In this document: one piece after another, positions 1 through 64,000 of the stretch | Position numbering within the stretch: the first letter of the stretch is position 1 | Layout: every line of letters begins with the position of its first letter | Virus record (IMG/VR): IMGVR_UViG_2609460327_000001 | Span: 1-64,000 of that record | DNA from: a virus | Taxonomy: Duplodnaviria; Caudoviricetes | Strand: one strand, 5' to 3' | Length of the DNA: 64,000 bases | Program-made: the position numbers and the translations under genes | Notes under the pieces: generated by a model | Seen by the model: only the letters and a program-made list of their open reading frames with translations | The model's database searches: none | What the model was told of the DNA's origin: nothing

Positions 1-10
1 TTTTTATTTA

Positions 11-157
11 TTAAGATCCCCAGCCGAAAGCAAGAGGCCTAACTAGTGTATCCTCTTTATATACAACTGGTTCCACACATTCTGCAGCGCTTGCAGCGCC
101 TGCAGTTGCGCTAAGAACCCCTAATGTTAGCAATGCTGATAGAAACAACTTTTTCAT
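11..157 (-). CDS. Secreted signalling propeptide, 48 aa (AloP/AimP-like): MKKLFLSALLTLGVLSATAGAASAAECVEPVVYKEDTLVRPLAFGWGS
   Basis: Translated by hand (below ORF-track cut-off); GGGAG RBS; Sec signal with A-S-A cleavage site; Gly-containing C-terminus AFGWGS; overlaps the 3' end of the receptor gene. Confidence 0.8.
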   Translation of the reverse strand: MKKLFLSALLTLGVLSATAGAASAAECVEPVVYKEDTLVRPLAFGWGS

Positions 158-944
158 GCCTAATCGCTCCCTTTATTATGCGGTTAAATGCCTTCTCTTG
201 ACGACTGTCTGCGTGATCTTTGAGGGTTTCAAAAAGATGAACACATTCCTCAAAGTCTGCTACGTTCTTCATTTTATCAGCTAATGAGAGTGCGCGCAAG
301 AGGTTTTCTAAACAAAAATGTAACTCATTACATTTTTGTTTGTAAAGGGACAATTGACGGAAATATCTGTACTGATAGGACATATTCACTACACCAAGTG
401 TCTTATCATTTTTCCAGAAATCTTCGGGTATACGATCTAACACATGATCAATATTCATACTGTTCATGTTTGCAGCTTCAAGCATTGTGACCAAGCCAGC
501 TAAGGCTTCTTCAGGATTCTCTAATATATAATCAGCAATTCGATCTAGCGCTTCTTCTTTTCCCATAAGTAGCTCTGCCGCGATCACATTAATCTCAGAA
601 AGTTTTGTCCAGTGGTTTATCCATTTTATATCTTCTGCAGTAGGAGATATAATGGATGACCAATCACTATATTTAAGTGCCCATTCTCTGGCTTTCGGGT
701 AATCGCATTTATACTCATAGACTGTTCCAATGGCCATATAAGCAAAACCATAATAATAAACTAGACTTCTCTCTGCTTGATTAAAATTAACACCAGTCAT
801 TTTTGTAATATTATCAATAACATTAGTTTTCTCTATAAGCGATTCAGCTAAAAGTAGGATTTTATCCCAGTCACCGAAAGAAAAAGTATTCTTTAGCTTG
901 CTTATAAGAGAATCCAAATCACTGGCATCAATATTCTTAATCAT
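111..944 (-). CDS. RRNPP-family TPR peptide receptor (AloR/AimR-like), no N-terminal HTH
   Basis: Helical TPR-like sequence with ERSLVYYYGFAY...YSDWS motif as in Paenibacillus RRNPP proteins; adjacent propeptide; ATG 944 has a GAGGGGAG RBS (ORF open to 971). Confidence 0.7.
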   Translation of the reverse strand: MIKNIDASDLDSLISKLKNTFSFGDWDKILLLAESLIEKTNVIDNITKMTGVNFNQAERSLVYYYGFAYMAIGTVYEYKCDYPKAREWALKYSDWSSIISPTAEDIKWINHWTKLSEINVIAAELLMGKEEALDRIADYILENPEEALAGLVTMLEAANMNSMNIDHVLDRIPEDFWKNDKTLGVVNMSYQYRYFRQLSLYKQKCNELHFCLENLLRALSLADKMKNVADFEECVHLFETLKDHADSRQEKAFNRIIKGAIRHEKVVSISIANIRGS

Positions 945-1007
945 TTCTAATCTCCCCTCGTCAATTCTCAACAGTAAGAATAAAACTATTTTTCTGAAAT
1001 GGCAAGA

Positions 1008-1241
1008 TTATTTTTTCACAATATCGGTAAGATTGGTACGAATTAGTACAGAATAATCATTTGGCTCATCAAGTAATACCTGAATGGGAAAATATTCATT
1101 TTTAAAAAGAGTCTTTTGATCTATATAATTTACATATCCAAATTGTTCGATTGAGGGTATTAAGACCCGATCTCCTAACTTGGGAAAGTAGACCTCCGGC
1201 TTATTATTTTGTTGATCAGCAAAATCAAAAAGATCCATCAA
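1008..1241 (-). CDS. Hypothetical protein (SH3/KOW-like)
   Basis: AAGGAG RBS; LGDRVLI..FGYV pattern. Confidence 0.65.
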   Translation of the reverse strand: MMDLFDFADQQNNKPEVYFPKLGDRVLIPSIEQFGYVNYIDQKTLFKNEYFPIQVLLDEPNDYSVLIRTNLTDIVKK

Positions 1242-1289
1242 CTCAGCTCCTTCAATATAAAAAAAGCCGACTTATTTGGCGGCTTCATC

Positions 1290-1577
1290 TTAAGATATAA
1301 TCGAGCGAACCATCCGTTGCTCTTTTATGAATACGGGGTCTACCACTGGACGGAAGAAAACTCCACAAAAGCGACAGACGATTTGACTATTTAGAAATAC
1401 AATACCATCTTGCGAAACGGCAATATTATCTTCATCGTGATCGCATACTGGACAAGGTATACGAAAACTATGGACTTCCGTCAATTCGTTAATACCCATA
1501 TCGGGAATCCGTGTTTGCCTGGATGATTTATATGTGGCTAATTTTCCATTACGTAGCCTAATCTCAGGCTTACTCAT
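1290..1577 (-). CDS. Zinc-ribbon hypothetical protein
   Basis: CPVC...CRFC; GGGGG RBS. Confidence 0.7.
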   Translation of the reverse strand: MSKPEIRLRNGKLATYKSSRQTRIPDMGINELTEVHSFRIPCPVCDHDEDNIAVSQDGIVFLNSQIVCRFCGVFFRPVVDPVFIKEQRMVRSIIS

Positions 1578-1594
1578 TGGACGCCCCCTTTAAA

Positions 1595-1810
1595 CTATGT
1601 ACGCCGGTCTTTACCGCTTACCCGACTGCAGATCACCTGTGAGCCTCGGAAAGTTTTCGTTAGGGATATTAAGCCTTGGCCTTTCGGCATATAGGATTTA
1701 AAGATAGTCTTCAGACACCCAAGTACTCGATGCCTGAAGATCCTACCTGAAATTGATAGTAAGCTCTACCCTCGTCCAATCCATTGAGGCTTAATCTGCC
1801 CCACAAAATT
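1595..1810 (-). ncRNA. Candidate structured RNA (about 215 nt)
   Basis: No ORF; nested stems ATTAAGCCT/AGGCTTAAT, TAGGAT/ATCCTA, TCTTCAGGCATC/GGTGTCTGAAGA, GCC-GAAA-GGC. Confidence 0.45.
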
Positions 1811-1813
1811 CTC

Positions 1814-2039
1814 CATTTAACATACAAGCTGCAGGTCTTTAAGCATTTAAGATGAAAGGTGTTTTCACGATCATGAACTTTACTGTTCAAGCATCCACCC
1901 GATCCGATAAACGGAAACTTAAAGCAACCGATTCGAGAATCCTACCCTGCACATTGGCACTTGTTTCACCTGATCCTGTGAGAATTGAACGCTAAGAAGG
2001 TTCAAAGCTGATCTACGGTCTTTACTTGTATGTTAAATG
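1814..2039 (-). ncRNA. Candidate structured RNA closed by a perfect 15-bp terminal stem
   Basis: 1814-1828 CATTTAACATACAAG is the exact reverse complement of 2025-2039. Confidence 0.55.
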
Positions 2040-2043
2040 CAGA

Positions 2044-2118
2044 AGCCGGAAACGGGAATCGAACCTCTGATCTCTCGTATGGGTTTATACGATCGCTCTA
2101 CCGTTAAGCTATTCCGGA
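2044..2118 (-). tRNA. Degenerate tRNA-like gene with an abnormal anticodon arm (undetermined isotype)
   Basis: CCGGAA/TTCCGG acceptor, TAGCTT-AACGGTA-GAGC D arm, GGTTCGATTCC T loop; 6-bp anticodon stem with 6-nt loop AAACCC; T stem mismatched. Confidence 0.55.
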
Positions 2119-2124
2119 CACAAT

Positions 2125-2369
2125 CTATGTAGCGCACTGAAAGTCACCAAGGTCTCTGCGTTTCGTGTGACTTACTGCTGTCGCAAAGCAAGGGATGCAA
2201 ACGGAGCCGAAACACTCCAGCTTATGATGCCGGCAAGCCACGCGTTGCCGGTCATTTAAGCTGCCCGTTTCTAATCCACTGTTTATCCTATCAGATTCGA
2301 TACAAGACCAGTCTACCCGCCTCAGCGTGGCTTACGGAACCGGACAAGATCATCAGTGCGCCTACATAG
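2125..2369 (-). ncRNA. Candidate multi-branched RNA (about 245 nt)
   Basis: 16-bp terminal stem 2125-2140/2353-2369 (1 bulge); internal hairpins at 2141-2173 and 2218-2263. Confidence 0.6.
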
Positions 2370-2393
2370 CTAAATAAGTGAATCATACTGTAA

Positions 2394-2465
2394 CGCCACC
2401 ACATCGGAATCGAACCGCATTTCATGATTATCAGTCATGTGCTTTCCCTGATAAGCTATCATGGC
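2394..2465 (-). tRNA. tRNA-Ile(GAT)-like, degenerate
   Basis: GCCATGA-TA-GCTT..AAGC-A-CATGA-CT-GAT-AA-TCATG..GGTTCGATTCC..TGGTGGC; perfect anticodon arm, imperfect T stem, no encoded CCA. Confidence 0.7.
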
Positions 2466-2471
2466 AGACTC

Positions 2472-2895
2472 ACATACAGTATGATCATGACAACCCTCAT
2501 CCACCCCTAGGTTGTCGCGGAGGGCCCACCTGTTGCCTCTCTTCATCGCCTTTTGTTACAGGTTCGGTCCTGGCTGTTGTTTACGTCAGTTTTTGCATAC
2601 TGCCGTCTGTTTTTTGAATAGTCCATCCAGGATACCGTCCTCAGTGTTCGGCTCTGCAGCGCCTACAAACCTACTAACGAATAACTCCAGACTTCCTACG
2701 GCTGAATCAGATAACCTACCCTTTATAATTCTTTGATGAGGGGAAAAAAAGGGTGAATAAAAGACCCTCAATCGACATACGATCCAGCATACTTGCTCAT
2801 TTAACAGCTTCCCATAAGTTCCGCTGACTGCCAAAGCCAAATAGATCGAATCCGTTTATCTTCGGATGCTCTGCGTAAAGACGCGGATCATATGT
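2472..2895 (-). ncRNA. Candidate large structured RNA (about 420 nt)
   Basis: No credible ORF; terminal ATGATC/GATCAT pairing; several internal hairpins (2488-2517, 2565-2637, 2850-2886). Confidence 0.4.
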
Positions 2896-2906
2896 CCATT
2901 GAGAGC

Positions 2907-3020
2907 AAGAATGTGGGCAAGGGCCACTCTCCCTTGCACTGACTAGGTTATGCTTGTATTTACAGGCACGCGGTCCTCATCTTACCGCTATTAGCGTCTC
3001 TCTTCCGCCACCACATTCTT
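2907..3020 (-). ncRNA. tRNA-mimic RNA (Leu-type D arm, non-canonical T arm, expanded centre)
   Basis: 10-bp terminal stem AAGAATGTGG/CCACATTCTT; TGGCGGAA..GACGC D-arm word; 7-bp stem plus 7-nt loop GCAAGGG-AGAGTGG-CCCTTGC. Confidence 0.55.
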
Positions 3021-3023
3021 ATA

Positions 3024-3266
3024 TCATGCATCAAATTGCTTTGTTGCAATATTGGATTGTAAAAATGAATTAAAGACTGCATTCTTCGTTTCACGGAGCC
3101 AGCGTATATAAGCCACATTGTCTGCGCCATAATAGCCAATCCGATTTATCTGTGGAACCTTTTCTTCAAACTCTTTCCAGAGCTGAATATGCTGTTCTGG
3201 AAATTCCGAAGCGAATGCATTTGTTGCAAATATTGAACGCTGAACGTCCAAGTTCATGTGCTTCAA
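3024..3266 (-). CDS. Hypothetical protein
   Basis: ORF on the coding strand, overlaps the upstream stop. Confidence 0.65.
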   Translation of the reverse strand: MKHMNLDVQRSIFATNAFASEFPEQHIQLWKEFEEKVPQINRIGYYGADNVAYIRWLRETKNAVFNSFLQSNIATKQFDA

Positions 3267-3481
3267 ATCCCTTCAAATTCAAATGCCATTTGATTCTCTT
3301 CATTATGCCAGATGTGCTGTATGCGGCCCTCTTCTACAACATAAACCTTGTTGTCGAAATCATAAGCCCCGTCAGCTGCCTGAACACTATCACCCGAATT
3401 ATATCCGGTGAAATTAAAAAAAGGAATCACACTGCCTGCTGGTTTCATTGCATACATATCTTCAACTGTCATTGCTGTCAT
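3263..3481 (-). CDS. Hypothetical protein
   Basis: ATG 3481 with GGGGG RBS, downstream of a promoter. Confidence 0.65.
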   Translation of the reverse strand: MTAMTVEDMYAMKPAGSVIPFFNFTGYNSGDSVQAADGAYDFDNKVYVVEEGRIQHIWHNEENQMAFEFEGI

Positions 3482-3510
3482 CGTTATTAGCCCCCTATTT
3501 AGTGTGAGCT

Positions 3511-3558
3511 TGTAACGCATTACATTTTGAATTATAACACGTTACAAGCTAAAATCAA
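3511..3558 (-). promoter_or_regulatory. Sigma-A-like promoter with two 14-bp palindromic operators
   Basis: TTGATT-16-TATAAT with extended -10 TG; operators at 3511-3524 and 3533-3546. Confidence 0.65.
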
Positions 3559-3580
3559 GCGTTATTTTGAGATAAATTGA

Positions 3581-4918
3581 TTAAGCTGCCCCTTCTTGGC
3601 TTTCAGTATCCTCAGAGGCCTGCTCAGCGTATCCATCTGCACGATCAGCAAAAGGATCTCCCTCTCCATCGCTATAGTCAGGCATGAAGTTTTCGATTCC
3701 TGTGGAACTATCAAGTCTATGCTTCACAGGCACAACGACATTTACATTCCCTTCAAGCGCATTGGTTTCTCTTAAGAGGAAAGGCAGACCTGTCGTAATC
3801 TTAATTTCCACATGAGCGGTTCCGCTAATCTTGTTCAAAGACTCAAGCAGATAGCGGCCATTCATTGTGGATGTAGCAAATTCACCTTCGCCTTTAAGTG
3901 TTGTCATATCTTCCAACATTGTACCTTCATCACTATCCAATGATTGAATACGCATCTGGTTCTTTTCACCATCAATCATGAGCGTTATTTTAGAAGAACC
4001 AGAGTCATCTAAGAAGATGGCTGCTCGCTTGACCGCACCTAAAAACTCGGAATTAGGAACCGTAACACTAGCCTTAGCTCCAGTAGGAATAATTCGATTT
4101 GTATCAGGATATGTGCCTTCTAATACTTGAGAATAAAGAACAGTATCGTTCATGTCATATATCACACGAGTATCTTTGACGGTAACTTTGATAGTGTCCG
4201 ACTTCTTTTCCTTTAGATGCTTCATAACCTCATTGATTGTTATTGCTGGAACACTGACACGCATTGGTTCGCATTCAATAGCTGTCGGGTGATAAACCTG
4301 TGCGAATCGATGCCGATCCGTTGCAACGCAGCGAAATCTTTGGTCTTCGATGTCATGCAAGACGCCTTGCAAGACAGGCATGCTCTGCAATTTAGAAGTT
4401 GCAAACACTGTGCGGCTGTACATATCCAGAAGGGCGTCAGCAGCGATTTCGAAAGTATTGCCTTTCTTGATCTTAGGCAATGCTGGAAACTCGTCTGAAT
4501 CTTGGATTCCAATATCCATATTGGCACGACCTGATTTGATCCGGATGTGGCTATCTCGAATAAAGATGGTCGTGTTCTTCCCGCTCATTTTACTGATAAT
4601 ATCCAGAAAACGCTTTGCTGGAAACAAAACGGATCTAGGATCATCTTCAATCACGCAATGCGCCGGATCAATTGTTGTCTCTACAGAATAGCTGTCGTTT
4701 TCAGCTCGTAAGATAACTTCATTATTGGTAATAGCAAAGAATATGTTGCGCAATACAAGGTTCGCATGGTTGTGGTTTACAATCGATGCCGCTCGCTTCA
4801 CTGCTTTTAAGAGCTCAGCCGTTTTAATTGTGATTTTTCTTACTTTATTTGCATCATCGGCCAGCTGCAGGTCAACCTTCTTATCTAATTCAATATCATG
4901 TGTAAGTGTCATAGTCAT
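3581..4918 (-). CDS. dnaN: DNA polymerase III beta sliding clamp
   Basis: DEFPALP, VATDRHR, LEGTYPD and NGRYLLE motifs; extra acidic C-terminal tail. Confidence 0.9.
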   Translation of the reverse strand: MTMTLTHDIELDKKVDLQLADDANKVRKITIKTAELLKAVKRAASIVNHNHANLVLRNIFFAITNNEVILRAENDSYSVETTIDPAHCVIEDDPRSVLFPAKRFLDIISKMSGKNTTIFIRDSHIRIKSGRANMDIGIQDSDEFPALPKIKKGNTFEIAADALLDMYSRTVFATSKLQSMPVLQGVLHDIEDQRFRCVATDRHRFAQVYHPTAIECEPMRVSVPAITINEVMKHLKEKKSDTIKVTVKDTRVIYDMNDTVLYSQVLEGTYPDTNRIIPTGAKASVTVPNSEFLGAVKRAAIFLDDSGSSKITLMIDGEKNQMRIQSLDSDEGTMLEDMTTLKGEGEFATSTMNGRYLLESLNKISGTAHVEIKITTGLPFLLRETNALEGNVNVVVPVKHRLDSSTGIENFMPDYSDGEGDPFADRADGYAEQASEDTESQEGAA

Positions 4919-4953
4919 TTTCAAGCCTCCGTTAATTTATTTTCCGTTAAATC

Positions 4954-4983
4954 CAAAAAGCCCCTGCCGTCGTAAGACGGCCT
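4954..4983 (-). repeat. Hairpin-box junction element, copy 1
   Basis: GCCGTC-TTAC-GACGGC-AGGGGCTTTTTG. Confidence 0.75.
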
Positions 4984-5289
4984 CTACCCAATGATGTTTG
5001 TTAGAATACCGAACGGAGAAACATGTTTAATGGCTCCTGCGGGAATTTTTGCTCCTTCTTGTAGAAGCATTTCTTCAAAAGCAGAAAGCATGCCTTCATT
5101 AACACGCTCGCTCATTGCAATTTCGCTACGCATAAAACCAAACAGGGAGAAGTCATCAGACACTGCCGAAAATGGAACAAAACCTTCGTTTTGACCATAT
5201 GGGAATGTATCAATTAGATTTTGAAGCTGATCTTGAGAAATCACTGCTTGTTTTTCTAGTTTTTGTACTACCAATTCAGGGTTAGACAT
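4984..5289 (-). CDS. Hypothetical protein
   Basis: GGAGG RBS. Confidence 0.7.
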   Translation of the reverse strand: MSNPELVVQKLEKQAVISQDQLQNLIDTFPYGQNEGFVPFSAVSDDFSLFGFMRSEIAMSERVNEGMLSAFEEMLLQEGAKIPAGAIKHVSPFGILTNIIG

Positions 5290-5321
5290 AATAAAATTCC
5301 TCCAATAAGTTAGTTTGTTTA

Positions 5322-6215
5322 TTATACAGGGGCAGTTGCCCAGTCTAAGTCAAATGCAAGTTGCCCTTCAAGAACTTTCTTGCCAGGTGTTGCAGGAACA
5401 AGAGAAATCGTTTTGCTTTGCTCAAAGCCCTTAAGCCATTGTGGATGGAAGGCATACCATGGAGCATACCAGTACGTCTGAATCTTGCAGAGCTTCACGG
5501 CGATCTGGCTGATATCTTGGGCAATCATTCGAAGAGTATGGTTTGATGCTGGAAGTATAGTAGCTCCGCATCCCACGCAGCCATCGTATACAGTCTGGCG
5601 TTTTTCCTCTTCAGGATCTCCACCCATCGTCATTTGTGTCATCATACACGTTATATTGAATGGCGTAGGAAAGTAGCCTAATCCAGACTTATATCCTTTA
5701 CCAGTTTCTTCTGAGAGCGTGTGAGACAAGTAATCGGTCGGATAATTTTGAACTAAAAATATATCGAACTCTCGATAGTAATGCTCATTCAGTTCAGGTG
5801 ATATCTTGAGCGTTTGATTTTCCGGTGAAGCCGCCAGCCCCCACATAAGCCAATCTGCAAAGTGATCGATCGTTGATTCGTGATGATCAAGGCATTTGCG
5901 CAGCATCTTTTGAGTTTCTTCGACACCTTCTCCACCTCGTTCTTTCCATTCAATTTGAGGGATCGGTCCGCTACCTTTGATCGTTTTCTTCTGCAATATC
6001 TCATGCCAGTAGTTCCATCTACCCCAAAGCAAATCATCATAGGAGAATAGGAATGGCAAAAGCCACCCCCTCTTCTCAAATACTTCCGAATGATTACTTG
6101 GAAGACCGCTTATCGCCTTGGCATATTCATAAATGCTAGATTGCATTTTCATGAGCTGCTCCGGAAGAAAACGATCAATTTGATATAGGTCCTGGCGCTT
6201 CTTGGCTTTTGCCAT
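5322..6215 (-). CDS. N6-adenine DNA methyltransferase-like protein (SAM-binding half only)
   Basis: GYFPTP and YDGCVGCG motifs; no NPPY/F. Confidence 0.7.
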   Translation of the reverse strand: MAKAKKRQDLYQIDRFLPEQLMKMQSSIYEYAKAISGLPSNHSEVFEKRGWLLPFLFSYDDLLWGRWNYWHEILQKKTIKGSGPIPQIEWKERGGEGVEETQKMLRKCLDHHESTIDHFADWLMWGLAASPENQTLKISPELNEHYYREFDIFLVQNYPTDYLSHTLSEETGKGYKSGLGYFPTPFNITCMMTQMTMGGDPEEEKRQTVYDGCVGCGATILPASNHTLRMIAQDISQIAVKLCKIQTYWYAPWYAFHPQWLKGFEQSKTISLVPATPGKKVLEGQLAFDLDWATAPV

Positions 6216-6227
6216 CCAAGATTCCCC

Positions 6228-6461
6228 CTATTCAATTGTTCTTTTATAATATATTATCGAAAACAGCAGAAAGCCGAACCGAATAAGTCTCGGTCTTCTA
6301 TCTATCCTCGGCAGCCAAAATATAGGCTTGGCACATTCAAATGCAACGGCATGTGCTTTATTATTGGCTGTGAACCATATTTCCACAGACCCCTTATTCT
6401 TGTTCACCCAAGGCTTAAACCTCTGTCTGATCCATCTTTTTGTCTTGATTTGCATCAGCAT
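6228..6461 (-). CDS. Hypothetical basic protein
   Basis: GAGGAGG RBS. Confidence 0.55.
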   Translation of the reverse strand: MLMQIKTKRWIRQRFKPWVNKNKGSVEIWFTANNKAHAVAFECAKPIFWLPRIDRRPRLIRFGFLLFSIIYYKRTIE

Positions 6462-6588
6462 TTTTCTTCCTCCTCTTCATTACCGGTATATAAATACTTG
6501 CATGAATCCGAGCAGAAGTTTTTATGCTTACGTCTCGTGATTTCATCTTCGCAATGAAGACATTTCTTTAATAAAACTGCTTCCATAT

Positions 6589-7062
6589 TTATGCTGTCTC
6601 CACCGTATCTTCATTATGGATGATCTCATAGGATCCATCCGGTTCCCGTTTCCATATCGTTGCATCATCTATTTCAGGATCGAAAGGCTCTTCAGAATAA
6701 TGCTCACGAAGGTGCTTCATGGCTTCTTCTTTAGTTTCGAATTTCGAAACATGGTCTACAATGCCGCCAGCGAGATAAACATTAATGAAGTCCCCATCAT
6801 AGATAGGATTAGATACATCGGCGCCTTCCAAAGGAATAGCATACCATTTACCTTTTTCGATATACTCGGATAACTCAGAAAATGAACACTTATACTCCTG
6901 CTCATGTTTGAGCTGCCATGGATAAAAACAGTGGGCAGCATAGTTATTATTGTCCTCATCTTGCAGGACAGCGACTATTGTTTTACCGTCTTCCCTCATC
7001 GTTCGAAAAGCCTCATAAACAGAACAGCGAACTGCTCCATCTGGAATTTTTACATTTGACAT
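6589..7062 (-). CDS. Hypothetical protein
   Basis: AGGAG RBS, 157 aa. Confidence 0.7.
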   Translation of the reverse strand: MSNVKIPDGAVRCSVYEAFRTMREDGKTIVAVLQDEDNNNYAAHCFYPWQLKHEQEYKCSFSELSEYIEKGKWYAIPLEGADVSNPIYDGDFINVYLAGGIVDHVSKFETKEEAMKHLREHYSEEPFDPEIDDATIWKREPDGSYEIIHNEDTVETA

Positions 7063-7246
7063 TTAGTAGCAACTCCTTTTTTTGCTAAGCAGCGAAATAT
7101 TTTAATCGACAGGTAAAACAATAATATTTCTTTATATATTCGTAGTAGTATTCAGACCTGCCGCATTCGACGCAGCGAACGCGGCACATCCAAATATTAT
7201 TAATTAAATATTTCTTCTCAAGGTAGCTCTGCATTAGATCCATAGT

Positions 7247-10200
7247 TTAAAAGAAGGCAAAAGCGCCTTGTCCTTCCACGATTCTCTCATTCTTGCGAAG
7301 TCCTTTGTTATATTCACGCACGTCCTCAACAACACGGAATATGTCTTCAATGTGGTCCATGTAGCTATTAAGATCATTCTGAGTGATTTTGCCCGAAGCC
7401 ACATCAATACGCATCTTATTAACCAGACCTTTCTGAATCTCACGCACTTTATCTATACCTAGTGGATTCATTTCATAAGAGTCGTAGCCCTCATAGGAGC
7501 TATTCTGCAGCTGCTCATAAGAAGCATTGATTCGTTTCCATCGATCTTCAATGGAATTGATATTATCCAGTCTTCCTTCACTCATAAGCTTCTTAGCCAG
7601 TGCATTGATGCCATCGCCAGAGTCTGCCATTGCACGAAGACCCTCTTCAGAGAACTTGCCTTGCAGAGCCATTGCCGCATCAATCTTCTTCGCAATGCTT
7701 TCTAGCACATCTGCCTGGATTGTATTGCGATAGACCGACGTACTAACTTCAACTTCCTCAGTCTGTTTAATCCGCCAAGATCGGCGTGAAGCCTGCATAT
7801 AGTTATAAGCACTGTAATCCATTTGATAGAAATGAATATGAGGGAACATAAGCAGATCAAGACCAACAGCGACCAGACGAGAGTTGGTTACAAGAACATC
7901 CCAATCATAGCGTTCCATATTCTTACGCAGCCAGGTTTCCCGATCCTCTTGCTTCGGCATCTTCATTCCATCATAGGTTCCAGATGAACGTAGGATACCA
8001 ACATTATAGCCATCCTGTTTAAGCCGCTCATACAGCCACGTATCGACTCCATTATCTCCGCCAGTAAAACGTCCATAGACAAGTACTTTACGGCCGCGTT
8101 CCTCGATCTGCTCCTCCAGAAGGCTCTGGAGCGCATAATATTTACTTGGAGTGTAATCTTCAGGGAAATTATACGGCTGACATAGCTCCTTAACCTTGTC
8201 ATGCTCATCAAGATATGTGATCGGCTCGTGTTTGAATGGCATATCTGCATACTGATAGAGCTTTGTGATATACGAGGAAAGATGCTTCATCCCGCCTTGC
8301 CCCATCGCATCCATGATGTTTTCTTCCAACTCGTCATACATTCTGCGATGCTCGTCTTCCATCTCGATGAACATTGGAATCTCACGATACGGCGGCAGTG
8401 CATAGCCTAGGTCACCCAGCTCGATAAAGGCACAGTTACTCATTAAGAAGCGCGGGAATACAAGTGGCGAAACGCCAGGCAACTGCTTCTTTCTCTTCTT
8501 GCCCTTACGATCATCGGTGAACTCTGTCATAGAACGTTCGTATACGCCATAGTTCTCAACGAAGCGGCTTTCATCATCATACGTAATACCTTCCAATTTC
8601 AGCTTCTTCGCGTCCAGTCTAGCCAGAAGATAGAAGATATCTCTTGCCATACCACCGAGAAGTGTACCTGTCAGCAAAATCTGCTTATTTGTATGATTGA
8701 TCAACTGACCGAAGGCATTCGCACGATCCGAGTCTCCACTCTTGTATTCATGAACCTCATCTGCGATCAAGTATTCAAAGAATCCACGACGAAGATGTTT
8801 ATTCAGATACCATGCAGGAGATACCTTTCTCTCGAGAGAGCGAGCAGGGAGCTTCTTAGCACTCCAAAAAATAAAGCCGCACTCTTGATCAGGAGAATCG
8901 CCCTTAAGACGCTGATGCTTAGGAAGAGCATCTTTTGAGACTTTATTGCGACAGCGGTAGTTTTCACGGTTTTGATTCCAAGCCCATTTGTCTTTACCGC
9001 GGCGAAGCTGGAAGTAATGCTCATCAGAGTACTTCTCTTTCGTCTTCTTAATCGGCTGTCCGCATTGAGGACAATACATAGCTTCAGGGCCAATAGCAGT
9101 TCGTGTTATCGCTGCACCATTTCTAAAGGAATTTTCTTTGGTCATACGAATGCGGATTTTCTTACCCGCTCTCTTTTGTGCAATGACTTCTTCATAGTCA
9201 TGATTTTTGACATATCCTTTGCGGAAATCCATAACCGGTTCAATCGGATATGTCTGCTTTGCTGCATCAGAACTCATGACATAGTATTCGATCTCTGTCG
9301 GGCGATACGGCATATTTCTTAAGCGATGTACATCCCGCCAGTTATTGATTTGATATACTTTCACATCAGGAATACGCTCCTCTATCTCCCGCTTCCATTT
9401 TTCGACCATTATTGCTGGCACAAATACGAGTGCACGATAAGGCTTAGGTTTCTCCATGCCTGATCGAATAGCATGAGTAACATAAGGAATTAGGGCGCCC
9501 ATTGGTGATTTACCAGATCCCATCTCACCGACGACAAATACGTAGTCATCCTCATCGTCTTTGATCGTATTAGCACAGCCCATAACGACATCTGCTTGTG
9601 GCGGGAACAATCCGGTAACACCTTTGGTGTTTGCATGAAGATTCGCATGATATAAAGAACGATGATGCTCTTCCTTTGTAGGATCAAAGCGCAATACAGA
9701 GTTTTCCTGAATCCGCTGGCCAAGCTCTCCTGCAAAGTTCTCGAGATACACATCCAACGTCGTGCAGTTCTTGAGTACAGATTCTTCTTCAGTTGGACCA
9801 TCGTCCAGAATAGCGAATGGCATGGAATAAGACCGAATACCTTCTGAAATAATGGCTTCCAGGTTCTCTTCAGTGATTCGAAGCAAAGCAGCTTCAAGAT
9901 CATAATCCTTACCATAGCTCTTTACTTCAAGGTTAGTCAGGAGACCATGATCATAACAAGCCTGCACGATCTCTTCCTTCCATTCAGGAAGCATTGGCGT
10001 ATTATATCGATCATTCAGTACTCGATACACTTCTGAGAAGATATCGCCATCCCAAGCTAAGATAAGTTCAGGATGTGGCCCTAGTGGCTGTATGCCTGAT
10101 TCAACGCGTTGCTTGTTTTCTAAAATGCGCATTTCCTTCTTCTTGATATCATTCTTGGCAGCTTTTGCTACATAAAGAGTGTTAACGATATCATCAATCT

Positions 10201-10492
10201 TTTGCTCCGATGAGTCATAAAAGTCTTTCTCTGGAACAAAGACGTTCATGATTTCATCCCGGCTTACCCCTTCACCTAATGGAGAGATCGTTCCGCTTTT
10301 ATGCTCATTCATCTCATAAGCTAAAAGTGTTTGTTTCGGTCCTGCATTCATGGTATTAACCAAATACATATTATTGGCGCTTCTACCTATTCTTTCGAGG
10401 ACGATCAAATCAATAAAAGTACTGATTCTAGGTCCACGACCTTTATTATGCAGGACGAGTTCAAAGAGTTTGTCCGATACTCTTGTGGCCAT
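7247..10492 (-). CDS. SF2 (SNF2-related) helicase with Zn-ribbon insertion, DUF6094-associated type
   Basis: GEMGSGKS Walker A, DEVH, LTGT, GLDL and QASRRSWR motifs. Confidence 0.85.
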   Translation of the reverse strand: MATRVSDKLFELVLHNKGRGPRISTFIDLIVLERIGRSANNMYLVNTMNAGPKQTLLAYEMNEHKSGTISPLGEGVSRDEIMNVFVPEKDFYDSSEQKIDDIVNTLYVAKAAKNDIKKKEMRILENKQRVESGIQPLGPHPELILAWDGDIFSEVYRVLNDRYNTPMLPEWKEEIVQACYDHGLLTNLEVKSYGKDYDLEAALLRITEENLEAIISEGIRSYSMPFAILDDGPTEEESVLKNCTTLDVYLENFAGELGQRIQENSVLRFDPTKEEHHRSLYHANLHANTKGVTGLFPPQADVVMGCANTIKDDEDDYVFVVGEMGSGKSPMGALIPYVTHAIRSGMEKPKPYRALVFVPAIMVEKWKREIEERIPDVKVYQINNWRDVHRLRNMPYRPTEIEYYVMSSDAAKQTYPIEPVMDFRKGYVKNHDYEEVIAQKRAGKKIRIRMTKENSFRNGAAITRTAIGPEAMYCPQCGQPIKKTKEKYSDEHYFQLRRGKDKWAWNQNRENYRCRNKVSKDALPKHQRLKGDSPDQECGFIFWSAKKLPARSLERKVSPAWYLNKHLRRGFFEYLIADEVHEYKSGDSDRANAFGQLINHTNKQILLTGTLLGGMARDIFYLLARLDAKKLKLEGITYDDESRFVENYGVYERSMTEFTDDRKGKKRKKQLPGVSPLVFPRFLMSNCAFIELGDLGYALPPYREIPMFIEMEDEHRRMYDELEENIMDAMGQGGMKHLSSYITKLYQYADMPFKHEPITYLDEHDKVKELCQPYNFPEDYTPSKYYALQSLLEEQIEERGRKVLVYGRFTGGDNGVDTWLYERLKQDGYNVGILRSSGTYDGMKMPKQEDRETWLRKNMERYDWDVLVTNSRLVAVGLDLLMFPHIHFYQMDYSAYNYMQASRRSWRIKQTEEVEVSTSVYRNTIQADVLESIAKKIDAAMALQGKFSEEGLRAMADSGDGINALAKKLMSEGRLDNINSIEDRWKRINASYEQLQNSSYEGYDSYEMNPLGIDKVREIQKGLVNKMRIDVASGKITQNDLNSYMDHIEDIFRVVEDVREYNKGLRKNERIVEGQGAFAFF

Positions 10493-10503
10493 GACACAAC
10501 CTC

Positions 10504-11766
10504 CTATAATAATTTGTGAAAATCACCGTGCCGATCTAAATATTTGATTCCGATATGGAAGTATTCACGATCTACGGTCTTAATCTCAGTTCCGCGATCC
10601 GTTTCTTCCTCTTCAGTAAACTCACTATTCTTTTTGACAACCGATCCTTTAACCAAGTGGCGATCCGCACCAGTGCCGATATATCCGTTTAGCAGTCCAC
10701 TTGCAAGGGTTAATGATACATGTCCTTTATGCAGCTGCGTGGGTGGTTTTGGTGTGATATTATCCAGGGTTATTCCATGCTGAACAGCATAGTTTTCGAC
10801 GAGCATAGACTTTCTCATGACTTGTTGAACTTCTTCTGGTGTAATCGGTCCGATCCGGAAGCTGACTACATCTTCTTTCTTTCCTTCAGGAACTTTATAT
10901 AGAGGTTTCTCTTGTACAGAGATAACCGGAATATCCTTGTAAGGCTTGTATTTCGTCTGCATGATCTCGTAAGGGAGCGTATCTTGCTTCTCTGTTCTTA
11001 GGCGTTTCTTAGCGATAATAACGCACTTTCTGTGCTTCTCATATTCGCTATCATCCAGGCGGAAAATTTGAATATCTTCAAAGGCGTTGGCCAACTTAAA
11101 TGAAATATGTGCATCAATAAATTCCTTCGGAGTAAGCATGATAAGAATGCCGCCAGGCTTTAAATAACGAGCAGCATTCGTTAAAAGGAGCTTATCATCA
11201 CGCAAGGCAGAAGTACGTTTCTCTTGTTCACGTAATGCCTTACGATATGCAATGTTTCTATCTTCGATTGCTTTCTGAATCCGCTCTTCCATATCTACTT
11301 TGCGCTTTTCAACTTCTTCCTCCGTCATTTCAAGCTGATTCAGATCGAGATAATTATCTGCAGTAGATTGAAGCGATTGTTGTTGCTGCCGTATCTCAGC
11401 CTCAAAGTCAGGGATTTGAAAAGGATCATAGGACATAAAGATATCTTCAATGAATTGCGGGTGAATATAAGGATCAACAACTGCTAGCGAAAAAGCATCA
11501 TTACTTATCTTCATCTCTCTCTTGTAATGAGAAAGGGCAACTCTTTCAAAGAAAGTACTGGCTTCCTTCGCCATATACTCACTTGCTTCGGCGCCATATA
11601 GGTAGCGTTCACTCGCAAAGTAAGTTAATTCATCTAATGTCTTGCCATTAAAAGCTTTAAAATCAAGGGCAGTAATTGACTTGCCTTCAGGGAACTCAAG
11701 AAAACTATGTAAACGCCTTGCCGTATGTCCAGACAAGGCAGCGTTAATTTGTGATGGAAAACTCAT
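10504..11766 (-). CDS. DUF6094-like SAM-dependent methyltransferase-fold protein (degenerate motifs)
   Basis: YLKPGGILI; C-terminal PPxxLHKGHVSLTLASGLLNG..HLVKG; pairs with the helicase. Confidence 0.7.
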   Translation of the reverse strand: MSFPSQINAALSGHTARRLHSFLEFPEGKSITALDFKAFNGKTLDELTYFASERYLYGAEASEYMAKEASTFFERVALSHYKREMKISNDAFSLAVVDPYIHPQFIEDIFMSYDPFQIPDFEAEIRQQQQSLQSTADNYLDLNQLEMTEEEVEKRKVDMEERIQKAIEDRNIAYRKALREQEKRTSALRDDKLLLTNAARYLKPGGILIMLTPKEFIDAHISFKLANAFEDIQIFRLDDSEYEKHRKCVIIAKKRLRTEKQDTLPYEIMQTKYKPYKDIPVISVQEKPLYKVPEGKKEDVVSFRIGPITPEEVQQVMRKSMLVENYAVQHGITLDNITPKPPTQLHKGHVSLTLASGLLNGYIGTGADRHLVKGSVVKKNSEFTEEEETDRGTEIKTVDREYFHIGIKYLDRHGDFHKLL

Positions 11767-11780
11767 AATCAATCTCCTCC

Positions 11781-12245
11781 TCAAAATGGTATTTCTGAAA
11801 GTTTACTATTAGCAGAAGCGATTTCAACCATAGGAATGCCGTATTGCACACTGATCCTGAACTCTTCAATCATTGCATCAATTAGCTCTGCAGGTATACC
11901 TTTCTCAAGGTATCCTGATACAGTGCCAACAGTTTTAGAATGATAAACCTGCTTATCTACAAAACGAGAATTTTTATTGTCTGCCTCTTTCACTTCACTG
12001 AGAACAACCATAAAAGGGGCAGGCGTATCTAATGACAATAATTCAGGACCTTCTTTTTTAAAGCGTAATGTAATCTTGTACCACTGTGAACTGATTAACA
12101 GTCTTCGATGCAATATTGTATAAGCTGCCGATTTTCGATCATCCTCAAACCAATTGCAAGTCAGCAGGTTTGAAATCGTTCTTGCAGAAATGTCCGTAGT
12201 TTGAAAAGGGAATTGATTATATAAATAAGCTTTCATAAGCTCCAT
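11781..12245 (-). CDS. Hypothetical protein with MELMKAY N-terminus
   Basis: GGAGG RBS 8 nt before ATG 12245. Confidence 0.7.
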   Translation of the reverse strand: MELMKAYLYNQFPFQTTDISARTISNLLTCNWFEDDRKSAAYTILHRRLLISSQWYKITLRFKKEGPELLSLDTPAPFMVVLSEVKEADNKNSRFVDKQVYHSKTVGTVSGYLEKGIPAELIDAMIEEFRISVQYGIPMVEIASANSKLSEIPF

Positions 12246-12348
12246 AGTATGGGCCTCCATTCAGTAACATAAGCTATTATAGCATGTTTTGAGCATAATA
12301 AAAGACGTTACAGGCAGAAAAATGTAACGTCTTACATTATGCAATGTT

Positions 12349-12861
12349 TTACTTCAATTTGCTGCGCATATGTTCACGTAGCTCTTCGAGATCAATATAG
12401 CCATCCGGTCGGATATCCATATCGTAAAAAGTGAAATCTAGAACAGCTTCTATCAGCATAGAAGGGGTGATTTTAGCCCCACCACGATATTGAGAATTTT
12501 CCGATGAAAAATTTTTAATAAATTTATCAATATCTTTATTATAGATTTGATAACTGCTGGTTGAAGGAACTTCACGATAGAGATCGTCAGGCAGCTCTGG
12601 ACGCTTAACAAACCGATGCTTGGCAGTGCTTGTCTCTTGCCTAGGAAGACGTGGACGAACTACCCTCTGTTCAGTCTGTCGTGTTGCTGCAACCTGAGAT
12701 TGGGCAGTTTCAATAATATCCTCTCGAATATTGCTTTCTTCTTGTTCTGGCTCAGGTGTTGGTGGCTGAGCTGCTGCAGTTCCCATTTTCGGTTTTTGCG
12801 GCTGAAGCCGGCTCTGCCCACTTGCGTTCGCGGCCGCTCTCATTAAATCTTGTGCACCCAT
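12349..12861 (-). CDS. Hypothetical protein, disordered N-terminus plus small C-terminal domain (possible partition adaptor/DNA-binding protein)
   Basis: GAGGAGG RBS; own promoter; architecture only. Confidence 0.6.
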   Translation of the reverse strand: MGAQDLMRAAANASGQSRLQPQKPKMGTAAAQPPTPEPEQEESNIREDIIETAQSQVAATRQTEQRVVRPRLPRQETSTAKHRFVKRPELPDDLYREVPSTSSYQIYNKDIDKFIKNFSSENSQYRGGAKITPSMLIEAVLDFTFYDMDIRPDGYIDLEELREHMRSKLK

Positions 12862-12882
12862 ATGTACACCTCCTCAGTCATG

Positions 12883-12923
12883 ATTATAAATAAGCATGAG
12901 GCTGAGGTCAATATTTCATATGA
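12883..12923 (-). promoter_or_regulatory. Consensus sigma-A promoter with an adjacent TCATATGA site
   Basis: TTGACC-17-TATAAT (12911-12883); TCATATGA at 12916-12923. Confidence 0.65.
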
Positions 12924-12948
12924 TATAGGATATACGAATTGTGTCGAA

Positions 12949-13632
12949 TTATGCCGCTGGCATGGCGCTCTTAACGATTTTATGAACAGTTTGCAATTCA
13001 TCAATGTCCAATTCGGTTAGATAATTAAAGCTGTGGCCTACTGCGCTCGCACATTGGTTAAAGACATTCTGGACATTGATATCCATATTGTACATTTGTT
13101 GCAAATAAAACGTGATTTGACTCTCAATATCAATGCGTCTTTTTGCTATATTTTCTGTCTCAATTACTTTTTGCATTTCCTCTTGGCTTGCGCTGCCGCT
13201 GTGATAGCCAAGATTATCTAAAGCACGGCCACTAGCCGACTCTTCACAGTTTTCTACCCAAGCATATTGATCCGCTTGGCGACCACCGGCGATAGAAAGA
13301 GAATAGCCGATAGAATCTGCACCTAAGAGCAGACCAATACTTGAAGCAACGATCGCTGCGTTATCCGGAGTAACGGACTTACATAGTTCTGTTACTGCAG
13401 TAACCGCTTCGGGTGAAAGGATGCGCTTTTCCTTATCCAGCCAGATTAAGGAAATATAGACTACATAATGATTAGCATAGTTAACGCCAGATATTTGCAT
13501 TGGATAAATGATGGAATTGGGATAATCAATACGTAAGCGTTCTTTTCTTCGTTTAACAGTCTCATATTTAGATGGATCAAAGCTGGAGCGTTTTCCTCCG
13601 TTGCCGTTATTGTATGCCACTATATAATTCAC
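12949..13632 (-). CDS. Rad52/Sak-like single-strand annealing protein
   Basis: YETVKRR..YPNS and VENCEESASGRALDNLG motifs. Confidence 0.65.
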   Translation of the reverse strand: MNYIVAYNNGNGGKRSSFDPSKYETVKRRKERLRIDYPNSIIYPMQISGVNYANHYVVYISLIWLDKEKRILSPEAVTAVTELCKSVTPDNAAIVASSIGLLLGADSIGYSLSIAGGRQADQYAWVENCEESASGRALDNLGYHSGSASQEEMQKVIETENIAKRRIDIESQITFYLQQMYNMDINVQNVFNQCASAVGHSFNYLTELDIDELQTVHKIVKSAMPAA

Positions 13633-13871
13633 TCCTTATTTTCGGGATATAGAATGGCCATAATAGATACCAAGTAATCGTGCATCATTATCCCATAAAT
13701 AGCACTAGAATCGAACTGAGGGTATTGAGAAATAGCATGCCCTATCGCCTCTTTAAGCTTCTCCTCTTTACGCTCTGCTTTTTCAGCACGCTCTCTTAAT
13801 TCTTCAACATAGGCGCATATATCACAACGAAGCCGGCCGTGATCTTCGCACACTTCGTCCTTGTCTTTCAT
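13629..13871 (-). CDS. Hypothetical protein
   Basis: Tightly packed phage-type ORF, CxxHxxxxCxxC. Confidence 0.6.
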   Translation of the reverse strand: MKDKDEVCEDHGRLRCDICAYVEELRERAEKAERKEEKLKEAIGHAISQYPQFDSSAIYGIMMHDYLVSIMAILYPENKE

Positions 13872-13883
13872 AATTCACCGCCC

Positions 13884-14117
13884 TTAATAGCCGCCATTAT
13901 TTTCACAAAGCCACTCTTTAAGCGCAATCTGCGCTTTCGCAAAGCAGAGCTGCATATCGCAATCATCCTGAACATGAATTACATTTTGGCCATGCATTTC
14001 ATGTGCAGGTTTATAGCCAATGGTTATAATCCAGCCCACTATGCTTGAGTGGTAAATATCAAGCGTCCAGGAAAAATTATGACTTATGCTGTTATAAAAT
14101 AAGAGAAAGTCATTCAT
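13884..14117 (-). CDS. Hypothetical protein
   Basis: GGAGGAG RBS; conserved-looking ENNGGY end. Confidence 0.65.
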   Translation of the reverse strand: MNDFLLFYNSISHNFSWTLDIYHSSIVGWIITIGYKPAHEMHGQNVIHVQDDCDMQLCFAKAQIALKEWLCENNGGY

Positions 14118-14442
14118 ACTCCTCCTCCTGGGATACACTTATATCTACATAAATACTGGCATCACATTGGTAGCAATCAAAATTCGCTTCCGAAGCACCC
14201 ATATCCTCAACAGGTTCCCCGCACCTTGGACAGAAAAGAATAATTCCTCGATCATAATCATCTTTAGTTCCAATTGGCAGAGCAACAAGTTTGTCTAATT
14301 GGTGATATGTGGTTTTAAAGACTTCATTAGCAGCAGCGCTTTTGCATTCTTCAAGTGTCATCTCTTTATCAACTGACACCTTTGCTGTAGTGTTATTGCT
14401 TTGACCATATACCCTATATAAGAGTTTTTTCTCTTTACTCAA
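14110..14442 (-). CDS. Zinc-ribbon hypothetical protein
   Basis: CPRC...CYQC. Confidence 0.65.
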   Translation of the reverse strand: MSKEKKLLYRVYGQSNNTTAKVSVDKEMTLEECKSAAANEVFKTTYHQLDKLVALPIGTKDDYDRGIILFCPRCGEPVEDMGASEANFDCYQCDASIYVDISVSQEEEYE

Positions 14443-14445
14443 TTT

Positions 14446-14673
14446 TTACGCCTCCCAGTTTCCATAAGACCATCGCCCAATTGATACATTGCAAGGCTTG
14501 CAGAACATTTCATATTCAATGATAAGCGCGAAATCTTCGTACATATAATTACGTCCTTCTATATCAGTGTTTTCACAGATGTGACACTTTATCGGGCGAC
14601 AGTCTTTGTCAATGTAACCTTCTGTAATCATTCGCTCAAGGTAATCACCGATTGTTTCTACTTCTTCATTCAT
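14446..14673 (-). CDS. Zinc-ribbon hypothetical protein
   Basis: CHIC...CKPC. Confidence 0.65.
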   Translation of the reverse strand: MNEEVETIGDYLERMITEGYIDKDCRPIKCHICENTDIEGRNYMYEDFALIIEYEMFCKPCNVSIGRWSYGNWEA

Positions 14674-14998
14674 CCTTTACTACCTCCAAATGTTCAAGTG
14701 GAACAATATAAGGTGCTTCGTCATGTATTATGGTTGCATATGTGCCATTTCTCTCTATCAAATGATCTACTGTTGCAACATTAGATAGATTGTATTGCCA
14801 TCCGTGGTATCGCACCTTATCTCCCGGCTTAATGGTGGGTACTGGATCAGGGTTGAGCAATCCTGAATCAATTGCTGCGCAAAGGTCTACGAATGCATCA
14901 CCAGAATACTCAGATTCCATAAAAGGTTCAGCTTTGTCATTATTTAAAAACCATTCCTTCAGCTTATCTGCTGATATAAGGTGCTCTTGTTTACTCAT
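14666..14998 (-). CDS. Hypothetical protein with a C-terminal KOW/SH3-like domain
   Basis: IKPGDKVRY pattern. Confidence 0.65.
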   Translation of the reverse strand: MSKQEHLISADKLKEWFLNNDKAEPFMESEYSGDAFVDLCAAIDSGLLNPDPVPTIKPGDKVRYHGWQYNLSNVATVDHLIERNGTYATIIHDEAPYIVPLEHLEVVKDE

Positions 14999-15121
14999 AG
15001 TCTACCTTTCCACCATACTTTCGTTTTTCCTTTGTTTCTTTATTAAAAAAGTCATGTCCGGTATTGGTTAAGTACTCAACTACAACTCGCTGATTTTTAA
15101 TCATCTGTTGTTCTCCCCTCC

Positions 15122-15286
15122 CTAATACCGTTTTACAATCTTGAAACTGATTTCTTCTTCCTTAAATTGAGGAGTAACTACACATATCTTCCGACCATCA
15201 ATGTTTATAAGAATTTCATCTCCGTCTTTTGATTTCCCATCACTAACAAAGTCAGCTAAATACTCGTATATGTCAAAATTCTTCAA
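15122..15286 (-). CDS. Small hypothetical protein (54 aa, TTG start)
   Basis: Translated by hand; GAGGGGAG RBS. Confidence 0.5.
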   Translation of the reverse strand: MKNFDIYEYLADFVSDGKSKDGDEILINIDGRKICVVTPQFKEEEISFKIVKRY

Positions 15287-15322
15287 TGTGTTCTCCCCTC
15301 CCAGGGAAAGAGGCTGATGGCC

Positions 15323-15580
15323 TCAATCCGTCTCAGCGTTCCAACTCATATCTTGCTCCAGTTGCTCAATGAGTTCCTTTACTTCTTCGTTGTTTTCTTC
15401 CGCCCATTCATATAATTCATCCAATACTTCGTGTGCCGGCTTTAAATTGTCATAAATAGATATAACAACAGTCAGTCCTTGAGTCTGTTCAATGTTTTGA
15501 AGCTGCGTGTGTGCATTATCTGCATTAAGTGCCTTCATTTGTTCAACTAAATGTTTAATCACTTGCCCCTCTTGGCTCAT
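15323..15580 (-). CDS. Hypothetical acidic protein
   Basis: GAGGAG RBS. Confidence 0.65.
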   Translation of the reverse strand: MSQEGQVIKHLVEQMKALNADNAHTQLQNIEQTQGLTVVISIYDNLKPAHEVLDELYEWAEENNEEVKELIEQLEQDMSWNAETD

Positions 15581-15782
15581 CTGTTATCGCTCCTCTGCAT
15601 AGTGCTTGGCTAATCTATTTACAAATTCAGAATGCTTTACAAAAACGATGTGTATGGCGAAATAGCCTAATCGTACACCTTTACTGTGCTTGTACCAGTC
15701 AAGACCTACTGTCCAATCCCGATCTAATTCTATTAGTATAAACAAGGTTTATATCTCCCCCAGAGGAAAGAGGTAGGCAGCC

Positions 15783-16339
15783 TCAATCCTTTAAATAATC
15801 ATCTAGTTGTTTTGTTTGTCCGATGAGTTCGAAGTTTTCCATAACAAATCGTTCAATTTCTTCCCTTGTATAATTCTCATGTTGGTCAATACTTGGCATT
15901 GCGTAAAATTCACGCAAGGCAGGGAATTTATCAGGGTATTCAGATTCAACTATCGTCATTATAGTTGGAAAGTGATTTGTCCATGTGCAGTCATAAAACT
16001 TATTAGCCTGCTTATCGTAAACACCTAAACCGGTTGAACCATATCCTCTTTTTTTAAAATTAATTTCTAAATTCTTATAATCTTCTCTTTGGAAAATTAC
16101 ATCGAATATTAAGCGCGCATCTTTTTTCCAATTCTCTAATGTGATGACCTCTAAACCTTCGTTCTCCATAAATTTTGCAATATGACTTCCAAAGTTTGGT
16201 CATCCATTTTGTTCAAAAAATCATAGCAGGCAAATTGCTTAGCCTTATAGAATTTCCCTTGTATGTTGTTCTCCACATGCCTTTCGAGAGCAATCCTTAC
16301 AAGCGTAAGGGGATCATATGTGAGATGTAATGTTTCCAT
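15783..16339 (-). CDS. Hypothetical protein split into two overlapping ORFs (16151-16339 and 15783-16169) joined by a -1 shift
   Basis: Second ORF lacks an RBS; A-AAT-TTA heptamer at 16175-16169 joins the frames. Confidence 0.55.
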
Positions 16340-16354
16340 ATAAACTCCTTTTTC

Positions 16355-16591
16355 TTAAGTATTCTTATTTTTTTCAGGTAATCCAAGAGCTTTACGCCCT
16401 TGATCAGTCACTGAGAAATAAGCATCTTCATCATCCCAGCCTGGGCGCTTACTGGCATAGCCTTTATGGACAAGATCGTTCCAATCTGCGTTGTTCGCAC
16501 GAGTAAAATAATGATTTCGTGTTTCATGCTCATGATAATTTAACCCAAGAGCATGTCTCATTTGATCACGTTGAGTTTTTGTTAGCTCCAT
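16355..16591 (-). CDS. Conserved phage hypothetical protein (wHTH-like)
   Basis: MRHALG..RNHY..W..LV.KGYA..F.VT..G pattern. Confidence 0.7.
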   Translation of the reverse strand: MELTKTQRDQMRHALGLNYHEHETRNHYFTRANNADWNDLVHKGYASKRPGWDDEDAYFSVTDQGRKALGLPEKNKNT

Positions 16592-16970
16592 ATTTAAGGT
16601 CCATCTCCTTGCTCATGTATTTTAACCAACAAGAGTGGCAAAACTTTTCTCCTAATTCGAGCAATGCTTCAGGAAAAGGATAAATATTGTCCTTAGTCCT
16701 GATATCGCTTGTTACGAATTTACAAGCATCACATTCTGAATGGATGATTTTAGTTGCAGTGAAGCTCGGGTGAAACTCTACATGCAACATAAACTCTTCT
16801 TCACAATGCTGGCAACACCATTCGGTTGTATTATCTGACGATAACCACCCATCGGAAAGAGCATCACGCACATCGTTTTTCCCGCCACAATACGGGCAAT
16901 TTACTTTATCGTACAATGCAAAAACTCCTTTATTCAAACGAAGGGTTGGTAAACTCTGTTTTATACTCAT
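16566..16970 (-). CDS. Cys-rich (double zinc-finger) hypothetical protein
   Basis: CPYC, CQHC, CDAC, CHSC; start uncertain. Confidence 0.65.
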   Translation of the reverse strand: MSIKQSLPTLRLNKGVFALYDKVNCPYCGGKNDVRDALSDGWLSSDNTTEWCCQHCEEEFMLHVEFHPSFTATKIIHSECDACKFVTSDIRTKDNIYPFPEALLELGEKFCHSCWLKYMSKEMDLKYGANKNST

Positions 16971-17607
16971 CTATAATGAGCTTTGATCCATTAGTAAACA
17001 TTTTGAAAATTGTTTCTTCAAGACCGTGAAGGCCACCCAGAATAACACTGTTGTCGAAACAGTTCTCGCCAATCATAGCGCCAGATACAATATTATCATC
17101 TAGGGTTATTCTATACTTACATTCATATTTAGATTTATCTTCTACCGGGTCCAAATAAACCCAAGTAAGACCTCCGGCGGTCTGATGTACATGAACTGAT
17201 ATCTCAGTGACTTCATCATACTCAAGCTCTCCAAGCTCCATTTCAAATTCAACCATTTCTTGGATCAATTCAGATAGCTTGTACTCATTTTTGCCGGTTC
17301 CAAGCATATCTTCAAGCTGCTCTTTTATTTTAGTAGAACCAACATCATGAATAGAACGATCGATTTCCTGTTTGATAATATTAAGAATGACATGGTTATA
17401 TGATGGAATGTCGAGCGACTTAAGATTAACATTGAGTAATTCTTCTACTTGTTTTTCTAATTCCTTGCCGAAAGTACTATAGGAGCGAAGAGAGCTTTCG
17501 ATAATTGACTTTATCGTACTCTTAAGCTGCTCCTTGATAATTGTTTCAACATATCCTTCTTCCTGCAGCTTTAGTAGCTCTTGATTAACCAATACATTTA
17601 AGTCCAT
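16930..17607 (-). CDS. Conserved phage hypothetical protein
   Basis: 225 aa, GAGGTG RBS. Confidence 0.75.
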   Translation of the reverse strand: MDLNVLVNQELLKLQEEGYVETIIKEQLKSTIKSIIESSLRSYSTFGKELEKQVEELLNVNLKSLDIPSYNHVILNIIKQEIDRSIHDVGSTKIKEQLEDMLGTGKNEYKLSELIQEMVEFEMELGELEYDEVTEISVHVHQTAGGLTWVYLDPVEDKSKYECKYRITLDDNIVSGAMIGENCFDNSVILGGLHGLEETIFKMFTNGSKLIIDEYKTEFTNPSFE

Positions 17608-17649
17608 GTGTATTGCACCTCATTTATTATATTATGAAAAAGTAATGTG

Positions 17650-17880
17650 TTACAAAGGTATTTTGGTATCAGGTTTAGACATATCTTGATCCGGAAGAAT
17701 TTCAGCATTCAAAAGCCATTTACGGAAGTAGCCAATATGCTCACCATGTAGCTGTTTGGAAGATGGCCTTTTATAAAAGACCATAATCCCTTCCATCCCA
17801 AGATATATGCGCTTTCTTTTACCTTTTTGCAGTACGGTTCCTGGCTTCATTACGTGAAGCTGAGCTAATGTTACGGCCAT
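17650..17880 (-). CDS. Hypothetical protein
   Basis: GGAGG RBS. Confidence 0.65.
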   Translation of the reverse strand: MAVTLAQLHVMKPGTVLQKGKRKRIYLGMEGIMVFYKRPSSKQLHGEHIGYFRKWLLNAEILPDQDMSKPDTKIPL

Positions 17881-18271
17881 GACGTCCCCTCCTTTTATTT
17901 ATCTTTTCGGCATTCTCATGCATCTTTCTTAGCTCTTCTCTCATTGAAAGTACGCATTCTCTTGTACGAAAGCCATCATCAATTCTTCCATCTTCGTGTG
18001 AAATGCTGGCCAGCATTTCAGCTTTTCGAAGAACCTGCTCATGATGTTTTAAAAATGGGATTCCAGTTCTCTGATCAATGGAAACCTCATAATAGTCAGC
18101 CTCGCGCGACACAAAATCAACCGTATCTGGCTCTTTATGTGGATCCTTGCTATTCGCAGCCCCACAGTACATACACACATCAGGAAGATTATTTCTCATA
18201 TCCATCAAAGCCCAGAATGTATTATTGCACTCTTTGCAATGCATTAGATATCTTTCGATCTTGATGCTCAT
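17819..18271 (-). CDS. Zinc-ribbon hypothetical protein
   Basis: CKEC...CMYC; ATGA coupling to dnaG. Confidence 0.65.
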   Translation of the reverse strand: MSIKIERYLMHCKECNNTFWALMDMRNNLPDVCMYCGAANSKDPHKEPDTVDFVSREADYYEVSIDQRTGIPFLKHHEQVLRKAEMLASISHEDGRIDDGFRTRECVLSMREELRKMHENAEKINKRRGRHGRNISSASRNEARNRTAKR

Positions 18272-19644
18272 CTGACCATAAACACACCTTTCTCCTGATA
18301 GTGCGAAACATGTGCCTGGATAGATTCATAGTTGATTCCAAACAATTCGGATGCTTGGCGAACATAAATATCCTTTTCAACAGGATCTTCGATGCTGCTG
18401 AGTACTTCAATTACTTTCCGCATGCGCTCATTTTGTAAGCCGCTTATTCTTGACTGATGATATACAATCTCGTCATGTGTTTCTTGATAAATTCGTTTTA
18501 GTCGATATTGGTTAACGGGTATGGTGTATCTCTCGATAAAGCGAACAAATGAGTCATCAACCATATTAAAATTATCACAAACAGTGCAAGGATCAAGTCC
18601 TGGAGAGAGTGCAAGAACAAGTGGTTCAATACCATTTTCTTTTAAGATTTTAGAATCACGCTGTATGGCAGCTTCACCTGCAGGATCACCATCACGCATG
18701 ATTATCGCACTCTTTGCTCCTGCCCGTTTTAATAACTTGACCTGATTTAATGTGAGCGCTACGCCCATTGTAGCAACGGCATGCTGCGCCCCGTATTTAT
18801 GAAGCTTAATTATATCAGTCCAACCTTCAACAATAATAGCAACACCAAATCTGCGTATAAAATCTTTAGCAATGTGAATACCATATAGATGATCGCCTTT
18901 TACAAACTCAGGATAAGGGTGATTAGCATAGTTTGGATCGTCTTTCTTAAGGCCGATTCGATCTAAGTATTTAACAATAGTCGGTTTGTTATCCGACTTA
19001 AGCTGATCATTTTTTGCTTTGAAAACATTATCAGGAAGCAATACTCGACCCGTAAAACTGACCAAATTGCCCCAATAATCATAAAGTGAAAAGACAATGC
19101 GATCTTTGGTATTTCGAAAATCATAAACTTGATCATCGCCTAATCCTAAATTCCAAAGTTTGATATCATTAATATCGAAACCCCGATTGTATAGATAATT
19201 AAGTCCTTCAGTGCTCTCTAGCAAGCGGTCATGAAACCGCCTGCCAGATTCTTCACAATATTGCACCCACTGAGATCTGATATTCTCTCTTTTAGCTTCT
19301 TCGGGATTCATCGGCGGCAATGGAATATTTAGAAAACTGGAGAGCCATTCGATCGCACCGCCCATATTCACATTTAAGATGCCTTTTAAAAAGCCATAAA
19401 CATCGGATGCTTGTACCGTACTATGGTTTTTCGATCCAGCTCCGCAAGCATGACAATAAAACGTCTGAGTATCTGGACGAATTTGCATCGAAGGTGAATG
19501 ATCGTTGTGAAATGGGCATATCCCAAATACATTACTTCCCATAGGAGTAAGTGTTGCGAACTGACTGATGACTTGGACAATATCAGCTTTCTCTTTCAAT
19601 TCTGACTTAAAATTATCTGGGTAAAATGCAGACACCAGGTGCAC
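18268..19644 (-). CDS. dnaG: DNA primase (CHC2 zinc finger plus TOPRIM)
   Basis: CPFHNDHSPS..CHAC, VEGWTD and DGDPAG motifs. Confidence 0.92.
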   Translation of the reverse strand: MHLVSAFYPDNFKSELKEKADIVQVISQFATLTPMGSNVFGICPFHNDHSPSMQIRPDTQTFYCHACGAGSKNHSTVQASDVYGFLKGILNVNMGGAIEWLSSFLNIPLPPMNPEEAKRENIRSQWVQYCEESGRRFHDRLLESTEGLNYLYNRGFDINDIKLWNLGLGDDQVYDFRNTKDRIVFSLYDYWGNLVSFTGRVLLPDNVFKAKNDQLKSDNKPTIVKYLDRIGLKKDDPNYANHPYPEFVKGDHLYGIHIAKDFIRRFGVAIIVEGWTDIIKLHKYGAQHAVATMGVALTLNQVKLLKRAGAKSAIIMRDGDPAGEAAIQRDSKILKENGIEPLVLALSPGLDPCTVCDNFNMVDDSFVRFIERYTIPVNQYRLKRIYQETHDEIVYHQSRISGLQNERMRKVIEVLSSIEDPVEKDIYVRQASELFGINYESIQAHVSHYQEKGVFMVR

Positions 19645-19660
19645 CTCCTTATTTAATTTT

Positions 19661-19690
19661 CAAAAAGCCCCTGCCGGCGTAAGGCGGCCT
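19661..19690 (-). repeat. Hairpin-box junction element, copy 2
   Basis: GCCGCC-TTAC-GCCGGC-AGGGGCTTTTTG. Confidence 0.75.
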
Positions 19691-19691
19691 G

Positions 19692-20747
19692 TTACTCCTT
19701 GCGGACAGCAAGTAAGAACAGCTCTTTAACTTTTTCGCCAATGTCTTTACGTAGTTCTGTTTTCTGTAAAAACATAGTATGGGCTGGTTGCTCAACAAAA
19801 TTATCAACAGTAAAAAGTAAACTTTGATATATGTTTTTTGCTTTTTGCTCTACATCATTATTTTTAGTTTTCTTCGAACTCATTTCATTAATTGTTTCGT
19901 TCATGGTAGTGATTTGATCTTGTAAATTTTTAATTTGTTCGAGATTTTGATTTCTCTCTTCGATCAAAGCTTGAATAAATTTTTTCTCTTCGATGGTAGA
20001 TAATTGATCAGTTAAATCTTTAAAAAACATTTGTATTTGAGTTAAGCTTTCAACAGCAACAGATAAAATTTCTCGATCATCTTTCTCCAACATTGTTTGA
20101 GCAGATGATGATCTTGATTTAGCCTGAAACTCTCTAATTTGATCATCTAATGATTTCTCTCTCTCGACTATAGAACGTGTAAAAGAATCATCTTCATTAT
20201 GATTATTACTATCGTCTTCGTCTTTAATTTTATCTAAATAATCATCTTGTGAAGGAATGTTTTGTTTTAAAATTTCCTCATTTTTTAAATCAGGAGTCTC
20301 ATTTATCTGCTCATTATTTTCAAAATTCGAAGTTTCTTTAATAATTGTATTTTCATCTATATGTTCATTATTTTTAGTTTCATTCTCTGCTGAGATTATG
20401 GATTTTGGTAAATTAAGATGATTCATACTGTCTTTAATTTTTTGCATAAAGTTTTCATCATTTATTGCAGGATATACCAATTTAGACTTAGGTTCTTCTT
20501 TTTGACTCATTAAACTAGAAGACAGACGATATATTTTTTTCTTATGTGGTCCTGTTCGTCCAGTATCAACTAATTTCCCTTCATCCGAAAGCACACGTAA
20601 ATGATGTGTGATTGAAGCGGTTGAGACTTCAAATTCCTGACTAAGAACGGTTGGAGATACATGAATATCTCCAACATCATCAGCCATGGTTTTTAAATGT
20701 TCGAGTAGGGTCTTCCTATCCACCTTTTTTTGTGGTGCAGCACTCAT
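19692..20747 (-). CDS. Winged-HTH plus low-complexity linker plus coiled-coil protein
   Basis: LSQEFEVSTASITHHLRVLSDEGKL HTH; heptad-rich C-terminus. Confidence 0.7.
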   Translation of the reverse strand: MSAAPQKKVDRKTLLEHLKTMADDVGDIHVSPTVLSQEFEVSTASITHHLRVLSDEGKLVDTGRTGPHKKKIYRLSSSLMSQKEEPKSKLVYPAINDENFMQKIKDSMNHLNLPKSIISAENETKNNEHIDENTIIKETSNFENNEQINETPDLKNEEILKQNIPSQDDYLDKIKDEDDSNNHNEDDSFTRSIVEREKSLDDQIREFQAKSRSSSAQTMLEKDDREILSVAVESLTQIQMFFKDLTDQLSTIEEKKFIQALIEERNQNLEQIKNLQDQITTMNETINEMSSKKTKNNDVEQKAKNIYQSLLFTVDNFVEQPAHTMFLQKTELRKDIGEKVKELFLLAVRKE

Positions 20748-20822
20748 ACTTAGGCCTTCCTTCCCATATCTTCGTTATTTTTACTCCCCCACTCGATTAT
20801 AAACCATTAGATTAAAATTATG

Positions 20823-22812
20823 CTAATTATTTGGTTTTAGCTCGTGCCTCATCACTAGCTCTTCAGGAAGTTCATCTAAAAATCGGGAAGGATCCTGAGA
20901 GGTTTTGCCCCCACGATAGTTTGTACGTTCTCGAGTAGATGTCAACATGATCTGATTTTCAGCTCTTGTAACGAGAACATATGCCAGGCGTCTTTCTTCC
21001 TCCAAGTCTTCTGGAGAATAGCTGCGGAATGATGGGAAAATGCCTTCATTCATTCCAACGCCAAAGACAACTGGAAACTCCAAACCTTTACTTCCGTGAA
21101 TAGACATCATGCGCACGGCGTTTTCCTTTTCTTTATTGTCGAAATCCATGAGCAGGGATATTTCTTGCATAAAATCGGTGAGTGATTTATCTGGATTTTC
21201 ATCCTTATAGCGCTCGACTAATCGAAGGAACTCATTAATATTATCAACTTTCTCCTCTGCCTCTTTATTATTTTTCGAAGTCCACATCGCCATGTAACCG
21301 CTCTGCTCAAGAACATAATGAACATATCTTCTGATATCCATGTGCTTCATTGAATCAAAATGATCCAACATGCCAAGAAAGTCTCTGACTTTGCCTCTAG
21401 GGCCTTTCTTGATTACAGAAATATCATCGACATTTTTTATTGCTCGAGAAACGCTGACTTTATGTTCATTTGCATAGTCAACGATATGATTGATCGTCGT
21501 GTCACCAATGCCGCGAGAAGGCTTATTCATAATTCGAATTAGAGCACCATCGTCTTTACGGTTGACGATCGATTTCAAATAAGCAACGATATCTTTGATT
21601 TCTTCTCGTTGGAAGAAGCCGGTGCCTCCCACGACTTTATAAGGAATCATATTGTGCATGAACATTTGTTCAAACGGTGCAGACTGATCATTAGTTCTGT
21701 AAAGAATCGCAAAATCACCATATGAATGAGTGCCAGCTTTAACCATCTTCTGAATTTGAAAGGAAACGAAAGCTGCTTCAGCATGCTCATTCTGTGTTTT
21801 CATAATAAGGATAGGATGTACATTGAGTTCCGGATTGTTTGGCCACAAGCTCCAATCTCATGTGGCTATTCTGTTTCATCAGTTCATTGCCGGCACGAAC
21901 AATAACATGGTTCGAGCGATAGTTTGTAGAAAGCCTTACGGTCGTACAAGGGAAATACTGAGATTCAAACGATAGAATCAGATTTACAGCAGCTCCTCTA
22001 AATTTGTAGATCGACTGCTGCGGATCTCCAACAACAAATAAATTATTATGTGGAAATGCCAGCAAGCGAAGCAAATGATATTGTGCATGGTTTGCATCTT
22101 GATACTCATCGGAAAGAACAAATTTAAAACGATTTTGCCAGTAGTTGCAAGCATCCGGAAATTCCTCAAGAAGCTTTACAACGTTCATAATCAAGTCACC
22201 AAAATCCATCGCATTCATCTCTTTAGCAAGGAGCTGGAAGTCCTGATAAACAAGAGCACACATTTGGTCATTTGCGCTTTCAGCTTGTTCATGAAGGCAA
22301 TACTCAGGAGTAAACAAGTTATTCTTAGCTTGGTCAATATAATGTAAGGCCAAACCTGGTTTTGTATTTTCATCAACGTTTAGTTTCTTATAAATACGCT
22401 TGATCAGATCAAGAGAGTCACCGGTATCCATAATCGTAAAGTTGCTTTCATATCCAAGTAGATGACCATGCTTACGCAGGATACGAACACAAAGTGAATG
22501 GAAGGTTCCCATCCATAGGTCACGTACTGCTTCCTCACCAACAGCTTTTGCAATACGCTCTTTCATTTCTTTGGCAGCCTTATTCGTAAACGTGGCTACA
22601 AAGATGCTGGACGCCTTTTCACCATGCGCCAGTATATTAGCGATCCGATTTGTCAGTGTCTTTGTTTTGCCGCTGCCAGCCCCTGCAAGAACCAATACCG
22701 GTCCATAGATAGCTTCAGCTGCCATGCGCTGCTCGGGATTTAACTCATCCAGTAACTCTTTAACCTTATCCATTGATATAACATTGTTGATTACTCTCTC
22801 CTCAGTAGCCAT
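20823..22812 (-). pseudogene. pcrA: PcrA/UvrD helicase interrupted by a single extra base near 21838-21840
   Basis: N-half AGAGSGKT, DEYQD, VGDPQQSIY, NYRS; C-half LYRTN, HGSKGLEF, EERRLAYV; removing one A restores a single frame. Confidence 0.85.
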
Positions 22813-22856
22813 TCATGTCCCTCCTAAAATAAATCATAAAGCTTCCTTTATGTAGA

Positions 22857-22879
22857 AAAGCCGCGGTTAGGCGGCTTTT
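22857..22879. terminator. Bidirectional intrinsic terminator
   Basis: AAAAGCCGC-GGTTAG-GCGGCTTTT. Confidence 0.65.
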
Positions 22880-22899
22880 ATGTTCATATTCATCATCTG

Positions 22900-23124
22900 T
22901 TAAGGAGCAACCGGCTCTGTCGGCTCGGCAGCTTCTTCTTGCATTGCTTCTTTAAATCGTTTACGGAACGCATTTGCATGCTGATCAGTAATTTCAAGGT
23001 TACGTTTATAATCGGTGCCGCCGCCAGCAAGAGTACCTACGTAACTCTTCTCTGCGCCAACATAGCGTTTAAGAACATCCTCGAAAACTGCTTCCATTTT
23101 TTCGATGTTCGCCATTCGTTTCAC
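22900..23124 (-). CDS. Hypothetical protein
   Basis: Lies between an operator/promoter and a terminator. Confidence 0.6.
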   Translation of the reverse strand: MKRMANIEKMEAVFEDVLKRYVGAEKSYVGTLAGGGTDYKRNLEITDQHANAFRKRFKEAMQEEAAEPTEPVAP

Positions 23125-23180
23125 ATCCTTTATCCCAAAATGTAATGCATTACTATTTTAGCATAAAGGGTGCTAGGGTG

Positions 23181-24767
23181 CTATCTTCTTTTTGCTTGAT
23201 CAATTAGATCAGGATAAAGCAATTGAAGCTGGCGATAGACTTCTTCAAATGTCTCTCGAATATCCCACTGTGCTTCTTCCGTTGTTCTCAGATTGATAAG
23301 GTGGTAAGCCTCCCACAAATCAAAGTGAGCCACAATGCGGCGGCGGTGAGTGTTTAAGACAACATATGGAGCTGTGTAGTCATGTCCTGCTGTGCTTAGT
23401 AACTTGTCATGAAGCGCTTCAGCTTTCTCTGCAAGATCAAAGAGCAATCCTTGCAAACCTGCTTCAACAATACGAGGCGGAATCGTAACGCCGTTATAAG
23501 GAGAAGGCTGGTTATAAATAAAGTCAGTCTTTCTGTTATGACGAAGCAGCTGATGCCAGTTAGCCTCAGACACAAGAAGTTCGAAGGCGAAGTCGATCCC
23601 ACGGAAAGAATCCGGTGGCGTGTCATGCTTGCCGATTTCAAAAAGCATTTCTTTAATAATCTCAGTTGGATTAGTAATATTCTCTGCTCGACGCATAGCT
23701 TCCTCATAAGGAATGCCACTCTCTTGCACAATAGCTTCGGCAACAATTGTTTCTATCGCCTTTTTAGGCGAAGGTCCTTTGATTAATGTCGCCAGATTAC
23801 TTACCTTGGTTGCACCAGGTTGATCAGCAAAACGATGCTTAATACGCTGCTTGCTGTTCACTTTATATTGAGAAGGTACAGCATGCTTTAGCAATGTTGG
23901 GAGAACTTTAGTGATCTCCGTTTTCAGATCGCCAGCAAGCTTAATAACCTCTGGATAGGAGCTTGTGTAGAGATTGGCGATGCCATCCCGCCAAGTACGT
24001 CCGTTTGCCGTCATGCCCAGCTGAGTATGCATAGCCAGTGGAAGTGCGTATCGCGCATCTTCAAATGCAAGCTTCATGAGATTAGCTTCATATTTTTCTT
24101 GCCATCCAAAAGATTGAGGAAAAATTTTGCCCTTATCTTTTTCGATAAGATGCTTAAATACGCCATCAATTAATTGCTCGAAAACATCGTAACATTCGTT
24201 CATAAAGTCTTGGAACTCTTGCCAAAGCGGGTTAGACACCATGTCTCTAGTAATCCCATTAGGATTAGGAATCGACTTGGGCACCGGATTGTACCAATCG
24301 CCTCTCTGAGGCTTCTGATAGCGCTGAGAATACTCAGTAATGGAATAGAAGGTGTTAGACAGTTCCAGCTCTGCAGAAGCCAGTCTGGACACTTTCTCAA
24401 TGCCCACATGAGCATTGGCATGTTCCGCTACACTGCTGTGGCCATAAGACACAGTCCATTTCTCGTGGAAGTCTTGGGCTTTCTTTGAAAGCTTCTCGAA
24501 GGAATCCTTACCTTGATAATCGCTTGCATTGATGAGCCCATCTTGAATAGCTTTTAGTAAGTGTTCCTTGAATGACTTTGGTGATCGGCTCACCCAGGCA
24601 AACAAGACAGCTATAAACTCCTCTGTGAGATTCGTTACCGCATATACATTTCCATCCGGATTTGTCACAAATGGAGTAATATCCGGTAGTGCTGTCAGAT
24701 CAAGTTCTTGCTCTTTAGCAACCGTCTGACTTTTTGTAGTGCGTCTAGTTCTTTTTTGTTCGGTCAC
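23181..24767 (-). CDS. thyX: FAD-dependent thymidylate synthase, long two-domain form
   Basis: YGHSSVAEH, EYSQRY, EDARYALP, QLLRH and LRTxxxAQWDIR motifs. Confidence 0.85.
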   Translation of the reverse strand: MTEQKRTRRTTKSQTVAKEQELDLTALPDITPFVTNPDGNVYAVTNLTEEFIAVLFAWVSRSPKSFKEHLLKAIQDGLINASDYQGKDSFEKLSKKAQDFHEKWTVSYGHSSVAEHANAHVGIEKVSRLASAELELSNTFYSITEYSQRYQKPQRGDWYNPVPKSIPNPNGITRDMVSNPLWQEFQDFMNECYDVFEQLIDGVFKHLIEKDKGKIFPQSFGWQEKYEANLMKLAFEDARYALPLAMHTQLGMTANGRTWRDGIANLYTSSYPEVIKLAGDLKTEITKVLPTLLKHAVPSQYKVNSKQRIKHRFADQPGATKVSNLATLIKGPSPKKAIETIVAEAIVQESGIPYEEAMRRAENITNPTEIIKEMLFEIGKHDTPPDSFRGIDFAFELLVSEANWHQLLRHNRKTDFIYNQPSPYNGVTIPPRIVEAGLQGLLFDLAEKAEALHDKLLSTAGHDYTAPYVVLNTHRRRIVAHFDLWEAYHLINLRTTEEAQWDIRETFEEVYRQLQLLYPDLIDQAKRR

Positions 24768-25068
24768 GATCGGTCTCCTTCGCTTTTTTAATAAAAACTA
24801 CATCCTTGTACATCATCATGAAACCAACACCCATCAATATACCGTTAATTATGTCTAAAACCGATTCTGCTGTTGATACTGCTCTCATGTTCCAGCCAAA
24901 GGCGGCAGTATACATAATATTTACTATAAACATTGTTGCAGCCAGAAGGGCTCCTCTATCTCGATGCCGCTCTGATCCAGGCTTCCGAGGCAAAACCTTC
25001 GAAAGCCCAATCAGAACACTTACAGAAAAAGATAAATAGACATAAGTCCAAAATATAGTGTCACTCAT
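24745..25068 (-). CDS. Three-TM membrane protein
   Basis: Three hydrophobic segments. Confidence 0.7.
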   Translation of the reverse strand: MSDTIFWTYVYLSFSVSVLIGLSKVLPRKPGSERHRDRGALLAATMFIVNIMYTAAFGWNMRAVSTAESVLDIINGILMGVGFMMMYKDVVFIKKAKETDRDRTKKN

Positions 25069-25274
25069 TAGTCTAGGCTGTTGAACACATCAGTGATGCC
25101 GCCACCATCGTAATACTCAGGTTTTTTGCCTTCATCAACCATTGTGCCATTTTGAGACAAATGAACTTCGATATCCTTGGTGATCTTCGTGCAATCTGCA
25201 CCTTCACCATTCAAAACTTCAAATGCCACGCCGCCTTCTTTACCAATAGTAAACTTTACTTTTCTCTCTTGCAT
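25068..25274 (-). CDS. DUF2997-family protein
   Basis: F.I...G.V..EV....G..C...T..IE...KPEYY pattern. Confidence 0.75.
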   Translation of the reverse strand: MQERKVKFTIGKEGGVAFEVLNGEGADCTKITKDIEVHLSQNGTMVDEGKKPEYYDGGGITDVFNSLD

Positions 25275-25310
25275 GTTGAATACCTCCGATTTAATGAATA
25301 GTTTTATTAA

Positions 25311-25709
25311 TTAGGACCAAGTAGAAGCGACTAGCTCCAATTCTCCGGCATCGCTATGAGTGATGCTCTCGAAATCGACAGAGAAACCGTTAGATTCGCA
25401 CATATCAATAACCATGTACTTGTCATGCAGCTGAGCTACTTGATTAGTGAATTGCTTTTCAGAGAAGCCAGTCATAAACCAGTCAGCTACGCATTCGAGT
25501 TTGGTTTTTCCGTCAACAGCGTTCTCTTGGAAGCCGATTGGCTGCAGCTTTCCGTTTGTATCGACAACAGCCAGAACTACATTGCGAGACTGCTTGTAGT
25601 AGTCAATGATTGTCGTGTTTTCTTTGTATCCAAGGCCCATTTCAGTAAGAGCCTTCTTAACGAACTCGACATTATTTACTTCACATTTGTAAGCTTGAAA
25701 GTGAGACAT
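25311..25709 (-). CDS. DUF1257 (Ycf35-like) protein
   Basis: MSHF..KKAL..MG..IGF..ADW..GF.V..G.LELV..W pattern. Confidence 0.8.
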   Translation of the reverse strand: MSHFQAYKCEVNNVEFVKKALTEMGLGYKENTTIIDYYKQSRNVVLAVVDTNGKLQPIGFQENAVDGKTKLECVADWFMTGFSEKQFTNQVAQLHDKYMVIDMCESNGFSVDFESITHSDAGELELVASTWS

Positions 25710-25809
25710 ATTGATAATTCCTCCTAGGATATATTAAGTGCGCCCTAACCCCTCCGTCATGCGCTTGCCGTTGCGGCACCCAATTCGCGCCGTATGGTTC
25801 CCCAAAAAC

Positions 25810-26172
25810 TCAAAGATTGTATTTCTTGGCTATTTTCCGAAGCAGCTCTGCCCTGACTTGCTGAGATGCAACAACATCCTTATGAACAGCCGCAGGCATC
25901 TCATTCAGCTCTTCTTCGGAATAATCTTTTTCAATCAGGAACGTAGCTGTAGTCACAAGGTTATCAAGTACTTTCATAAATGATTTATCTACATGAGCAC
26001 AAATAACATTGTTGCTTAGTTCACTGTGTGATTTCTGCATATGCTGTTCGTACTCTTTCAATTCATTCAGTGCATATTCAATAGCTTTATCGATCGTTTT
26101 TCTTGGATCTATGTGGAGTGGCTTAGAAAGTTCCATTGCCTTTTTACGTTGTTCTTCACGATCATAGGGCAT
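25810..26172 (-). CDS. Hypothetical helical protein
   Basis: Within the operon. Confidence 0.7.
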   Translation of the reverse strand: MPYDREEQRKKAMELSKPLHIDPRKTIDKAIEYALNELKEYEQHMQKSHSELSNNVICAHVDKSFMKVLDNLVTTATFLIEKDYSEEELNEMPAAVHKDVVASQQVRAELLRKIAKKYNL

Positions 26173-26184
26173 ACATTCACATCC

Positions 26185-27837
26185 TTATTGAGAAAATTCA
26201 ATGTCATTATTTCCAAAGACACGGAATGTTGCGCCAGATTTGGTTTCTTCCGTTTTTCCGCCGCTATGAAGGAAGTCATGCTCGGTGCTAGAAACACATA
26301 CTGCAGAGTGTTTAGCCCATTCTCTCAGGTCATTAATAAGCTGAGGATTACGCTTCGCTAGTGGAACAATCTTGTTTGCTTGTTCTTCAAGATCAGATAC
26401 AGTGATGTAATGCGTTTCACGTTGCTCTTTTCTAAAAGCAGCATAAGCACGGCGACCAGCCTCAGAAACTGCCTGTTCGATCTCGGCACCAGTGAAATCT
26501 TTCATCTTCTCGGCAAGGTTAAGAATATCTAGCTTATTAAGTGTGCTGGGATGTTCAAAGTCATCGTTCGTGATTGAATACCCGCGTTTCTTTAGATGGA
26601 TAGCCAAAATCTCGGCACGCTCTTCCGTGTGTGGGAGACTAACAAACATAATTTCGTCAAACCGACCCGCACGAGTAAGCTCTGGTGGCAGCTTTGTAAT
26701 ATCATTCGCAGTAGCAATAACAAATACCGGTTTCTCTTTTTCAGAGAGCCAAGTCAAAATCTCTTGAACAACGCGGGATAGCGTACCAGAGTCTGATTTG
26801 TCTGAACTCGACATGCCCGACAAACCTTTCTCAAACTCATCCATCCAGAGAACGCAAGGCGATACTTGTTCAGACAGTTTTAGAGCACGAGATATATTTT
26901 TCTCGGACTGGCCAACTTTGGAATCCATGATGTCCGACATGTTCATCTTAAGCAGCGGAAGATTCCATTGATGAGCAATAGATTTAGCCGCCAAGGATTT
27001 ACCAGTACCCGGCACGCCAGCAAGGACTACACCACGTACCGGATCAACATTATACTGCTGCGCATCAGGATGGAATGCGTAGTAGGCATCTTCCGTCCAC
27101 TCTTTAAAACGATCCATCGCGCCTACATTATCCATATCGCCAAGCTTCGTGATGTATTCGAGCAAGCCTGTCTTTCTGATAACTTGCTCTTTTTCAGCTA
27201 CAATCTCTGCAAGGACGATCGCCTTATGTTTAGAGGTTGTCTTGCGCAGAATATTTGAAATCTCATGCTCGGTCATGCCAACTAAGGCATGGATAATTGC
27301 TTCATACTCTCGACCTTTAGGTGTGGGAAGGTCTTTGCTCTCCAAAAACTTGATGTTGCCATCCAGCAGAAACTTAACACGATCCCGATCAGGTAAATCA
27401 AAGTTAATTAGCGTTATAAGCTTTTCAAGTTCCAGTGGGATAGATGCTTCGGGAGAAGTTAAGATAATTGGTTTATAAAATTCAGTTTTCGATTCGAGAT
27501 AATCCCGTAATTTACGCTTTGCTTGAGCATTGGTCCAAATATCATGAAAATCACGAATTACATAAATGTTTTGCTCCCTGGCTTCAGCAATAATATCAAA
27601 AAGCTTCATAGGATTATCAGCCTTTGGTCCCTCGGCTGGTTTCCCGGTAATACCATCTACAAGACCAGAAGTAATTGACCAATAATACATGTTCGCATAA
27701 CCTTTTTGCTGAGCAATATGTTGCAAATTTTCTATGAAGCGTTGCTCTTCAAAAGTTTTAACAAGAATAGCTCTGTGCCTGGAGTTGAGAAGCACAGTAA
27801 GTTGATCCACAGATGATTGTTGAATAGCAGTTGACAT
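26185..27837 (-). CDS. Ycf46-like AAA+ ATPase
   Basis: GVPGTGKS, LWMDEFEK, ATAND, RAGRFDE, FTGAEIEQ; degenerate N-terminal AAA module. Confidence 0.9.
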   Translation of the reverse strand: MSTAIQQSSVDQLTVLLNSRHRAILVKTFEEQRFIENLQHIAQQKGYANMYYWSITSGLVDGITGKPAEGPKADNPMKLFDIIAEAREQNIYVIRDFHDIWTNAQAKRKLRDYLESKTEFYKPIILTSPEASIPLELEKLITLINFDLPDRDRVKFLLDGNIKFLESKDLPTPKGREYEAIIHALVGMTEHEISNILRKTTSKHKAIVLAEIVAEKEQVIRKTGLLEYITKLGDMDNVGAMDRFKEWTEDAYYAFHPDAQQYNVDPVRGVVLAGVPGTGKSLAAKSIAHQWNLPLLKMNMSDIMDSKVGQSEKNISRALKLSEQVSPCVLWMDEFEKGLSGMSSSDKSDSGTLSRVVQEILTWLSEKEKPVFVIATANDITKLPPELTRAGRFDEIMFVSLPHTEERAEILAIHLKKRGYSITNDDFEHPSTLNKLDILNLAEKMKDFTGAEIEQAVSEAGRRAYAAFRKEQRETHYITVSDLEEQANKIVPLAKRNPQLINDLREWAKHSAVCVSSTEHDFLHSGGKTEETKSGATFRVFGNNDIEFSQ

Positions 27838-27865
27838 GAATTAGTCCTCCTCAAGACTAGATAAA

Positions 27866-29047
27866 TTAAAATTCGATATCAGAAAAGATGCTTTGAACTT
27901 TCTCTTGCTCTGCTTTTTGCTTGCTTAATCTCAAAATGGCATGTCGATCGGAAGCAAAAGTATCCTTGTAGTCCGCATAGAAAGGATCATTGGATTCCAC
28001 AGACTTAAGGTTGTTACGAGATTCTACAGCCTTTGCTATAAGATCCACCTCTGACAAGTCAACAATCTTATCAAGATAAAGAGAAGCTGCATTCAATTGC
28101 AATGAATGTGATGCAAGCTCTGAAGGGAAAGAAGTGGAACCTTGTGCGCTGGCGCTGAGAGTGTATAGCAACTTTTCATCAAGGTTATAAAAAATAAATT
28201 CATATCGTTCCAAATTAGATAGGATAGTTTTATCATTTCCGATAGGGAGCGTTAAATCATGGACAATATATCGATTTGATCCGCTGTCCTTAACTTCAAT
28301 TTCCAAGGACTCAAAAATACCGATATCTTCGTTCTTTTCTCTGTCCCAAATAATGCCTAGTCCTCCAACGAATGCTTTATTGCCAATCTTGAAATACAGA
28401 TTGCCAACTTGCTTTTGGCCCTCAATATGAAGATCAATCGCCTCACCGAGGGTGTTTCGGAATAAGTCTGTTTGCTCGATACGTTTGTTCTTGTTCTCAG
28501 TTTTATGCGCCAGATCAGACATTAGTTGCTCAAACTGCTCTCTAGAAGTTTTCGCTTTGATTTTAGTATCAGAAAGCTTAGCCACAAAATAAATATTCTC
28601 TTCATCATTAGGCTCAATTTCCAGAGAAAGATCCATCTTCTGGAGCCTCATTGTTTCGCAAGAGAATAAATAGTCAGGGTTCATAACAGTCTTGTTAACA
28701 ATCGAATAGTCAATGTAATCCATTTCATTCGGATTATGAGGATTCGGAATTGGCATGTGAAGTACCTCCAATATTTCTTTGTAATGTTGTTGAATTGATA
28801 AAAGTCCAGATAGCTCTACAGCATAACTCATTAACAGCTGATCGCTTGGAATACGAAATGCTGCAGGCAGATTCTCTGCAAGCTCGGTATTATTTAATGC
28901 GATCGATTGAAGCGCCTTAAACGCGCTATTCGGATCAGATCGCGACACTGCCTCAGCATGCGCTTCAAGACCCGGAGTAATATCAACAGAACGATTGCCA
29001 TCACTTAGTGTCACAAGTAATTCGGATAAGTCGAGATCATCACCCAT
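27866..29047 (-). CDS. Hypothetical protein (393 aa)
   Basis: Long ORF translationally coupled within the operon. Confidence 0.75.
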   Translation of the reverse strand: MGDDLDLSELLVTLSDGNRSVDITPGLEAHAEAVSRSDPNSAFKALQSIALNNTELAENLPAAFRIPSDQLLMSYAVELSGLLSIQQHYKEILEVLHMPIPNPHNPNEMDYIDYSIVNKTVMNPDYLFSCETMRLQKMDLSLEIEPNDEENIYFVAKLSDTKIKAKTSREQFEQLMSDLAHKTENKNKRIEQTDLFRNTLGEAIDLHIEGQKQVGNLYFKIGNKAFVGGLGIIWDREKNEDIGIFESLEIEVKDSGSNRYIVHDLTLPIGNDKTILSNLERYEFIFYNLDEKLLYTLSASAQGSTSFPSELASHSLQLNAASLYLDKIVDLSEVDLIAKAVESRNNLKSVESNDPFYADYKDTFASDRHAILRLSKQKAEQEKVQSIFSDIEF

Positions 29048-29895
29048 TAAGCACCGCCCATTTTGGCCATTGCCTTATCACGCTTGCGATATAATTTTGA
29101 GCATGTTGAATCACAGAATGTTCTTCGTTGATCTTCGAGCCCATGACCGCAGCATTTGCAATGTTTCAGGCGAAGGTGCTCTTCCATCCATTCGTCTGCA
29201 TGCAGAAAGATAAAAGAGTTTTCTTTCAGAGTCGCTTGCGTATCAAATACGCGCTGATTACTAGAGCCAACAAACATACCCTCGTTCATATACTTCTCAG
29301 TAGGAATACGATGCTTAGCTTGGTAATCTCCATCAACAAGCAGATCAATTACAGACATTAATTCTTTGATTTGATCAGGCGTAGCTATAGTAAAACGGTC
29401 TTGCTCATCGTTCCAATCTTCACTATAGGCAAGAAGCGTTTCTTTAACAGGTTCTTCATCTACATTTCGGATACGATAAGTGATGCCGTTTTTGAGCAAA
29501 TTTTCGAGAACATAAGCAGTGTAAACCACAATATGAAATCTAGGATTCCTGCGTTTTAATTCGGTGCAGACTTTAATAAGATTCCGTGTTTGTAGAAGTG
29601 GCTCTCCCCCGCAGAAAGTAATCTGTAGATTCCATGCATCTCGCTCAAGCATGTATACCACTTCATCGACTTTCATATCTCTCCTTAGCCCTCCAAATTC
29701 CCATGTAGCTGGATTGAAGCAGCCTTCGCAAGGGTTAACTATTCCTCGTATACATCCTTTTAAAAACAGTTCCAAGCGCTTTCCTGGACCTGCTGTAGTT
29801 GCATCTTTGGTCACACCAATAAAACGCATTTCTTGACGTTTCATATCTACCTCATGAACGCCTGCCAAATGGCGTATGTAACTTGAGTTAATCAT
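29047..29895 (-). CDS. NrdG-like radical SAM (4Fe-4S single cluster) protein with C-terminal zinc finger
   Basis: GPGKR, C-x7-C-x2-C, GGEPLLQ, DLLVDG and GSSNQR motifs; ATG 29895 has an RBS. Confidence 0.8.
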   Translation of the reverse strand: MINSSYIRHLAGVHEVDMKRQEMRFIGVTKDATTAGPGKRLELFLKGCIRGIVNPCEGCFNPATWEFGGLRRDMKVDEVVYMLERDAWNLQITFCGGEPLLQTRNLIKVCTELKRRNPRFHIVVYTAYVLENLLKNGITYRIRNVDEEPVKETLLAYSEDWNDEQDRFTIATPDQIKELMSVIDLLVDGDYQAKHRIPTEKYMNEGMFVGSSNQRVFDTQATLKENSFIFLHADEWMEEHLRLKHCKCCGHGLEDQRRTFCDSTCSKLYRKRDKAMAKMGGA

Positions 29896-29912
29896 TACCT
29901 CACTCCTACAAT

Positions 29913-29958
29913 TGTAATGCGTTACATTCAATATAAACTATAACATAGGGAAAAACAA
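29913..29958 (-). promoter_or_regulatory. Sigma-A-like promoter plus operator heading the radical SAM/AAA operon
   Basis: TTGTTT-17-TATATT followed by TGTAACGCATTACA (29913-29926). Confidence 0.55.
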
Positions 29959-30050
29959 GAAAAATCTGCAGTATTTCAAAGAAAAATGAATTATTGCATT
30001 AGAAGAAGCACGAATTTATGATCATGCGTCTTCTGATACGCTAATGCATT

Positions 30051-30078
30051 AAAAAAGGCGCCACCGTAAGGCAGCGCC
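30051..30078 (-). terminator. Intrinsic terminator
   Basis: GGCGCTGCC-TTAC-GGTGGCGCC-TTTTTT. Confidence 0.75.
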
Positions 30079-30084
30079 ACAACA

Positions 30085-30819
30085 CTAATTCATTTTTACA
30101 TATAAGGATTTATCTGCAGGCACATAGTTTACGCAGCCTGGAATCCATTCTTGAAATTGCTTAATCGTTTCGGCAACTTTCGCATCATGCTGATTTCTTA
30201 CTTCTTTCTTCAGATCGGCATACTTAGATTGGATCGGCTTCTTGTCAGCAGCCTTCTTAATATCCTTTGTTTCGTCTGAATATTGCTGATCCAGATCGTC
30301 TAACTTTTTCTTACGATCTTCTTCTAGCTTTTCAATTGCCTCATCGAGCGTCTTTATGAAGTAATTTTTAATAGCTGTTTCATCCAGAACAGGAGCTTTT
30401 AAGAACTGCTCCTTCATGTTTTGCTTTTCAAGCATTTGAGTAAGCTCATCAATATCAGCAATCTCGATCTTGTGCTTAACGGTGCGCGTCCCAACGGTGG
30501 CCACATCAAGAGCAAGACTCTCGCCTCGATTTTTGACATAACTCTCAATCGTTTGATTGATCTGTTCGATCTGTTCATCTTTACGATTGATTCTTTGTTT
30601 CCATTCAGATGCTACTATATCTGCCATTTGCTTAGTCTTTTCTTTTTCCTGGAGCAAGTATTTTCGACGAATGATCATGCGACGAATATCCATGTCGTTC
30701 AGTTCACGAGTAACCCCGCCGTTCTCTTTAGCGGCTTCCAGCATTTCATCGACTGCATTCATGATATCATCATGCTCAAACATATAAGCTGAATCTAATA
30801 GTGTATTCATTATTAACAT
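30085..30819 (-). CDS. Mu Gam/Gp157-like coiled-coil DNA-end protection protein
   Basis: Coiled coil, then SLAL..ATVGTR and VLDETAIK patterns. Confidence 0.55.
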   Translation of the reverse strand: MLIMNTLLDSAYMFEHDDIMNAVDEMLEAAKENGGVTRELNDMDIRRMIIRRKYLLQEKEKTKQMADIVASEWKQRINRKDEQIEQINQTIESYVKNRGESLALDVATVGTRTVKHKIEIADIDELTQMLEKQNMKEQFLKAPVLDETAIKNYFIKTLDEAIEKLEEDRKKKLDDLDQQYSDETKDIKKAADKKPIQSKYADLKKEVRNQHDAKVAETIKQFQEWIPGCVNYVPADKSLYVKMN

Positions 30820-30862
30820 CCTTCCTGTGTTTTGATTTTATGATGTAATTAAAAAAGACTAT

Positions 30863-30892
30863 CAAAAAGCCCCCGCCGGCGTTAGTCGGCCT
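30863..30892 (-). repeat. Hairpin-box junction element, copy 3 (loop supplies the upstream stop codon)
   Basis: GCCGAC-TAAC-GCCGGC-GGGGGCTTTTTG. Confidence 0.75.
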
Positions 30893-31433
30893 GCGCTGCA
30901 TTAAGTTGATCCTGAAGATGACGCAAATTCTGATTCAGTATTTGAATCGTCTGAATATATGCAAGCATACGATCATATGTCATAACGACATAATCGGTAT
31001 TTTGACCTTTGAATGTGAACGGAAGGAAGTAGAAGTCACGATTCATTAGTCGCGCTTCTTCTTCCAGCTTATCAAGCCACTCTTTCTTGATCGTAATTTG
31101 CTTCTCTCCGGACTTGCTTAGCGTTCCACGCTCTTTAAATTCGGCCAGAGCAGCTGTAAGATCCTCTTCGGTAATCATGTCTCCTAGAGAGTGATACAGA
31201 GCGCCTGATGCGAACTGACGACGCGCTACGTCTTTTGCTTGTCTTATCGCCTGGTTGTATTTCTTCGTACCGCGCTCTTCAAATGCCATTCCTTCTTTAT
31301 CGCTCTTTTTGGCACCGGAGCGCTGCCCAAGCCGCCGTACTTCTTTCTTAGGACGAAACATGTTGTAGTTGAAACATCGGCGGCAGGACTTGTCCACGTT
31401 TTCACACTCAGAGGCGTGCTCACATTCAGACAT
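30882..31433 (-). CDS. PD-(D/E)XK nuclease, Holliday junction resolvase-like
   Basis: G..FE..RR..ASGA..GD..AEFK..ITIKKEWLDKL pattern. Confidence 0.7.
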   Translation of the reverse strand: MSECEHASECENVDKSCRRCFNYNMFRPKKEVRRLGQRSGAKKSDKEGMAFEERGTKKYNQAIRQAKDVARRQFASGALYHSLGDMITEEDLTAALAEFKERGTLSKSGEKQITIKKEWLDKLEEEARLMNRDFYFLPFTFKGQNTDYVVMTYDRMLAYIQTIQILNQNLRHLQDQLNAAQAD

Positions 31434-31496
31434 ATTGCTCCTCCTTGCATATATCAAAATAGCGGACTGGAGGACCAGACCGCTTTCTTTTCGAGT

Positions 31497-31961
31497 CTAC
31501 ATTGCTGAGGCCAGTTCATTTTTAAGCAGCGCATTGTTTGTAATCTTTGCGCCCATCTTGCCTTCAAGAGCTCTAACTGTAGATTGCATTGAGTAATAAT
31601 TGCTTAAGATATTGTCTTGAAGCTCATAAAGATTTACGGCTTCAAAAGGATATCCAGTTACTGGAAACGCCCTGGCATGTTGGATTCCGCCAGCTTTCCT
31701 TGCAGCGTCATTCGGACCGGCATACAAATCTTTCAAAACACTTTCGAGCAGACTATCCATAATATCTTTTAATTTACGGATTCTGCCGAAGTCATAGACC
31801 GCTCTTGTGTTAAGTTCATCCAGTCTGACGTTAAAATCAAGCAGTGTCTCTGCTGTATTTTCAGACGGTACCCTTAAGTTTTTTGTTTCCTGTTCATACT
31901 CAAAGGTTAAACGATTCCATGCCATGAAATTTTCACGCAATATGATGTCGATAATAGCCAA
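31497..31961 (-). CDS. Hypothetical protein
   Basis: AGGAG RBS, TTG start. Confidence 0.7.
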   Translation of the reverse strand: MAIIDIILRENFMAWNRLTFEYEQETKNLRVPSENTAETLLDFNVRLDELNTRAVYDFGRIRKLKDIMDSLLESVLKDLYAGPNDAARKAGGIQHARAFPVTGYPFEAVNLYELQDNILSNYYSMQSTVRALEGKMGAKITNNALLKNELASAM

Positions 31962-31982
31962 ATGTAATCACTCCTAACTACA

Positions 31983-32588
31983 TTACCATAATACATATTG
32001 AGTAGGCTGAAACTCTCCCATTTCATCACGAACACTCTGATCAATAGGGATCGGGTTCGTGAAACGGCAAATAGCTTCGACAAAGCAAAGAGCACCATTA
32101 TCATCATAGACCGGGCTCAGCTTAACTGTATAAGACTCTCCCGTGTTGCCGCGACTGATAAAGTCTACTGTTTCCCCGTTCCATGCGCGGAAATAGCAAT
32201 CCCGCACATGTTCCAGGTTATCTAAAGGCATAAACTCTTTTGAAAGCTCCCTGCCAAGGAATTGATGCGAAGTCACTCCAACTCTGCAACAAAATTCGCA
32301 GTCCACTTCAACATGTAATAACTTACCTTTGACCATAGCGATGCGGTAATATGATTCATCCAAACAAGGTCTCTCATAATTATCCAGCATCATAGAAAGG
32401 TTATCGCAAAATTCATCCTCAATCCGCTCCTTCACTAAACCGCTAAAGGATGGATTGCTTGAAAATTGAACCATTAATTGCTCCTTAAAATTCTCAATCG
32501 TGCTGCTTTTTCCGCTCATAACGGCACTTGCAACCCATCTTGCAAAAGTATCGGATGTGCGATTTGATTTGGTCAAAAGATTAAGCAT
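31983..32588 (-). CDS. PAS-domain protein
   Basis: FLGRELS..RAWNGETV..YTVKLSPVYDDNG PAS/PAC signature. Confidence 0.65.
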   Translation of the reverse strand: MLNLLTKSNRTSDTFARWVASAVMSGKSSTIENFKEQLMVQFSSNPSFSGLVKERIEDEFCDNLSMMLDNYERPCLDESYYRIAMVKGKLLHVEVDCEFCCRVGVTSHQFLGRELSKEFMPLDNLEHVRDCYFRAWNGETVDFISRGNTGESYTVKLSPVYDDNGALCFVEAICRFTNPIPIDQSVRDEMGEFQPTQYVLW

Positions 32589-32610
32589 GTGGACGTGTTC
32601 CCCCTCGAAC

Positions 32611-33312
32611 TTAGTGTGTCTTTACGAGATAGGCTCGAACGCCATCACCAATGTCCGTGATTCCTACGAATTGACCGTCATTAAACGGATTCACTCCATC
32701 TGTGTTGATTTGTTTCAACTCATTCTGCAGCGAAGCTAATGATTCGTTCAAAGCGCGGATCTCCTCATTCTTTGCATCGAGCTGAACATACAGCTGCTTC
32801 TTCTCCGTTTTCAACTGATGAATCTCCTTATCACGATTCACTAGAAGCTTTTCAAACCGCTGTAAATGACTGTTCAATTTGTCAGCCAGATTGAGTATTT
32901 CAGACACTTGTTCTTCTTCATTAGGCAAGCCTAAGAAGACATACTCGTGTGGTGTCGTGCTATCAGGCGACTGTCTAATATCAATTATGCCTTCAGCTTT
33001 CAAACGATTAACCGCGCGTGAAATCGTTGCGGTGCTAATGGCAGAACCTTTTTTGCTTTTGGAACTTGCGCCGCCCACGGAATGAACTTTTCGGACAGAG
33101 ATGCGATCCTTAAACATTTCGCTAATGCTTTCAGCCATTTGAATCATAGATTCTTGTACGGATCCCTGTTCTTCTGTTTTAAGCTTTATATACTCATAAA
33201 CTAACATTTCATTCTTCGTCAGGCGACTTTCCAGATAATTTTCAGACACGACTTCATCCTCCTCGCAATTTTGCATCGCCTTTTGGCACAAAGCAACGCA
33301 ATACAATTTCAC
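32611..33312 (-). CDS. Winged-HTH plus coiled-coil protein
   Basis: STATISRAVNRLKAEGII; true start may be GTG 33249. Confidence 0.7.
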   Translation of the reverse strand: MKLYCVALCQKAMQNCEEDEVVSENYLESRLTKNEMLVYEYIKLKTEEQGSVQESMIQMAESISEMFKDRISVRKVHSVGGASSKSKKGSAISTATISRAVNRLKAEGIIDIRQSPDSTTPHEYVFLGLPNEEEQVSEILNLADKLNSHLQRFEKLLVNRDKEIHQLKTEKKQLYVQLDAKNEEIRALNESLASLQNELKQINTDGVNPFNDGQFVGITDIGDGVRAYLVKTH

Positions 33313-33326
33313 TTGTTACGATAAAG

Positions 33327-33365
33327 TATAACACGTTACAAAGTGAAAAGATATAATGCGTTACA
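33327..33365 (-). promoter_or_regulatory. Two 14-bp operators over an extended -10 element
   Basis: TATAACACGTTACA and TATAATGCGTTACA; TG-T-TATACT on the minus strand. Confidence 0.55.
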
Positions 33366-33532
33366 TTTTTGCAACGGCTATCTCGCGAAAGAGGCATTTT
33401 ACTCTGTATACCTAGGGATTTTGCGCGATACAAAGGAAAAAGCAAGGTTAAAAAAAGGCTGGACAGTATCCCGAAAGAAAGGAGTAAACTGACCAGCCTC
33501 AACTGAACATTTATTTTCAGTTAATTGCTATC

Positions 33533-33946
33533 TTAAGTTCGAGTGACCGACTTAGAGCCGGTCACTCTTTCTTGTGCTATTAATTTTTCAATGTCCATAT
33601 TCATATTCAAAATAAAAACAGAGAATCCGCCTTCTGTATTAAGTTTCAGATAAGAGTCTGTAACTTCAAGATCTGAGTGAATCGAAGCAAGTGTGACGCT
33701 AATCATAGGGAGAAGAATTTTTTTATAGTCTTCAATCATGGCATGCGTTACATTTGATATTTCAAGATGCTTGTACATTAGCTTTTCTAACTGCGTCATT
33801 TCTAGCCTGCAACGAATTACAATCATGGAATCTATAATGCGAACTCTGCATTCTGTAGGACCCCGCCCAATGACTTTCTTTCCGATTCTGGCGGATTCCA
33901 TAGCAAGATTCTTCTCTAGCTGTCTTATTTCCATTGCTAAAACCAC
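33533..33946 (-). CDS. DUF2294/MpsC-family protein
   Basis: KKVIGRGP..RV.I.D.MIVI..T.LEK pattern. Confidence 0.7.
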   Translation of the reverse strand: MVLAMEIRQLEKNLAMESARIGKKVIGRGPTECRVRIIDSMIVIRCRLEMTQLEKLMYKHLEISNVTHAMIEDYKKILLPMISVTLASIHSDLEVTDSYLKLNTEGGFSVFILNMNMDIEKLIAQERVTGSKSVTRT

Positions 33947-34073
33947 GCTTCTGCTCGATCCCGCAAGAATCCTCTTGTTTCCTGCGATTATCGATTACTT
34001 TTTTGATTATAAATACTTTGTCGTATAGTGTCAACGAAATATTGGAAATTCCATGAAAAATTTATAACGAGGC

Positions 34074-34316
34074 TTACTTTCTTTCCCAAATATGAAAGTT
34101 GTGTATCGCGGCGTCCAATTCAACATCGTAAATGCCTCGTATTTTAGCGATAGCCCTGATCTCATCCACATTGTAGATGCGATAACTATGGCGTGGACTG
34201 TTTTTAATAGAACGTCTAGCTCTGGGAATTAGATTTCTTTCCTCCCAGTACTTGATCGTATCCTTATGAACGCCAAGGATCTTGGCTGCTTCGTTGATAG
34301 TGTAGTCCTTGCTCAT
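34074..34316 (-). CDS. MerR-type HTH protein
   Basis: YTINEAAKILGVHKDTIKYWE..YRIY. Confidence 0.85.
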   Translation of the reverse strand: MSKDYTINEAAKILGVHKDTIKYWEERNLIPRARRSIKNSPRHSYRIYNVDEIRAIAKIRGIYDVELDAAIHNFHIWERK

Positions 34317-34891
34317 GCTGTCCTCATCCCCTGTAAAACATTTAAAATATAGTTAAACTGCCCCCGAAGCGTGTCTAAAACAATCGCCTCTTCTGCATCA
34401 GCAAATGAATATGTTGCTAATGCATGTGTATATGGCGCTATCTGAACATACTGACCAAACTGAGGTTGTTGCATAATTGTACTAGAAATCTTGTATCCTA
34501 AACAAACTATAATAGAGGGGCGAACTGTTAAAATCTCACCGGTAAGATGATGGGCACATTTGGCGGAGTCTTGGGACTCTGAGCATTTTGTAAGGGAAGT
34601 TAAATAGACGTCTTTAAGATCAATACCCATTTCAACCAATAATTTACCAAGTTTTCCGCCTCGCTTGCCATCATACAAAACATCGTCGGGAGTCTCCCCG
34701 ACGATCATAATTGAAGCATCAAAATTGTTGAGAGGCAGCGGCTTGGTAAGTTTAGCAAACGGACATAATCTGCAGTTTTGTATATCTTGACGCAACATGT
34801 CATGAGATTGTTGCAGCATACACTCCTGCGGCATATCATTAAGCAATTCATTATAGTAAACTGGTTTTTCGGCCGCTGCCATATCAACCAC
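34313..34891 (-). CDS. Family-4 uracil-DNA glycosylase-like protein (degenerate)
   Basis: CRLC, IMIVGETP, YLTSLTKC, IIVCLG; no HP motif. Confidence 0.7.
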   Translation of the reverse strand: MVDMAAAEKPVYYNELLNDMPQECMLQQSHDMLRQDIQNCRLCPFAKLTKPLPLNNFDASIMIVGETPDDVLYDGKRGGKLGKLLVEMGIDLKDVYLTSLTKCSESQDSAKCAHHLTGEILTVRPSIIVCLGYKISSTIMQQPQFGQYVQIAPYTHALATYSFADAEEAIVLDTLRGQFNYILNVLQGMRTA

Positions 34892-34898
34892 TCCTTAT

Positions 34899-36089
34899 TT
34901 AGAGTAATACTTCTTCTTCAGTTGCGCCTTCCAAATCATCGGGCTCCTCATCTGAATCAGATTCATCTACAAAAACAGTATCGCTTGGAATATTTCCAAG
35001 AACAAGATTATTTGTATATTCATACAGTGCTGGGCTAACTCTTAAAGCTTGAAGCAATTGCTCTTTCCCTTGCCACTTGAGTTCATTACCAGATCCATCT
35101 GTGAAAGGATTCTTTGAATCATCAGGGTCGGCACCATAAAAATAATAAGCTCCTTTACGATGAATGATATCTAAATCACAAGCGACATCCATAATATTCT
35201 TCACACGATCAACGCCACCGACCCAATAGTAATCATACTCAGCGGTTGTAAACGGAACGGCGACCTTATTCTTCTTGAAATGAAGAGTAGTTGCCAGGCC
35301 AACCTCAGATCCGCCTTTTTCGATCTTTGTAGCTTTTACTTCGATACGCATTGATGCATAAAATCTAAGAGCAAGACCGCCAGGAGTTGTATTTACTACT
35401 GCTCCTTTTAAGCCTGGCTTTTGACGAAGTTGATTAATAAAAATAAAAGTAGTTCCCGTTTTTTGAGCAGGACCTTTCAATTTACGCAGCCCTTTTCCTA
35501 ACATTCGAGCTTGAAGTCCGATCGGATTATACTCCATATCATTTTCAACTTCTGCAAGAGGCACCAACGCTGCTGCTGAATCGACTATTACAAGACCGAA
35601 CTGCTCAGATAAGCACATAGCCTCCATTAGATCAAAGGCTCCTTCCCCTGTCTCTGGTTGGTTGATCAACATCCCATTTGCCGAAGTGTCTACGCCCAAG
35701 TTAGAGACATGATAAGGGTCTAAAGCATGTTCAGCATCTATAAACCCTACCTTCTTTCCGAAGAAGGGTCCTGGAAGCTTTGCTAACTCCTGAAATTTTC
35801 CTGCAAGCATTAAGCACAAACTTGTTTTACCGGATGACTCTGGACCGTAAATCTCGATTATACGACCAGAAGGAACCCCTCCAATGCCTGTTGCAAAATC
35901 GAATGCCGGTATACCAGAAGGAATAGGAGTAACTTGAGTGCGCTCATTTCCTTCAAGTGTAAAGAAAGTGCCTTCGCCAAAGCGCTTATTAAAATCGGCT
36001 TGGATTGCTTTATTATCCATCATAACCGGATTTTTAGGCTTAGCCGATTCTTTCTCATCGTTTTTTTTAGCCTTCGTTGTTGCTGCCAT
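34899..36089 (-). CDS. recA: Recombinase RecA
   Basis: EIYGPESSGKT, FIDAEHALDP, IGLQARM, FINQLR, GGLALRFYAS; ATG 36089 has an AAGGAG RBS. Confidence 0.95.
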   Translation of the reverse strand: MAATTKAKKNDEKESAKPKNPVMMDNKAIQADFNKRFGEGTFFTLEGNERTQVTPIPSGIPAFDFATGIGGVPSGRIIEIYGPESSGKTSLCLMLAGKFQELAKLPGPFFGKKVGFIDAEHALDPYHVSNLGVDTSANGMLINQPETGEGAFDLMEAMCLSEQFGLVIVDSAAALVPLAEVENDMEYNPIGLQARMLGKGLRKLKGPAQKTGTTFIFINQLRQKPGLKGAVVNTTPGGLALRFYASMRIEVKATKIEKGGSEVGLATTLHFKKNKVAVPFTTAEYDYYWVGGVDRVKNIMDVACDLDIIHRKGAYYFYGADPDDSKNPFTDGSGNELKWQGKEQLLQALRVSPALYEYTNNLVLGNIPSDTVFVDESDSDEEPDDLEGATEEEVLL

Positions 36090-36453
36090 GATTGTACACT
36101 CCTTTATAGTTGACGATAAAATCATCAACCCCTACTTTTATCTTGTGCAGGTCGCCAATAGCGGCGCGGAGTGTTGCAATCAAATGTTCGTCTCCAGCCG
36201 CTACGGCTGACTCTAATTCTGTTGTTAACGCTCGGCCTCGGGCCTGAAGCGTTCTGGAAAAGAACTGTGCAGAAATCACCTGGGCATGATCCGGAATATC
36301 CTTATCATCTTTGATCATGTTGTGAATCTTGGTTAAAGATTCTTCATACATGCGCCCTTTCGCTCCCTGCACGTTCATCCCCTTATCCCGATAGAATGAG
36401 AAGATGCCGTGCAGGAAGCGTGAAATGGCTTCTGCAGGTTTATGCTGAGACAT
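36067..36453 (-). CDS. Hypothetical protein
   Basis: Lies between ssb and recA. Confidence 0.7.
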   Translation of the reverse strand: MSQHKPAEAISRFLHGIFSFYRDKGMNVQGAKGRMYEESLTKIHNMIKDDKDIPDHAQVISAQFFSRTLQARGRALTTELESAVAAGDEHLIATLRAAIGDLHKIKVGVDDFIVNYKGVYNHGSNNEG

Positions 36454-36476
36454 AATGCATCACCTGCTTAAAAGGA

Positions 36477-37241
36477 TTAGCGTTGCGGTGCGCCGAATGG
36501 TGGTTGGAAATTACCTTGTGGCGGCTGGTTTTGAGGCATGCCTCCTTGTTGTGGGGCGCCAAATCCTGCAGGTTGTTGCTGACCAAATCCATTTTGTTGC
36601 TGGTTAAATCCTTGTTGATTACCCCAAGCAGGAGCGCCTTGTTGAGGCTGTTGCGGTTGCTGTTGGAACCCACCTTGCTGAGGCTGTTGCTGTTGGAAGC
36701 CTCCAGCTTGTTGCTGGCCAAACCCTTGTTGCGGCTGTTGCTGATAACCCTGTTGCTGGAATCCTCCGCCTTGTTGCTGTTGTTGACCAAAGCCGCCTTG
36801 TTGTTGATTAGATCCATTACCAGATTGATTGTTATTGCTAGAACCCAGACCTTGGATTTTGCTAACTTTGATGGTCGGAAACATACGGCCATCTGTGTTT
36901 TTCTTCAGCATTGGAATACCTTTGATGAAGAGTTGGCGACCCTTATAGCAGTGTTCCATCAGAAATTTAAAGTTACCGTCACGGTCGCCGTTCGCCCAAA
37001 CTTCAAGATTCCAATAATCCGGTTCAGATTGACCTTGGTGATTAACAGCTACACTTGCATTAGCAACTTTAGAATCTCCAACAGCTCTTGCATAAGCATG
37101 TACGCGATCGCCGTTTTGATTGTTTGGATCCTTTACAGTAGCCAAATTAACGATGAGCTCGATTTCTGCGTGGGAAGGCATGCTGTTCCCCTGATTGTTA
37201 TTTCCTTGTTGACCTTGACCATTATTTTGATAGTTAGACAT
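36477..37241 (-). CDS. ssb: Single-stranded DNA-binding protein with a Q/G-rich tail
   Basis: VAN.SVAVN..DYWNLEVW..KGRQLFIKG OB-fold pattern. Confidence 0.75.
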   Translation of the reverse strand: MSNYQNNGQGQQGNNNQGNSMPSHAEIELIVNLATVKDPNNQNGDRVHAYARAVGDSKVANASVAVNHQGQSEPDYWNLEVWANGDRDGNFKFLMEHCYKGRQLFIKGIPMLKKNTDGRMFPTIKVSKIQGLGSSNNNQSGNGSNQQQGGFGQQQQQGGGFQQQGYQQQPQQGFGQQQAGGFQQQQPQQGGFQQQPQQPQQGAPAWGNQQGFNQQQNGFGQQQPAGFGAPQQGGMPQNQPPQGNFQPPFGAPQR

Positions 37242-37279
37242 GTGAAAGTCCTCCTCAAGAGTAATTTAATTTATAATTT

Positions 37280-37307
37280 CAAAAAGCCTATGGAGCGTTA
37301 GCGACCT
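37280..37307 (-). repeat. Hairpin-box junction element, copy 4 (weak-stem subtype)
   Basis: GGTCGC-TAAC-GCTCC-ATAGGCTTTTTG. Confidence 0.7.
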
Positions 37308-37481
37308 AATACGAAAGCTTGTAGAGAATACGTTTTTCCTCATGAACAATAGAAGTTAAAGTAAGTATGTGATCTGAATTATCGCTAAAATGTGCAGCGA
37401 AGCGATCACCAATTTCTATATCTCGTTCAACAGGATACATGAAGTGCTGTTCGGTGCCGTCTGGCAAAACAAACACATTTC

Positions 37482-37823
37482 TCATACCAGTAGCTCCATA
37501 TCATAGGCAACAACTGAAAACTCTTTTTTAGGCAGCTTATCGATTACGTTTAAAATTCCGTCAATACACAGGTAGCTGCCAACTTCGATGATATCTTTGA
37601 AATTCTGATATACATCATCAGCGATAATCACTCGGATCTCACCTATGTAGTCGTCAATAACAAATGATCGAATCGAAGATTCATTATCGAAAATAGGTAA
37701 TAAAGGCGTCAAACTGACAGAAGTAATTTTGCCAGCAATCTTAACTTCACTGAGGTACTCACCGTCTTTTAATTGTTCAGAAAAATGCGTAACCACAGAC
37801 TGTATCTTATTAATTGTTGCCAT
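37482..37823 (-). CDS. Stand-alone OB-fold protein (DnaE C-terminal OB-like)
   Basis: VKIAGKI..FVIDDYIGEIRVII..Y..IEVG..IDG pattern. Confidence 0.65.
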   Translation of the reverse strand: MATINKIQSVVTHFSEQLKDGEYLSEVKIAGKITSVSLTPLLPIFDNESSIRSFVIDDYIGEIRVIIADDVYQNFKDIIEVGSYLCIDGILNVIDKLPKKEFSVVAYDMELLV

Positions 37824-38046
37824 GCAATCTCACCTGCTCGTTGTATGTTTTCCATGCTTCGTCAAGCAGATCATTCAATTCATCTTCGCGAATGATTCCT
37901 CGTTTAATGAGAACGTTGAGTAATACATTGCTGATTACATAAGAAGATTGAAGCAGATCTTCTCTTCTAAGAGATACGAAAGGTTTCTCTTCTCTTGATG
38001 CAGGTATAAGATTGTCAAACAAATCACCCTGTCCATCTATAGGCAT
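37810..38046 (-). CDS. Hypothetical protein
   Basis: GAGGAGG RBS; QGDLF motif. Confidence 0.65.
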   Translation of the reverse strand: MPIDGQGDLFDNLIPASREEKPFVSLRREDLLQSSYVISNVLLNVLIKRGIIREDELNDLLDEAWKTYNEQVRLHGNN

Positions 38047-38094
38047 GTTAGTTCCTCCTCGGGCAGATCGCCCTCTCCTCATAATTTGCAGTGA

Positions 38095-38817
38095 TTATAA
38101 TTTCTCTGGTGTAGAGATAATCCTCACCTTGACTTCGTGCTTTCCGTATCTAGTACGGTCAGAAGCATCGGGCACATAGATATCAATTTTGTGGCCTTTA
38201 ATAGCCCCACCAGTATCGTCAGCGCGCCGCTTCTCTACTCTGCCGTCTGGATACATGACTTCGACCCACGATCCAATTGGGATCAATCTCGGGTCTACTG
38301 CAATCGTAACACCAGCCTCTACTTTCCGACCGGAGAATGTCACTCCATAAGCCGGATGGCCGGGTCCCTTACCTGTAGATGCCTCGTTTGCATCATAGTA
38401 CGTGGCAATGTAAGACGAACCGGTGCCTTCATCCCAATTCAGTTGCCTGGTCTGGGAATTAGCACTTTGCTTTGCTTGTTCTTTTTCGCTCGAAAGCTTC
38501 TCAATTTTCTGAGTGAACAAACGATTTTGCACTTCCAGCTGCTCCTTGAACTGCTCATTTTCTTCTGCTCTTTTTTCCTTAACGGTATTGAGCTGATAGG
38601 CCAATTCATTGTTCTGCTTTTTCAAAATTTCCTGATCGTTCAGCACCTCCTGCTGAGTGTCGATCAGAAGCTTCTGGTTAGCTACAGTCTGGTTTAAGTC
38701 ATGTATCGTGTTTCTCTTTTCTTGCAAGCTACTATCCGCTCTTTGAACGCTAGTAACAAGTGCGGCAGCAAGTAGGACATTAATGACGCCCATCGTATAA
38801 AAATTACGATGTTTCAT
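38095..38817 (-). CDS. Exported coiled-coil plus 3D-domain cell-wall protein
   Basis: Signal/TM segment; ATYY, IAVDPRLIP.GS and DTGGAIKG.KIDIY motifs. Confidence 0.9.
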   Translation of the reverse strand: MKHRNFYTMGVINVLLAAALVTSVQRADSSLQEKRNTIHDLNQTVANQKLLIDTQQEVLNDQEILKKQNNELAYQLNTVKEKRAEENEQFKEQLEVQNRLFTQKIEKLSSEKEQAKQSANSQTRQLNWDEGTGSSYIATYYDANEASTGKGPGHPAYGVTFSGRKVEAGVTIAVDPRLIPIGSWVEVMYPDGRVEKRRADDTGGAIKGHKIDIYVPDASDRTRYGKHEVKVRIISTPEKL

Positions 38818-38878
38818 TCTGTTTCCACCTCGCTTTGTTCGGTTGTCGTAAGATATCATAGCATTATACCCCATGTTT

Positions 38879-38927
38879 TGCAATGCATTACAAAATAAAA
38901 GTACTACATATAATGTAATGCGTTACA
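38879..38927. promoter_or_regulatory. Two 14-bp operators at the 3D-gene promoter
   Basis: TGCAATGCATTACA (38879) and TGTAATGCGTTACA (38914); TTGCAA-17-TATGAT on the minus strand. Confidence 0.6.
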
Positions 38928-39011
38928 ATATAGGCGATAATCTTGGAGATATTAGGTTGTGATATTAGAATAGGTCAAAAATGCTCTGTTATACGAATTA
39001 ATATTACAGAT

Positions 39012-40229
39012 TTAAACAAGATCCTCCACTTGCTGAAGGCTTGAGGACTTTGTGTGTTTTGTTGTCACCCAAACTTTCTTAGAAAAAGTCAAGAATGACC
39101 AAAAATAAAGCGGAATATTAGATAGGCTAATTAGGTTTAAATAGAAGTAAGCCTTAAAGGTATTCACCTTATGTTTTGCATCCTTTAATGAGATATGGAT
39201 ATACATAAAATTAGAAAGAAGCATAAATGTGTAAACCCACATAGGAATAATCGTATCGTATAAAGTGTGGCCAAAAACCAAAGCTATATAGAAAAATGAA
39301 GACATGATAAAAGCGGCAGCAATTCTTCCTGGATTAAGCAGATAAAGAACGCTGTCAAATGCAGATAGGTCTCCCTTTATGAATGCTCTTTTAAGCAGGG
39401 GGGCAGTATATTTAAAGCATACATCCCAATGCCCTCTCGACCAGCGAAGACGCTGAATACAGCTGTCTTTAAAGCCAGTAGGCTTCTCGTCGTATACTTT
39501 AGCATGGTGGCACCACGTTGTTTTCACGCCTCTAAGGAGAGCCTGCATTGTAAATTCTAGGTCTTCAGTCAAGCTCTTAGCTGTCCAGCCTACTTCACGA
39601 AATACGTTCATCTCTACACAGAATCCAGTGCCGCCGATCACGTTACTGAGTCCAAGACGTGATTTGGCCAATTGCCATGATCTGTTCATTACACGAAAGC
39701 TTGTATCGAATGCGATCGTTACAAAGTTGTCTGTAGGATTTTTCGTGTCTATGTAGCATTGAACGATTTTCTCTCCAGCACAAAGGTGATTGTTCATTTG
39801 TTCAAGATAATTTCTCGAAACAAGATTGTCTGCATCAAATACACAGATTGCATCATACTGATTCAGATCGACTGTTTCAATCGCATAACGAATAGCATAG
39901 GGCTTTCCTTTTTTCTCCCCTGGGAGATAAAAATGCTCAAGGACCATTACATCCTTGGATCTACCTATCTCTGCTGTGTTGTCTTGACAGTTGTCAGCAA
40001 TTAAGCAGATATCATATAGATGATCAGGATAGTCTATTTGCTTAAGATTTTCCAAGATGTCAGATATGACAGCCGCCTCGTTATTCGCAGGAATTAGAAG
40101 CAAAAATCGGTTTTCAGGCGCATGATTCGCTAACTTCTTTGCTTTGCCGAAGCCGAATAGACCAATGACAAACCAATAGCTTAACCAAAGGAAAATGACA
40201 ATCTGCATCACTTCGAAAAAAGTCTTCAA
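39012..40229 (-). CDS. Membrane GT2 glycosyltransferase (processive type)
   Basis: IPANNE, DNCQD, FDADN, TED and QRLRW motifs; TM helices. Confidence 0.9.
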   Translation of the reverse strand: MKTFFEVMQIVIFLWLSYWFVIGLFGFGKAKKLANHAPENRFLLLIPANNEAAVISDILENLKQIDYPDHLYDICLIADNCQDNTAEIGRSKDVMVLEHFYLPGEKKGKPYAIRYAIETVDLNQYDAICVFDADNLVSRNYLEQMNNHLCAGEKIVQCYIDTKNPTDNFVTIAFDTSFRVMNRSWQLAKSRLGLSNVIGGTGFCVEMNVFREVGWTAKSLTEDLEFTMQALLRGVKTTWCHHAKVYDEKPTGFKDSCIQRLRWSRGHWDVCFKYTAPLLKRAFIKGDLSAFDSVLYLLNPGRIAAAFIMSSFFYIALVFGHTLYDTIIPMWVYTFMLLSNFMYIHISLKDAKHKVNTFKAYFYLNLISLSNIPLYFWSFLTFSKKVWVTTKHTKSSSLQQVEDLV

Positions 40230-40264
40230 TGAACTAACCTCCGTTGTTATAAGAATTGAGAAAT

Positions 40265-40305
40265 AAAAAAGCCGGCAGCCCTCAAAATGAGAGCCACCGG
40301 CTTTT
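40265..40305. terminator. Bidirectional intrinsic terminator
   Basis: AAAAAAGCCGG...CCGGCTTTTT. Confidence 0.7.
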
Positions 40306-40313
40306 ATTGTGTA

Positions 40314-41129
40314 TTATGCTGTAACTAAACGGACATTTTCTGCTAAAGCGAATTGTCCTGCAGTAATATATTCAGAGCGTGTTGATAATAGTCTTGCGTT
40401 GAAATTTGTTACATGACTGATAAGAGTGCGTGAGCCTAATATGTTATTTAGATAGCCAGCCATAACGAGAGCTGCCATTTCATTTGTCATCATGCGCTGC
40501 GGTTGATTAGCCACAATATCCCCGCAGGACTCTGTAGGGAGCTTTGATTCCGTATCTGTTAAGATATCTTCATATAGATCTCCAACCGGCTGTAGCACTA
40601 CTTTTCCGCTTAATTTAAGACCGCAAACAATCTGTCCAGAATATCCTGAAGCTGGATCATCTTCATCGTAAGGATCAATTCCACTATCAATGTAGATAAT
40701 ATCGCCTGTGCAGCTATGAAAGTATTCATGCATGATCTTGCGTGTTGCATGATTATCAACACAGCCGATAAGAATCTTTACCCGATGACCCCCAATGCTA
40801 AATGCTTCTTCAATACTTTGAATAGATTCAATGTACTCATCCTTATAATGAATCGGAAAGTCATAAACATTCCCATAACGATCAGCTAACACTTGAGACT
40901 TTACAAAACCAATATCTTCTTCGATGCATGGTTGCCGCAGGAGATTCTTCTCTTCAAATCGATCCCCATCAATAAGCGTATAAGTAAAGCGAAAAACTGG
41001 ATTCGTCTGCAGGAAAGATTTAAGCATTTTTGAAAGACGCTGGGTTAAATATCCTCCATTACCTCCGACGCCAATCTGAACAATAGAAAATCCTGATAAA
41101 GAATCAGCTACATTGATTTCCTTGATCAT
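40314..41129 (-). CDS. ThiF/E1-like adenylyltransferase (PRTRC type)
   Basis: GVGGNGG, DGDRFEEKNLLRQ, GCVDN and SCG motifs. Confidence 0.88.
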   Translation of the reverse strand: MIKEINVADSLSGFSIVQIGVGGNGGYLTQRLSKMLKSFLQTNPVFRFTYTLIDGDRFEEKNLLRQPCIEEDIGFVKSQVLADRYGNVYDFPIHYKDEYIESIQSIEEAFSIGGHRVKILIGCVDNHATRKIMHEYFHSCTGDIIYIDSGIDPYDEDDPASGYSGQIVCGLKLSGKVVLQPVGDLYEDILTDTESKLPTESCGDIVANQPQRMMTNEMAALVMAGYLNNILGSRTLISHVTNFNARLLSTRSEYITAGQFALAENVRLVTA

Positions 41130-41136
41130 AATATAA

Positions 41137-41562
41137 TCACCCCTTTTTCGGTGCTTTGGTTACATTTGGAATGATATATTTCTGCTCCTTATCAATCATC
41201 ATTTCAGTGCGGTCTTTAGAAAATTGAGGATACTCCATTTCCAAGTACTGTCGCACTTTTTCCAATGTTAATCCGTCTTCTGGAACGGGAATGCGCTTAT
41301 CGTAAACGAGACATACCCAATTCGTATCATATTTGACAGGATCAGTCGGTGATGGCTTTGTAGCATTGACTTTAGGCTTTGAAGATTTTGATTTTGGAGT
41401 TGCTGCAGCAATAGGCTCACCAAAGAGATCATACTCAACATTAGCGTCTTTGCTTTCTGCCTCGTCTTCTGGTTCTTCTGGCTCCACTGATTTCATCATA
41501 TAATCGAGCTGCTTTTGTTTTTCTAATTCCTCATTGTTTTCTTGCTCTTGAATAAAATCCAT
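41137..41562 (-). CDS. Ubiquitin-like protein (PRTRC protein C type) with acidic N-terminal extension
   Basis: LTLEKVRQYL..YPQF..; ends in KKG. Confidence 0.65.
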   Translation of the reverse strand: MDFIQEQENNEELEKQKQLDYMMKSVEPEEPEDEAESKDANVEYDLFGEPIAAATPKSKSSKPKVNATKPSPTDPVKYDTNWVCLVYDKRIPVPEDGLTLEKVRQYLEMEYPQFSKDRTEMMIDKEQKYIIPNVTKAPKKG

Positions 41563-41573
41563 GATAATTCCTC

Positions 41574-42251
41574 CTAGTTGTTATTAATAAATAATCTAGA
41601 CCAATCACCAAATGTCGTATTCATTGGTGTTAGGATATCGTAATCAAATGGCTTGTTTTTAAACATGTCAAAGACATTATACAAGGTGTCTTTAATTTTG
41701 TTGGTTTCTCCGGAAAAATAAATATGATCATTATTAGGCACTTCACGCCATTGATAAGGGAATGTCTGCAACTGCACAAGATCATGAACCAACTCATTAG
41801 TCCAGTAGCAGAGCTTTCCACTATCGTAAACATTAGAATAAGGGAATCGGTATAGCTCAGACGTGTCTCTAAGGCTTAAGTCTTTATAAGCTGCAACATA
41901 TGCCGATATGAGTGTTTTACCAGCAACAGCAAAAGCAAAAACCATTTTTGGATATGGTATCGATTCGAAACTAAAATCATGATATTTAACATCATGGGTA
42001 GTTTCTTCTACTGTAATAAATAAATAGTTTGTTCCTTTTTCAGATTGAGCATATTTGGCTGTGTTTTGTGGAAGCGCAGGAGAAGTAAGAACCACTCTAT
42101 CAGATGTAAATTCTTTCCCTCCTGTTGATGATTGAAGCATATCAATAATTTGATCCGCATAAACATATTTCGTCGTTTTAACTCCATTATCTTCAATAAT
42201 TAAAAGCGGCATCTTTTCAGGATGAAGCTCGATCTTGACTGACATTTCCAT
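41574..42251 (-). CDS. Prokaryotic E2 family D (PRTRC protein B type)
   Basis: PYPKMVF..LYRFPYSNVYDSGKLC. Confidence 0.75.
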   Translation of the reverse strand: MEMSVKIELHPEKMPLLIIEDNGVKTTKYVYADQIIDMLQSSTGGKEFTSDRVVLTSPALPQNTAKYAQSEKGTNYLFITVEETTHDVKYHDFSFESIPYPKMVFAFAVAGKTLISAYVAAYKDLSLRDTSELYRFPYSNVYDSGKLCYWTNELVHDLVQLQTFPYQWREVPNNDHIYFSGETNKIKDTLYNVFDMFKNKPFDYDILTPMNTTFGDWSRLFINNN

Positions 42252-42744
42252 TGCCTCCTTCTGTTAAATATGGCTTTATTTCTTTAAGTAAGTTCATAAA
42301 ATTTATAGCACCCAACCCCACACCAACAAAATAATAATATTTAATATGCAATATATCTTCTTGTTCGATTTCCCACGAGGCATCAAAATCAAAACCTGAA
42401 ATATCATCAAGAATATCTTCAAACTTCTTTTTGATGGGAGCTAGTATTTTTAATTCTGTTTCTGTTAAATCTTCACGAAAATAAAACTCGATTCTCGCAA
42501 TTGTATCTTCATGATCATCATCGGAATAGCCAAATACTGCTCCGTAGGGAAATATAAGATCGTGAAGAGTTAGGCGAAATAATGTTTGAACTAATCCATC
42601 ACCAGGCTGAGTTGTTAAGTTATTAAATTCCGATGAAGTTTCAAAATTATTAATCCTTCGAATTTTCAAGAGTGCAAGAATATCTAATTGATTAAGCCAA
42701 TAATCACGTTCTTCAGCTCCGAACAAAGGGGTAACTTCGTGCAT
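42217..42744 (-). CDS. Hypothetical protein
   Basis: GAGGTG RBS, co-transcribed with the E2 gene. Confidence 0.65.
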   Translation of the reverse strand: MHEVTPLFGAEERDYWLNQLDILALLKIRRINNFETSSEFNNLTTQPGDGLVQTLFRLTLHDLIFPYGAVFGYSDDDHEDTIARIEFYFREDLTETELKILAPIKKKFEDILDDISGFDFDASWEIEQEDILHIKYYYFVGVGLGAINFMNLLKEIKPYLTEGGNGNVSQDRASS

Positions 42745-42758
42745 GGATCACACCTCTA

Positions 42759-43100
42759 TTAAAAAAATTTTACTGGTTGTCGAACTCGCTGCATCTTTTT
42801 TAGCTCAAATATAAATTCGCGCATATATACATGTTGATAAATACTGTCTCTCAGCATATTGGGAGTATACTCCTCCCCATCTTCAAGGGTGGCAGTATAA
42901 TTAATCTCTTCGAATAGTCGTTTAATGCCTTCAAAGCTAATGTTATCAAGCTGCTCATCAGATACTGAGTTGTTATTAAAAATGACATTTGCAACTTTCA
43001 ATTCTTCTTCTTGATACTGGATATTATTGCTATTAATTGACTGAGTAGATAATGCGATTTCTAGTACACTACTATAATTAAAAAATTGTTCTTTAGGCAT
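42759..43100 (-). CDS. Hypothetical protein
   Basis: TAATG coupling. Confidence 0.65.
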   Translation of the reverse strand: MPKEQFFNYSSVLEIALSTQSINSNNIQYQEEELKVANVIFNNNSVSDEQLDNISFEGIKRLFEEINYTATLEDGEEYTPNMLRDSIYQHVYMREFIFELKKMQRVRQPVKFF

Positions 43101-43447
43101 TAGATCAACCCCCTGTTTTTTGCTTCTTCAATCATCAATAAATAAGTTTTGGATTTGCGAAGATATTCAGCAATAACATCCATCCTTATATTTTTAGCTT
43201 TATTGCGCCTGTATTTTTTACTCATAATTTGAGAAGCAAGCTCGCGAAGATCAATATCCTGCACTCTTCTTTCAGTTAGGCGAATACAATTTAAAAGATG
43301 ACTATCTGTCATATTGGCAGGCCGAATAACTAACCCCTTTTCTGTAGTCCAGAAGCCAATGAAATCCCCATTTTTAGCCTTCTGCAAATTGATTGAAGCC
43401 TGAAACTCACCGGGGTCTCGATAATGATAGGCTGTCATTAATTCCAT
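43100..43447 (-). CDS. Hypothetical protein with MELMTAY N-terminus
   Basis: WTT..G....NMTDSHLLNCI pattern. Confidence 0.7.
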   Translation of the reverse strand: MELMTAYHYRDPGEFQASINLQKAKNGDFIGFWTTEKGLVIRPANMTDSHLLNCIRLTERRVQDIDLRELASQIMSKKYRRNKAKNIRMDVIAEYLRKSKTYLLMIEEAKNRGLI

Positions 43448-43490
43448 GAATGTTCACCCCAATAAACATTAATTTCAAAAGAGATAATTT

Positions 43491-44306
43491 TTATGTGTTG
43501 AATATAGATTCGTATCGTTGCTGATCGTGGTACTTCTTCATCAAGTTATTAAGATCAAGCTGGGCTTCAATTTCTAAAAGCAAATCATTGTCATGACAAC
43601 TTGATCTCGAATATGATCCTCCACTGTAATTAATATAAGAAATGTCTGGGTTCTGATACTCACCTTTCAAATCACTTGAGCTGGAATTTATCCAAGAACT
43701 AAAATTTACTTTGAACTTCGGCTTATATGTATAGAATTTGCCGATGCCAAGAGGCGATTTTGTAATCCGCCCGAACCTTTTTTCACATATGGTATCAATA
43801 GGTTCTCCCCAGGTAGATGAGACCCATAAATGACCTCGATCCCCAAAATTCTTAAATATATGAGTTAATCGGTGCTTATGGATAACCTTTGGCCATATAT
43901 GTTTGCGAACATAGCTAGTCTTCTCAAATTTAATAACTTCACGGACAATTATCTTTCTAGCCTGCTGCTTAGTAACACCACTTGTTTTGCAAAGCACATG
44001 CACTTGGCCATGCTGATTAAACTGTAGATGCAGGTCATAAAGAGAGCGCCAGACTCTACGCTTCTGGCGCTTATCATAGTAGTGAACCCGCTTATGATCA
44101 AGACGACCGGTGTAATTATACAAGTTATAAAAAGTATCGGGCTCGACCTTAAAGCTATAGTTTCCATCAGGAATAAATTCTTCACCCCAATAATCTGACC
44201 TGCCCATTGCTTCTAAGTGAATCAATTGGTGAGCGAAGTAAACCTTCTCTTTTTCAGGCCCATATAAATATGGGACCTTCTTTACAACAACCGGCATTCC
44301 TTTCAT
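43491..44306 (-). CDS. Hypothetical basic protein
   Basis: 271 aa, GGAGG RBS. Confidence 0.7.
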   Translation of the reverse strand: MKGMPVVVKKVPYLYGPEKEKVYFAHQLIHLEAMGRSDYWGEEFIPDGNYSFKVEPDTFYNLYNYTGRLDHKRVHYYDKRQKRRVWRSLYDLHLQFNQHGQVHVLCKTSGVTKQQARKIIVREVIKFEKTSYVRKHIWPKVIHKHRLTHIFKNFGDRGHLWVSSTWGEPIDTICEKRFGRITKSPLGIGKFYTYKPKFKVNFSSWINSSSSDLKGEYQNPDISYINYSGGSYSRSSCHDNDLLLEIEAQLDLNNLMKKYHDQQRYESIFNT

Positions 44307-44317
44307 AAAGATTCCTC

Positions 44318-46192
44318 CTAACCTCCAACAGTTACAAGACCCTGAGAAGATTTTTTTCTTTCCTTGATCATGTTTTCCATTGCAAGCTTGCTTATGTTCT
44401 TTGATGAGGCGGTTGACTTGCCGCCATCAATAACTGTATTGGCCATCGATGATTTACGCTCGAGAATATTCAGCAGATGCTCGTCGTATCCGTTATTCAT
44501 GATCAAATAATAGATGTTGATGTTGCTAAACTTATTGCCTGTGCGATCAATGCGGCCATTCCGCTGCTCAACTAAAGTAGGATCCCAAGGCAAGTCAGCA
44601 TGAATCATATAGTTGGCAACCTGCAAATTCAGTCCAGTGCTTCCAGCATCGGTACACACAATGGCCTTAATGTTCGGATTATTAACGAATTGCTCTTTAG
44701 CAAATTCCTTCGCGTTGTCATTCATCTTTCCATGGAATACCACCGATTGCTTGAGCTTGCTATGAATAAGCTCAGCCATACGAGCAAACTGAGTGAATAT
44801 AACAACCTTAGACTTTGGCTCATCATAAAGCATTTGCTCATAGAACTGAACAATATGATCCACCTTTGGTGATTTAAGGTCTTTCTCGGACAAAGAGATA
44901 TCCTTCAGTATGCCTTGCGCCATGGATGAATCGGACATTGTAAGAAGCTGCGGAGAATCACAAGCACTCAGCATAAATATTTGATAGCCTTGAGCTAATG
45001 CATCGTAATATTCCTTCGCCTCCTCTTTAGACATGCTTTTGCCGGCGATAAAATGATACTGATCCGGGCTAGAGGAAATCTTCTTAGCTGTCTCTTTAAC
45101 TTCCATGTACTTATCCAGAAGATAATCATGAAGTTGTGCTTGCTTATCGGTCATATCAAGGAAGATTGGATCATCTGTAACTTTAGGCAATTGCTGTTGT
45201 ACTTCTGGGTTCTCTTTCGTTCTCCGTATAAAGTAAGGCGCAATGCGATAATAAAGTTCTCCAAGCTCTTTGTAGCCTGTAATCCCATATCGCTTGCTAT
45301 ACTCGCAGTATCTTTCACGAAAAGCATACCAATCACCGAGTATATGTTCATTAACGAAGTAGAACAGACTCCACACCTCTTCTGCTTTACCCTGCATAGG
45401 TGTAGCAGTAGCAATAAACCGATGAGGAATATATTTTAGCTCATAAGTGGCGGAAGCTATCTGGCTTGGCTTGAGATCCAAAAAGGTATCTGTTACACCA
45501 TTCTTTATTTTTTGAGCCTCATCTAATCCAACGGCATCAAAAGGAATACTAGTAATAAGTTTGCGAAGTTTTTCATCCCGCAGGATTTCATAGTTGATCA
45601 CCAAATATTGTGTCTTCTTATGTGAAGCGAAGCCACGTATGAGCTTCTCTCTCTGCTTGGATGTGCCTGTTACTGGAATAGCTGGCTTACCCGTAAACTT
45701 CTCAATTTCCTTAGCCCATTGCCTCTTAAGAGAATTAAGTGTGACGATCAGTCCGCGCTTGCCACCACGTTCAAAAATTTTCTCAAAAGCGCCGATCAAT
45801 TGCGGAGTCTTGCCAAGACCGCAACCATCAAAAACGGCAGCGGATCCTCGATCAAGAAGAAAGTTTGCACCCACTTTTTGATATGGATATAGCAACAGCT
45901 TAAATTTCTTGAACTCTGTTTCGGATTCCCATTGTAAGTGCTTCTGTACAATCTCGTCATAGATGTCTAATCCAGCAACGATTTCGTTAAGCGGGGTCAT
46001 CCAGATAATCTGATTGTTAAAATTAAACAAAAGAGCACCAACATTGTCACGGGAGATCATCCACTCGCCAGTTTCCATGTTGAACGCACGTCCAGGCAAA
46101 GATCGAACTCTGGACAAAGTATATTCGAATGTATCTATGTTATCCAATATTTTAATATATACGTTATCGTATTGGCTGCGCACTTGTATCAA
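44318..46192 (-). CDS. SNF2-family helicase/translocase with HARP-like N-terminus
   Basis: LYPYQ, GLGKT, DEAQKIKN, TATP, GLNLQ and QRNGRIDR motifs. Confidence 0.92.
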   Translation of the reverse strand: MIQVRSQYDNVYIKILDNIDTFEYTLSRVRSLPGRAFNMETGEWMISRDNVGALLFNFNNQIIWMTPLNEIVAGLDIYDEIVQKHLQWESETEFKKFKLLLYPYQKVGANFLLDRGSAAVFDGCGLGKTPQLIGAFEKIFERGGKRGLIVTLNSLKRQWAKEIEKFTGKPAIPVTGTSKQREKLIRGFASHKKTQYLVINYEILRDEKLRKLITSIPFDAVGLDEAQKIKNGVTDTFLDLKPSQIASATYELKYIPHRFIATATPMQGKAEEVWSLFYFVNEHILGDWYAFRERYCEYSKRYGITGYKELGELYYRIAPYFIRRTKENPEVQQQLPKVTDDPIFLDMTDKQAQLHDYLLDKYMEVKETAKKISSSPDQYHFIAGKSMSKEEAKEYYDALAQGYQIFMLSACDSPQLLTMSDSSMAQGILKDISLSEKDLKSPKVDHIVQFYEQMLYDEPKSKVVIFTQFARMAELIHSKLKQSVVFHGKMNDNAKEFAKEQFVNNPNIKAIVCTDAGSTGLNLQVANYMIHADLPWDPTLVEQRNGRIDRTGNKFSNINIYYLIMNNGYDEHLLNILERKSSMANTVIDGGKSTASSKNISKLAMENMIKERKKSSQGLVTVGG

Positions 46193-46321
46193 GAGGAAAC
46201 CTCCCTTCTATCCTACATTATATCACGTTAACCCATTGTTCAATACTATTTTAAACAATTAGGCACTGCATGCAAGGCCCGATTTTAAATAATCATCGGA
46301 ACCCTGAGTTGCAATGTCTAG

Positions 46322-47329
46322 TTAGAAAATTTGCTTTCCTGCAGAATCAACCGGAGCACCCCACTGCATAGACTGCGCCTGAAAGCTATTTGGGGATGCA
46401 GAGCCTTGTGGTTGAGCCTGTGGCGCTTGCGAAGACGACTGCTGACCAAAGAGTGGTTGAGCTGCAAAAGGATGCTGAGCGCTAAAAGCAGGAGGCTGAG
46501 AGCCGAATGTTTGGGATCCAAAGCCAAAAGATTGATGCTGAGACCGCTGATTCGATTGCTGATTCACAATTTGAAGAGCTTTTTCCATTGCAATTTCTAT
46601 AATGGTTTGCTCTTGAATGTAGGCAAGTGCCTTGTACTTATTTCGAACATCCTGCACGTATTCGAATGGGGACACATCCGGATGAACAAACGAAGTATTC
46701 GGAAGATTTCCTTGTTGTGCTATCGTCTTAATGTAAGGCGTTACTTGTCCATTAGCCCTATCTTGGTGAACCTGAAGCATGCGTCGTTTTTTCGGTGTGA
46801 GTGAAGCATTTTCTTCAGTAAATACATCTGTATTGCGATCCCAATGGTCCTCCATGCCGATTAAATAGCGACTACCTGGTGCTTTGTTGCTATCCACTAC
46901 TCGAAAATTGATGTTAAGCATATGTAGAGGAGATTTATCATGAGTAATTGTGAGTGAAATGGATACACTATTTTCATACTCTACTGCTGAGAACCGAGCG
47001 CCATGCAGTTCATAAGTGGCACGCTTGCGATTATTCCCTCCGATTTCAACCGAATCGCCATTCAGGAAGCGTTGATCAATGCCCATGATAGCCTGGTATA
47101 ATGAACCGAAATTAGCAATTCGAAGTGTCGTAAAGGCTTCTCTTCCGTCATATAAGCGCTCAGGACCATTGGTATTCAGTAGTTTTGGGTAATACGTCAA
47201 TGACCATCCTTTTGTAATGGATCCTTCAGCGATATCTTGCACCATTACAGGATAAGTGCCATTTCCAGTCATCATGCCGACTTCAACAGAAATTGCGTTT
47301 TGAATATCATTTTTGATTTTATCTAACAT
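46322..47329 (-). CDS. Hypothetical protein with a Q/S/P-rich tail
   Basis: 335 aa, GGAGG RBS. Confidence 0.75.
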   Translation of the reverse strand: MLDKIKNDIQNAISVEVGMMTGNGTYPVMVQDIAEGSITKGWSLTYYPKLLNTNGPERLYDGREAFTTLRIANFGSLYQAIMGIDQRFLNGDSVEIGGNNRKRATYELHGARFSAVEYENSVSISLTITHDKSPLHMLNINFRVVDSNKAPGSRYLIGMEDHWDRNTDVFTEENASLTPKKRRMLQVHQDRANGQVTPYIKTIAQQGNLPNTSFVHPDVSPFEYVQDVRNKYKALAYIQEQTIIEIAMEKALQIVNQQSNQRSQHQSFGFGSQTFGSQPPAFSAQHPFAAQPLFGQQSSSQAPQAQPQGSASPNSFQAQSMQWGAPVDSAGKQIF

Positions 47330-47471
47330 TAAAATTTCCTCCGATTGTTTTTAGGATTAGGTAGTTTTACTTGAGTCTTCCAAAAGTGATTGATCAGGGC
47401 AAATAAAATAACAGCGGGCAGTAGCCAAAACTGCCCTATAAGAACAAAGAAACCGAAAATGAAATACCAAA

Positions 47472-47753
47472 TCATAGAGCCACTTCTTCCTTGATTCGAT
47501 CGTAATGCAATACATTATGTGCTCTTCTTTCCTCCTGCAGAGCCAAATCATCAATAATAGCAAGCTTTGACATCGTCCACATAGCAAGAAGCGTGCTCTT
47601 AGAAGCGATCTGAGCTTCTACTTGATCAGAAAGCTCTTCTGAGGCAGCGCGAAGCGCCTCATATCTTTGCATTGGCGCAAGGGGCTTAACCGCCTCTGTT
47701 ATAGCATTTAAGGTACCTGCATTGACAATTTTATTAACGATATTGATAAGCAT
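47472..47753 (-). CDS. Hypothetical protein
   Basis: GGAGG RBS before ATG 47753. Confidence 0.65.
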   Translation of the reverse strand: MLINIVNKIVNAGTLNAITEAVKPLAPMQRYEALRAASEELSDQVEAQIASKSTLLAMWTMSKLAIIDDLALQEERRAHNVLHYDRIKEEVAL

Positions 47754-47779
47754 AAAAATTCCCTCCGTAAATTTAATTC

Positions 47780-47805
47780 TAAAAAGCCATAGGAGCGTAA
47801 GCGAC
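47780..47805 (-). repeat. Hairpin-box junction element, copy 5 (weak-stem subtype)
   Basis: GTCGC-TTAC-GCTCC-TATGGCTTTTTA. Confidence 0.7.
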
Positions 47806-47807
47806 AA

Positions 47808-48269
47808 TCAGCGCGCGAGACTTTCAGCCAAATAAAGCAGTGATGTTTTCGCAGGAGCTACATAGCTTCCAAGCTTCTCTTTTATATAATTGTAATACGT
47901 TACTTTTAGGGATGAATCACTGCTGAAACCGCCATCTATAAGCCCTCGTATGAATTGATCCGTCTCTAATTCGGTCTTAAATTCGTACTCCTTCTCCGGA
48001 TTTTCACTATCTAATAGTTGCACAGTGATACGCCTTGCAATATCACCACATATATCCTTTTCTACCTCAGTATATAATTCTTCGATAATCTGATTTAATT
48101 GCCAATATTTCTTCCAACCGCCTACCTCAACATGGTAGCCGGAACATTCCATTGGCGTCTTATCTAGCTGATCTGCAAGCTTTAAGGCTTCAGAGTAATT
48201 AGAGTTACCAAAATCTATTGTTACAGTCTCGTTACATTTTAGGCATGTTGTTTTGACTTGTCTTCCCAT
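47808..48269 (-). CDS. Hypothetical protein
   Basis: CLKC...CSGYH; GAGGAG RBS. Confidence 0.7.
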   Translation of the reverse strand: MGRQVKTTCLKCNETVTIDFGNSNYSEALKLADQLDKTPMECSGYHVEVGGWKKYWQLNQIIEELYTEVEKDICGDIARRITVQLLDSENPEKEYEFKTELETDQFIRGLIDGGFSSDSSLKVTYYNYIKEKLGSYVAPAKTSLLYLAESLAR

Positions 48270-48496
48270 TGAATTTCTTCCTCCTCTATAATGATTTCCT
48301 CAATACTTTGTCTTCGAAGATCCCATCTAATATAAAATGCAAATAAAGCGACAAGAGCTAAGATTATTAGGATTCCGAAGGGTTCCAGTAAAATAGCTAA
48401 AGTCGCAAGGAAAGCACCTATTAATATGCAAACCAGTAATCTGTCTGCAATGAAATCTAATCCAGGACCAACAACATCCATAAATGATCTTTTCAT
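48239..48496 (-). CDS. Two-TM membrane protein
   Basis: Long hydrophobic stretch. Confidence 0.65.
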   Translation of the reverse strand: MKRSFMDVVGPGLDFIADRLLVCILIGAFLATLAILLEPFGILIILALVALFAFYIRWDLRRQSIEEIIIEEEEIQWEDKSKQHA

Positions 48497-48717
48497 TAGA
48501 CAACCGCCCTTACAATCGGATTCTGAATATAAGCAAACGCGATCGTAAAAGGAATGTTTGCAGGCTTATTTGTCTTAAGATCGATAACATTCTTAAAAGT
48601 ACAGAATGTATAGCTTGTGTCTTCTACTACACCCAAATAGAGCTTTCCAAAATAAATAAACTCAACACGAGCATTAATTCTTGCCCATCCTGGACGATTC
48701 TTGTCTTGTGGCAGCAT
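48496..48717 (-). CDS. Small beta-rich hypothetical protein (Sm/SH3-like pattern)
   Basis: GGAGG RBS; VEFIY.GKLYLGVV. Confidence 0.6.
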   Translation of the reverse strand: MLPQDKNRPGWARINARVEFIYFGKLYLGVVEDTSYTFCTFKNVIDLKTNKPANIPFTIAFAYIQNPIVRAVV

Positions 48718-48730
48718 ATTGCCCTCCTTC

Positions 48731-49246
48731 TTATGAAACCGCCATTGCTGTTTCATATATCGTTTGTTTTGCTTTCATTGCATATTCACTTGAAATATGA
48801 ATAGCTTCGATATTATTCTCAGGAGCTGGACTGTCGGCCATATAATGGACTTTATAGCTTATAGTCTTTGACTCCAAAAGAGCATGAATTTGACGCCATA
48901 AATCCTCATGTTTGAGCTGATCGCCATTAGCTTTCTTGAAATCATTTTTAGCCCATTGATGAATCAGCTTATTTAGCCCCGCACTGACTTGCGGAATGCC
49001 GGTATAGATATGGACAAAGGCTTTTTTCTTTATTTCTTTAAGTCCTTCAAGAACTGCTTTAAGCGTCATTCGAGTTACAGTTGTATCCTTGCCATAGCCA
49101 CCAAGAGTTTTTTTATAATGCTGGCCACCCATAGCAGAATGAAGCATGACACAATAGCCTCCATCCTTATTGGTGTTAGCAGTACCGGATACCCACATTT
49201 CAATGCGCAAACAGTCAAATTCTTTCTTTCCTTTTGTGCCACTCAT
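48731..49246 (-). CDS. RNase HI-fold protein, predicted catalytically inactive
   Basis: Aligns by eye with RNase HI (GGY, TT..RM.L.AV.EGL, W..N.FK, DLW..I) but lacks the catalytic carboxylates. Confidence 0.75.
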   Translation of the reverse strand: MSGTKGKKEFDCLRIEMWVSGTANTNKDGGYCVMLHSAMGGQHYKKTLGGYGKDTTVTRMTLKAVLEGLKEIKKKAFVHIYTGIPQVSAGLNKLIHQWAKNDFKKANGDQLKHEDLWRQIHALLESKTISYKVHYMADSPAPENNIEAIHISSEYAMKAKQTIYETAMAVS

Positions 49247-49469
49247 CTTAAGCGACCTCCTATATAAAATAATGATATTTGCTGAAACATTTGATAAATC
49301 AAAATATTTGAATCACCAAATCTATCAACAAATTGCCTGATTTTGCATTCTTAATATGACATATTTCATACTACATATGATTTGAGTGCTCAAGAAATAG
49401 AAAAAGACCCACATCATATGATATGAGTCTAAATCGTATTTCATATATAGTATTTAGTAGAGTGGAGCA

Positions 49470-49850
49470 TCATTTTTTCCGAAAAAGATGATATAAATCT
49501 TTGACATGATCTGGAAGCTGGTCGAAGATTTCCTTGGGCATATCATCAATGTTTCCACCAAATACATTGACATAGCTGCTTAATTCAGGTTTTTGGAATG
49601 GGTCAAAGCTCTCTTCTTTGTTAGAAGGTGAAGGCATTTTTTTAAGCTCTTGGAATTTAGCCTTCTTAGCTTCCTTGATCTGCTCTTGAATGATTAATTT
49701 AAAAGTATCTCCAATACTATCGACAGTTGCTTCTTTCAAAGAAACTGAAATCTCATCAGCTTTAAGATTAAACTGACTTTCTTTATCTGAACCTTCTACT
49801 GGGTTAACGACATGGATAGATAGACCTTTGATTGTGATGTTAGCTTGCAT
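49470..49850 (-). CDS. Hypothetical protein
   Basis: GGAGG RBS. Confidence 0.7.
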   Translation of the reverse strand: MQANITIKGLSIHVVNPVEGSDKESQFNLKADEISVSLKEATVDSIGDTFKLIIQEQIKEAKKAKFQELKKMPSPSNKEESFDPFQKPELSSYVNVFGGNIDDMPKEIFDQLPDHVKDLYHLFRKK

Positions 49851-49888
49851 GATTAAATTCCTCCAAAGTATGTTTTATTATTTAACTT

Positions 49889-49918
49889 CAAAAAGCCCCC
49901 GCAGTCGTTAGACTGCTT
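49889..49918 (-). repeat. Hairpin-box junction element, copy 6
   Basis: GCAGTC-TAAC-GACTGC-GGGGGCTTTTTG. Confidence 0.75.
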
Positions 49919-50141
49919 ATTTGAAACGTCTAGTGCGACGATCCTCAAGTACATTACGAACGGCATTTCTATAGTTGGCACGGTTAAGCTTGGGATCCTT
50001 GGCTTCCCTCTTATTCGCTTGATGAACAGCTTCAGATCTTGCAATATGCTGATGTGTGGCCATCATATGTCCAAGAAGCAATCCACTCTTACCGTTAATT
50101 TGATAAGCCAGGGAATCAATAAGATAAAGATTCTCATCCAC
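49917..50141 (-). CDS. Hypothetical protein
   Basis: Overlaps the upstream stop; RBS present. Confidence 0.55.
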   Translation of the reverse strand: MDENLYLIDSLAYQINGKSGLLLGHMMATHQHIARSEAVHQANKREAKDPKLNRANYRNAVRNVLEDRRTRRFK

Positions 50142-50619
50142 CAGACTCCACCTCCTTAATAAAGTCAGAAAGCTTCATTTTGTCATGGTCGGGTATCATC
50201 GTATAATTTACACCCTTCTCATGATACGCCAGTTCTCGACTCGTAGTACGAGAACCTGTCTGATCATAGACCTTGATCCAAAAATCGACACGATCACGCT
50301 CGACTACTGTCGCATTAAAGTCGAATCGAAGCGGGTAGAAAAACCCACGATCTTTGACTCTAAGTACATAAAGTAGAGGTATTTCGCCACTGTGTGAAGA
50401 AAACGAATCACCATGAAAGTAAGGGATAGAATAATAATATCCATCTTGATTAGAAACATCCATTCGATCCATTGGCTGCTCTTGAATATCAAAGAAATCT
50501 TCTGATACATATGTAGCGAATATTCCAAGACCAGCTTGGAATTTAACGTGGAAATCATGAGAAAGTTCAGGATAGCCCGAAGGGCGTGATCTCAGCCATT
50601 CTTTAAGGTTGTTATTCAT
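50134..50619 (-). CDS. Hypothetical protein
   Basis: ATGA coupling. Confidence 0.7.
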   Translation of the reverse strand: MNNNLKEWLRSRPSGYPELSHDFHVKFQAGLGIFATYVSEDFFDIQEQPMDRMDVSNQDGYYYSIPYFHGDSFSSHSGEIPLLYVLRVKDRGFFYPLRFDFNATVVERDRVDFWIKVYDQTGSRTTSRELAYHEKGVNYTMIPDHDKMKLSDFIKEVESGG

Positions 50620-51143
50620 ACGACACCTTCTTTATTGTAATGTATTACACGAACCTGTAATCCTTTATTCTTAGCGATATTAATCATGCCTGCTGTTCCT
50701 TTGCTAATGCTATCCCAGAAGGCCACAAGAGCATCGCCATTATCGGCCATATCAGCATTTCGCCTATGTCCAGCAGAACGATCAACAGGACCTCTCGGAC
50801 CCCTAGGGCGCCAATTAGGGATGTATGTATCTATAAAGTATCCTCTTTCATTGGCATATCGCTCTCCTAGCATGTCTGCACCTATAGCATTTCCTGAAAC
50901 AATCACGATGTTCTTCTTGTGTTGCAAGAGATGATCCAAATGTCTGCTAAGCAGTGCGTAATCATCGAAGTCGCGTGACCCGGCTACAACAAGTCTGAAG
51001 TATTCATCCACTTCAATAACATCCACGATAGATATGGCCGAATCATCCAGATTCCACATCTTCTCTACGTCTAATGGATCCTTGCAGTACTGCACTTTAA
51101 GTTCGCTATAGTTGGTGTCGTCTCTGTATTGTACAAGATACAT
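50616..51143 (-). CDS. YspA/DUF2493 SLOG-family protein
   Basis: VVAGSRDF, VSGNAIGAD, AGHRRN and AFWD..SKGT..MI motifs. Confidence 0.85.
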   Translation of the reverse strand: MYLVQYRDDTNYSELKVQYCKDPLDVEKMWNLDDSAISIVDVIEVDEYFRLVVAGSRDFDDYALLSRHLDHLLQHKKNIVIVSGNAIGADMLGERYANERGYFIDTYIPNWRPRGPRGPVDRSAGHRRNADMADNGDALVAFWDSISKGTAGMINIAKNKGLQVRVIHYNKEGVV

Positions 51144-51157
51144 CGAAAAATGTCTCC

Positions 51158-51277
51158 TCAATTCATATATTTTTGTTGTATTGCCTTACATTTTAGTACA
51201 AAACGACGGATTTTGCGATAGTCACCGATTAAATGGCATGCTACATAGATACCAAGCACGATACCGAAAACAGTCAA
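51158..51277 (-). CDS. 39-aa membrane peptide MTVFGIVLGIYVACHLIGDYRKIRRFVLKCKAIQQKYMN
   Basis: Translated by hand; GGAGGAGG RBS, TTG start. Confidence 0.55.
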   Translation of the reverse strand: MTVFGIVLGIYVACHLIGDYRKIRRFVLKCKAIQQKYMN

Positions 51278-51674
51278 TTTAGTTAGCCTCCCTCCACTGG
51301 AATAGAACATTACACGAACAGTATGTGTACAATTTGTGAACGTTTTAGGATTGGGTGTATATACCCTATGTTTTCCGGTAATTCTTTATATATAGAAGCA
51401 AGCTTACTTAAGAATAGATAGATTACATTCAATTCAAGAGTTAGCTTACTTCTGATGTAGATAGAAAAATAAAAAGGTGGAGCAAAAACGGCAGCTACCT
51501 TTAATAGAATGAGCTATCGTATAGAATCGTCAGTTCATTCTATTGAGAGTAACATTCATTAGTAAGATACATAAATAATCGGCCTTCGGGAGAGGTCTGT
51601 CCAAATGAGGCAGAGCATAAAACCTTTAAAACCCTATGCAATGGTTTAGTTATCCCATATAGGGAAACGAATCT

Positions 51675-51974
51675 TTAGGAGTGAGCAGTCTCTAATGACA
51701 GCACCTCCTCTACTTTATTTTCGAGAGCCTGGCGATCACGGGAATAGAAAGTATACTTCCCTTTCACGAAAGGCTTAGGGCCTTCCTCGATAATGATATC
51801 TCCTTTACTCCGAGTAGCGACAACCAAAGCAAAGTTATTCTGAATAGGCTTCATAAAATATCTGATGATCTGTTTATTATCCATGATATGACACTCCTTT
51901 AAATATAGTATGGTACTGCTATACTCCCGAGTTGGGAGCCCGCGCTTGGCCAAAAGCCTATTTATAGTCGCCAA
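51675..51974 (-). CDS. Hypothetical protein
   Basis: ORF; true start probably the internal MDNKQ. Confidence 0.55.
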   Translation of the reverse strand: MATINRLLAKRGLPTREYSSTILYLKECHIMDNKQIIRYFMKPIQNNFALVVATRSKGDIIIEEGPKPFVKGKYTFYSRDRQALENKVEEVLSLETAHS

Positions 51975-51980
51975 GCCGAC

Positions 51981-52232
51981 TTAGAAAAAGAGGGATGCTG
52001 ATTGTCTGATGCATTCTTGTTTGAGATGCTGATTTTTGACAAATAAGTCAACGAGCATTAATTTGAGTGCGCTTTCAGGAATATCTTTGATCTGTTCGGA
52101 CACCCAATGAGTAAGCAAATTACTTTCAGTTTCGATATCAAATGAAGCATTCTCGATATAAGCGGACATATTATCAAGGTATTGTTTGGCTTGATCATCG
52201 GTCATTTTCTCTTGTGCGACAGCAGTTAACAT
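51981..52232 (-). CDS. Hypothetical protein
   Basis: GGAG RBS. Confidence 0.65.
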   Translation of the reverse strand: MLTAVAQEKMTDDQAKQYLDNMSAYIENASFDIETESNLLTHWVSEQIKDIPESALKLMLVDLFVKNQHLKQECIRQSASLFF

Positions 52233-52233
52233 T

Positions 52234-52506
52234 TTATTCGCTCCAATCTATTTGAGTTTGATATGCTTCTAAAGCTTGTTGTCGATACCAGTCGGCTGCT
52301 TTAAAGCTGATCGGCATCGGACGATAAATCTTGATGTTTAGTTCAGCACACTTTTGTTCGATCTCACCTAGGATTTGACGGCATTCGTCATCCTTATCTT
52401 GAAGATAGAATGTATCAGCTCTGATTAAATCAATACTGAGCTGGGCGGGGAGAGGGGTGCGCTGTAAACAATAGATGTGATCATCTAAGCTAGTGTAATT
52501 AAACAT
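52234..52506 (-). CDS. Hypothetical protein
   Basis: AAGGAG RBS before ATG 52506. Confidence 0.65.
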   Translation of the reverse strand: MFNYTSLDDHIYCLQRTPLPAQLSIDLIRADTFYLQDKDDECRQILGEIEQKCAELNIKIYRPMPISFKAADWYRQQALEAYQTQIDWSE

Positions 52507-52517
52507 AATTAGTCTCC

Positions 52518-52664
52518 TTAGAAAGGGACGCATTCTAAACAGAAATGGTCATCTATGCATCCACATGGTTTGTATGTATGAATGTCTTGCTCATAGCCAG
52601 TCGGATCGAAATCCCAGTGCATCTGCTGGAACTCCGGATCGTCGAAAATAAATACATTTTTCAT
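52518..52664 (-). CDS. 48-aa acidic Cys-rich peptide
   Basis: Translated by hand; AGGAGG RBS; CGC..H.CLEC. Confidence 0.55.
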   Translation of the reverse strand: MKNVFIFDDPEFQQMHWDFDPTGYEQDIHTYKPCGCIDDHFCLECVPF

Positions 52665-52715
52665 AAGTCTTCCTCCTAATAAAAAAGCCCGCTCCATTAA
52701 GGAACAGGCTTAGGT

Positions 52716-52952
52716 TTAATTTGTGGTTGATTCTAACTCGTTATAGTATTCATCAAACTCGTATTCAAACTTTCGATCTATTACTGTGCCTTCTTCATTA
52801 AAAACAACTAGCATAGGAACTCCGAGAAGATACTCGCGAATTTCAAAATCGAGTCCTCGCTGATAAAGCTCGCCACCTATCATACCAAGTATTAAATCGT
52901 AGGCGTTATTTATTCTTTCAATTTCCTTCTGAATCTTAGGATCTTTTGGCAT
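52716..52952 (-). CDS. Hypothetical protein
   Basis: AAGGAGG RBS, followed by a terminator. Confidence 0.7.
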   Translation of the reverse strand: MPKDPKIQKEIERINNAYDLILGMIGGELYQRGLDFEIREYLLGVPMLVVFNEEGTVIDRKFEYEFDEYYNELESTTN

Positions 52953-53083
52953 CTACATATAATTCCTCCTTCTAGTAGTTTGCTAGAATTATACAATTGT
53001 GTTAAGCATATTAATAGTACTAATCAATAGTACGAAAACACGTCCTGATAAATGAAAGAGCCAAGCTTAATTACCTAATCGCA

Positions 53084-53202
53084 TCGTATAAGTATTTAAT
53101 ATATCATATGAAATAGGAATTATATAATATATCATACGATATAACTGTTATCGCATATGATATAAGACTTAAATCATATGAAATATCTTATAAATCATAT
53201 GA
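53084..53202. repeat. Array of TCATATGA-type palindromes with a 21-bp period
   Basis: Copies at 53084, 53104, 53132, 53153, 53174 and 53195. Confidence 0.7.
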
Positions 53203-53206
53203 AATA

Positions 53207-53425
53207 CTATTGAGCGGATTCAGATAGCTCCATTAGATAAGCCGAATAAATAAAGAACATCATAAGTATAATTGCTCCTATAACCTCAAACTTGCGCTTT
53301 AGCGGGATTTTAGGATTTCTGAGAGCGGGAATAGCGATGATAAAGCATAGGAAAAGAAACAGCTCGAATATGATAACAGCAATTGTATTATACGTCTGGT
53401 TTATATCTATGATTATAACCTCCAA
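53207..53425 (-). CDS. Two-TM membrane protein
   Basis: Two hydrophobic helices. Confidence 0.6.
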   Translation of the reverse strand: MEVIIIDINQTYNTIAVIIFELFLFLCFIIAIPALRNPKIPLKRKFEVIGAIILMMFFIYSAYLMELSESAQ

Positions 53426-53502
53426 TCATATTCTGTTTCGCTGCTAGTACAGCTCATCAGTACGGTTTGATTACCGCAGACAGAATAGGGGAGAGGCCCC
53501 CC

Positions 53503-53757
53503 TTATTTTTGCATTGGTATACGAACGATCATACCTGGCTTAAGATCACCTGGATTATGTAAGTTGCTTTTATCAATCATATAGGCGACGATGGCACGTT
53601 TATCTGTATCAATGTCACTTTGCTCAGCAATACTCCAAAGTGTATCGCCAGAATCAACAACATAGTCAACATATGCAGGATCAGGCTGCCATGCAATAAT
53701 GCCAATAGTAGTACAGAGAGTGATAAAGAATGCGATAGCAAGTGATTTAGTTTTCAT
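53503..53757 (-). CDS. Membrane-anchored LysM protein (YneA-like architecture)
   Basis: TM segment plus YVVDSGDTLWSIA..LKPG..RIP. Confidence 0.85.
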   Translation of the reverse strand: MKTKSLAIAFFITLCTTIGIIAWQPDPAYVDYVVDSGDTLWSIAEQSDIDTDKRAIVAYMIDKSNLHNPGDLKPGMIVRIPMQK

Positions 53758-53843
53758 AGGTAAAACCTCCAGTTTATGATTGAATAAGAAAAAGGACTGC
53801 TATATAGACAGTCCTCATAAAGCCCTTGCTATCGTTAGATAGC

Positions 53844-54077
53844 CTAGAAATGATATTGCTCACAAGAGATAATTTCATCCTCATGAAGAAGAAGATCAAT
53901 GAGAAGAGTAGTCCCAGAAGCTAAATCGAAAGAGATAGCATAATCAAAGTGAAAGTTTTCACCTTCTCGTTTAGAAAAAGACGCCTGAATGTTTCTTTCT
54001 TTGGTGTCCTTGATGTTGTATAGTCGTCCTGGAATCATGAGAACTTTGTTTACTGGGTGTAGAATAGGTGGTTGCAT
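53844..54077 (-). CDS. Small beta-barrel-like hypothetical protein
   Basis: MIPGRLY pattern shared with the 57.4-58.7 kb array. Confidence 0.65.
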   Translation of the reverse strand: MQPPILHPVNKVLMIPGRLYNIKDTKERNIQASFSKREGENFHFDYAISFDLASGTTLLIDLLLHEDEIISCEQYHF

Positions 54078-54139
54078 GTAGAAAATCTCCTTTGAATTAG
54101 AAATAAAAAAGACTGCCTAAGTGGCAGCCGAAGGTAAAA

Positions 54140-54523
54140 CTATTCATCCATCTCGCCAATATCGACAGTTACTGTTGATATCTCATATCGATATATTGGA
54201 ACGCTTAATAATTTATAATTAAATTTGGCAGGCGAGTCTGGAAATGCTCTGAACATATTGCGCTTCTCGAAAATAACAATCTCATCATCACCATTATCTT
54301 TTCTGGTCAAAACAATATAATCCAGGCGATCTATGATGTCATATTCTATGAATGGAATGAGCTTATTTACAACTTCTTCGAAATACTTATGAATTGGATC
54401 AACAGTTATTACAGTAGCTCCATCGTGGGAAGTTAGACCATGATTTAGGTATTCATCAATCAAGTCATGCAGGAAATAATCTAAATCTAAATTGCTTACT
54501 GTCAAAAGAATCCGTCCCCTCAA
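54140..54523 (-). CDS. Hypothetical protein
   Basis: ORF followed by a terminator. Confidence 0.6.
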   Translation of the reverse strand: MRGRILLTVSNLDLDYFLHDLIDEYLNHGLTSHDGATVITVDPIHKYFEEVVNKLIPFIEYDIIDRLDYIVLTRKDNGDDEIVIFEKRNMFRAFPDSPAKFNYKLLSVPIYRYEISTVTVDIGEMDE

Positions 54524-54540
54524 AATAGAATAATTTACCT

Positions 54541-54972
54541 TTAAAACAATAGCATAGAATCATTCTGATTGGCAGTGCTAATCCAACCGCATTGATCCTC
54601 AAAATGAATAAGCTCAGCTTGATCAATTACGGATCCATCAAGAGTATGAAATTCTCGAGAACGGTAAGGATTATATCTTACTTGAACATTAAGATCTGCA
54701 GACTTGTCTGAATCAATAGCAACAAGAGTTCCGGAGAAGACAGCACAAACAGCTCGTTGTTTCTTCTCTTGAATAGAATCATATTTGCTCTGAATAATAC
54801 GAGAACGAGCCGACCTAATGGTGACTCGCTCTGCATAAGCCAATACTTTATTATATGTAGGACTCTTAGGCTGACGATCAAGAATACTGAATACACCTTT
54901 CTTATTCAGATTCACATAAACGTCAACACGCTGTCCTATAATTGGATTCCCATTTCGTATTTCCAATATCAT
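54541..54972 (-). CDS. Conserved phage hypothetical protein
   Basis: VY.NL.K..FSI..V.A...G..VRYNPY pattern. Confidence 0.75.
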   Translation of the reverse strand: MILEIRNGNPIIGQRVDVYVNLNKKGVFSILDRQPKSPTYNKVLAYAERVTIRSARSRIIQSKYDSIQEKKQRAVCAVFSGTLVAIDSDKSADLNVQVRYNPYRSREFHTLDGSVIDQAELIHFEDQCGWISTANQNDSMLLF

Positions 54973-54983
54973 ATGCTCCTTTA

Positions 54984-55238
54984 CTATACGGCAGCGCTGA
55001 TAAGCGCAGAGTCCACACGAATGATTGATTCATAAGAAAACTGGCAATTCACATCGAAAGTAATCTCACCTTCAGCAGTACGCTTTTCAGCATTATTCAT
55101 GCGGACAACATAAGGGAGGTTAGGGTCGATAAAACATTCACCAGTATATTGAGTTCCATTGATAACAGTAACCGTGTTGATCTTGCCAGGGGAGAGAAGA
55201 CTATCATAGCGGCGATCATAACCAAACATTAAATCCAT
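54984..55238 (-). CDS. Small beta-barrel-like protein with MDLMFGY N-terminus
   Basis: LSPGK..V..INGTQYTG. Confidence 0.7.
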   Translation of the reverse strand: MDLMFGYDRRYDSLLSPGKINTVTVINGTQYTGECFIDPNLPYVVRMNNAEKRTAEGEITFDVNCQFSYESIIRVDSALISAAV

Positions 55239-55273
55239 TCGACCACGTCCTTGTATGAAATAAAAAAGCTCAC

Positions 55274-55465
55274 CTATTGGCGAGCTTTAATCGTTGCTTG
55301 TATTCGTTTATTAATTTCTTTTCTATTTCTGATAAAGGCACTGACATTAGAAGTGTCAACTCCAGGCAATGTTTGTTCAACATAATGACCGTTAGTGTGT
55401 CGATCAGCGGCTTTTTCTAATTCTTTGAAGCGTCGATCAAGTATTTCTTTGTCCATGTTAATCAC
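55274..55465 (-). CDS. Small hypothetical protein
   Basis: GAGG RBS; follows the GNAT gene. Confidence 0.6.
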   Translation of the reverse strand: MINMDKEILDRRFKELEKAADRHTNGHYVEQTLPGVDTSNVSAFIRNRKEINKRIQATIKARQ

Positions 55466-55470
55466 CTCTC

Positions 55471-55941
55471 TTATAAGTATACATTAACCAAATGCTGAGC
55501 GGTAGTCTCAGATACAATCATATCTTGGCCACTTATAGGAACCGCACCTAAAGATGAGAAATAATTGACCAGTTTAGTCTTAGCTTTCAGGCCAATAAAA
55601 CCTTCGTGACCTAGTTCCATGCTTCGTTTACAGCAAAATGCAAATAAATGAGCTCCAATATGAGAAAACTGTTTATTAATCGGATCCCTATTACGGGGTG
55701 AGCTTTCGATTAAAAGCATAAAAACATGATCTTCTTTCTTTTCCAGTGCAATGGCGCCTTGTATTGTACCACTAGGATCACCTGTAACAACCATTTTATA
55801 CACTTCTACTTTAGGAGCGTTAAAATAAATATTCCAGTCAAAAGAAGGCTCCCATCCAGTTTTATTCATAAATTTGACATCTGCTTTGGTTAAAGGAAGG
55901 AAGGATACGGGATATTCTTCACCATTTCTATGTAGAATCAT
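55471..55941 (-). CDS. GNAT-fold acetyltransferase-like protein
   Basis: IQGAIAL..LIESSP.N..IGAHLFAF..GFIGL.AKT.LV.YF..LGA. Confidence 0.7.
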   Translation of the reverse strand: MILHRNGEEYPVSFLPLTKADVKFMNKTGWEPSFDWNIYFNAPKVEVYKMVVTGDPSGTIQGAIALEKKEDHVFMLLIESSPRNRDPINKQFSHIGAHLFAFCCKRSMELGHEGFIGLKAKTKLVNYFSSLGAVPISGQDMIVSETTAQHLVNVYL

Positions 55942-56104
55942 TTTGCTAAAAGAACTCCTTTCATAAGCGGAAAATGCGGTTCTTTGATCATATTAGCATA
56001 ATAAATATGCTTAATGATTTATTTCACTAATTAAATTATTAATGTAATGAAATAAATAATGAACATAATAAAAGCCGCCCAATAACGAGCGGCAATGAAA
56101 CACA

Positions 56105-56509
56105 TTACATAGAAAAAGATAATCTAGGCGGCATCATATAATGGACGCCTACACGTAAAGCCATCTTAGCTTTATCTATATCCTTATAGTATCCAGATAT
56201 GCGATCGTGGTGAAGGCAGACATCAAGTTCAAAATCATAAGAGTCATAGCCAATATAATATCCTGCGGCTGAGTGCATAATCTTTTCAGGGGAGACGAGA
56301 TTACCATAAACATCAAAGTTGTAACGGTATGTATTATCTAAGTATTCAAACAGTAAAGATTTAGCTTTAGTAACTGAATAGTCAGGCTCATAAATAAAGA
56401 TGCCTTCTGATTCAAGTATGTCCATCAAAAGACTGCGGGAGATATTCTGAGCGGCAGGGTAGAGAGGTAAAATAGAATCTAAAAGTTCTACAACTTGCAT
56501 AGTATTCAT
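56105..56509 (-). CDS. Hypothetical protein
   Basis: HSAAGYYIG..RISGYY motif; GGAG RBS. Confidence 0.7.
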   Translation of the reverse strand: MNTMQVVELLDSILPLYPAAQNISRSLLMDILESEGIFIYEPDYSVTKAKSLLFEYLDNTYRYNFDVYGNLVSPEKIMHSAAGYYIGYDSYDFELDVCLHHDRISGYYKDIDKAKMALRVGVHYMMPPRLSFSM

Positions 56510-56575
56510 ATGTATAGTCTCCAATCTAGTTAAAATGTAATGCGTTAAATTATATATCGGATAACATAATAATAT

Positions 56576-56604
56576 CATAAAGACCTCGGAGCCGTTAGGC
56601 TCCT
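56576..56604 (-). repeat. Hairpin-box junction element, copy 7
   Basis: GGAGCC-TAAC-GGCTCC-GAGGTCTTTATG. Confidence 0.65.
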
Positions 56605-57046
56605 ACAAGGCACCGACATAGTTGTAGTAATCGCCTTCAGAAGCAAAGGCGCCACCAAATGGACCGTCATTCTCATCATCGCATGGTGTGCCAAACTGAG
56701 AGATATATTCATGACCATCAGCATACCAAGCGCGAAGACCAAGCATGTATAAATCGTTATTAACCACAAAGCCGCCAAACTCATCATCAAGCTCTTGTTT
56801 TAAAGCAGGATTAGCATCTGGATAGTATTTCAAATCAATTTCAGGCTTGCTGATAACCGGTACGATAAGAGCAGGATCATAGCCTTGATCACGCATCTTG
56901 TTGATGATGTCATTACAGCATGCTTCTGCCCACATCTCAATACGAAGATCAGAAGAGCTGAAGCACTCAGGATTGTGTGAAGATGCTTTGTAGCCATAAA
57001 ACATCATAGAAATCACATGTTCAAAGTTTTCGTTATGTATACGCAT
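56603..57046 (-). CDS. Hypothetical acidic protein
   Basis: GGAGG RBS before ATG 57046. Confidence 0.7.
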   Translation of the reverse strand: MRIHNENFEHVISMMFYGYKASSHNPECFSSSDLRIEMWAEACCNDIINKMRDQGYDPALIVPVISKPEIDLKYYPDANPALKQELDDEFGGFVVNNDLYMLGLRAWYADGHEYISQFGTPCDDENDGPFGGAFASEGDYYNYVGAL

Positions 57047-57073
57047 TATAAATAGCCTCCATATGTATAAATT

Positions 57074-57103
57074 CAAAAAGCCCCCGAAGCCGTTAGGCTT
57101 CCG
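57074..57103 (-). repeat. Hairpin-box junction element, copy 8
   Basis: GAAGCC-TAAC-GGCTTC-GGGGGCTTTTTG. Confidence 0.75.
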
Positions 57104-57186
57104 AGAGCGATAGTTAATTGATTGCTATAAAGAATGCGAAAGCTCAATATCATTTGGCGCCGTTCCGAAGGATCGGCAAAAGAAAA

Positions 57187-57405
57187 TTAAAGATCAAATA
57201 GGCGATTATCACTATATAAGATACCTAGCTCTTTATCGCTATGGTATAGCTTCTTACCATACTCATAGCCAAGCTTATACTGAGGATCCTCAGTATATAC
57301 GCTAGGGTAGAGGGAGACATAGCCATAGCAATAATGATAAGCATCAACTACACCATTATAATACTCCTTAGTATTCTCCTTATAAGCAGACATCAGCTCC
57401 ATCAT
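57187..57405 (-). CDS. Tyr-rich small protein, (M)MELMSAY N-terminus
   Basis: Last gene of the coupled array. Confidence 0.65.
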   Translation of the reverse strand: MMELMSAYKENTKEYYNGVVDAYHYCYGYVSLYPSVYTEDPQYKLGYEYGKKLYHSDKELGILYSDNRLFDL

Positions 57406-57710
57406 GGCCCACTCCAAAATGGTGGATACATAATACCTACTATGTCAAACTCTCGAATATAGTGTTGATTAGAAGTACTCTCATCGTGAATCACAATGTA
57501 TTTAGAAATTAAATCTTCGTTAACCTCCTGAATAACGCCAGTTGCATAGGATCTGGATATCGTCTTATTATCTAAATCTACGTCATGATAATGTATCACA
57601 CGTACAAAATCACCTATATAGAAGTCGGCATCTTGAAATGTAATGCGATTCATTATAGGGGGAGAAAAGGTAAAACCAGTATTCTCTAAATAGACATTCA
57701 TTAATTCCAT
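57402..57710 (-). CDS. Sm/SH3-like small protein, MELMNVY N-terminus
   Basis: IGDFVRV..TGVIQEV..IVI..I...DIVGI. Confidence 0.7.
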   Translation of the reverse strand: MELMNVYLENTGFTFSPPIMNRITFQDADFYIGDFVRVIHYHDVDLDNKTISRSYATGVIQEVNEDLISKYIVIHDESTSNQHYIREFDIVGIMYPPFWSGP

Positions 57711-57979
57711 CAGGCGCCTCCATGAAGTTTGACATTATAGATATTTCCTTCGTATAGAGATATATGTCCATGGTTGGATCGAGGACCATCATCCGGATCT
57801 CGATATATAATTCGAAACATCATACGTTCATGCTGTGAATCGTCATCCCTGTGCATATACTGAGCAATATACTTTATTCCAGGCCGGTCATAGTAGTATT
57901 CGAACTCATAGACTAAGCCTGGAACCATATCTTCTGGTTCTATATGTTTGCGTAGGCGATAACTAGTCATTAATTCCAC
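57710..57979 (-). CDS. Small beta-barrel-like protein, (V)MELMTSY N-terminus
   Basis: GTG 57979 with RBS; MVPGLVYEF. Confidence 0.7.
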   Translation of the reverse strand: MELMTSYRLRKHIEPEDMVPGLVYEFEYYYDRPGIKYIAQYMHRDDDSQHERMMFRIIYRDPDDGPRSNHGHISLYEGNIYNVKLHGGA

Positions 57980-58206
57980 TCCCAACACTCCTTTATGTTA
58001 GATAGTGGTATGGAACAAGAATTAACTTCATGAAGCATGTTATCTCGGCCATCAAAAGAGACAAGTGCAAATGTAAGAGTGATTCCATCTTCGGTGGCAG
58101 CCGCGATCATGCCCAGATAATAATCATTGCTATAGGTAACAAATACATATTCATCACCTATAGCATACTCAAGCATGGTTCTAAGGTAAGGAGCAATCAG
58201 TTCCAT
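57970..58206 (-). CDS. Sm-like small protein, MELIAPY N-terminus
   Basis: IGDEYVF..YLGMI....DGITL..IPLSNI. Confidence 0.7.
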   Translation of the reverse strand: MELIAPYLRTMLEYAIGDEYVFVTYSNDYYLGMIAAATEDGITLTFALVSFDGRDNMLHEVNSCSIPLSNIKECWEWN

Positions 58207-58426
58207 AGATTTCATACTCCTTTATAGAGTCAACATGTAATGACATTTCTGATGTTGACTTAATATTACGAGGATCATCACATAAAGATATGTCTACCAT
58301 GCCAAGCTTTAAAAAGTTGCGGTCTAGGGAAACTACAGTTCCGAGCAACTGATCACCGTTGTTTAGTAACTTATAGTCACATCCTATATGAAGCAACGAT
58401 TTAATATACGATGAAATGAGCTCCAC
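58181..58426 (-). CDS. Sm-like small protein, (V)MELISSY N-terminus
   Basis: IGCDYKL..NGDQLLGTVVSLDRNFLKL..LHVDSI. Confidence 0.7.
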   Translation of the reverse strand: MELISSYIKSLLHIGCDYKLLNNGDQLLGTVVSLDRNFLKLGMVDISLCDDPRNIKSTSEMSLHVDSIKEYEIYGTDCSLP

Positions 58427-58428
58427 GA

Positions 58429-58671
58429 TCAATCACTCTCCATATAAATACTTAATTGATCTATCTCGTCTGGTGCAAACATCATCCCTATTCTGCAGTA
58501 CTGATTATTGATAGTATACGTGTGAAAGATCAAAACTTGAGAATCATGTCTATGCTTATGGAAAACAGCAATATGATACTGACCTTCATAATAAAAAGAA
58601 TAGGTATTGCCAGGGATAAGCTGATGCGCAGCAACAATAGTTCGTTCAAAGTAAGGAGACATAAGCTCCAT
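58429..58671 (-). CDS. Small beta-barrel-like protein, MELMSPY N-terminus
   Basis: GAGGTG RBS; LIPGNTYSF. Confidence 0.7.
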   Translation of the reverse strand: MELMSPYFERTIVAAHQLIPGNTYSFYYEGQYHIAVFHKHRHDSQVLIFHTYTINNQYCRIGMMFAPDEIDQLSIYMESD

Positions 58672-58684
58672 TATATACACCTCA

Positions 58685-58945
58685 TTAGCGCTCTTTTACA
58701 CTACCAGGATCCGCTCTGCGCAGGATCTCATCATAGACAGCGTATGCATATTCCCAGTCTTCGAATTTCTTATCATATATAGAGATGGTTTCCCATCCTC
58801 GCCAGCCACCAACATCACTCCAATAGTCTTTTGAAACAATGATTCGAGCCGGTTTAGGGAGAATATCCCCAGTCCTTTGAATCTGAGAGTAATGCTTAAC
58901 GCTATCTTTAGTGAAAAAATGTCTCTTTATAGGCTTAGCACCCAT
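58685..58945 (-). CDS. Hypothetical protein
   Basis: GGAGG RBS. Confidence 0.7.
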   Translation of the reverse strand: MGAKPIKRHFFTKDSVKHYSQIQRTGDILPKPARIIVSKDYWSDVGGWRGWETISIYDKKFEDWEYAYAVYDEILRRADPGSVKER

Positions 58946-58956
58946 AGCAATACCTC

Positions 58957-59154
58957 CTATAGGTGCCTTCTTGTAGCATGACCAGCTTCAATAAGTTTAT
59001 TAAGATAGCGTAGCTGCTGCGCTGCATAGTATGGATCATCACTATCACTAAGCCTATTCTTTATATCTTGCAGGGCAATCAGCGGGAAATCATATTCACC
59101 AATCAGCTTATTTATCTCAGCTGATACATACTCATGAGTAATCTCTTGACTCAT
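58957..59154 (-). CDS. Hypothetical protein
   Basis: AAGGAAG RBS; EYDFP..ALQDI..RLSD..Y..QQLRYL. Confidence 0.65.
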   Translation of the reverse strand: MSQEITHEYVSAEINKLIGEYDFPLIALQDIKNRLSDSDDPYYAAQQLRYLNKLIEAGHATRRHL

Positions 59155-59155
59155 A

Positions 59156-59359
59156 TTATCTTCCTTTCTTAATAAGATTATCAAGCTCTCTACTGATATT
59201 ATCGAGAGCTTGGCTTTCTCTGGTCTGAGCATCATGTATGCGCTTAGTTGATCGGCGTATAGATAGAATATTGATTACGGCAATGGCCGCAATGGCAATA
59301 GATATTACAGATATAACAGTCGAGACCCAGAGTATAGGGCTCATAAGCATCAACTCCAA
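59156..59359 (-). CDS. Single-TM protein
   Basis: Hydrophobic helix plus coiled coil; start uncertain. Confidence 0.6.
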   Translation of the reverse strand: MELMLMSPILWVSTVISVISIAIAAIAVINILSIRRSTKRIHDAQTRESQALDNISRELDNLIKKGR

Positions 59360-59492
59360 TGCATAGGGTTTTAAAAGGTTTTAGCGCCGTTCCGTAAGGA
59401 TCGGCAAAAAGAAAAAATCCAAGCCGCATACCATTAATACTATAGCTCACTATATAAACAGTATACAGCATAAGCATACATAGAAGATAAGA

Positions 59493-59798
59493 CTATAGAT
59501 CAAGTAGAGGAACATTCCTATTAGGAACAGATATCATCTCAGTACCGAAAGAGCCCATACGCAAAGATACAGCACCAACATCTATAAGCTTACGCATACG
59601 ATACTCCAGTTCCTTCTCAGTAAGACCATGCTTCATATCATAATAGTTAGGATACATTTGAACTACAGTATAGAAAGGAACCTCCTCATTACCTGAGATA
59701 TCTAACGTTTTAGTTATAGCATGCAGAGCCTCAAAGTTGCGATAACCTAATTGTTCATTAGTGTAATTCATATCAAATTCATTAACAGCATTGTTCAT
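59493..59798 (-). CDS. Winged-helix-like protein (paralog A)
   Basis: GGAGG RBS; MK..L.EKELEYR..KLIDVG. Confidence 0.65.
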   Translation of the reverse strand: MNNAVNEFDMNYTNEQLGYRNFEALHAITKTLDISGNEEVPFYTVVQMYPNYYDMKHGLTEKELEYRMRKLIDVGAVSLRMGSFGTEMISVPNRNVPLLDL

Positions 59799-59821
59799 AT
59801 CATTAATCCTCCTATAGATAA

Positions 59822-59902
59822 TTAGAATATAAGCTGGGCGATCAATAAACCAGTGGTAACACCCAGCGCAAAGTAAACAACAACATCCCATTTAGTACGC
59901 AT
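59822..59902 (-). CDS. 26-aa hydrophobic peptide MRTKWDVVVYFALGVTTGLLIAQLIF
   Basis: Translated by hand; AAGGAGG RBS; fills the gap between the paralogs exactly. Confidence 0.55.
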   Translation of the reverse strand: MRTKWDVVVYFALGVTTGLLIAQLIF

Positions 59903-59915
59903 ATATAAATCCTCC

Positions 59916-60254
59916 TTAAGATACAGCAGATACAGCATCATATCTCTTCATACCAAGCTCAGTAGGAGAGAGTATATCATTCATATCTATAGTCTCTCTA
60001 TATATAAAGCCGGCATCAATCAATACAACCAGTCTATACTGGAACTCCTTCTTGCCCATAGTATACTTCATATTCACACTATGGTAACTAGCATGTAGCA
60101 TGCAGAGATTGCTACCAGAGATAGTTCTTCCAGTATGTAGTCTAAGCATATCCATGAGAAAAGCAAATACATCTAAGTTGCGATTACGTACTTCCTCTTT
60201 AGATAAACTATGATCGAATAAGCTACGTCCTTCAGTTAGCAATTTGTTGCTCAT
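59916..60254 (-). CDS. Winged-helix-like protein (paralog B)
   Basis: MK..M.KKEFQYRL..LIDAGFI..PTELG. Confidence 0.65.
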   Translation of the reverse strand: MSNKLLTEGRSLFDHSLSKEEVRNRNLDVFAFLMDMLRLHTGRTISGSNLCMLHASYHSVNMKYTMGKKEFQYRLVVLIDAGFIYRETIDMNDILSPTELGMKRYDAVSAVS

Positions 60255-60285
60255 ATAGATAGCCCCCTTGTTCAAGTTAAACATT

Positions 60286-60312
60286 CACAATGCCACAGGA
60301 GCGTTAGCGACC
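60286..60312 (-). repeat. Hairpin-box junction element, copy 9 (weak-stem subtype)
   Basis: GGTCGC-TAAC-GCTCC-TGTGGCATTGTG. Confidence 0.6.
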
Positions 60313-60891
60313 ATCGTCTACACTATCTATTACATCGTCATACACTATAGAAGACTTAAGATAATCATACGCAGGATGAAGAAAATTTTCGGATGAGGGT
60401 TCACCACTTTCAGTCGCATATGATATACGAAATAGGTAATATAGCATTCGAAGTATGATATATGGCAGGATGTAGCTCTCTGTGATATAAGTCATCGTAC
60501 ATAAAGTAGCGTCACAATTGAGATTGCACACGATTCGGATAGGTGATAACAGCCATCGATAACGGCATGATCAGCATGCTCATATAGATCAGCTTACTGG
60601 CGGCGAAGCAGCTTCCTCCCCCACCGGGAGCTATATTCATATGATTCAGCTGTCTAGCTGTATTGCCGTAAGTTGCCGCCCATACATGTCCACTATAAGT
60701 ATCTTGCCTTCGCGTCTAACGAGAGCATCCTACAAGTAGTATGATTCGTCATCTGCAAAGGGTAGGGCGTCTTAGAGAGGAAGCGTGGAGCTGTCGATGG
60801 CGTTAGCACCTACCCGAAGGGTGTGCTATAATAAAGCAGTAGCCGACATGCCTAGGAACATGCCGACTACGTGTATGGCTGTGGTGGCCTA

Positions 60892-63800
60892 TTACATGCG
60901 TTCGATGCTGGAGATAGTCAGACTCATAGTTCTGCCTTTAGCTTCAGCATTGGACACACTAAGATTAAAGCATGTTGCGCCAGTCAAGAATCCAACTTGG
61001 TCTTGGTAGAAGTCACCTACATATACATTTCTGCTGCCTACTGGAACATAAGCAACATACGTATAGCTTTCAGTAACCTCGTTATACATATACTCCACTG
61101 TTACCATACCTGCATTCGCAATGACAGGTGCCATTCTCTCTCCATCAAATACACGACCGGTTGAATCAGCTCCAATACGGAAGTTTGCTTTGATATCAGA
61201 TGCAGGGACAACATAAGGGTTCTTCACAATCTCACGATTAGAGATAGCAGCGCACAGCTCCAAGAATTGCTTCTTAGCCACGACCCAAGGGAAGCTGATC
61301 GAACGATTGTTATCTTGACCTCTCTCTGTGTATGTCACCATATATGCAACATAGCCGATATCCATAGAAGAGTAAGAGAACTCCAATGCAGCAAGTGCCA
61401 TTTGACTCTTATACATAATCGCATCGCAATCGTCTCTATAGATACGCTCAATCTTCTCTTTAGCCATCGCCAGTGCAGGATCAGCCTCACCATACTTCAG
61501 CTCAGCAAGCTTGATGAACTCTTCATGTTTCTGACGAGCATTCTTGATGTCGCTTGTATAGATAGAACGAATGGAACGAATAGAGTTAGCGATTCTGTCA
61601 TAGATAACTGGATCAATAACATACTCAGCTCTCAGGATATGAATCAGGTTGTTGTTCTCTACATCGTTCATGATCTCTTCGGACTTGTCGATTACATTCT
61701 CTTGTACGAATGCTTTCATGTGGTTATGCACACGGGACATTACAGAACCTGTGTCTACTCCACCCTCAGCACCTTTGTGATGTGCGAGCCATGCTTGCTT
61801 GATCCATTGACGCTTGGATTTAGGTGACTCTTGGAATCCTGCATATCTTGGAGGATTGTTGATGAACTCCAATTCAGCAGCCAATGCTTCCTCATATGCA
61901 CCACCATGCTTAGCACGGTCAATCTCCCATCCTTGAGCCAGACGAATCAAGTCGATCATATCTTCCATACGAGCGATCTCTCTAATCAGCTCTTGTTTCT
62001 CAGCATCTGAACGTTCAGTCTTTTGACCAAACTCATTGGTATTCTCTGCATACATATATCCTACTTTACGTACAGCATCAGCAAGACGAGTAGCAATGTT
62101 AGTCAGTTGACCGATCTTGTTAGGAGTCAGTGTACGAATGACATACTCTTTGCTTAGCTCATGTACAGCTTGAATGAATGCATCATTATATTGATCGGCA
62201 GTGAACTTCACTTTGAATTGTCCATCGTGTGATACGCAAGGAGCATCAAATGCAAGCTTCTCATCAGATTCCATAGGGAACGGGCATCCAGAAGACCACT
62301 CACCATCTTTATCTACATGCAGGTCAAGCATAGCCAAGAACTTAGATTGACCATCTTTACCCATGATGCCATTAACGATAGCACGTACTTGTGTAATGAA
62401 TGTTTCATCACCATCGTTATCAGCTCCGCCTTCAGCGAATGTATCCAAGTCATGGCAGCTCATTACACATACAGAGTTGAATGCGCCTTTAGCAGAAGCA
62501 GTCACATAGTTTTGTGGAGCTACACCATTCAAGATACGTCCTTCACCTTTAGCAATAGCAGGGTTACGGAAGGATGCAACAGGGCCCTCTACAAAGTGTT
62601 GGTTATCGCGTGCTGTCATGAATGTTTGGTGTGGCTTAAGACCAACGTGATCAGGGACAATCATATCTCCATTCTCATCTTCCACAGCTTGAAGCAATGC
62701 ATATGGATCTTGAACCATGAAGCGATACTCGCCTTCTACAGGAATCGTACCAGCAACCCATTTGTCTACTTGCTGCCCCATCAGTCTCAGTGCTCTTGTT
62801 TGCATGTAAGCATCTTGGAATGTGAATGGAGCATAGTGCATGAAGTTAGCAAATACAGAAACAAGGGAGCGATCACGTAGAAACTCAGCTTGTGCAAGAG
62901 TCAGCTTGTTCAGCTTCTCCAAGTGAGCAACCCCTGCATACTTTTGAATCAGTGCAGGATTAGTAAGTACACTCTTAGCTTCATCCAGGCGTGGTTGAGC
63001 AACATCAATCATTTGCTCTGCTGTAATGCTGGATACATGTGCAAACTGATATGGAAGCTCTACATACTCAGACTTCATAGCAGGACGCTTAGCAAAGCGT
63101 GCAATACGCAGCTCAATACCAAAGTCAATCTTACCTTCGCTATCAGCAAGCAAACGGAAGTCACCTTTCACAGCAGACTTGAATGCAACGATATCTGCAT
63201 CATAGTATTGACGCAAGCCTGGCACGAATACCATCAAGCCTTTAACGAATGGGGTGATACGTACTTGCCATGCATCGGAATCATTGCCAAACTCAGCCTT
63301 CAATGCCCAGTAGATCGACTCGGAAGCTAGAACCAAGCCATCGCCTACGCCAAGCTTCAGATAGTTCATAGGCAGGACTTCTTCTTTAGTCATGCGTCCT
63401 TCTTTCCATGTAGCTGTGAATGTACCATCAACCGCAGATACAGTGACTACACGGTTGTTATAGAATGCTTTGAACTTACCATTCTTGATCTTAGCAAAGC
63501 GATCATCGATTACTGCCATAGAGTGACGATCAGAGTTAACCAAGTATTCTCCTGCTCTCATGTTAGGCAGCTGGTCGATATGAGCATTAGGGAAGGTTAC
63601 AACCTTAGATGGCACAGAGCTTGTACCAGACAGGCCTGGACGTTTCAGATACTTCGTGATATCCAGTGTATAGATACCCGTAGCCTTATCCAGTTTGCAA
63701 TAAGACAGGAAGCTATGACCAAGCTTACGGAATGCTTGTGGAATCGTCATGAAGTCTTCTGCAATATAGATACCTTGCAATTGACGAGCTTGAGAACCTG

Positions 63801-63999
63801 TTTGAATAAAGAAGTTTGCTTTGTGTGTAACGCCATCCACTGAGTAATGGAATCCATTGCGGACGATCTCGATTTGCAAGTCTTTCATTTCTTGATTCTC
63901 TTGATCAGCGATATTCAAGTCGATATAAACAATGTGAGTCGCATCCAAGTGTAGATCGTTGCTATCTGTAGCTGGCATCAATTTACCGAATGCATCAGC
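60892..63999 (-). CDS. YonO-like single-subunit RNA polymerase (cellular RdRP/double-psi barrel fold), 5' truncated
   Basis: QVR...KG, FRNP, GGADNDGD catalytic loop, IGQLTN and EIDRAKHG motifs; the frame stays open to the window edge. Confidence 0.88.
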   Translation of the reverse strand, partial: ADAFGKLMPATDSNDLHLDATHIVYIDLNIADQENQEMKDLQIEIVRNGFHYSVDGVTHKANFFIQTGSQARQLQGIYIAEDFMTIPQAFRKLGHSFLSYCKLDKATGIYTLDITKYLKRPGLSGTSSVPSKVVTFPNAHIDQLPNMRAGEYLVNSDRHSMAVIDDRFAKIKNGKFKAFYNNRVVTVSAVDGTFTATWKEGRMTKEEVLPMNYLKLGVGDGLVLASESIYWALKAEFGNDSDAWQVRITPFVKGLMVFVPGLRQYYDADIVAFKSAVKGDFRLLADSEGKIDFGIELRIARFAKRPAMKSEYVELPYQFAHVSSITAEQMIDVAQPRLDEAKSVLTNPALIQKYAGVAHLEKLNKLTLAQAEFLRDRSLVSVFANFMHYAPFTFQDAYMQTRALRLMGQQVDKWVAGTIPVEGEYRFMVQDPYALLQAVEDENGDMIVPDHVGLKPHQTFMTARDNQHFVEGPVASFRNPAIAKGEGRILNGVAPQNYVTASAKGAFNSVCVMSCHDLDTFAEGGADNDGDETFITQVRAIVNGIMGKDGQSKFLAMLDLHVDKDGEWSSGCPFPMESDEKLAFDAPCVSHDGQFKVKFTADQYNDAFIQAVHELSKEYVIRTLTPNKIGQLTNIATRLADAVRKVGYMYAENTNEFGQKTERSDAEKQELIREIARMEDMIDLIRLAQGWEIDRAKHGGAYEEALAAELEFINNPPRYAGFQESPKSKRQWIKQAWLAHHKGAEGGVDTGSVMSRVHNHMKAFVQENVIDKSEEIMNDVENNNLIHILRAEYVIDPVIYDRIANSIRSIRSIYTSDIKNARQKHEEFIKLAELKYGEADPALAMAKEKIERIYRDDCDAIMYKSQMALAALEFSYSSMDIGYVAYMVTYTERGQDNNRSISFPWVVAKKQFLELCAAISNREIVKNPYVVPASDIKANFRIGADSTGRVFDGERMAPVIANAGMVTVEYMYNEVTESYTYVAYVPVGSRNVYVGDFYQDQVGFLTGATCFNLSVSNAEAKGRTMSLTISSIERM

Positions 64000-64000
64000 A

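What the first reader, a model, noticed from the sequence alone, without database searches (positions are those of the whole stretch)
1595..3020. 1.4-kb operon-like cluster of unexplained structured RNAs interleaved with degenerate tRNAs
Seen: no credible ORF, yet the region divides into abutting modules, most closed by long terminal stems. In minus-strand order: tRNA-mimic 2907-3020 (10-bp stem); about 420 nt at 2472-2895; tRNA-Ile-like; 245 nt at 2125-2369 (16-bp stem); tRNA-like 2044-2118; 226 nt at 1814-2039 (perfect 15-bp stem); about 215 nt at 1595-1810. It lies downstream of an operator-controlled promoter (3531-3558). Known: large ornate phage ncRNAs (GOLLD, ROOL) sit among tRNAs. Inference: the decayed tRNAs act as RNase P/Z punctuation marks that release several novel RNAs from one transcript.
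Basis: partly seen in the sequence, partly recalled or inferred. Interest (0 to 1): 0.82.

Follow-up and report, generated by a model that had tools for sequence, protein, structure and literature searches.

The report
Phage-plasmid operon of stem-closed RNAs
A giant Paenibacillus phage-plasmid carries a 1.4-kb gene-free stretch that encodes a string of self-closing folded RNAs and crippled tRNA look-alikes, kept in shape by selection and matching no catalogued RNA family, so it is probably a set of new stable RNAs cut from one transcript.

Summary
Window 1595-3020 is the largest ORF-free stretch of a 206-kb phage-plasmid. On the minus strand it holds two tRNA-like genes and five or six stem-closed structured modules. 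Rfam matches only the two tRNAs.

Three relatives carry a cluster at the same place, after dnaN, an operator-type promoter and small ORFs: a P. urinalis plasmid, one IMG/VR contig and a P. rhizovicinus plasmid.

Modules M3 and M4 and tRNA-like tX are 81-85% identical to the IMG/VR relative. The flanking genes are 57-68% identical. Helices are kept by compensatory and G.U-compatible changes: 4 double changes in 59 pairs (M4), 4 in 68 (M3) and 3 in 18 (M3 closing stem, four genomes).

tX has a conserved 7-bp "anticodon" stem with a 6- or 7-nt loop and cannot decode. The other tRNA changes anticodon (GAU to GAG) between sister genomes.

Closing stems are conserved, and two of them are alike. Several interiors are replaced wholesale.

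Best reading: one operon transcript is cut at the tRNA-like elements (RNase P/Z) and at the long stems (RNase III-type) into exonuclease-protected stable RNAs. Their function is unknown. Neither transcription nor processing is shown.

The "tRNA mimic" label for 2907-3020 is not supported. The "420-nt" unit is composite.

The parts
3509..3558 (-). Sigma-70-type promoter (TTGATT, 16 nt, TATAAT with TG; 3558-3531) overlapped by a palindrome with arms at 3509-3517 and 3540-3548: a candidate operator
   Evidence: 10 of 12 matches. One search gives the arm positions. The promoter is identical in the P. urinalis plasmid and conserved in L004. In P. rhizovicinus both palindrome arms have changed together (read by eye).
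3024..3520 (-). Two small ORFs (85 aa at 3263-3520; 80 aa at 3024-3266) that open the operon. The 80-aa ORF also has homologs in about 200-kb Bacillus plasmids that lack the RNA cluster
   Evidence: (no Pfam match)
2907..3020 (-). M0: a multi-hairpin module closed by a 10-11 bp stem, with a conserved 3' hairpin. The interior (2938-2994) is replaced in the sister genome
   Evidence: Fold z -2.84. Perfect 10-bp arms (I10). Against P. urinalis the interior is 51% identical and the stem and 3' hairpin are 97-100% identical. The stem is kept in L004 (I7).
2764..2906 (-). M1a: a 143-nt element closed by a stem of about 21 bp. The interior and most of the stem differ from the version shared by P. urinalis and L004
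   Evidence: z -4.99, -6.04 and -4.88 in the three genomes. The interior is 48% identical to P. urinalis. The P. urinalis/L004 stem resembles the M3 stem.
2486..2763 (-). M1b/c: a hairpin (ACCCUUU / AAAGGGU, 2 compensatory changes) followed by a core with conserved sequence blocks but no well-supported consensus fold
   Evidence: covariation term +1.47 and many broken pairs against L004. The stretch is 96% identical to P. urinalis.
2382..2485 (-). tRNA-Ile(GAU)-like gene (2394-2465) enclosed by an 11-bp flanking stem (2475-2485 with 2382-2392)
   Evidence: 39.4 bits; mismatches in the acceptor and T stems., I6. The sister copy has anticodon GAG. It is 88.9% identical, the lowest of the conserved modules. 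The flank stem shows one U-A to G-C double change (by eye).
2125..2369 (-). M2: a 245-nt multi-branch module closed by 8 + 8 bp around a bulged G
   Evidence: z -3.31. 95.5% identical to P. urinalis. Reduced to a short remnant in L004 (by eye). A similar closing stem occurs in P. rhizovicinus (tentative).
2044..2118 (-). tX: a tRNA-like RNA with conserved acceptor, D and T elements, a 7-bp 'anticodon' stem and a 6-nt loop. It is not a decoder
   Evidence: Rfam 31.7 bits; not called by Aragorn. 3 compensatory changes in 23 pairs, two T-stem pairs non-standard in 3 of 3 genomes, loop AAACCC versus CAUCCAA.
1811..2042 (-). M3: a module of about 230 nt with a 16-18 bp closing stem holding a conserved G.U, a variable hairpin P2 (1977-2006) and a conserved core
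   Evidence: 68 pairs, 4 double changes, 97% of cells paired against 27-40% when partners are slid; closing stem in 4 genomes, 3 of 18 pairs with double changes. The core is 84.7% identical to L004.
1600..1805 (-). M4: a module of about 200 nt. It has a 14-bp closing helix with a 6-nt bulge, a 14-bp helix with an AA bulge, a 19-bp hairpin, an invariant GAAA hairpin and a 3' hairpin that ends about 25 nt before the ORF95 start
   Evidence: 59 pairs, 4 double changes, 99.4% paired against 30-44% when slid. Minus strand -63.4 kcal/mol against plus strand -45.0. 84.0% identical to L004.
1257..1577 (-). 95-aa zinc-ribbon-like ORF (1290-1577) followed by a terminator-like hairpin and U run (about 1257-1286), which closes the unit
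   Evidence: 75% amino-acid identity to L004. The terminator was read by eye. The scanner missed it because its loop is 10 nt.

Best explanation
The stretch is a cluster of non-coding RNA genes inside an operon of a roughly 206-kb Paenibacillus phage-plasmid. The operon runs on the minus strand from the promoter at 3558 to the terminator near 1260.

The primary transcript of about 2.3 kb carries two small ORFs. Next comes a string of independently folding domains, each closed on itself by a long helix (M0, M1a, M1b/c, M2, M3, M4), with two tRNA-shaped elements between them. A zinc-ribbon ORF follows.

The tRNA-shaped elements keep what RNase P, RNase Z and the CCA-adding enzyme recognise, namely the acceptor stem and the D/T elbow. 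One of them has an anticodon arm that cannot decode. The other does not keep its anticodon between sister genomes.

Inferred mechanism: host RNase P and RNase Z cut at these elements, and an RNase III-type enzyme cuts in the 15-21 bp closing helices. This releases discrete RNAs of roughly 115, 140, 245, 230 and 200 nt. Their paired ends protect them from the exonucleases of Bacillota, so they accumulate as stable RNAs.

M3 and M4 are constrained in sequence and probably bind a specific partner. M0, M1a, M2 and the P2 arm of M3 keep their closing stems but swap interiors between close relatives. That pattern suits fast-evolving trans-acting RNAs such as decoys or scaffolds in phage-host conflict.

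Shown here: the stretch is non-coding, it is conserved, its helices co-vary on the minus strand, and the tRNA features are crippled. Inferred: co-transcription, the cuts, RNA stability and the trans-acting role.
For: Non-coding:
-.
- 8 frame-breaking indels at 1807-2580 and none in the flanking coding sequence (a ninth, at 3500, lies just upstream of the ORF85 start).
- PGAP annotates no CDS in the homologous 1.6 kb of NZ_CP118109.1.

Selection on RNA. Identity of the window to L004:
- M3 core 84.7%, M4 84.0%, tX 81.3%.
- ORF85 56.9%, ORF80 67.5%, ORF95 68.1%, clamp 62.4%.

Covariation:
- M4: 59 pairs, 4 with double changes, 99.4% of cells paired against 30-44% when partners are slid; 8 of 500 shuffles reach the score.
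- M3: 68 pairs, 4 double changes, 97.0% paired against 27-40%; 6 of 500 shuffles.
- M3 closing stem in 4 genomes: 18 pairs, 3 with double changes, and a G.U in 3 of 4 genomes.
- tX: 23 pairs, 3 double changes.

Strand:
- Conserved G.U pairs and one-sided changes to G.U fit only the minus strand.
- M4 folds at -63.4 kcal/mol on the minus strand against -45.0 on the plus strand.
- All genes and both tRNAs are on the minus strand.

One transcription unit:
- A strong promoter-like site at 3558-3531.
- No terminator-like site on the minus strand in 1000-3800.
- The layout is conserved in 4 genomes.

tRNA elements not decoding:
- tX has a 7-bp stem and a 6- or 7-nt loop.
- GAU becomes GAG between genomes that are 92-95% identical.
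- The P. rhizovicinus element has a 5-nt loop and a long extra arm; Aragorn calls none in that locus.
- These are the only tRNA genes Aragorn finds in the 206-kb genome: 1 call.

Modules abut the tRNA ends. M2 ends 6 nt before tX and M3 starts 4 nt after it (by eye).

Precedents for tRNA-like processing handles:
- Plant mitochondrial t-elements (PMC1920247; abstract and passages read).
- MHV68 TMERs (PMC4337559; abstract and passages read).

The same genome places self-cleaving ribozyme matches between small ORFs elsewhere.
Against: - No transcription or processing data. The only RNA-labelled runs hold three 151-nt contigs at depth about 2, and these may be DNA.
- There are only 3-4 sequences, so the covariation counts are small. 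The tool's own trials show that related sequences can beat most shuffles without any structure.
- M1b/c has no supported fold, and M4 alone is not thermodynamically unusual (z -1.6).
- In three genomes M3 and M4 sit directly before ORF95, so a cis role cannot be excluded for them.
- Whether Paenibacillus RNase III cuts these stems is unknown.
- The function is a guess. There is no partner protein, no target complementarity above chance in the phage genome, and no homolog of known function.
Confidence: 0.55

Rival explanations
1. Cis-acting leader. M3 and M4, and perhaps the whole cluster, form a long structured untranslated region that controls translation or stability of the downstream zinc-ribbon ORF95 and insulates it from the upstream ORFs. 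On this reading they are not free RNAs.
For: M3-M4-ORF95 are contiguous in 3 of 3 genomes that have M4. The M4 3' hairpin ends about 25 nt before the start codon. RNAalifold pairs the 6 nt before M3 with the ribosome-binding stretch; this helix has 6 pairs, one with a double change and 2 broken in L004.
Against: In P. rhizovicinus the cluster ends with an M3-type module, a tRNA-like element and a clean terminator, with no M4 and no ORF95. In L004 two ORFs are inserted between modules, so the modules behave as separate units. A leader does not explain the tRNA-like elements or the five self-closed domains upstream.
Confidence: 0.13
2. One giant RNA. The whole 1.4 kb is a single large ornate RNA with embedded tRNAs, working as one particle in the manner of GOLLD or ROOL. 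On this reading it is not a set of released pieces.
For: GOLLD and ROOL are phage or prophage RNAs often found near tRNA islands, and tRNAs sometimes lie in the GOLLD linker (10.1101/2024.12.08.627333; passages read). The cluster is contiguous with no internal promoter or terminator. The global fold predicts some inter-module pairs.
Against: No Rfam match to any large RNA at E<=10. Every module closes on itself. Modules are lost, shrunk, swapped or separated by ORFs independently among 4 genomes. No long-range helix has covariation support.
Confidence: 0.1
3. DNA-level element. The inverted repeats act in DNA, as single-strand hairpins of a replication origin next to dnaN or as ends of small mobile cassettes. 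That would explain conserved ends with swapped interiors.
For: The stretch lies next to replication genes: the clamp and a helicase. It has terminal-inverted-repeat-like ends with replaced interiors. Two closing stems are alike.
Against: Many helices beyond the terminal ones co-vary. G.U pairs are kept on the minus strand only. GC content is raised (0.42-0.50 against about 0.40 nearby), not AT-rich. There are no iterons and no copies elsewhere in the genome. No transposase is nearby. The tRNA-like genes lie in the same orientation as the modules.
Confidence: 0.07
4. Decaying tRNA island. The stretch is the non-functional debris of a former tRNA array and its spacers.
For: The tRNA-like genes are degenerate. 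tRNA-Ile is the fastest-changing conserved module, at 88.9%. M0 shares an 11-nt word with the 3' end of tRNA-Ile.
Against: M3, M4 and tX are more conserved than every neighbouring gene. Compensatory changes keep the helices. The defects of tX are themselves conserved in 3 of 3 genomes.
Confidence: 0.05

Closest known systems
Phage T4 tRNA cluster with the stable RNAs C and D (species 1 and 2).
   Same: Small stable RNAs of unknown function are co-transcribed with phage tRNAs and released by the host tRNA-processing enzymes.
   Different: Here the RNAs are larger (115-245 nt) and more numerous, and each is closed by a 10-21 bp helix. The tRNAs are crippled. The array sits between protein-coding genes of a phage-plasmid operon. 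Sequence relatedness could not be tested.
GOLLD and ROOL large ornate phage RNAs (Rfam families; 10.1101/2024.12.08.627333, passages read)
   Same: Complex structured RNAs of phages and prophages of Bacillota, found near or around tRNA genes, with unknown function.
   Different: No match to either model at E<=10. This is a string of separate self-closed domains rather than one 600-800-nt fold. It is known from only 4 genomes of one phage-plasmid lineage.
tRNA-like processing handles: plant mitochondrial t-elements (PMC1920247) and MHV68 TMERs (PMC4337559)
   Same: Non-decoding tRNA-shaped elements embedded in longer transcripts serve as RNase P/Z cut sites that define the ends of neighbouring RNAs.
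   Different: Those systems are eukaryotic organellar or viral. Here the cuts are only inferred, and a second type of mark, the long closing stems, accompanies them.
RNase III processing stems of rRNA operons and of phage early mRNAs (T7 R sites; Bacillus phage SP82 sites). Recalled; not read.
   Same: Long helices enclose each product of a polycistronic transcript, with tRNAs interspersed. In phages, conserved hairpin sequences recur at each site.
   Different: The enclosed products here are unknown RNAs, not rRNA or mRNA. Cleavage was not tested. The conserved G.U or bulged G lying 8 bp from the inner end of the stem has no counterpart known to me.

Membership tests
tRNA (Rfam RF00005) | Score at or above the curated gathering score (29 bits) over the full model | tested here: met
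   2394-2465 scores 39.4 bits and 2044-2118 scores 31.7 bits, both over model positions 1-71. M0 (2907-3020) gives no tRNA match even at E<=10.
tRNA (functional decoder) | A 5-bp anticodon stem with a 7-nt loop, and an anticodon kept among close relatives | tested here: not met
   tX has a 7-bp stem kept by covariation, with a 6-nt loop in the window and P. urinalis and a 7-nt loop in L004. tRNA-Ile has a standard arm, but its anticodon is GAU here and GAG in the 92-95% identical sister genome, and the discriminator base also differs.
tRNA (functional decoder) | Regular acceptor and T stems | tested here: inconclusive
   In tX, 2 of 5 T-stem pairs are non-standard in 3 of 3 genomes, and the first acceptor pair is unpaired in 2 of 3. 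tRNA-Ile has several non-standard pairs flagged by cmscan. Aragorn still accepts tRNA-Ile.
GOLLD / ROOL / other catalogued large RNAs and ribozymes (Rfam 15, 4227 families) | A match to the family covariance model | tested here: not met
   In the E<=10 scan of 1300-3700 with permissive filters, 6 matches were returned. Two are tRNA and the other 4 score 12.6-21.8 bits against gathering scores of 36-100. The relatives L003, L004 and L019 likewise show only tRNA in the cluster.
Group I intron inside a tRNA gene | An intron model match, with the intron interrupting an anticodon loop between two tRNA halves | tested here: not met
   No intron match. The modules lie between complete tRNA-like genes, not inside them.
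tRNA-punctuated / RNase III-punctuated polycistronic RNA | Discrete processed species whose ends lie at the tRNA-like elements and closing stems | not testable with these tools
   No usable RNA run. The three 151-nt contigs at depth about 2 from two runs guessed to be RNA cannot show ends.
Structured non-coding RNA under selection | Conservation above neighbouring genes, plus compensatory changes that keep helices | tested here: met
   This holds for M3, M4, tX and the M3 closing stem. It is not met for M1b/c. M2 cannot be tested because its two full copies are 95.5% identical.

The most novel reading that the evidence does not exclude
The cluster is an RNA 'cassette array'. A family of sequence-related closing helices (consensus roughly CAUUYAGCRCACRAG paired with its complement) carries a conserved G.U or bulged G 8 bp from the inner end. 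Together with crippled tRNA handles, these helices form a fixed processing frame. Into this frame phage-plasmids swap fast-evolving RNA cargos, which act as decoys or sponges against host defence or tRNA-targeting nucleases. M3 and M4 form the constant core. That would be a new, RNA-only kind of accessory or counter-defence locus with its own exchange logic.
Probability: 0.2. Interest if true: 0.8.

Novelty: new variant of a known kind. Interest (0 to 1): 0.62.

Why it matters
Structured RNAs of 200 nt or more with unknown function are rare finds, and several of the known ones (GOLLD, ROOL) come from phages near tRNA genes. Here at least two new RNA families, M3 and M4, are held more tightly than the proteins around them. 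They sit in a layout that suggests how a phage can make many stable RNAs from one operon: non-decoding tRNA shapes and long closing helices would serve as cut marks and end protection.

Two of the four carriers are plasmids of cultured Paenibacillus strains (NZ_CP118109.1 and NZ_CP048288.1). Expression, processing and deletion phenotypes can therefore be tested directly, which is unusual for RNAs found in metagenomes.

Conserved stems around swapped interiors, seen between genomes that are 92-95% identical, also offer a natural experiment on how modular RNAs evolve.

Tried and rejected
**More homologs**
- blastn of 1500-3100 against 50,697 phage records: no match.
- Against 72,556 plasmids: 1 record.
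- The clamp and ORF95 as protein queries, and five DNA patterns, in IMG/VR: only the L004 contig, plus two chance hits inside a coding region (L015, L016).
- Two metagenome scans: nothing.
- The one genome-contig scan returned an unrelated candidate-phylum clamp.
- GTDB Paenibacillus genomes could not be reached, because virus and plasmid records have no 'relatives'.

**Paralogy of modules**
- The M4 model R1 finds nothing else in window 1-6000 (best other hit 8.8 bits, the antisense of its own hairpin).
- Neither R1 nor the M3-core model R2 finds anything in L019-L022.
- The recurring GGGUAG word (4 times on the minus strand) is not conserved in the relatives, so I dropped it.

**RNA evidence**
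- No RNA holder is listed.
- Three 151-nt contigs from two runs guessed to be RNA lie only inside the cluster: 2115-2316 with 52 nt skipped, 2356-2505 and 2572-2722. Depth is about 2 and they may be DNA, so I did not use them.

**ORF95**
- No Pfam or PHROG match.
- Atlas neighbours are unnamed.
- The AlphaFold2 model has pLDDT 45.6 and is unusable, so I ran no fold search.

**Other**
- Alternative genetic code: considered but not pursued, because all flanking genes read normally under table 11.
- The possible third tRNA-like element in L004 (3556-3641) is neither a Rfam match at E<=1 nor a stable cloverleaf. I leave it as uncertain.
- Supplementary files of the cited papers were not opened.
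Full report
**What the window is.** The window is the first 64 kb of a 206,307-bp IMG/VR virus record that CheckV rates complete. Nearly all long ORFs lie on the minus strand. The gene just upstream of the finding (3581-4924) is a sliding clamp (PHROG processivity factor, E 1e-61), and a large helicase lies further upstream.

Among 5.8 billion proteins the clamp has only two close relatives:
- 88% identity: plasmid unnamed1 of Paenibacillus urinalis (NZ_CP118109.1, 214,846 bp, circular).
- 60% identity: an IMG/VR contig.
- Every other hit is 34% identical or less.

The P. urinalis plasmid encodes a major capsid protein, a terminase and ParM. The element is therefore a jumbo phage-plasmid of Paenibacillus.

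**The observation.**
- In 1595-3020 the longest frames are 84, 79 and 74 aa.
- With a 70-aa cut-off, 1578-2377 is the largest of only three ORF-free gaps of 350 nt or more in the whole genome.
- GC content rises to 0.42-0.50 against about 0.40 around it.
- Rfam at gathering scores finds two tRNAs here: 2394-2465 at 39.4 bits and 2044-2118 at 31.7 bits. Aragorn accepts only the first, as tRNA-Ile GAU. It finds no other tRNA in the 206 kb.
- A permissive Rfam scan (E<=10) gives six matches. Two are the tRNAs and the other four lie far below their gathering scores.

- A perfect 15-bp pair closing 1814-2039.
- A perfect 10-bp pair closing 2907-3020.
- 8 + 8 bp around a bulged G closing 2125-2369.

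Perfect inverted repeats (arm 10 or more, loop 40-450) number 3 in the stretch against a genome mean of 0.57 per equal window. 19 of 1025 windows reach 3, so the stretch is enriched but not unique. Fold z-scores range from -5.0 (2764-2906) to -0.8 (the whole of 2466-2906).

I refined two points:
- 2472-2895 is composite. 2764-2906 is a 143-nt element of its own, closed by about 21 bp.
- The tRNA-Ile gene is itself enclosed by an 11-bp stem, 2382-2392 / 2475-2485.

**Relatives.** The P. urinalis plasmid holds the whole region at 92.5% identity in four pieces. PGAP annotates no CDS in the homologous 1.6 kb.

The IMG/VR contig (L004) has the same order: clamp, promoter, two small ORFs, then the RNA region.

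A fourth, distant relative has the same layout. This is plasmid unnamed2 of P. rhizovicinus (NZ_CP048288.1; clamp 31% identical):
- It carries homologs of the 80-aa ORF and of L004's 90-aa ORF.
- A 1.33-kb annotation-free gap follows.
- The gap ends in a tRNA-like element and a clean terminator.

Bacillus plasmids of about 200 kb keep the clamp and the 80-aa ORF but have small ORFs in place of the RNA stretch. The cluster is thus a feature of the Paenibacillus branch. No further homolog turned up in phage records, IMG/VR or JGI metagenomes.

**Evidence of selection on RNA.** Identity of the window to L004:

| Segment | Identity |
|---|---|
| M3 core | 84.7% |
| M4 | 84.0% |
| tX | 81.3% |
| ORF85 | 56.9% |
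| ORF80 | 67.5% |
| ORF95 | 68.1% |
| clamp | 62.4% |

Against the 92-95% identical relative the stretch shows eight indels that would break any frame, while the flanking coding sequence shows none; one further indel at 3500 lies just upstream of the ORF85 start.

*M4.* RNAalifold on M4 (three sequences) gives 59 pairs. Four have changes on both sides, about nine have one-sided G.U-compatible changes and one cell is broken. 99.4% of cells pair, against 30-44% when partners are slid by 1-3 columns. 8 of 500 shuffles reach the covariation score. Two neighbouring pairs of the closing helix changed C-G to U-A independently, one in P. urinalis and one in L004.

*M3.* M3 gives 68 pairs with four double changes. 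97.0% of cells pair against 27-40% when slid, and 6 of 500 shuffles reach the score. In L004 one hairpin is extended and capped by UUCG.

*M3 closing stem.* Across four genomes it has 18 pairs, 3 with double changes, and a G.U in 3 of 4.

With three or four sequences these counts are small, and by the tool's own trials the shuffle figures are not probabilities. The slid controls and the conservation contrast are the firmer evidence.

*Strand.* Conserved G.U pairs would be A.C mismatches on the plus strand. M4 folds at -63.4 kcal/mol on the minus strand and -45.0 on the plus strand. For M2 and M3 the two strands fold about equally well.

**The tRNA-like elements.** tX keeps its acceptor stem through two double changes. 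Its D arm and T loop are invariant. Its 'anticodon' stem is 7 bp long and is kept by one further double change. The loop is AAACCC in the window and P. urinalis, and CAUCCAA in L004. Two T-stem pairs are non-standard in all three genomes. Such an RNA cannot decode, yet it is 98.7% and 81.3% conserved.

The tRNA-Ile-like gene has a standard anticodon arm. Its anticodon is GAU here and GAG in the sister plasmid, and the discriminator base also differs. At 88.9% identity it is the least conserved of the retained modules.

The P. rhizovicinus element folds as a cloverleaf with a 5-nt anticodon loop and a 45-nt extra arm. Rfam gives it 39.3 bits and Aragorn does not call it.

The parts kept are those that RNase P, RNase Z and the CCA-adding enzyme read (established knowledge). 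The parts that drift are those that decoding needs. M2 ends 6 nt before tX and M3 begins 4 nt after it.

**Conserved stems, swapped interiors.** Between the window and P. urinalis most modules are 94-100% identical, but three interiors are essentially unrelated (joints also seen):

| Interior | Identity |
|---|---|
| M0 (2938-2994) | 51% |
| M1a (2774-2897) | 48% |
| M3 P2 arm (1977-2006) | 37% |

- The P. urinalis and L004 versions of M1a are nearly the same as each other.
- In L004 the tRNA-Ile gene is absent and M2 is reduced to a short stem-closed remnant. Two ORFs and a possible third tRNA-like element lie between tX and M3 (partly by eye).
- In P. rhizovicinus the M3-type closing stem and the adjoining AAAGACCGU word are kept, but the 260-nt interior is not recognised by the M3-core model.
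- The closing stems of M1a (P. urinalis/L004) and of M3 are about 73% identical in both arms (16 of 22 and 15-16 of 22). Their differences are compensatory, and the G.U lies at the same place, 8 bp from the inner end. M2 has a bulged G at that distance (register read by eye).

The helices therefore look like a family of recognition or processing sites, and the interiors look like exchangeable cargo.

**Transcription unit.**
- A promoter-like site (TTGATT, 16 nt, TATAAT with TG) lies at 3558-3531. No terminator-like site was found on the minus strand between 3800 and 1000.
- A hairpin plus U run follows ORF95 at about 1257-1286. I read it by eye; its loop is 10 nt, outside the scanner's limit.
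- The promoter is overlapped by a palindrome (arms at 3509 and 3540). The palindrome is conserved in P. urinalis and L004, and both arms changed together in P. rhizovicinus. This is what an operator and its repressor would show.

**Most likely mechanism.** One transcript carries the two small ORFs, the RNA array and ORF95. RNase P and RNase Z cut at the tRNA-shaped elements. An RNase III-type enzyme cuts in the long closing helices, as in rRNA operons and phage early mRNAs (recalled). The released RNAs have paired ends, which should shield them from 5' and 3' exonucleases.

M3 and M4 are sequence-constrained and probably bind a fixed partner. The swapped modules suggest fast-evolving trans-acting RNAs. 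Every step after 'structured and conserved' is inference.

Elsewhere in the window a Pistol ribozyme (47.3 bits) and a hammerhead-like match (42.7 bits, below its gathering score) sit between small ORFs. This suggests that the element uses RNA structure to cut its operons more generally.

**Rivals.**
- *Cis-acting leader for ORF95.* This fits the M3-M4-ORF95 adjacency and a weak predicted pairing with the ribosome-binding stretch. It fails for P. rhizovicinus, where the array ends at a terminator with no M4 and no ORF95.
- *A single giant RNA.* This is disfavoured by the self-closure of the modules and their independent gain, loss and exchange.
- *DNA-level hairpins or mobile debris.* These are disfavoured by multi-helix covariation, strand-specific G.U pairs, raised GC content and the absence of copies elsewhere.
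- *Neutral decay of a tRNA island.* This is contradicted by the conservation figures.

**Comparison with what is known.** The nearest functional analogies are:
- The T4 tRNA cluster with its stable RNAs C and D (recalled).
- GOLLD and ROOL, which are phage RNAs near tRNA islands, with tRNAs sometimes in the GOLLD linker (passages of 10.1101/2024.12.08.627333).
- tRNA-like processing handles in plant mitochondria (PMC1920247) and in MHV68 TMERs (PMC4337559).

Membership of any Rfam family other than tRNA was tested and not met. Three earlier notes of this scan describe stem-closed spacers and non-decoding tRNA look-alikes in other phages. I did not test them and do not count them as support.

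**Verdict.** This is a real, conserved cluster of new structured RNAs with crippled tRNA elements, in a rare phage-plasmid lineage. The processing model is plausible and directly testable in cultured strains. The function is unknown.

I did not search the literature for a prior description of these particular RNAs. The literature searches I ran concerned GOLLD/ROOL, Paenibacillus phage-plasmids, TMERs and T4.

Noticed in passing
window 51917-51981 (-) and 53430-53486 (-): A Pistol ribozyme match (47.3 bits, above gathering 34.5) and a type III hammerhead-like match (42.7 bits, E 3.3e-7, below gathering 48.5). Each lies in a short gap between small minus-strand ORFs, which suggests ribozyme cuts within another operon of the same phage-plasmid.
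   Followed up: partly
window 2143-2194: A 151-nt contig of a wastewater run labelled RNA-Seq matches the window exactly on both sides but skips these 52 nt of M2, which form three predicted hairpins. Depth is 2. It could be a natural deletion variant or a reverse-transcriptase jump.
   Followed up: no
L004 2838-3512 and 3663-3935; L019 7873-8172: In the IMG/VR relative, a 224-aa ORF with a C-terminal CxxC...CxxC motif and a 90-aa ORF are inserted between the RNA modules. The 90-aa ORF has a homolog directly before the RNA gap in the P. rhizovicinus plasmid. Neither has a Pfam match.
   Followed up: partly
L019 8765-8789 versus L004 2563-2588: Two conserved words of the M1 core (UCGAGAGUAGGU and GGAGCUGCA) occur in both genomes but in the opposite order. 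This may be a permuted motif or chance.
   Followed up: no
window 5801-6215 and 52001-52801: These stretches are as rich in perfect inverted repeats (arm 10 or more, loop 40-450) as the RNA cluster. The first lies inside a 297-aa ORF.
   Followed up: no
window 3006-3016 versus 2394-2404: The 5' strand of the M0 closing stem shares an 11-nt word with the 3' acceptor end of the tRNA-Ile-like gene. It may be a trace of common origin or chance.
   Followed up: no
L021 and L022 (Bacillus licheniformis and B. halotolerans plasmids): Bacillus plasmids of about 200 kb share the clamp and 80-aa-ORF module of this phage-plasmid family. A few kb downstream of that module they carry flagellin (hag) and carbon storage regulator genes.
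   Followed up: no

Follow-up and report, generated by a model that had tools for sequence, protein, structure and literature searches.

Hairpin-plus-box elements downstream of a YonO-type RNA polymerase gene in a Bacillus-type phage and its relatives: candidate promoters at gene junctions

A 206,307-bp Bacillus-type phage record contains ten copies of a hairpin-plus-box element, all of them at gene junctions and all on the minus (coding) strand of a 64-kb arm headed by an RdRP/YonO-type polymerase gene (Table 1). The same element design is found in the same place in relatives whose polymerases are 33-81% identical. From sequence comparison, we see about an even chance that the elements are hairpin promoters used by the single-chain two-barrel RNA polymerase that the phage encodes. 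If this were true, a YonO-type polymerase would be switching on the replication genes of the phage, and not its virion genes. Here, the window is the whole stretch of DNA that was analysed, 64,000 nt in length.

Sequence and distribution of the element

Each element consists of a covarying stem of 5-6 bp with an invariant closing C-G pair and a loop that begins with T and ends with C on the coding strand. An earlier sequence-only reading of the window had described nine such elements, giving for each the position of the conserved G that ends the T-run. All nine are present as described, on the minus strand, together with a tenth copy (element 4, core at 53838). The core that had been called invariant, CT(A/T)ACG, is found as CTWACG in ten of ten copies (CTAACG in seven and CTTACG in three), and the three copies that had been considered nearly stemless are indeed of the GTCG-C-TWAC-G-CTCC type. 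The proposed box, by contrast, reads GGCTTTTT in seven of the ten, the remaining three being GGCTTTAT, GGTCTTTAT and GGCATTGT.

When a loose regular expression was run over the whole 206,307-bp record, it matched nothing on the plus strand and 11 sites on the minus strand. Ten of these are spread over 4976-60307, and the eleventh, at 145219, has no stem and is likely a chance match. A covariance model, R1, scored the ten elements at 37-51 bits, with the next best match in the window at 13 bits and none above 13.6 bits between 64 and 206 kb. The remaining 142 kb, where the virion genes lie, holds none of the elements; counted by intergenic gap, 10 of 49 are occupied in the polymerase arm and none of 46 in the other (Fisher p = 0.0012). 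No element matched any of the Rfam covariance models, either at the gathering score or at E up to 1.

The polymerase matches the Pfam RdRP family (PF05183, E 1.1e-7, 31.4 bits against a cut-off of 23.8), and its GGADxDGD motif is unvaried across 16 homologues; alignment with SPbeta YonO by hhalign reaches a probability of only 50% (E 1.6e-4). A structured non-coding stretch follows the gene. The earlier reading had implied an analogy with SPbeta that must be corrected, as the polymerase arm carries replication genes and not late virion genes, which are located on the other arm. Two self-cleaving ribozymes are also contained in the polymerase arm. About 15 sigma-A-like promoters were recognised there by eye on spacer sequences, and a consensus scan for sigma-A-like sites gave no excess over shuffles. 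The sequence-only reading had described the junctions as generally lacking a sigma-A/operator signature; at one of them, 56598, a sigma-A-like promoter site (56578-56549) and the palindromic site do lie downstream of the element (element 3).

Table 1. Elements and associated features of the polymerase arm (window coordinates; R1 scores in bits)
Feature	Position	Strand	R1	Stem, box and context	G001 orthologue
RNA polymerase gene, single-chain two-barrel (RdRP/YonO-type)	60892..64000	-		ORF continues to 64593 beyond the window, 1233 aa
Canonical terminator-like hairpin	60839..60870	-		directly after the polymerase gene; 14-pair stem and T-rich tail; flagged by terminator scan
Element 1	60285..60311	-	39.7	GTCG..CTCC class; conserved G 60286	61283
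Element 2	57073..57101	-	45.5	stem GAAGCC/GGCTTC, loop TAAC; conserved G 57074
Element 3	56575..56603	-	42.6	stem GGAGCC/GGCTCC, box GGTCTTTATGA	68306
Element 4 (tenth copy)	53815..53843	-	39.3	stem GCTATC/GATAGC, box GGCTTTATGA
Canonical terminator-like hairpin	53792..53816	-		starts at the conserved G of element 4; flagged by terminator scan
Element 5	49888..49916	-	50.9	stem GCAGTC/GACTGC	73146
Element 6	47779..47805	-	37.1	GTCG..CTCC class, box GGCTTTTTAGA	75209
Element 7	37279..37305	-	48.8	GTCG..CTCC class	84590
Element 8	30862..30890	-	44.0	stem mismatch A.C on the coding strand (G.T on the template)	91069
Element 9	19660..19688	-	47.2	upstream of DnaG-type primase gene; C.C stem mismatch	102518
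Element 10	4953..4981	-	44.6	stem GCCGTC/GACGGC; upstream of sliding-clamp (DNA pol III beta) gene

Position between genes

Distances to stop and start codons in this genome derive from our own crude ORF calls. According to these, the next start codon is 26-67 nt away (roughly 30-70 nt in the sequence-only reading), and in nine of ten copies the stop codon of the gene before is placed at -9 to +3 nt relative to the stem. In elements 1 and 8, the TAA of the loop is itself the stop codon, of a 75-aa ORF and of a resolvase-like gene, respectively. In the relative G002, the hairpin likewise touches or overlaps the preceding stop codon in 13 of 17 copies, whereas G004 shows a median of 18 nt (IQR 3-41) between stop codon and stem. 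From the conserved purine to the start codon, the median in G004 is 28 nt, with 13 of 15 copies within 13-45 nt, and the downstream distances of G000 and G002 are similar. Across genomes, spacing is held to the next start codon and not to the preceding stop.

At a fixed position after the stem, the triplet TGA is found in 8 of the 10 copies of this phage, and in G004 and G002 a pyrimidine-purine step occupies a fixed position in 14 of 16 and 14 of 18 copies, respectively. Some of the junctions are only 47-66 nt long, too short to accommodate a further promoter ahead of genes such as those for the primase and the clamp. Element 7 precedes a 254-aa gene (37241..36477) for which the designation SSB-like is only a lead, searches of Pfam, PHROGs and PDB with the protein having given no match; in G002, a copy of the GTCG..CTCC class (60079) stands ahead of the syntenic gene.

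Conservation in related phages

The co-occurrence with this polymerase clade that had been suggested for examination was observed: at least eight related genomes have the element downstream of their polymerase gene and nowhere else. For instance, G004, a complete 229-kb record, has 15 forward and 0 reverse copies, all at most 56 kb downstream of the polymerase gene; G002 has 16 versus 2 copies, and G254, G255 and G256 have 3, 6 and 4 hairpins on the polymerase strand downstream of the gene, with 1 further hairpin on the opposite strand in G256. The number of copies per arm ranges from 10 to 18. In the shared design, a box of the form C-W-T-N3-G-A follows the stem at a fixed distance. Its sequence is TTCAT-N3-GA in G002 and G003 and ATTC-N-T-N3-GA in G004, with the hairpin and spacing retained, and no T-run is present in the boxes of the relatives.

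The covariation of the stems, which had been noticed in the window, exceeds that of shuffled controls in both alignments used. In A1 (18 copies), 76.2% of the cells are paired versus 61.6% after shuffling, with none of 500 shuffles as high; in A3 (59 copies from five genomes), the values are 82.2% and 56.4%, and the covariation score is 0.591 versus 0.182, again with 0/500 as high. Five of the six stem pairs vary on both sides among the 59 copies, and only four bases, the closing C-G and the loop ends T..C, are unvaried in all 59. On the template strand, these four read C-[G..A]-G, i.e., a loop C-GNNA-G. The sole copy with a 3-nt loop (TAC), which is the G001 orthologue of element 3 and shows a compensatory change in the stem (GCAGCC/GGCTGC), still reads G-T-A on the template. 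Among the other G001 orthologues, that of element 9 has a perfect stem through two changes, and that of element 8 retains the mismatch.

The stemless class comprises 13 of the 59 copies, in four genomes. Its coding strand, with tandem C.T/T.C, forms no good stem; its template strand reads GCG-NN-AGC with flanking tandem G.A/A.G, and GCGNNAGC is the mini-hairpin motif that has been published. In the 46 other copies, the coding-strand mismatches are AC (2), CA (2), CC (1), TC (1), CT (1), TT (2) and GT (2), with no purine-purine mismatch on that strand. Folding energies computed with DNA parameters favour the template strand in 50 of 60 copies and the coding strand in 3, by a small margin (mean -4.47 vs -4.08 kcal/mol). 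Wobble counts do not discriminate between the strands.

Terminator and boxA comparisons

The elements resemble intrinsic terminators in having a GC-rich hairpin after a stop codon with, in this phage, a T-run nearby. Nevertheless, as the sequence-only reading had pointed out, the T-run is set away from the stem: it starts 5-6 nt after it, against the 0-2 nt required, and a terminator scan of the coding strand flagged none of the 10 elements but over 10 canonical terminators of that arm. With relatives lacking the T-run as well, canonical termination was rejected. At least one canonical terminator here, that at 30057-30078, is closed by the same loop, C-TTAC-G, and extended terminator-like versions with this loop occur in G002 (52817) and G003 (33389). 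At the junction of G001 orthologous to that of element 4, there is a canonical terminator only and no element.

A hairpin followed by a short single-stranded box is also the arrangement of lambda nut and of the rrn boxB-boxA leaders, to which the elements had been likened. This reading was not supported. The box of the copy at 19683 agrees at 9 of 12 positions with GCTCTTTAACAA, a boxA of the E. coli type (L113), but the likeness to boxA is confined to this phage and its sister, the relatives having TTCAT-N3-GA. Copy number and linkage to a phage polymerase differ from the nut and rrn systems too.

Possible roles of the element

Of the two interpretations originally offered, that of promoters for the element's own RNA polymerase gains indirect support, and that of nut/boxA signals is left unsupported. 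Under the promoter reading, the inverted repeat would extrude into a small hairpin, whose template loop 5'-G-N-N-A-3' closed by C:G would form a stable DNA mini-hairpin of the kind used by the N4 virion polymerase. The polymerase would read the hairpin and the following box C-W-T-N3 together and initiate transcription on the conserved purine (T-1 G+1 A+2), 11-12 nt past the stem base, so that leaders would be about 16-67 nt long and contain the ribosome-binding site. Such promoters would drive the replication-type (middle) genes of the arm that begins with the polymerase gene.

We favour this reading because the element tracks the polymerase gene across genomes, because its invariant bases are those reported as needed in N4 promoter hairpins, and because the distance to the downstream start codon is fixed. 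The failure of the elements as terminators argues in the same direction, as do the start-like pyrimidine-purine step at a fixed position, the stemless class and the mismatches, which suit a DNA hairpin on the template strand, and the precedent set by the two-barrel polymerases of P23-45. Several observations weaken it. Element 4 directly precedes a terminator hairpin and is missing in G001; element 3 occupies the usual place of a terminator before a sigma-A-like promoter; and the same loop closes canonical and extended terminator-like hairpins. Moreover, the arm already has its sigma-A-like promoters, the element is missing from two divergent spacers of G002, which must contain a promoter, the TNAC and TRTC loop types do not cleanly follow the polymerase tree, the strand effect in folding energy is small, and the late operon of SPbeta is without such a hairpin.

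A serious rival, although we rate it as unlikely, is a junction signal at the RNA level in a polycistronic mRNA, with hairpin and box recognised either by a protein or by the polymerase as it transcribes. Such a signal might be an endonuclease site making the downstream 5' end, a site for a phage RNA-binding regulator, or a hairpin-stabilised pause 11-12 nt downstream, relieved when the ribosome completes the preceding gene. Where stems at gene junctions covary, RNA hairpins are by far the more frequent case, and here the stems covary and the element is found on the coding strand only. An RNA signal coupled to translation would likewise be compatible with the adjacency to stop codons here and in G002. 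In hairpin-stabilised pauses, the hairpin is also 11-12 nt from the 3' end, as the stem is from the proposed start; in those of class I, the pause, at Y-1 G+1, comes about 11 nt after the RNA hairpin, with a G at -10 in the consensus. This geometry is present in the elements, with the G at -10 in this phage, but that G is kept in neither G002 nor G004, and G004 does not keep the stop-codon adjacency either. The ribozymes indicate that RNA processing does occur in the arm, and a C(UNAC)G loop closes the true terminator mentioned above; however, the family-wide loop consensus, U-N-N-C, of which UNAC covers only a part, fits no RNA tetraloop family that we know of, and in the most conserved class of copies there is hardly any RNA stem. 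Action by host polymerase or host nucleases would also leave unexplained the restriction to the polymerase arm that is seen in three complete or near-complete genomes.

The elements could instead be terminators or attenuators specific to the phage polymerase, similar to the 26-nt motif of P23-45 gp96, dividing the arm into units. Their closeness to stop codons in this genome, the position of element 3 before a sigma-A-like promoter, the canonical terminator that G001 has in place of element 4 and the extended versions that resemble true terminators (as in G002) are consistent with this. We nevertheless find it quite improbable, as the short junctions would leave the primase, clamp and SSB-like genes without a promoter, and 10-18 efficient stops in series along the arm would silence them; the spacing kept to the next start codon, the terminator scan and the stemless class, which argues against a hairpin-driven stop, speak against it as well. 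Antitermination, in which the hairpin would be boxB and GGCTTTTTGAA boxA, loading NusB/NusE on the host polymerase, seems to us very improbable. It would draw on the boxA match of the copy at 19683 and on the location of element 4 just ahead of a terminator, but the relatives G002, G003 and G004 conserve hairpin and spacing and not a boxA, ten reloading sites per 60 kb are no feature of known nut or rrn systems, and the link to the phage polymerase gene would be left without explanation.

Comparison with other phage polymerases

To our knowledge, DNA-hairpin promoters have so far been known only from coliphage N4. When the same search rule was applied to the first 9 kb of N4 (EF056009), three hairpins were found, at 94, 563 and 4552, upstream of gp1, gp2 and RNAP1, each of the form stem-CTNCG-stem followed by TT(T/A)(T/G)G. 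According to the sections of an N4 review that treat its promoter hairpins, the template-strand loop must have a 5' G and a 3' A and be closed by C:G, and stem bases outside the conserved ones need only pair. Promoters of the N4 type also have their transcription start a fixed distance after the hairpin, depend on supercoiling and SSB for hairpin extrusion, and are active on single-stranded templates. The elements share with N4 P1-P3 the small inverted repeat with variable stem bases, this loop and closure (59/59 copies), several co-oriented copies ahead of genes and, in this phage, a coding-strand T-run (template A-run) and a predicted G start after the hairpin. They differ in the loop (CTNNCG, 4 nt, or 3 nt in one copy, versus CTNCG, 3 nt), in the distance from the stem base to the proposed start (11-12 nt versus about 5) and in number and place (10-18 copies over ~55 kb of replication genes versus 3 at the genome end). 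Additionally, the polymerase is encoded behind a host-type promoter in a temperate 200-kb phage. Since it is an RdRP-type, two-barrel DxDGD enzyme and not T7-like as in N4, the element would be at most a functional analogue of the N4 promoters, not a member of their group. We tentatively propose, with rather less than even confidence, that a ~200-kb temperate Bacillales myovirus family may have reached N4-style promoters independently, in which a sigma-free RdRP/YonO-type polymerase would use an extruded template d(C-GNNA-G) mini-hairpin, open 11-12 nt and start at T-1/G+1, switching on replication and not virion genes.

In the Thermus phage P23-45, two single-chain two-barrel polymerases, gp96 and gp64, are reported to have sequence-specific promoters of their own, with conserved DNA motifs at mapped starts and, for gp96, at mapped stops, the latter being the conserved 26-nt terminator motif. 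The comparison is by description only: these motifs are described as AT-rich and GC-rich, and the word hairpin is absent from the main text of that report.

SPbeta YonO is reported to have one start site, at genome position 2225998, which serves the late virion genes, and the account of that site gives no promoter sequence. Here, by contrast, there are many sites, before replication genes, and the two proteins are only marginally alignable. Both are nonetheless single-chain two-barrel polymerases of temperate Bacillales phages, each encoded at the start of a long run of co-directional genes, and a non-coding stretch is found in each case, after the polymerase gene in this phage and, as an unannotated non-coding RNA, after the YonO start site in SPbeta.

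Genome layout and the polymerase gene

According to our crude ORF map of the 206,307-bp IMG/VR record, whose first 64 kb make up the window, the genome is divided into two arms, one read from the minus strand (1 to ~65.6 kb) and the other from the plus strand (65.6-206 kb). Downstream of the polymerase gene, directly 3′ of which lies a canonical terminator, the minus arm carries many small genes and replication-type genes, coding for two SNF2 helicases, an AAA ATPase, ThyX, a methyltransferase, a glycosyltransferase, RecA, a UvrD-type helicase, a resolvase-like protein, a DnaG-type primase and a sliding clamp. The plus arm codes for terminase, portal, tail sheath, and tail and virion proteins, with a DNA polymerase gene near its end. 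In SPbeta, the reported role of YonO is to transcribe the block of virion genes, whereas here the polymerase heads the replication block.

The sequence-only reading had called this polymerase YonO-like, a description that is valid for membership of the two-barrel RdRP-type superfamily, given its match to Pfam RdRP (PF05183, E 1.1e-7, above cut-off) and the presence of the GGADxDGD motif, which is invariant in 16 homologues. Anything closer is not sustained, because SPbeta YonO aligns with the polymerase only marginally (hhalign probability 50%, E 1.6e-4) and no solved structure matching it by sequence was found. No close DNA relatives appeared when 15 kb were compared by megablast with the phage collection, and tblastn with the polymerase returned one weak match. 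Another product of this arm, of 254 aa, had no match in Pfam, PHROGs or PDB sequence searches; in the Atlas it resembles families of SSB proteins, with a feature score of 0.86 and a structure TM of 0.64 over 105 residues, and its description as SSB-like is a lead only.

Positions and properties of the features discussed in the text
Feature	Position	Strand	Remarks
Polymerase ORF	64593..60892	minus	1233 aa, heads the minus arm
Element 1	60285..60311	minus	
Element 2	57073..57101	minus	
Element 3	56575..56603	minus	
Element 4	53815..53843	minus	tenth copy
Element 10	4953..4981	minus	
SSB-like 254-aa protein (lead only)	36477-37241	minus	Gln/Gly-rich C-terminal half
Non-coding stretch	60532-60840	minus	309 nt, between polymerase-gene terminator and next small ORF; ~76% identity in sister contig; no Rfam match
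Pistol self-cleaving ribozyme, RF02679	51917-51981	minus	47.3 bits (gathering 34.5); between small polymerase-arm genes
Type III hammerhead candidate, RF00008	53430-53486	minus	42.7 bits (gathering 48.5), E 5.7e-6; CUGAUGA...GAAA core visible by eye; one gene downstream of element 4
tRNA genes (two)	2394-2465, 2044-2118	minus	in 700 nt of non-coding sequence, close to the far end of the polymerase arm
TGTAAYGCRTTACA palindrome, window	3500-3560, 12290-12345, 17630-17660, 23140-23165, 33320-33385, 38885-38950, 56525-56545		
TGTAAYGCRTTACA palindrome, plus arm	e.g. 77499-77551, 102289-102339, 195241-195325		in about ten spacers
TCATATGA-centred repeat clusters	52947-53212 (5), 49241-49475 (4), 12900-12950 (1 copy)	minus	in long spacers
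TTGTTTGGT-N4-TATA...ACTAAACTAAAC	83616-83662, 124912-124962	plus	virion-arm spacers outside the window

Hairpin-box elements of the polymerase arm

All nine elements that had been reported downstream of the polymerase gene were confirmed on the minus strand, together with a tenth copy. They consist of a 6-bp stem, an invariant C-TWAC-G core, a variable spacer of 3-4 nt and a box, GGC-W-T-N3-G-A, which in most copies is GGCTTTTTGA. Three copies have a poorly paired GTCG..CTCC sequence in place of the stem, as described before. A loose regular expression applied to the whole record matched the plus strand nowhere and the minus strand 11 times, that is, at the ten elements and at 145219, where there is no stem. 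Additionally, the ten elements score 37-51 bits with R1, a covariance model built from 18 copies, while nothing else exceeds 13 bits in the window or 13.6 bits in 64-206 kb. Elements occupy 10/49 intergenic gaps of the polymerase arm and 0/46 of the other (p = 0.0012). With our own crude ORF calls, the conserved G lies 26-67 nt ahead of the next start codon, and in nine of the ten copies the start of the stem is at -9 to +3 nt relative to the upstream stop codon; in two copies that stop codon is the TAA of the loop.

The elements do not correspond to canonical terminators. A scan of the coding strand flagged none of the ten, and over ten ordinary terminators along this arm; the T-run is indeed set away from the stem, starting 5-6 nt after it, and the elements of related phages have no T-run. 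Rfam gave no match at the element sites, either at gathering score or with E relaxed to 1. A role as primase or replication priming sites was also discarded, since this would require copies on the opposite strand in the second arm, where there are none, as were a translational operator, since the distance to the ribosome-binding site varies, and a loop-downstream pseudoknot, for which inspection by eye gave no consistent complement. Despite the suggested likeness, the box is not regarded as a boxA: one copy agrees with an E. coli-type boxA at 9/12 positions, and this likeness is confined to the phage and its sister contig while hairpin and spacing are conserved family-wide. The sequence used in that comparison, L113, lies on a truncated contig (G007 contig C34), the one contig with 16S recovered from the Oceanobacillus profundus assembly; as it has an E. 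coli-type spacer with tRNA and boxA GCTCTTTAACAA, it is probably a contaminant.

Elements in related genomes

The sister contig (G001, IMG/VR) is syntenic, with ~70% DNA identity and a polymerase 81% identical, and has orthologous elements at 7/8 comparable junctions, plus one extra copy. The GGAGCC/GGCTCC stem of element 3 is there GCAGCC/GGCTGC, with a 3-nt loop, a C.C stem mismatch has become a T-A pair, and the loop A is G in four copies. At the junction of element 4 there is only a canonical terminator, the element 2 junction has no homologous sequence, and one junction falls past the contig end.

A polymerase profile retrieved about a dozen more records (93-229 kb), with polymerases 31-45% identical, among them contigs of Alicyclobacillus shizuokensis and O. 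profundus; the lysogens with related elements are A. shizuokensis NBRC 103103 and O. profundus DSM 18246. In these relatives, the hairpin-box unit recurs immediately behind the polymerase gene, in the same orientation. In the related phages G002 and G003 it reads [4-bp stem]-C-TGAC-G-[stem]-N2-TTCAT-N3-GA, with at least 18 copies across 53 kb in G002. In G004, which is complete (229 kb), it is C-TGTC-G or C-TATC-G followed by ATTC-N-T-N3-GA, with 15 forward and no reverse matches, all within 56 kb after the polymerase gene. The same hairpins, with weaker boxes, were found in five further records (G005, G006, G254, G255 and G256). As the box of the relatives differs, R1 is blind to their elements.

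Both here and in G002, elements precede syntenic, size-matched genes (primase, clamp, a 244-aa gene and the SSB-like gene), matched by ORF order and length and not by a family search of the G002 genes, and in both the SSB-like gene is preceded by the GTCG..CTCC form. A scan of viral contigs for this stemless motif gave 36 loci, which we sorted by our own reading of their sequence contexts: four belong to the sister contig, most others are one unrelated coding-sequence family, and three that looked intergenic (L031, L033 and L038) reach only 14-19 bits with R1.

Covariation and the folding strand

When 59 copies of five genomes are aligned, four columns alone are invariant, namely the C and G that close the loop and the T and C at its ends. 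The stems covary: 82.2% of cells are paired versus 56.4% in shuffles, with none of 500 shuffles as high, and the covariation score is 0.591 versus 0.182, a value that no shuffle of 500 reached, the slid controls being at most 0.18.

On the template strand, these family-wide invariants read 5′-C-[G-N-N-A]-G-3′. In the GTCG..CTCC class, found in four genomes and accounting for 13 of the 59 copies, the coding strand has tandem C.T/T.C mismatches, and the template strand reads GCG-NN-AGC with tandem G.A/A.G on either side; in the remaining 46 copies, coding-strand mismatches are never purine-purine. With DNA folding parameters, the template strand is the more stable one in 50/60 copies, by a small margin, and wobble counts (two G.T versus four A.C/C.A) carry no information on the folding strand. 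Hairpins of the d(cGNNAg) type have reportedly been the subject of a selection paper. A 2026 review describes GCGNNAGC and GCGNAGC as extraordinarily stable DNA mini-hairpins. Loop invariants, mismatch pattern, folding energies and the comparison with N4 discussed below would favour a template-strand DNA hairpin, an indication that is suggestive and not decisive.

Position of the elements relative to genes

The hairpin hugs the upstream stop codon here and in G002, but in G004 the stop-to-stem distance has a median of 18 nt (IQR 3-41), with only 4/13 copies within -9..+4. For the spacing between the conserved purine and the next start codon, the medians are 37.5 nt (this phage), 28 nt (G002) and 28 nt (G004), and the purine stands 13-45 nt before that codon in 8/10, 12/17 and 13/15 copies, respectively. 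As this distance is kept in the three genomes and stop adjacency is not, the element is tied to the downstream gene, which fits a promoter or another signal defining 5′ ends and disagrees with a terminator of the upstream gene. Some junctions, of 47-66 nt, leave no room for another promoter before primase, clamp and other genes. TGA occurs at the proposed start in eight of the ten copies, and a pyrimidine-purine step in 14/16 (G004) and 14/18 (G002).

Comparison with known systems

According to the N4 review, the N4 promoter hairpin requires a C:G loop-closing pair and the loop 5′G and 3′A for extrusion and stability, pairing is all that is needed of the variable bases of its stem, and four consecutive template A's serve as a ruler ahead of the +1 C. 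Applied to the first 9 kb of N4, the hairpin rule matched exactly three sites (94, 563 and 4552), upstream of gp1, gp2 and RNAP1, where the coding strand reads stem-CTNCG-stem followed by TT(T/A)(T/G)G. These matches appear to fit the description of P1-P3 in that review, an agreement with the description and not with mapped coordinates. In the phage genome, a rule requiring only three extra pairs is unspecific alone (19-22 matches per strand). The elements are stem-CTNNCG-stem, one loop position longer than in N4, and the one copy with a 3-nt loop, CTACG, has the N4 format.

The SPbeta late operon has no such hairpin, and the 2017 YonO paper, which reports one start site, does not define its promoter. 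In the papers searched, we found neither hairpin promoters nor any defined promoter for YonO-type polymerases of Bacillales phages; the supplementary motif logos and start-site tables of the YonO and P23-45 papers may matter for this comparison.

A promoter reading and its alternatives

We give roughly even chances to the elements being promoters specific for the phage polymerase. They would act like the N4 hairpin promoters from outside the N4 system, since the polymerase family differs; this N4-like hairpin form takes most of the weight that we give to promoters. In such a scheme, host-type promoters, many with the palindrome TGTAAYGCRTTACA, would express the polymerase gene, which is followed by its canonical terminator. 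The polymerase would then recognise extruded template-strand hairpins plus the box and start at the conserved T-1/G+1/A+2, 11-12 nt from the stem base. That length is about the upstream half of the bubble of a two-barrel polymerase, and the geometry of a hairpin-stabilised pause matches it equally well, which counts against the promoter reading. At element 4, a terminator hairpin begins exactly at the conserved G; it could become the 5′-terminal stem-loop of the new transcript and still stop read-through from upstream.

Covarying hairpins at gene junctions are usually RNA, and we regard an RNA-level junction signal as less likely than a promoter but as a serious rival. The absence of an element from two divergent G002 spacers and its being dispensable at the element 4 junction of the sister contig also speak against promoters, as does the loop type, which does not track the polymerase tree (in view of the lack of clean co-divergence, polymerase-loop co-evolution is not proposed). 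A terminator or attenuator specific to the phage polymerase seems improbable and is at odds with the tie to the downstream gene. Three further points weigh against promoters: the same loop closes real terminators (30057-30078; G002 52817; G003 33389), element 3 occupies a terminator-like place ahead of a sigma-A-like promoter, and the P23-45 work shows that, besides promoters, conserved terminator motifs can exist for phage polymerases of the two-barrel kind. A nut-like site, to which the rejected boxA comparison is relevant, we regard as very improbable.

For promoter recognition by single-chain two-barrel polymerases (YonO, crAss-like gp66 and relatives), the elements offer a concrete candidate signal, with 60 natural variants and clear predictions for loop, stem and box mutants. 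Should the hairpin act as DNA, hairpin promoters would be known from a second system, and for the first time from a polymerase of the cellular (two-barrel) lineage, which would bear on DNA opening by a sigma-less enzyme. Should it act as RNA, it would still be a junction signal not yet catalogued and linked to a single family of phage polymerases.

Other features of the genome

The non-coding stretch behind the polymerase-gene terminator folds at -111.4 kcal/mol, versus -87.0 kcal/mol in shuffles (z = -5.3, 0/100 shuffles). It may be a structured RNA, reminiscent of the unannotated RNA of SPbeta that is located past the start site of YonO. The TGTAAYGCRTTACA palindrome adjoins or lies just downstream of sigma-A-like -10 boxes in both arms and is probably a phage repressor operator or a 5′ leader hairpin, and the TCATATGA repeats could be iterons or a second type of operator. 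The motif common to the two virion-arm spacers may represent a separate type of late promoter.

Follow-up and report, generated by a model that had tools for sequence, protein, structure and literature searches.

Many small proteins of a clade of undescribed phage-plasmids (~200 kb, myovirus-type, from Paenibacillus, Bacillus, and Alicyclobacillus) begin with the same few amino acids, which we will call the tag. The tag is very probably a portable N-terminal short linear motif, M-E-L-φ-x-x-Y(-φ), that is exposed, is selected as a peptide, is specific to this clade, and has one common reader that is tied to the element. The tag is present and enriched at N-termini, it is constrained at the level of the peptide, it is portable, it is restricted to the clade, and its fourth position has drifted across entire lineages. 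From this we infer that a single reader serves all of the tagged proteins ("carriers").

Tagged genes in the window and across the phage

The window that we analyzed (64,000 nucleotides) makes up the first 64 kb of a phage of 206,307 bp (G000). When we searched all six frames of the window for x-[ED]-L-[MI]-x-x-[YF], we got 20 matches, of which 10 have an ATG or GTG codon beneath them. These ten are all on the - strand and all have tyrosine at position 7. The original prediction listed nine starts with M-[ED]-L-[MI]-x-x-Y (12245, 43447, 55238, 57402, 57710, 57979, 58206, 58426, and 58671); the scan verified all nine and added a tenth, at 7243. An in-frame stop lies 1-16 codons before each of the ten starts. 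Most starts were said to be supported by a ribosome binding site or by translational coupling, and this holds up: 9 of the 10 have a GGAG-type Shine-Dalgarno sequence 6-12 nt upstream, and the start at 7243 is 3 nt past the stop of the upstream gene, which encodes an SNF2 helicase.

The carrier that was absent from the first list (7085..7243; 52 amino acids; MDLMQSY) is Cys-rich, and the tag is also on its homolog in the P. urinalis plasmid. The carrier at 11781..12245 (154 amino acids; MELMKAY) is the only one with homologs in all six tagged lineages, and it lies directly upstream of genes for a DUF6094 methyltransferase and an SNF2 helicase. Two more are at 43100..43447 (115 amino acids; MELMTAY) and 54984..55238 (84 amino acids; MDLMFGY). 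The remaining six form a tandem run that begins downstream of the RNA polymerase gene with 58429..58671 (80 amino acids; MELMSPY) and continues with 58181..58426 (81 amino acids; GTG start, (V)ELISSY), 57970..58206 (78 amino acids; MELIAPY), 57710..57979 (89 amino acids; GTG start, (V)ELMTSY), 57402..57710 (102 amino acids; MELMNVY), and lastly 57187..57402 (71 amino acids; MELMSAY). For this last gene, the RefSeq start in the sister plasmid is one codon upstream (MM-ELMSAY, 57405). As predicted, the six are consecutive and coupled: they are contiguous from 58671 to 57187, and they either overlap by 1-26 nt or are separated by a 2-nt spacer. No Pfam family or PHROG family was assigned to any of the ten carriers in the window. 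We left a proposed variant (59156..59359, - strand; MELMLMSP) out of the count, as it has a TTG start and no Y7 and is a hydrophobic membrane-type protein.

Across the whole phage, the tag has 21-23 carriers: 21 whose starts we read by hand, and two further variants (VELFRPY at 189232 and V-N-LMEVY at 199986). Of the 259 N-termini predicted by our own ORF caller, 15 have [ED]L[MILFV]xxY at position 2, versus 0.049 expected from the internal rate (12 matches among 63,143 sites; binomial P about 1e-32). In other words, the motif is enriched over background. The Paenibacillus urinalis plasmid is near-identical, and for 17 of the 20 tags checked in it, RefSeq puts the CDS start at the tag start; another starts a codon upstream (MM-ELM), and the other two are small ORFs that are not listed in RefSeq. 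One or two extra residues before the glutamate are tolerated (MT-ELMSRY, MS-ELVGAY, and MSK-ELVQAY). After the tag, there is a hydrophobic preference only at position 8, followed by polar residues, and we found no conserved protease-type site at positions 8-12.

Constraint on the peptide

We tallied the codons for 29 tags (21 from G000 and 8 from G001). Position 2 is glutamate encoded by GAG (14) or GAA (13), or aspartate encoded by GAT (2). The leucine is encoded by all six of its codons (TTA 10, CTT 6, CTG 6, TTG 4, CTA 2, and CTC 1), and the tyrosine by TAT (22) or TAC (7). In the DNA upstream of the tags, the Shine-Dalgarno sequence is the sole conserved part. Because the codons vary synonymously, selection acts on the peptide, as had been proposed.

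Unrelated bodies

The tag was thought to be on bodies that look unrelated, and the sequence comparisons agree. After we removed the first 10 residues of the 21 carriers, no pair had a blastp hit better than E = 0.027, and only 3 of 210 pairs had z > 4 (maximum 5.2). The idea that all carriers are simply full-length paralogs thus fails at the sequence level. The carriers are mostly small (52-265 amino acids), and their charge is like that of other small proteins (median pI of 5.5 vs. 5.8). The 265-amino-acid carrier has a Walker A-like motif, and other carriers are mixed alpha/beta proteins.

That the tag is added on to a known domain in at least one case is well supported. In the MazG-like (PRA-PH) carrier, the domain begins at residue 21, while among the 120 MazG-like homologs listed, about 100 begin directly at the domain, without an extension. 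The tag or a variant of it is found only on the nearest of the homologs listed, mostly from ~200-kb contigs. In the AF2 model of this carrier (pLDDT 94.8), the first 10 residues are unstructured (pLDDT 59). In the model of 11781..12245 (mean pLDDT 78.6), the tag is a helix at 2-10 (pLDDT of 58 for the first 10 residues), followed by a linker and then the body, which has no fold match at E <= 0.001. From these models, the tag probably lies outside of the folded body, as an exposed N-terminal helix or a flexible extension.

Restriction to one clade

The phage's capsid protein groups with those of 0305phi8-36-type phages and Bacillales phage-plasmids. A motif scan of relatives and a host, as the original prediction had suggested, gave 108 tags in seven elements whose capsid proteins are at least 78% identical (8-24 carriers per element). 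In four relatives whose capsid proteins are 46-64% identical (0305phi8-36, a Moorella phage, the pBtic235 type, and a MAG), we found no tags. In every tagged genome, the most frequent fixed-position triplet is E2-L3-Y7 (5-16 instances), but in the four tag-less relatives, the top triplets have just 3-5 instances, so we found no substitute tag of similar abundance.

The tag is kept in 42 of 42 pairs of homologs, down to 25% identity, including 23 of 23 pairs below 60%. It is also well supported that the tag is strongly conserved on bodies that now share just 25-31% identity. The core of E2, L3, and Y7 is common to elements from hosts in the Paenibacillaceae, Bacillaceae, and Alicyclobacillaceae. 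Position 4 varies by lineage: it is methionine in 31 of 40 tags from G000 and the P. urinalis plasmid and in 0 of 54 tags from four other lineages, which have V, I, or A, even in orthologous genes. In one Alicyclobacillus genome, 16 of the 23 matches to the pattern are on the 198-kb contig of the element. The other 3.4 Mb has 7 matches, versus 8 for a reversed-pattern control, so this host chromosome has no excess of the tag.

Gene neighborhoods and candidate readers

In all seven elements, a tagged gene lies directly after the gene for DNA polymerase III alpha, and another lies before the methyltransferase/SNF2 pair. Other tagged genes adjoin genes for RNR, MazG, and a PD-(D/E)XK nuclease, or come after RNA polymerase. 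Two carriers (155678 and 156428) are within the structural gene block. The carriers gather at sites that are conserved but whose content changes: for example, downstream of RNA polymerase, G000 has 6 carriers and the P. rhizovicinus plasmid has 12. Most carriers are lineage-specific, and just 2 of 21 have homologs in five or more lineages, versus 45 of 156 other genes of matching size.

The original prediction suggested that the element's E1/E2, GNAT, or AAA enzymes might act on the tag. The E1/E2 genes (40314-42251) have homologs in only 3 of the 6 tagged lineages, and the "GNAT" ORF (55471-55941) has no Pfam match and has homologs in only 2 of the 6, which argues against both as the reader. 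The AAA+ ATPase (26185..27837, - strand) is of the single-ring Cdc48/VAT/PAN-like type, given its structure and family matches: its best matches in PDB are VAT and Cdc48 (E about 1e-49), and it matches the PAN and FtsH families. It is in all of the tagged lineages (58-98% identity), yet it is also in one tag-less relative (44% identity, in the MAG). A gene for an S8 subtilase (G000 191849-192742; 297 amino acids, with the domain at 41-251) has homologs in all six tagged lineages and also in the MAG, the Moorella phage, and the pBtic235 type. This subtilase is intracellular-type, and reading its N-terminus by eye, we saw no signal peptide and no large prodomain. Each lineage has a tagged gene upstream of it, no more than about 1 kb away.

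Another 20 untagged genes are shared by all six tagged lineages and absent from all four tag-less relatives. One of these encodes a 170-amino-acid protein (12349..12861, - strand) that adjoins the universal carrier and has no Pfam family; by its distribution only, it is a candidate for the reader. Another encodes an acidic protein of 417 amino acids, between terminase and portal. Still others are among replication and recombination genes, including an OB-fold protein (37482-37823) and HTH proteins (19692-20747 and 34074-34316).

What the tag might do

The tag might be a capsid-targeting leader, like the one on the T4 internal proteins or like P1 DarB's N-terminal signal. This is a tentative reading, by analogy, to which we give somewhat less than an even chance. 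The tag would dock diverse accessory proteins, probably for host takeover or anti-defense, on an inner component of the assembling head. The accessory proteins would be packaged and then delivered along with the DNA, and the tag might later be removed or might stay on. If this is correct, accessory proteins would enter the virus head by one shared address label.

The T4 internal proteins Ip1, Ip2, and Ip3 are described as having an N-terminal leader, the capsid targeting sequence (PMC12373910, PMC3012670). Their three N-termini share M-K-T-x-x-E-F, and their bodies are unrelated. Like this leader, the tag has about seven residues at the extreme N-terminus, fixed-variable-fixed spacing, and an aromatic residue at position 7; and like the internal proteins, the carriers are small and non-essential-looking, have unrelated bodies, and are encoded in fast-changing loci. 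However, the two leaders do not match beyond M1, and 0 of the 3 T4 proteins fit the tag. Also, this phage is not T4-like, it and its tagged relatives have 8-24 carriers instead of three, many carriers are in replication operons, and no protease site follows the tag. As for P1, DarB's N-terminal 30 residues are described as sufficient for capsid targeting, in a myovirus that also exists as a plasmid prophage; this source reports no consensus among the Dar N-termini, whereas the tag's consensus is strict (PMC9024508). When we compared the helicase and methyltransferase that adjoin carriers to a phage collection, using tblastn, there was no record from P1. DarB combines methyltransferase and helicase activities in one protein, and in the window, two carriers flank a methyltransferase and SNF2-helicase pair.

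We favor a capsid-targeting leader because of the T4 and P1 precedents and the similar layout of the T4 leader on unrelated bodies; because the carriers are at hotspots of turnover and are biased towards accessory genes (the 2 of 21 vs. 45 of 156 above); because two carriers are in the structural block and the 417-amino-acid head-module protein is co-distributed with the tag; and because two carriers have Tad2-like and Tad6 matches, which are weak and sub-threshold. Against it, we count the many carriers in DNA-metabolism operons and the one that is an ordinary enzyme, the relatives that have homologous head genes but neither tag nor substitute, the ordinary charge of the carriers and the absence of a protease-type site, and the mismatches to T4's leader and to P1's methyltransferase/helicase.

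Alternatively, and with a lower but real probability, the tag could be a processing or turnover signal (a pro-peptide or degron) for a protease or unfoldase of the element, which would time the activity or lifetime of accessory proteins. Subtilisins favor a large hydrophobic residue at P1 and a hydrophobic residue at P4, and φ4-x-x-Y7 fits this preference if the S8 subtilase cuts after Y7 (with position 4 as P4). This subtilase's simple N-terminus, its presence in all tagged lineages, and the nearby tagged genes are consistent with such a role. There is also a precedent: intracellular subtilisins are described as being blocked by a short N-terminal peptide, [LVI]-[IFLV]-P-[YFH], in the active-site cleft (PMC6220982). 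Both this LIPY/F pro-peptide and the tag are short hydrophobic-aromatic peptides near the N-terminus. But the pro-peptide motif is one residue shorter than L-φ-x-x-Y, acts in cis on the protease itself, and needs a proline, while just 9 of 108 tags have a proline at position 6. For turnover, the AAA+ ATPase could thread carriers from the N-terminus; it is a classical-clade type of unfoldase and is well conserved across the tagged lineages. That both genes also occur in tag-less relatives argues against either role. We consider it rather unlikely that the tag docks carriers to one hub that the element encodes for replicating, recombining, or transcribing DNA (the sliding clamp, a polymerase, a helicase, the RNA polymerase, or some other co-distributed protein), as a PIP box or clamp-binding peptide would. 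The synteny with DNA polymerase III alpha and the other genes of DNA and RNA metabolism points this way, as do the co-distributed replication and recombination genes, and φ4-x-x-Y7-φ8 resembles the spacing of the PIP-box core. However, the element's clamp is also in the tag-less MAG, and the clamp probably reads the polymerase's own C-terminus, QFQVEFS, which we take to resemble the classical beta-clamp hexapeptide consensus. The polymerase contains a single internal tag-like match, a conserved fold motif that tag-less relatives have too, and fast-changing tandem arrays of small proteins would be unexpected for parts of a replisome.

Nor is the reader likely to be a conserved Bacillales protein, such as a chaperone, protease adaptor, or ribosome-associated factor, that the element exploits. 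The core of the tag is kept across three host families, but given the background counts in the one host genome, such a reader would have no clients of its own with the motif. Also, 0305phi8-36 and the pBtic235 type lack the tag in the same host groups, and position 4 differs (M vs. V/I) between two Paenibacillus elements. It is very improbable that the first seven codons act during translation, through either the nascent peptide or the region of initiation (for example, by an expression ramp or regulated stalling). The tag is fixed at the extreme N-terminus, and translation of many carriers is coupled to that of the gene upstream, but an mRNA signal is excluded by how freely synonymous codons are chosen, the extra residues before the glutamate are tolerated, and a tyrosine that does not vary, together with a position 4 that drifts across whole lineages, is what one would sooner expect of a binding peptide. 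Finally, there is hardly any chance that the carriers are one diverged family whose N-terminus is best conserved, or that the tag arose by chance, which the enrichment excludes. The carriers include a MazG-like four-helix enzyme, about 100 of whose listed homologs lack the tag, as well as the Walker A-like, Cys-rich, and mixed alpha/beta proteins, so hidden paralogy of all carriers is largely refuted, as far as sequence comparisons can tell. Within the array at 57187-58671, five or six of the tandem genes are similar in size (71-102 amino acids) and have a beta-rich pattern by eye, and there are weak similarities (58206/58426, z = 4.0; 57979/58671, E = 0.042), so these proteins may be structural paralogs.

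Presence and enrichment of the tag

The original prediction was that at least nine small proteins in the window begin with the peptide M-[ED]-L-[MI]-x-x-Y (the tag; we refer to these proteins as carriers). All nine proposed starts have the motif at an ATG or GTG codon on the minus strand, and there is an extra, tenth instance at 7243. The tag starts are backed by Shine-Dalgarno (SD) sequences or by coupling to the upstream stop codon. For the sister plasmid from Paenibacillus urinalis (NZ_CP118109.1), RefSeq's gene starts, which are independent calls, coincide with the tag start for 17 of the 20 tags checked. The whole genome (IMG/VR record IMGVR_UViG_2609460327_000001, or G000; 206,307 bp, 43% G+C, 100% complete by CheckV, with the window as its bases 1-64000) encodes 21 carriers and two variants.

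The expected enrichment over background was borne out. When ORFs were called automatically, the core of the tag was at position 2 in 15 of 259 N-termini, versus 0.049 expected (P ~ 1e-32). In an unbiased count of residue triplets at fixed positions (2-10), E2-L3-Y7 is the top triplet in each tagged genome. Neighboring carriers at 155678 and 156428 of G000 have nine N-terminal residues in common and an additional Thr ahead of the core (M-T-ELMSRYQE), so the core may start past residue 2. One of these two genes starts with TTG. In one wastewater metatranscriptome, two 151-nt contigs are identical to 57546-57845, which is too little to establish transcription.

The tagged elements are jumbo phage-plasmids

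Nearly all long ORFs in the window are on the minus strand. Their annotations include two SNF2 helicases, a DUF6094 methyltransferase, a Cdc48/PAN-like AAA ATPase, ThyX, DnaG primase, a beta clamp, RecA, a ThiF/Prok-E2 pair, and a single-subunit, YonO-like RNA polymerase with the RdRP fold (60892-63981, minus strand; PF05183). Past the window, the plus-strand arm encodes ParM, the large terminase, the portal, an HK97-type capsid protein, the tail sheath, several proteins of 1,700-2,800 amino acids, DNA polymerase III alpha, RNR, and an S8 subtilase.

The capsid protein is 98.6% identical to that of "plasmid unnamed1" of P. urinalis and 82-86% identical to those of ~200-260-kb plasmids from P. 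rhizovicinus, B. thuringiensis, B. halotolerans, and B. licheniformis. Identity is 61% for Moorella phage MTATph1 and 46-48% for Bacillus phage 0305phi8-36 and pBtic235-type plasmids. Published abstracts describe pBtic235 as a circular jumbo prophage. Given that description, the gene content, and the capsid relatives, G000 is a jumbo myovirus-type phage-plasmid, from a clade that is absent among deposited phages. The "plasmids" are jumbo phage-plasmids as well, since they have genes for ParM, terminase, portal, capsid, and sheath. G000 is a mosaic near-twin of the P. urinalis plasmid (circular, 214,846 bp): many of their proteins are 100% identical and others are 40-90% identical. Megablast of window positions 54000-60000 against the phage collection gave no matches.

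The DUF6094 methyltransferase is followed by a 1,081-aa SNF2 helicase (7247-11772, minus strand), with tagged small genes on either side, and all tagged lineages have this arrangement. P1 DarB combines methyltransferase and helicase activities, as does this gene pair; tblastn of the methyltransferase and the helicase against the phage collection returned no P1 record and gave no link in sequence. A block at 23181-29931 (minus strand) is conserved as well, and its genes have no known function as a group. They encode a radical-SAM protein, a 393-aa protein that weakly matches OspG-like kinases, the Cdc48/PAN-like AAA ATPase, small proteins of 120, 132, and 68 amino acids, and a 528-aa ThyX fusion. 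The genes for ThiF (E1-like) and Prok-E2_D (40314-42251, minus strand) have a 141-aa gene between them. Among the tagged elements, homologs of this pair are found only in the P. urinalis plasmid, in two contigs of an IMG/VR relative (G001 and G002), and in the B. licheniformis plasmid; the tag-less pBtic235-type plasmid has them also.

One clade has the tag

We scanned seven tagged elements and four relatives uniformly for a start codon followed by [EDN]-L-[MILVFAT]-x-x-Y, in ORFs of at least 40 amino acids with an SD sequence or coupling. There are 21 tags in G000, 19 in the P. urinalis plasmid, 8 + 6 in G001 and G002, 24 in the P. rhizovicinus plasmid, 13 in a 198-kb contig of Alicyclobacillus shizuokensis, 8 in the B. 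licheniformis plasmid, and 9 in a 260-kb plasmid of B. thuringiensis. This gives 108 tags over seven elements, with 8-24 per genome, on about 9% of the elements' genes. At position 8, 67 of the 108 have a hydrophobic residue. Four relatives have no tags: a MAG contig (capsid 64%), Moorella phage MTATph1, 0305phi8-36, and a pBtic235-type plasmid. Counting fixed-position triplets in these four genomes did not reveal a substitute N-terminal motif.

Scanning IMG/VR for an SD sequence and a tag gave mostly single chance matches. As a negative control, among 116 loci (1.02 Mb), each with one chance match, only G002 had at least two tags. A second negative control, from a host genome, agrees. In the Alicyclobacillus genome, the element's contig accounts for 16 of 23 matches to the pattern, and the other 3.4 Mb contains 7, versus 8 for the reversed pattern.

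Selection acts on the peptide

The claim that the constraint is on the peptide and not on the DNA also held up. Across 29 tags, Glu is encoded by GAG 14 times and by GAA 13 times, Tyr by TAT 22 times and by TAC 7 times, and Leu by all six codons. Upstream of these tags, only the SD positions are informative. The codon variety and the limited upstream conservation exclude that the tag is constrained mainly by a recombination cassette or by a signal in the mRNA.

The tag was kept in all 42 pairs of G000 carriers and their homologs from other elements, including all 23 pairs with under 60% identity (some are just 25-31% identical). Position 4 varies by lineage. It is Met in 31 of the 40 tags from G000 and the P. 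urinalis plasmid, versus none of the 54 tags from the other four lineages, which have Val, Ile, or Ala instead, even in orthologous genes. Met is a rare amino acid with one codon, and its retention in some 30 unrelated genes of a single lineage speaks for their adaptation to one shared binding pocket. Overall, our data show that the tag is a strict, exposed, and portable N-terminal peptide that is under purifying selection, in one clade, without host clients.

The carriers are otherwise unrelated

The tag was predicted to sit on unrelated bodies, and at the sequence level the carriers are not full-length paralogs of each other. With the first ten residues trimmed, the best blastp hit among the 21 carriers has E = 0.027, and just 3 of 210 pairs have z > 4 relative to shuffled sequences. 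We therefore rejected a single paralogous gene family. The six consecutive carriers at 57187-58671 may be structural paralogs of each other.

None of the ten carriers in the window matched a Pfam or PHROG family, and the sole family match among the carriers searched was PF01503 on one MazG-like carrier. Below the threshold, the carriers at 67482-67865 and 156428-156874 of G000 match Tad2-like (E = 0.0036) and Tad6 (E = 0.0057), respectively; these are Thoeris anti-defense families. We did not find a difference in charge between carriers and other small proteins. Comparing the carrier at 57402-57710 to 5.8 billion proteins returned only itself.

In the PRA-PH/MazG-like enzyme (188034 of G000), the domain begins at residue 21. 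About 100 of its 120 listed homologs start right at the domain. Five of the 120 (counting the query) fit the tag and about five more have variants such as MS-ELVGAY; these are mostly on ~200-kb contigs. In the AlphaFold2 model (pLDDT 94.8), residues 1-13 are predicted to be unstructured, and the first ten have a pLDDT of 59. For the carrier at 11781-12245 (minus strand), which has homologs in all six tagged lineages, the model (pLDDT 78.6) places the tag in a separate helix (residues 2-10), followed by a linker. For this carrier, the ESM Atlas had nothing at 0.8 or above (all TM scores were under 0.5), and Foldseek found no matches in PDB or BFVD at E ≤ 0.001.

What recognizes the tag?

We infer that a single element-linked receptor exists. 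We compared every gene in G000 to the six tagged and four tag-less relatives and identified 20 untagged genes that are present in all of the tagged elements and none of the tag-less ones. One is at 12349-12861, adjoining the carrier with homologs in all tagged lineages. Another, between the terminase and the portal, encodes a 417-aa acidic protein; just 22 of 1.84 billion proteins represent its family. Several are small proteins among recombination genes, without any informative family. The enzymes in the original prediction fared worse: the E1/E2 proteins and the "GNAT" ORF are absent from most tagged lineages, which rejects them as readers, and the case for the AAA ATPase is weakened because the tag-less MAG encodes it also.

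The tag might instead serve in the processing or the turnover of the carriers, by the S8 protease or the AAA ATPase; we consider this explanation unlikely. In every lineage, the gene for an intracellular-type S8 protease lies close to clusters of tags, but tag-less relatives have the gene also. Close to their N-terminus, the pro-peptides of intracellular subtilisins have the motif [LVI]-[IFLV]-P-[YFH] (PMC6220982). The tag (L-Φ-x-x-Y, where Φ is hydrophobic) does not correspond to this LIPY/F motif, as position 6 is Pro in just 9 of 108 instances. It is quite improbable that the tag docks carriers onto a hub. The beta clamp is weakened as a reader by its presence in the tag-less MAG. Beta-clamp-binding peptides have a consensus of the type Q-L-x-L-F or Q-x-x-L-x-F, in which hydrophobic residues are spaced differently than in the tag. 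Also, the DNA polymerase III alpha of G000 already ends in a classical-looking clamp peptide (QFQVEF), which argues against a clamp that reads the tag. Binding by a host factor seems very improbable.

Might the tag be a packaging signal?

By analogy with the leader of the T4 internal proteins, the tag would direct carriers into the virion. This is a tentative proposal, with a little under an even chance of being correct. It is favored by turnover hotspots, by the accessory bias of the carriers (2 of 21 have homologs in at least five lineages, versus 45 of 156 other genes of matched size), and by two carriers that lie within the structural block. It is disfavored by the many carriers in replication operons and by the absence of a conserved cleavage site after the tag in 108 instances. 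G000 has a weak match to a head protease at 79798-81237. Furthermore, some relatives have homologous heads without the tag.

The T4 leader directs packaging, and T4 is the only published case we found of unrelated small phage proteins with nothing in common but an N-terminal leader (PMC12373910, PMC3012670). Like the tag, the leader of T4 ipI-III is short, at the extreme N-terminus, and common to unrelated bodies. Both have a seven-residue layout with an aromatic residue at position 7 (M-K-T-x-x-E-F in T4). However, none of the three T4 N-termini fit M-[EDN]-L-Φ-x-x-Y, and our phage is not from the Straboviridae: its nearest capsid proteins are from Bacillales plasmids, Moorella phage MTATph1, and 0305phi8-36. 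P1 DarB is a second precedent for a packaging signal, in a phage-plasmid (PMC9024508).

T4 already provides an example of phage proteins that are unrelated except for a common leader. The present tag differs from it in sequence and host range, in how many clients it has, and in its drift across whole lineages. We found no published description of it in the literature that we searched (on capsid targeting, 0305phi8-36, packaged or injected anti-defense proteins, and pBtic235). Lists of virion proteins from relatives of 0305phi8-36 would not be informative about the tag, as those phages lack it.

More broadly, this clade of jumbo phage-plasmids from spore-forming Bacillales could have its own protein-addressing code, which we view as plausible but somewhat short of probable. 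A seven-residue N-terminal label would be recognized by one co-evolving, element-encoded receptor and would send a large, rapidly changing set of effectors either into virions, to be co-injected, or to some other destination that the element builds. Co-evolution of receptor and label is suggested by the shift at position 4 across all carriers of a lineage, which is a natural experiment that could lead to the receptor. If the addressing code is real, the label is a ready way to list each element's effectors and to load foreign proteins, and the portable tag is a possible tool for putting proteins into particles. An address label would mark the cargo or effectors of an entire undescribed clade of ~200-kb phage-plasmids, from Paenibacillus, Bacillus licheniformis, B. 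halotolerans, B. thuringiensis, and Alicyclobacillus, which were deposited only as "plasmid unnamed." It would highlight about 100 candidate proteins for host takeover or anti-defense, with no known function, much as the T4 internal proteins were cataloged by their leader. Among phages of Gram-positive bacteria, such a system would be without precedent, and its clients would far outnumber those in T4. Were the tag to serve timed proteolysis or hub docking instead, so strict a motif on unrelated proteins would still imply an undescribed recognition module.

Other observations

The S8 subtilase of G000 (191849-192742) has 297 amino acids and, reading the N-terminus by eye, no signal peptide or prodomain. 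It is conserved in 9 of 10 relatives, with a short N-terminal extension that contains a conserved [DK]-[YF]-x-V.

The RNA polymerase ORF may be longer (60892-64524, minus strand; 1,210 amino acids). It adjoins the strand-switch point at ~65.6 kb and has homologs in every tagged lineage. Searching metagenome and genome collections with the protein and its alignment did not find close relatives, and tblastn against the phage collection gave a single weak match.

The P. urinalis element includes genes for flagellin and a carbon storage regulator (NZ_CP118109.1, 121049-122348). Finally, DNA polymerase III alpha is a single ORF in G000 (196512-199967) and two ORFs in G002, 0305phi8-36, and the pBtic235-type plasmid. 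The split, with a gap of ~1.2 kb in G002, suggests an intervening element, such as an intron or intein.
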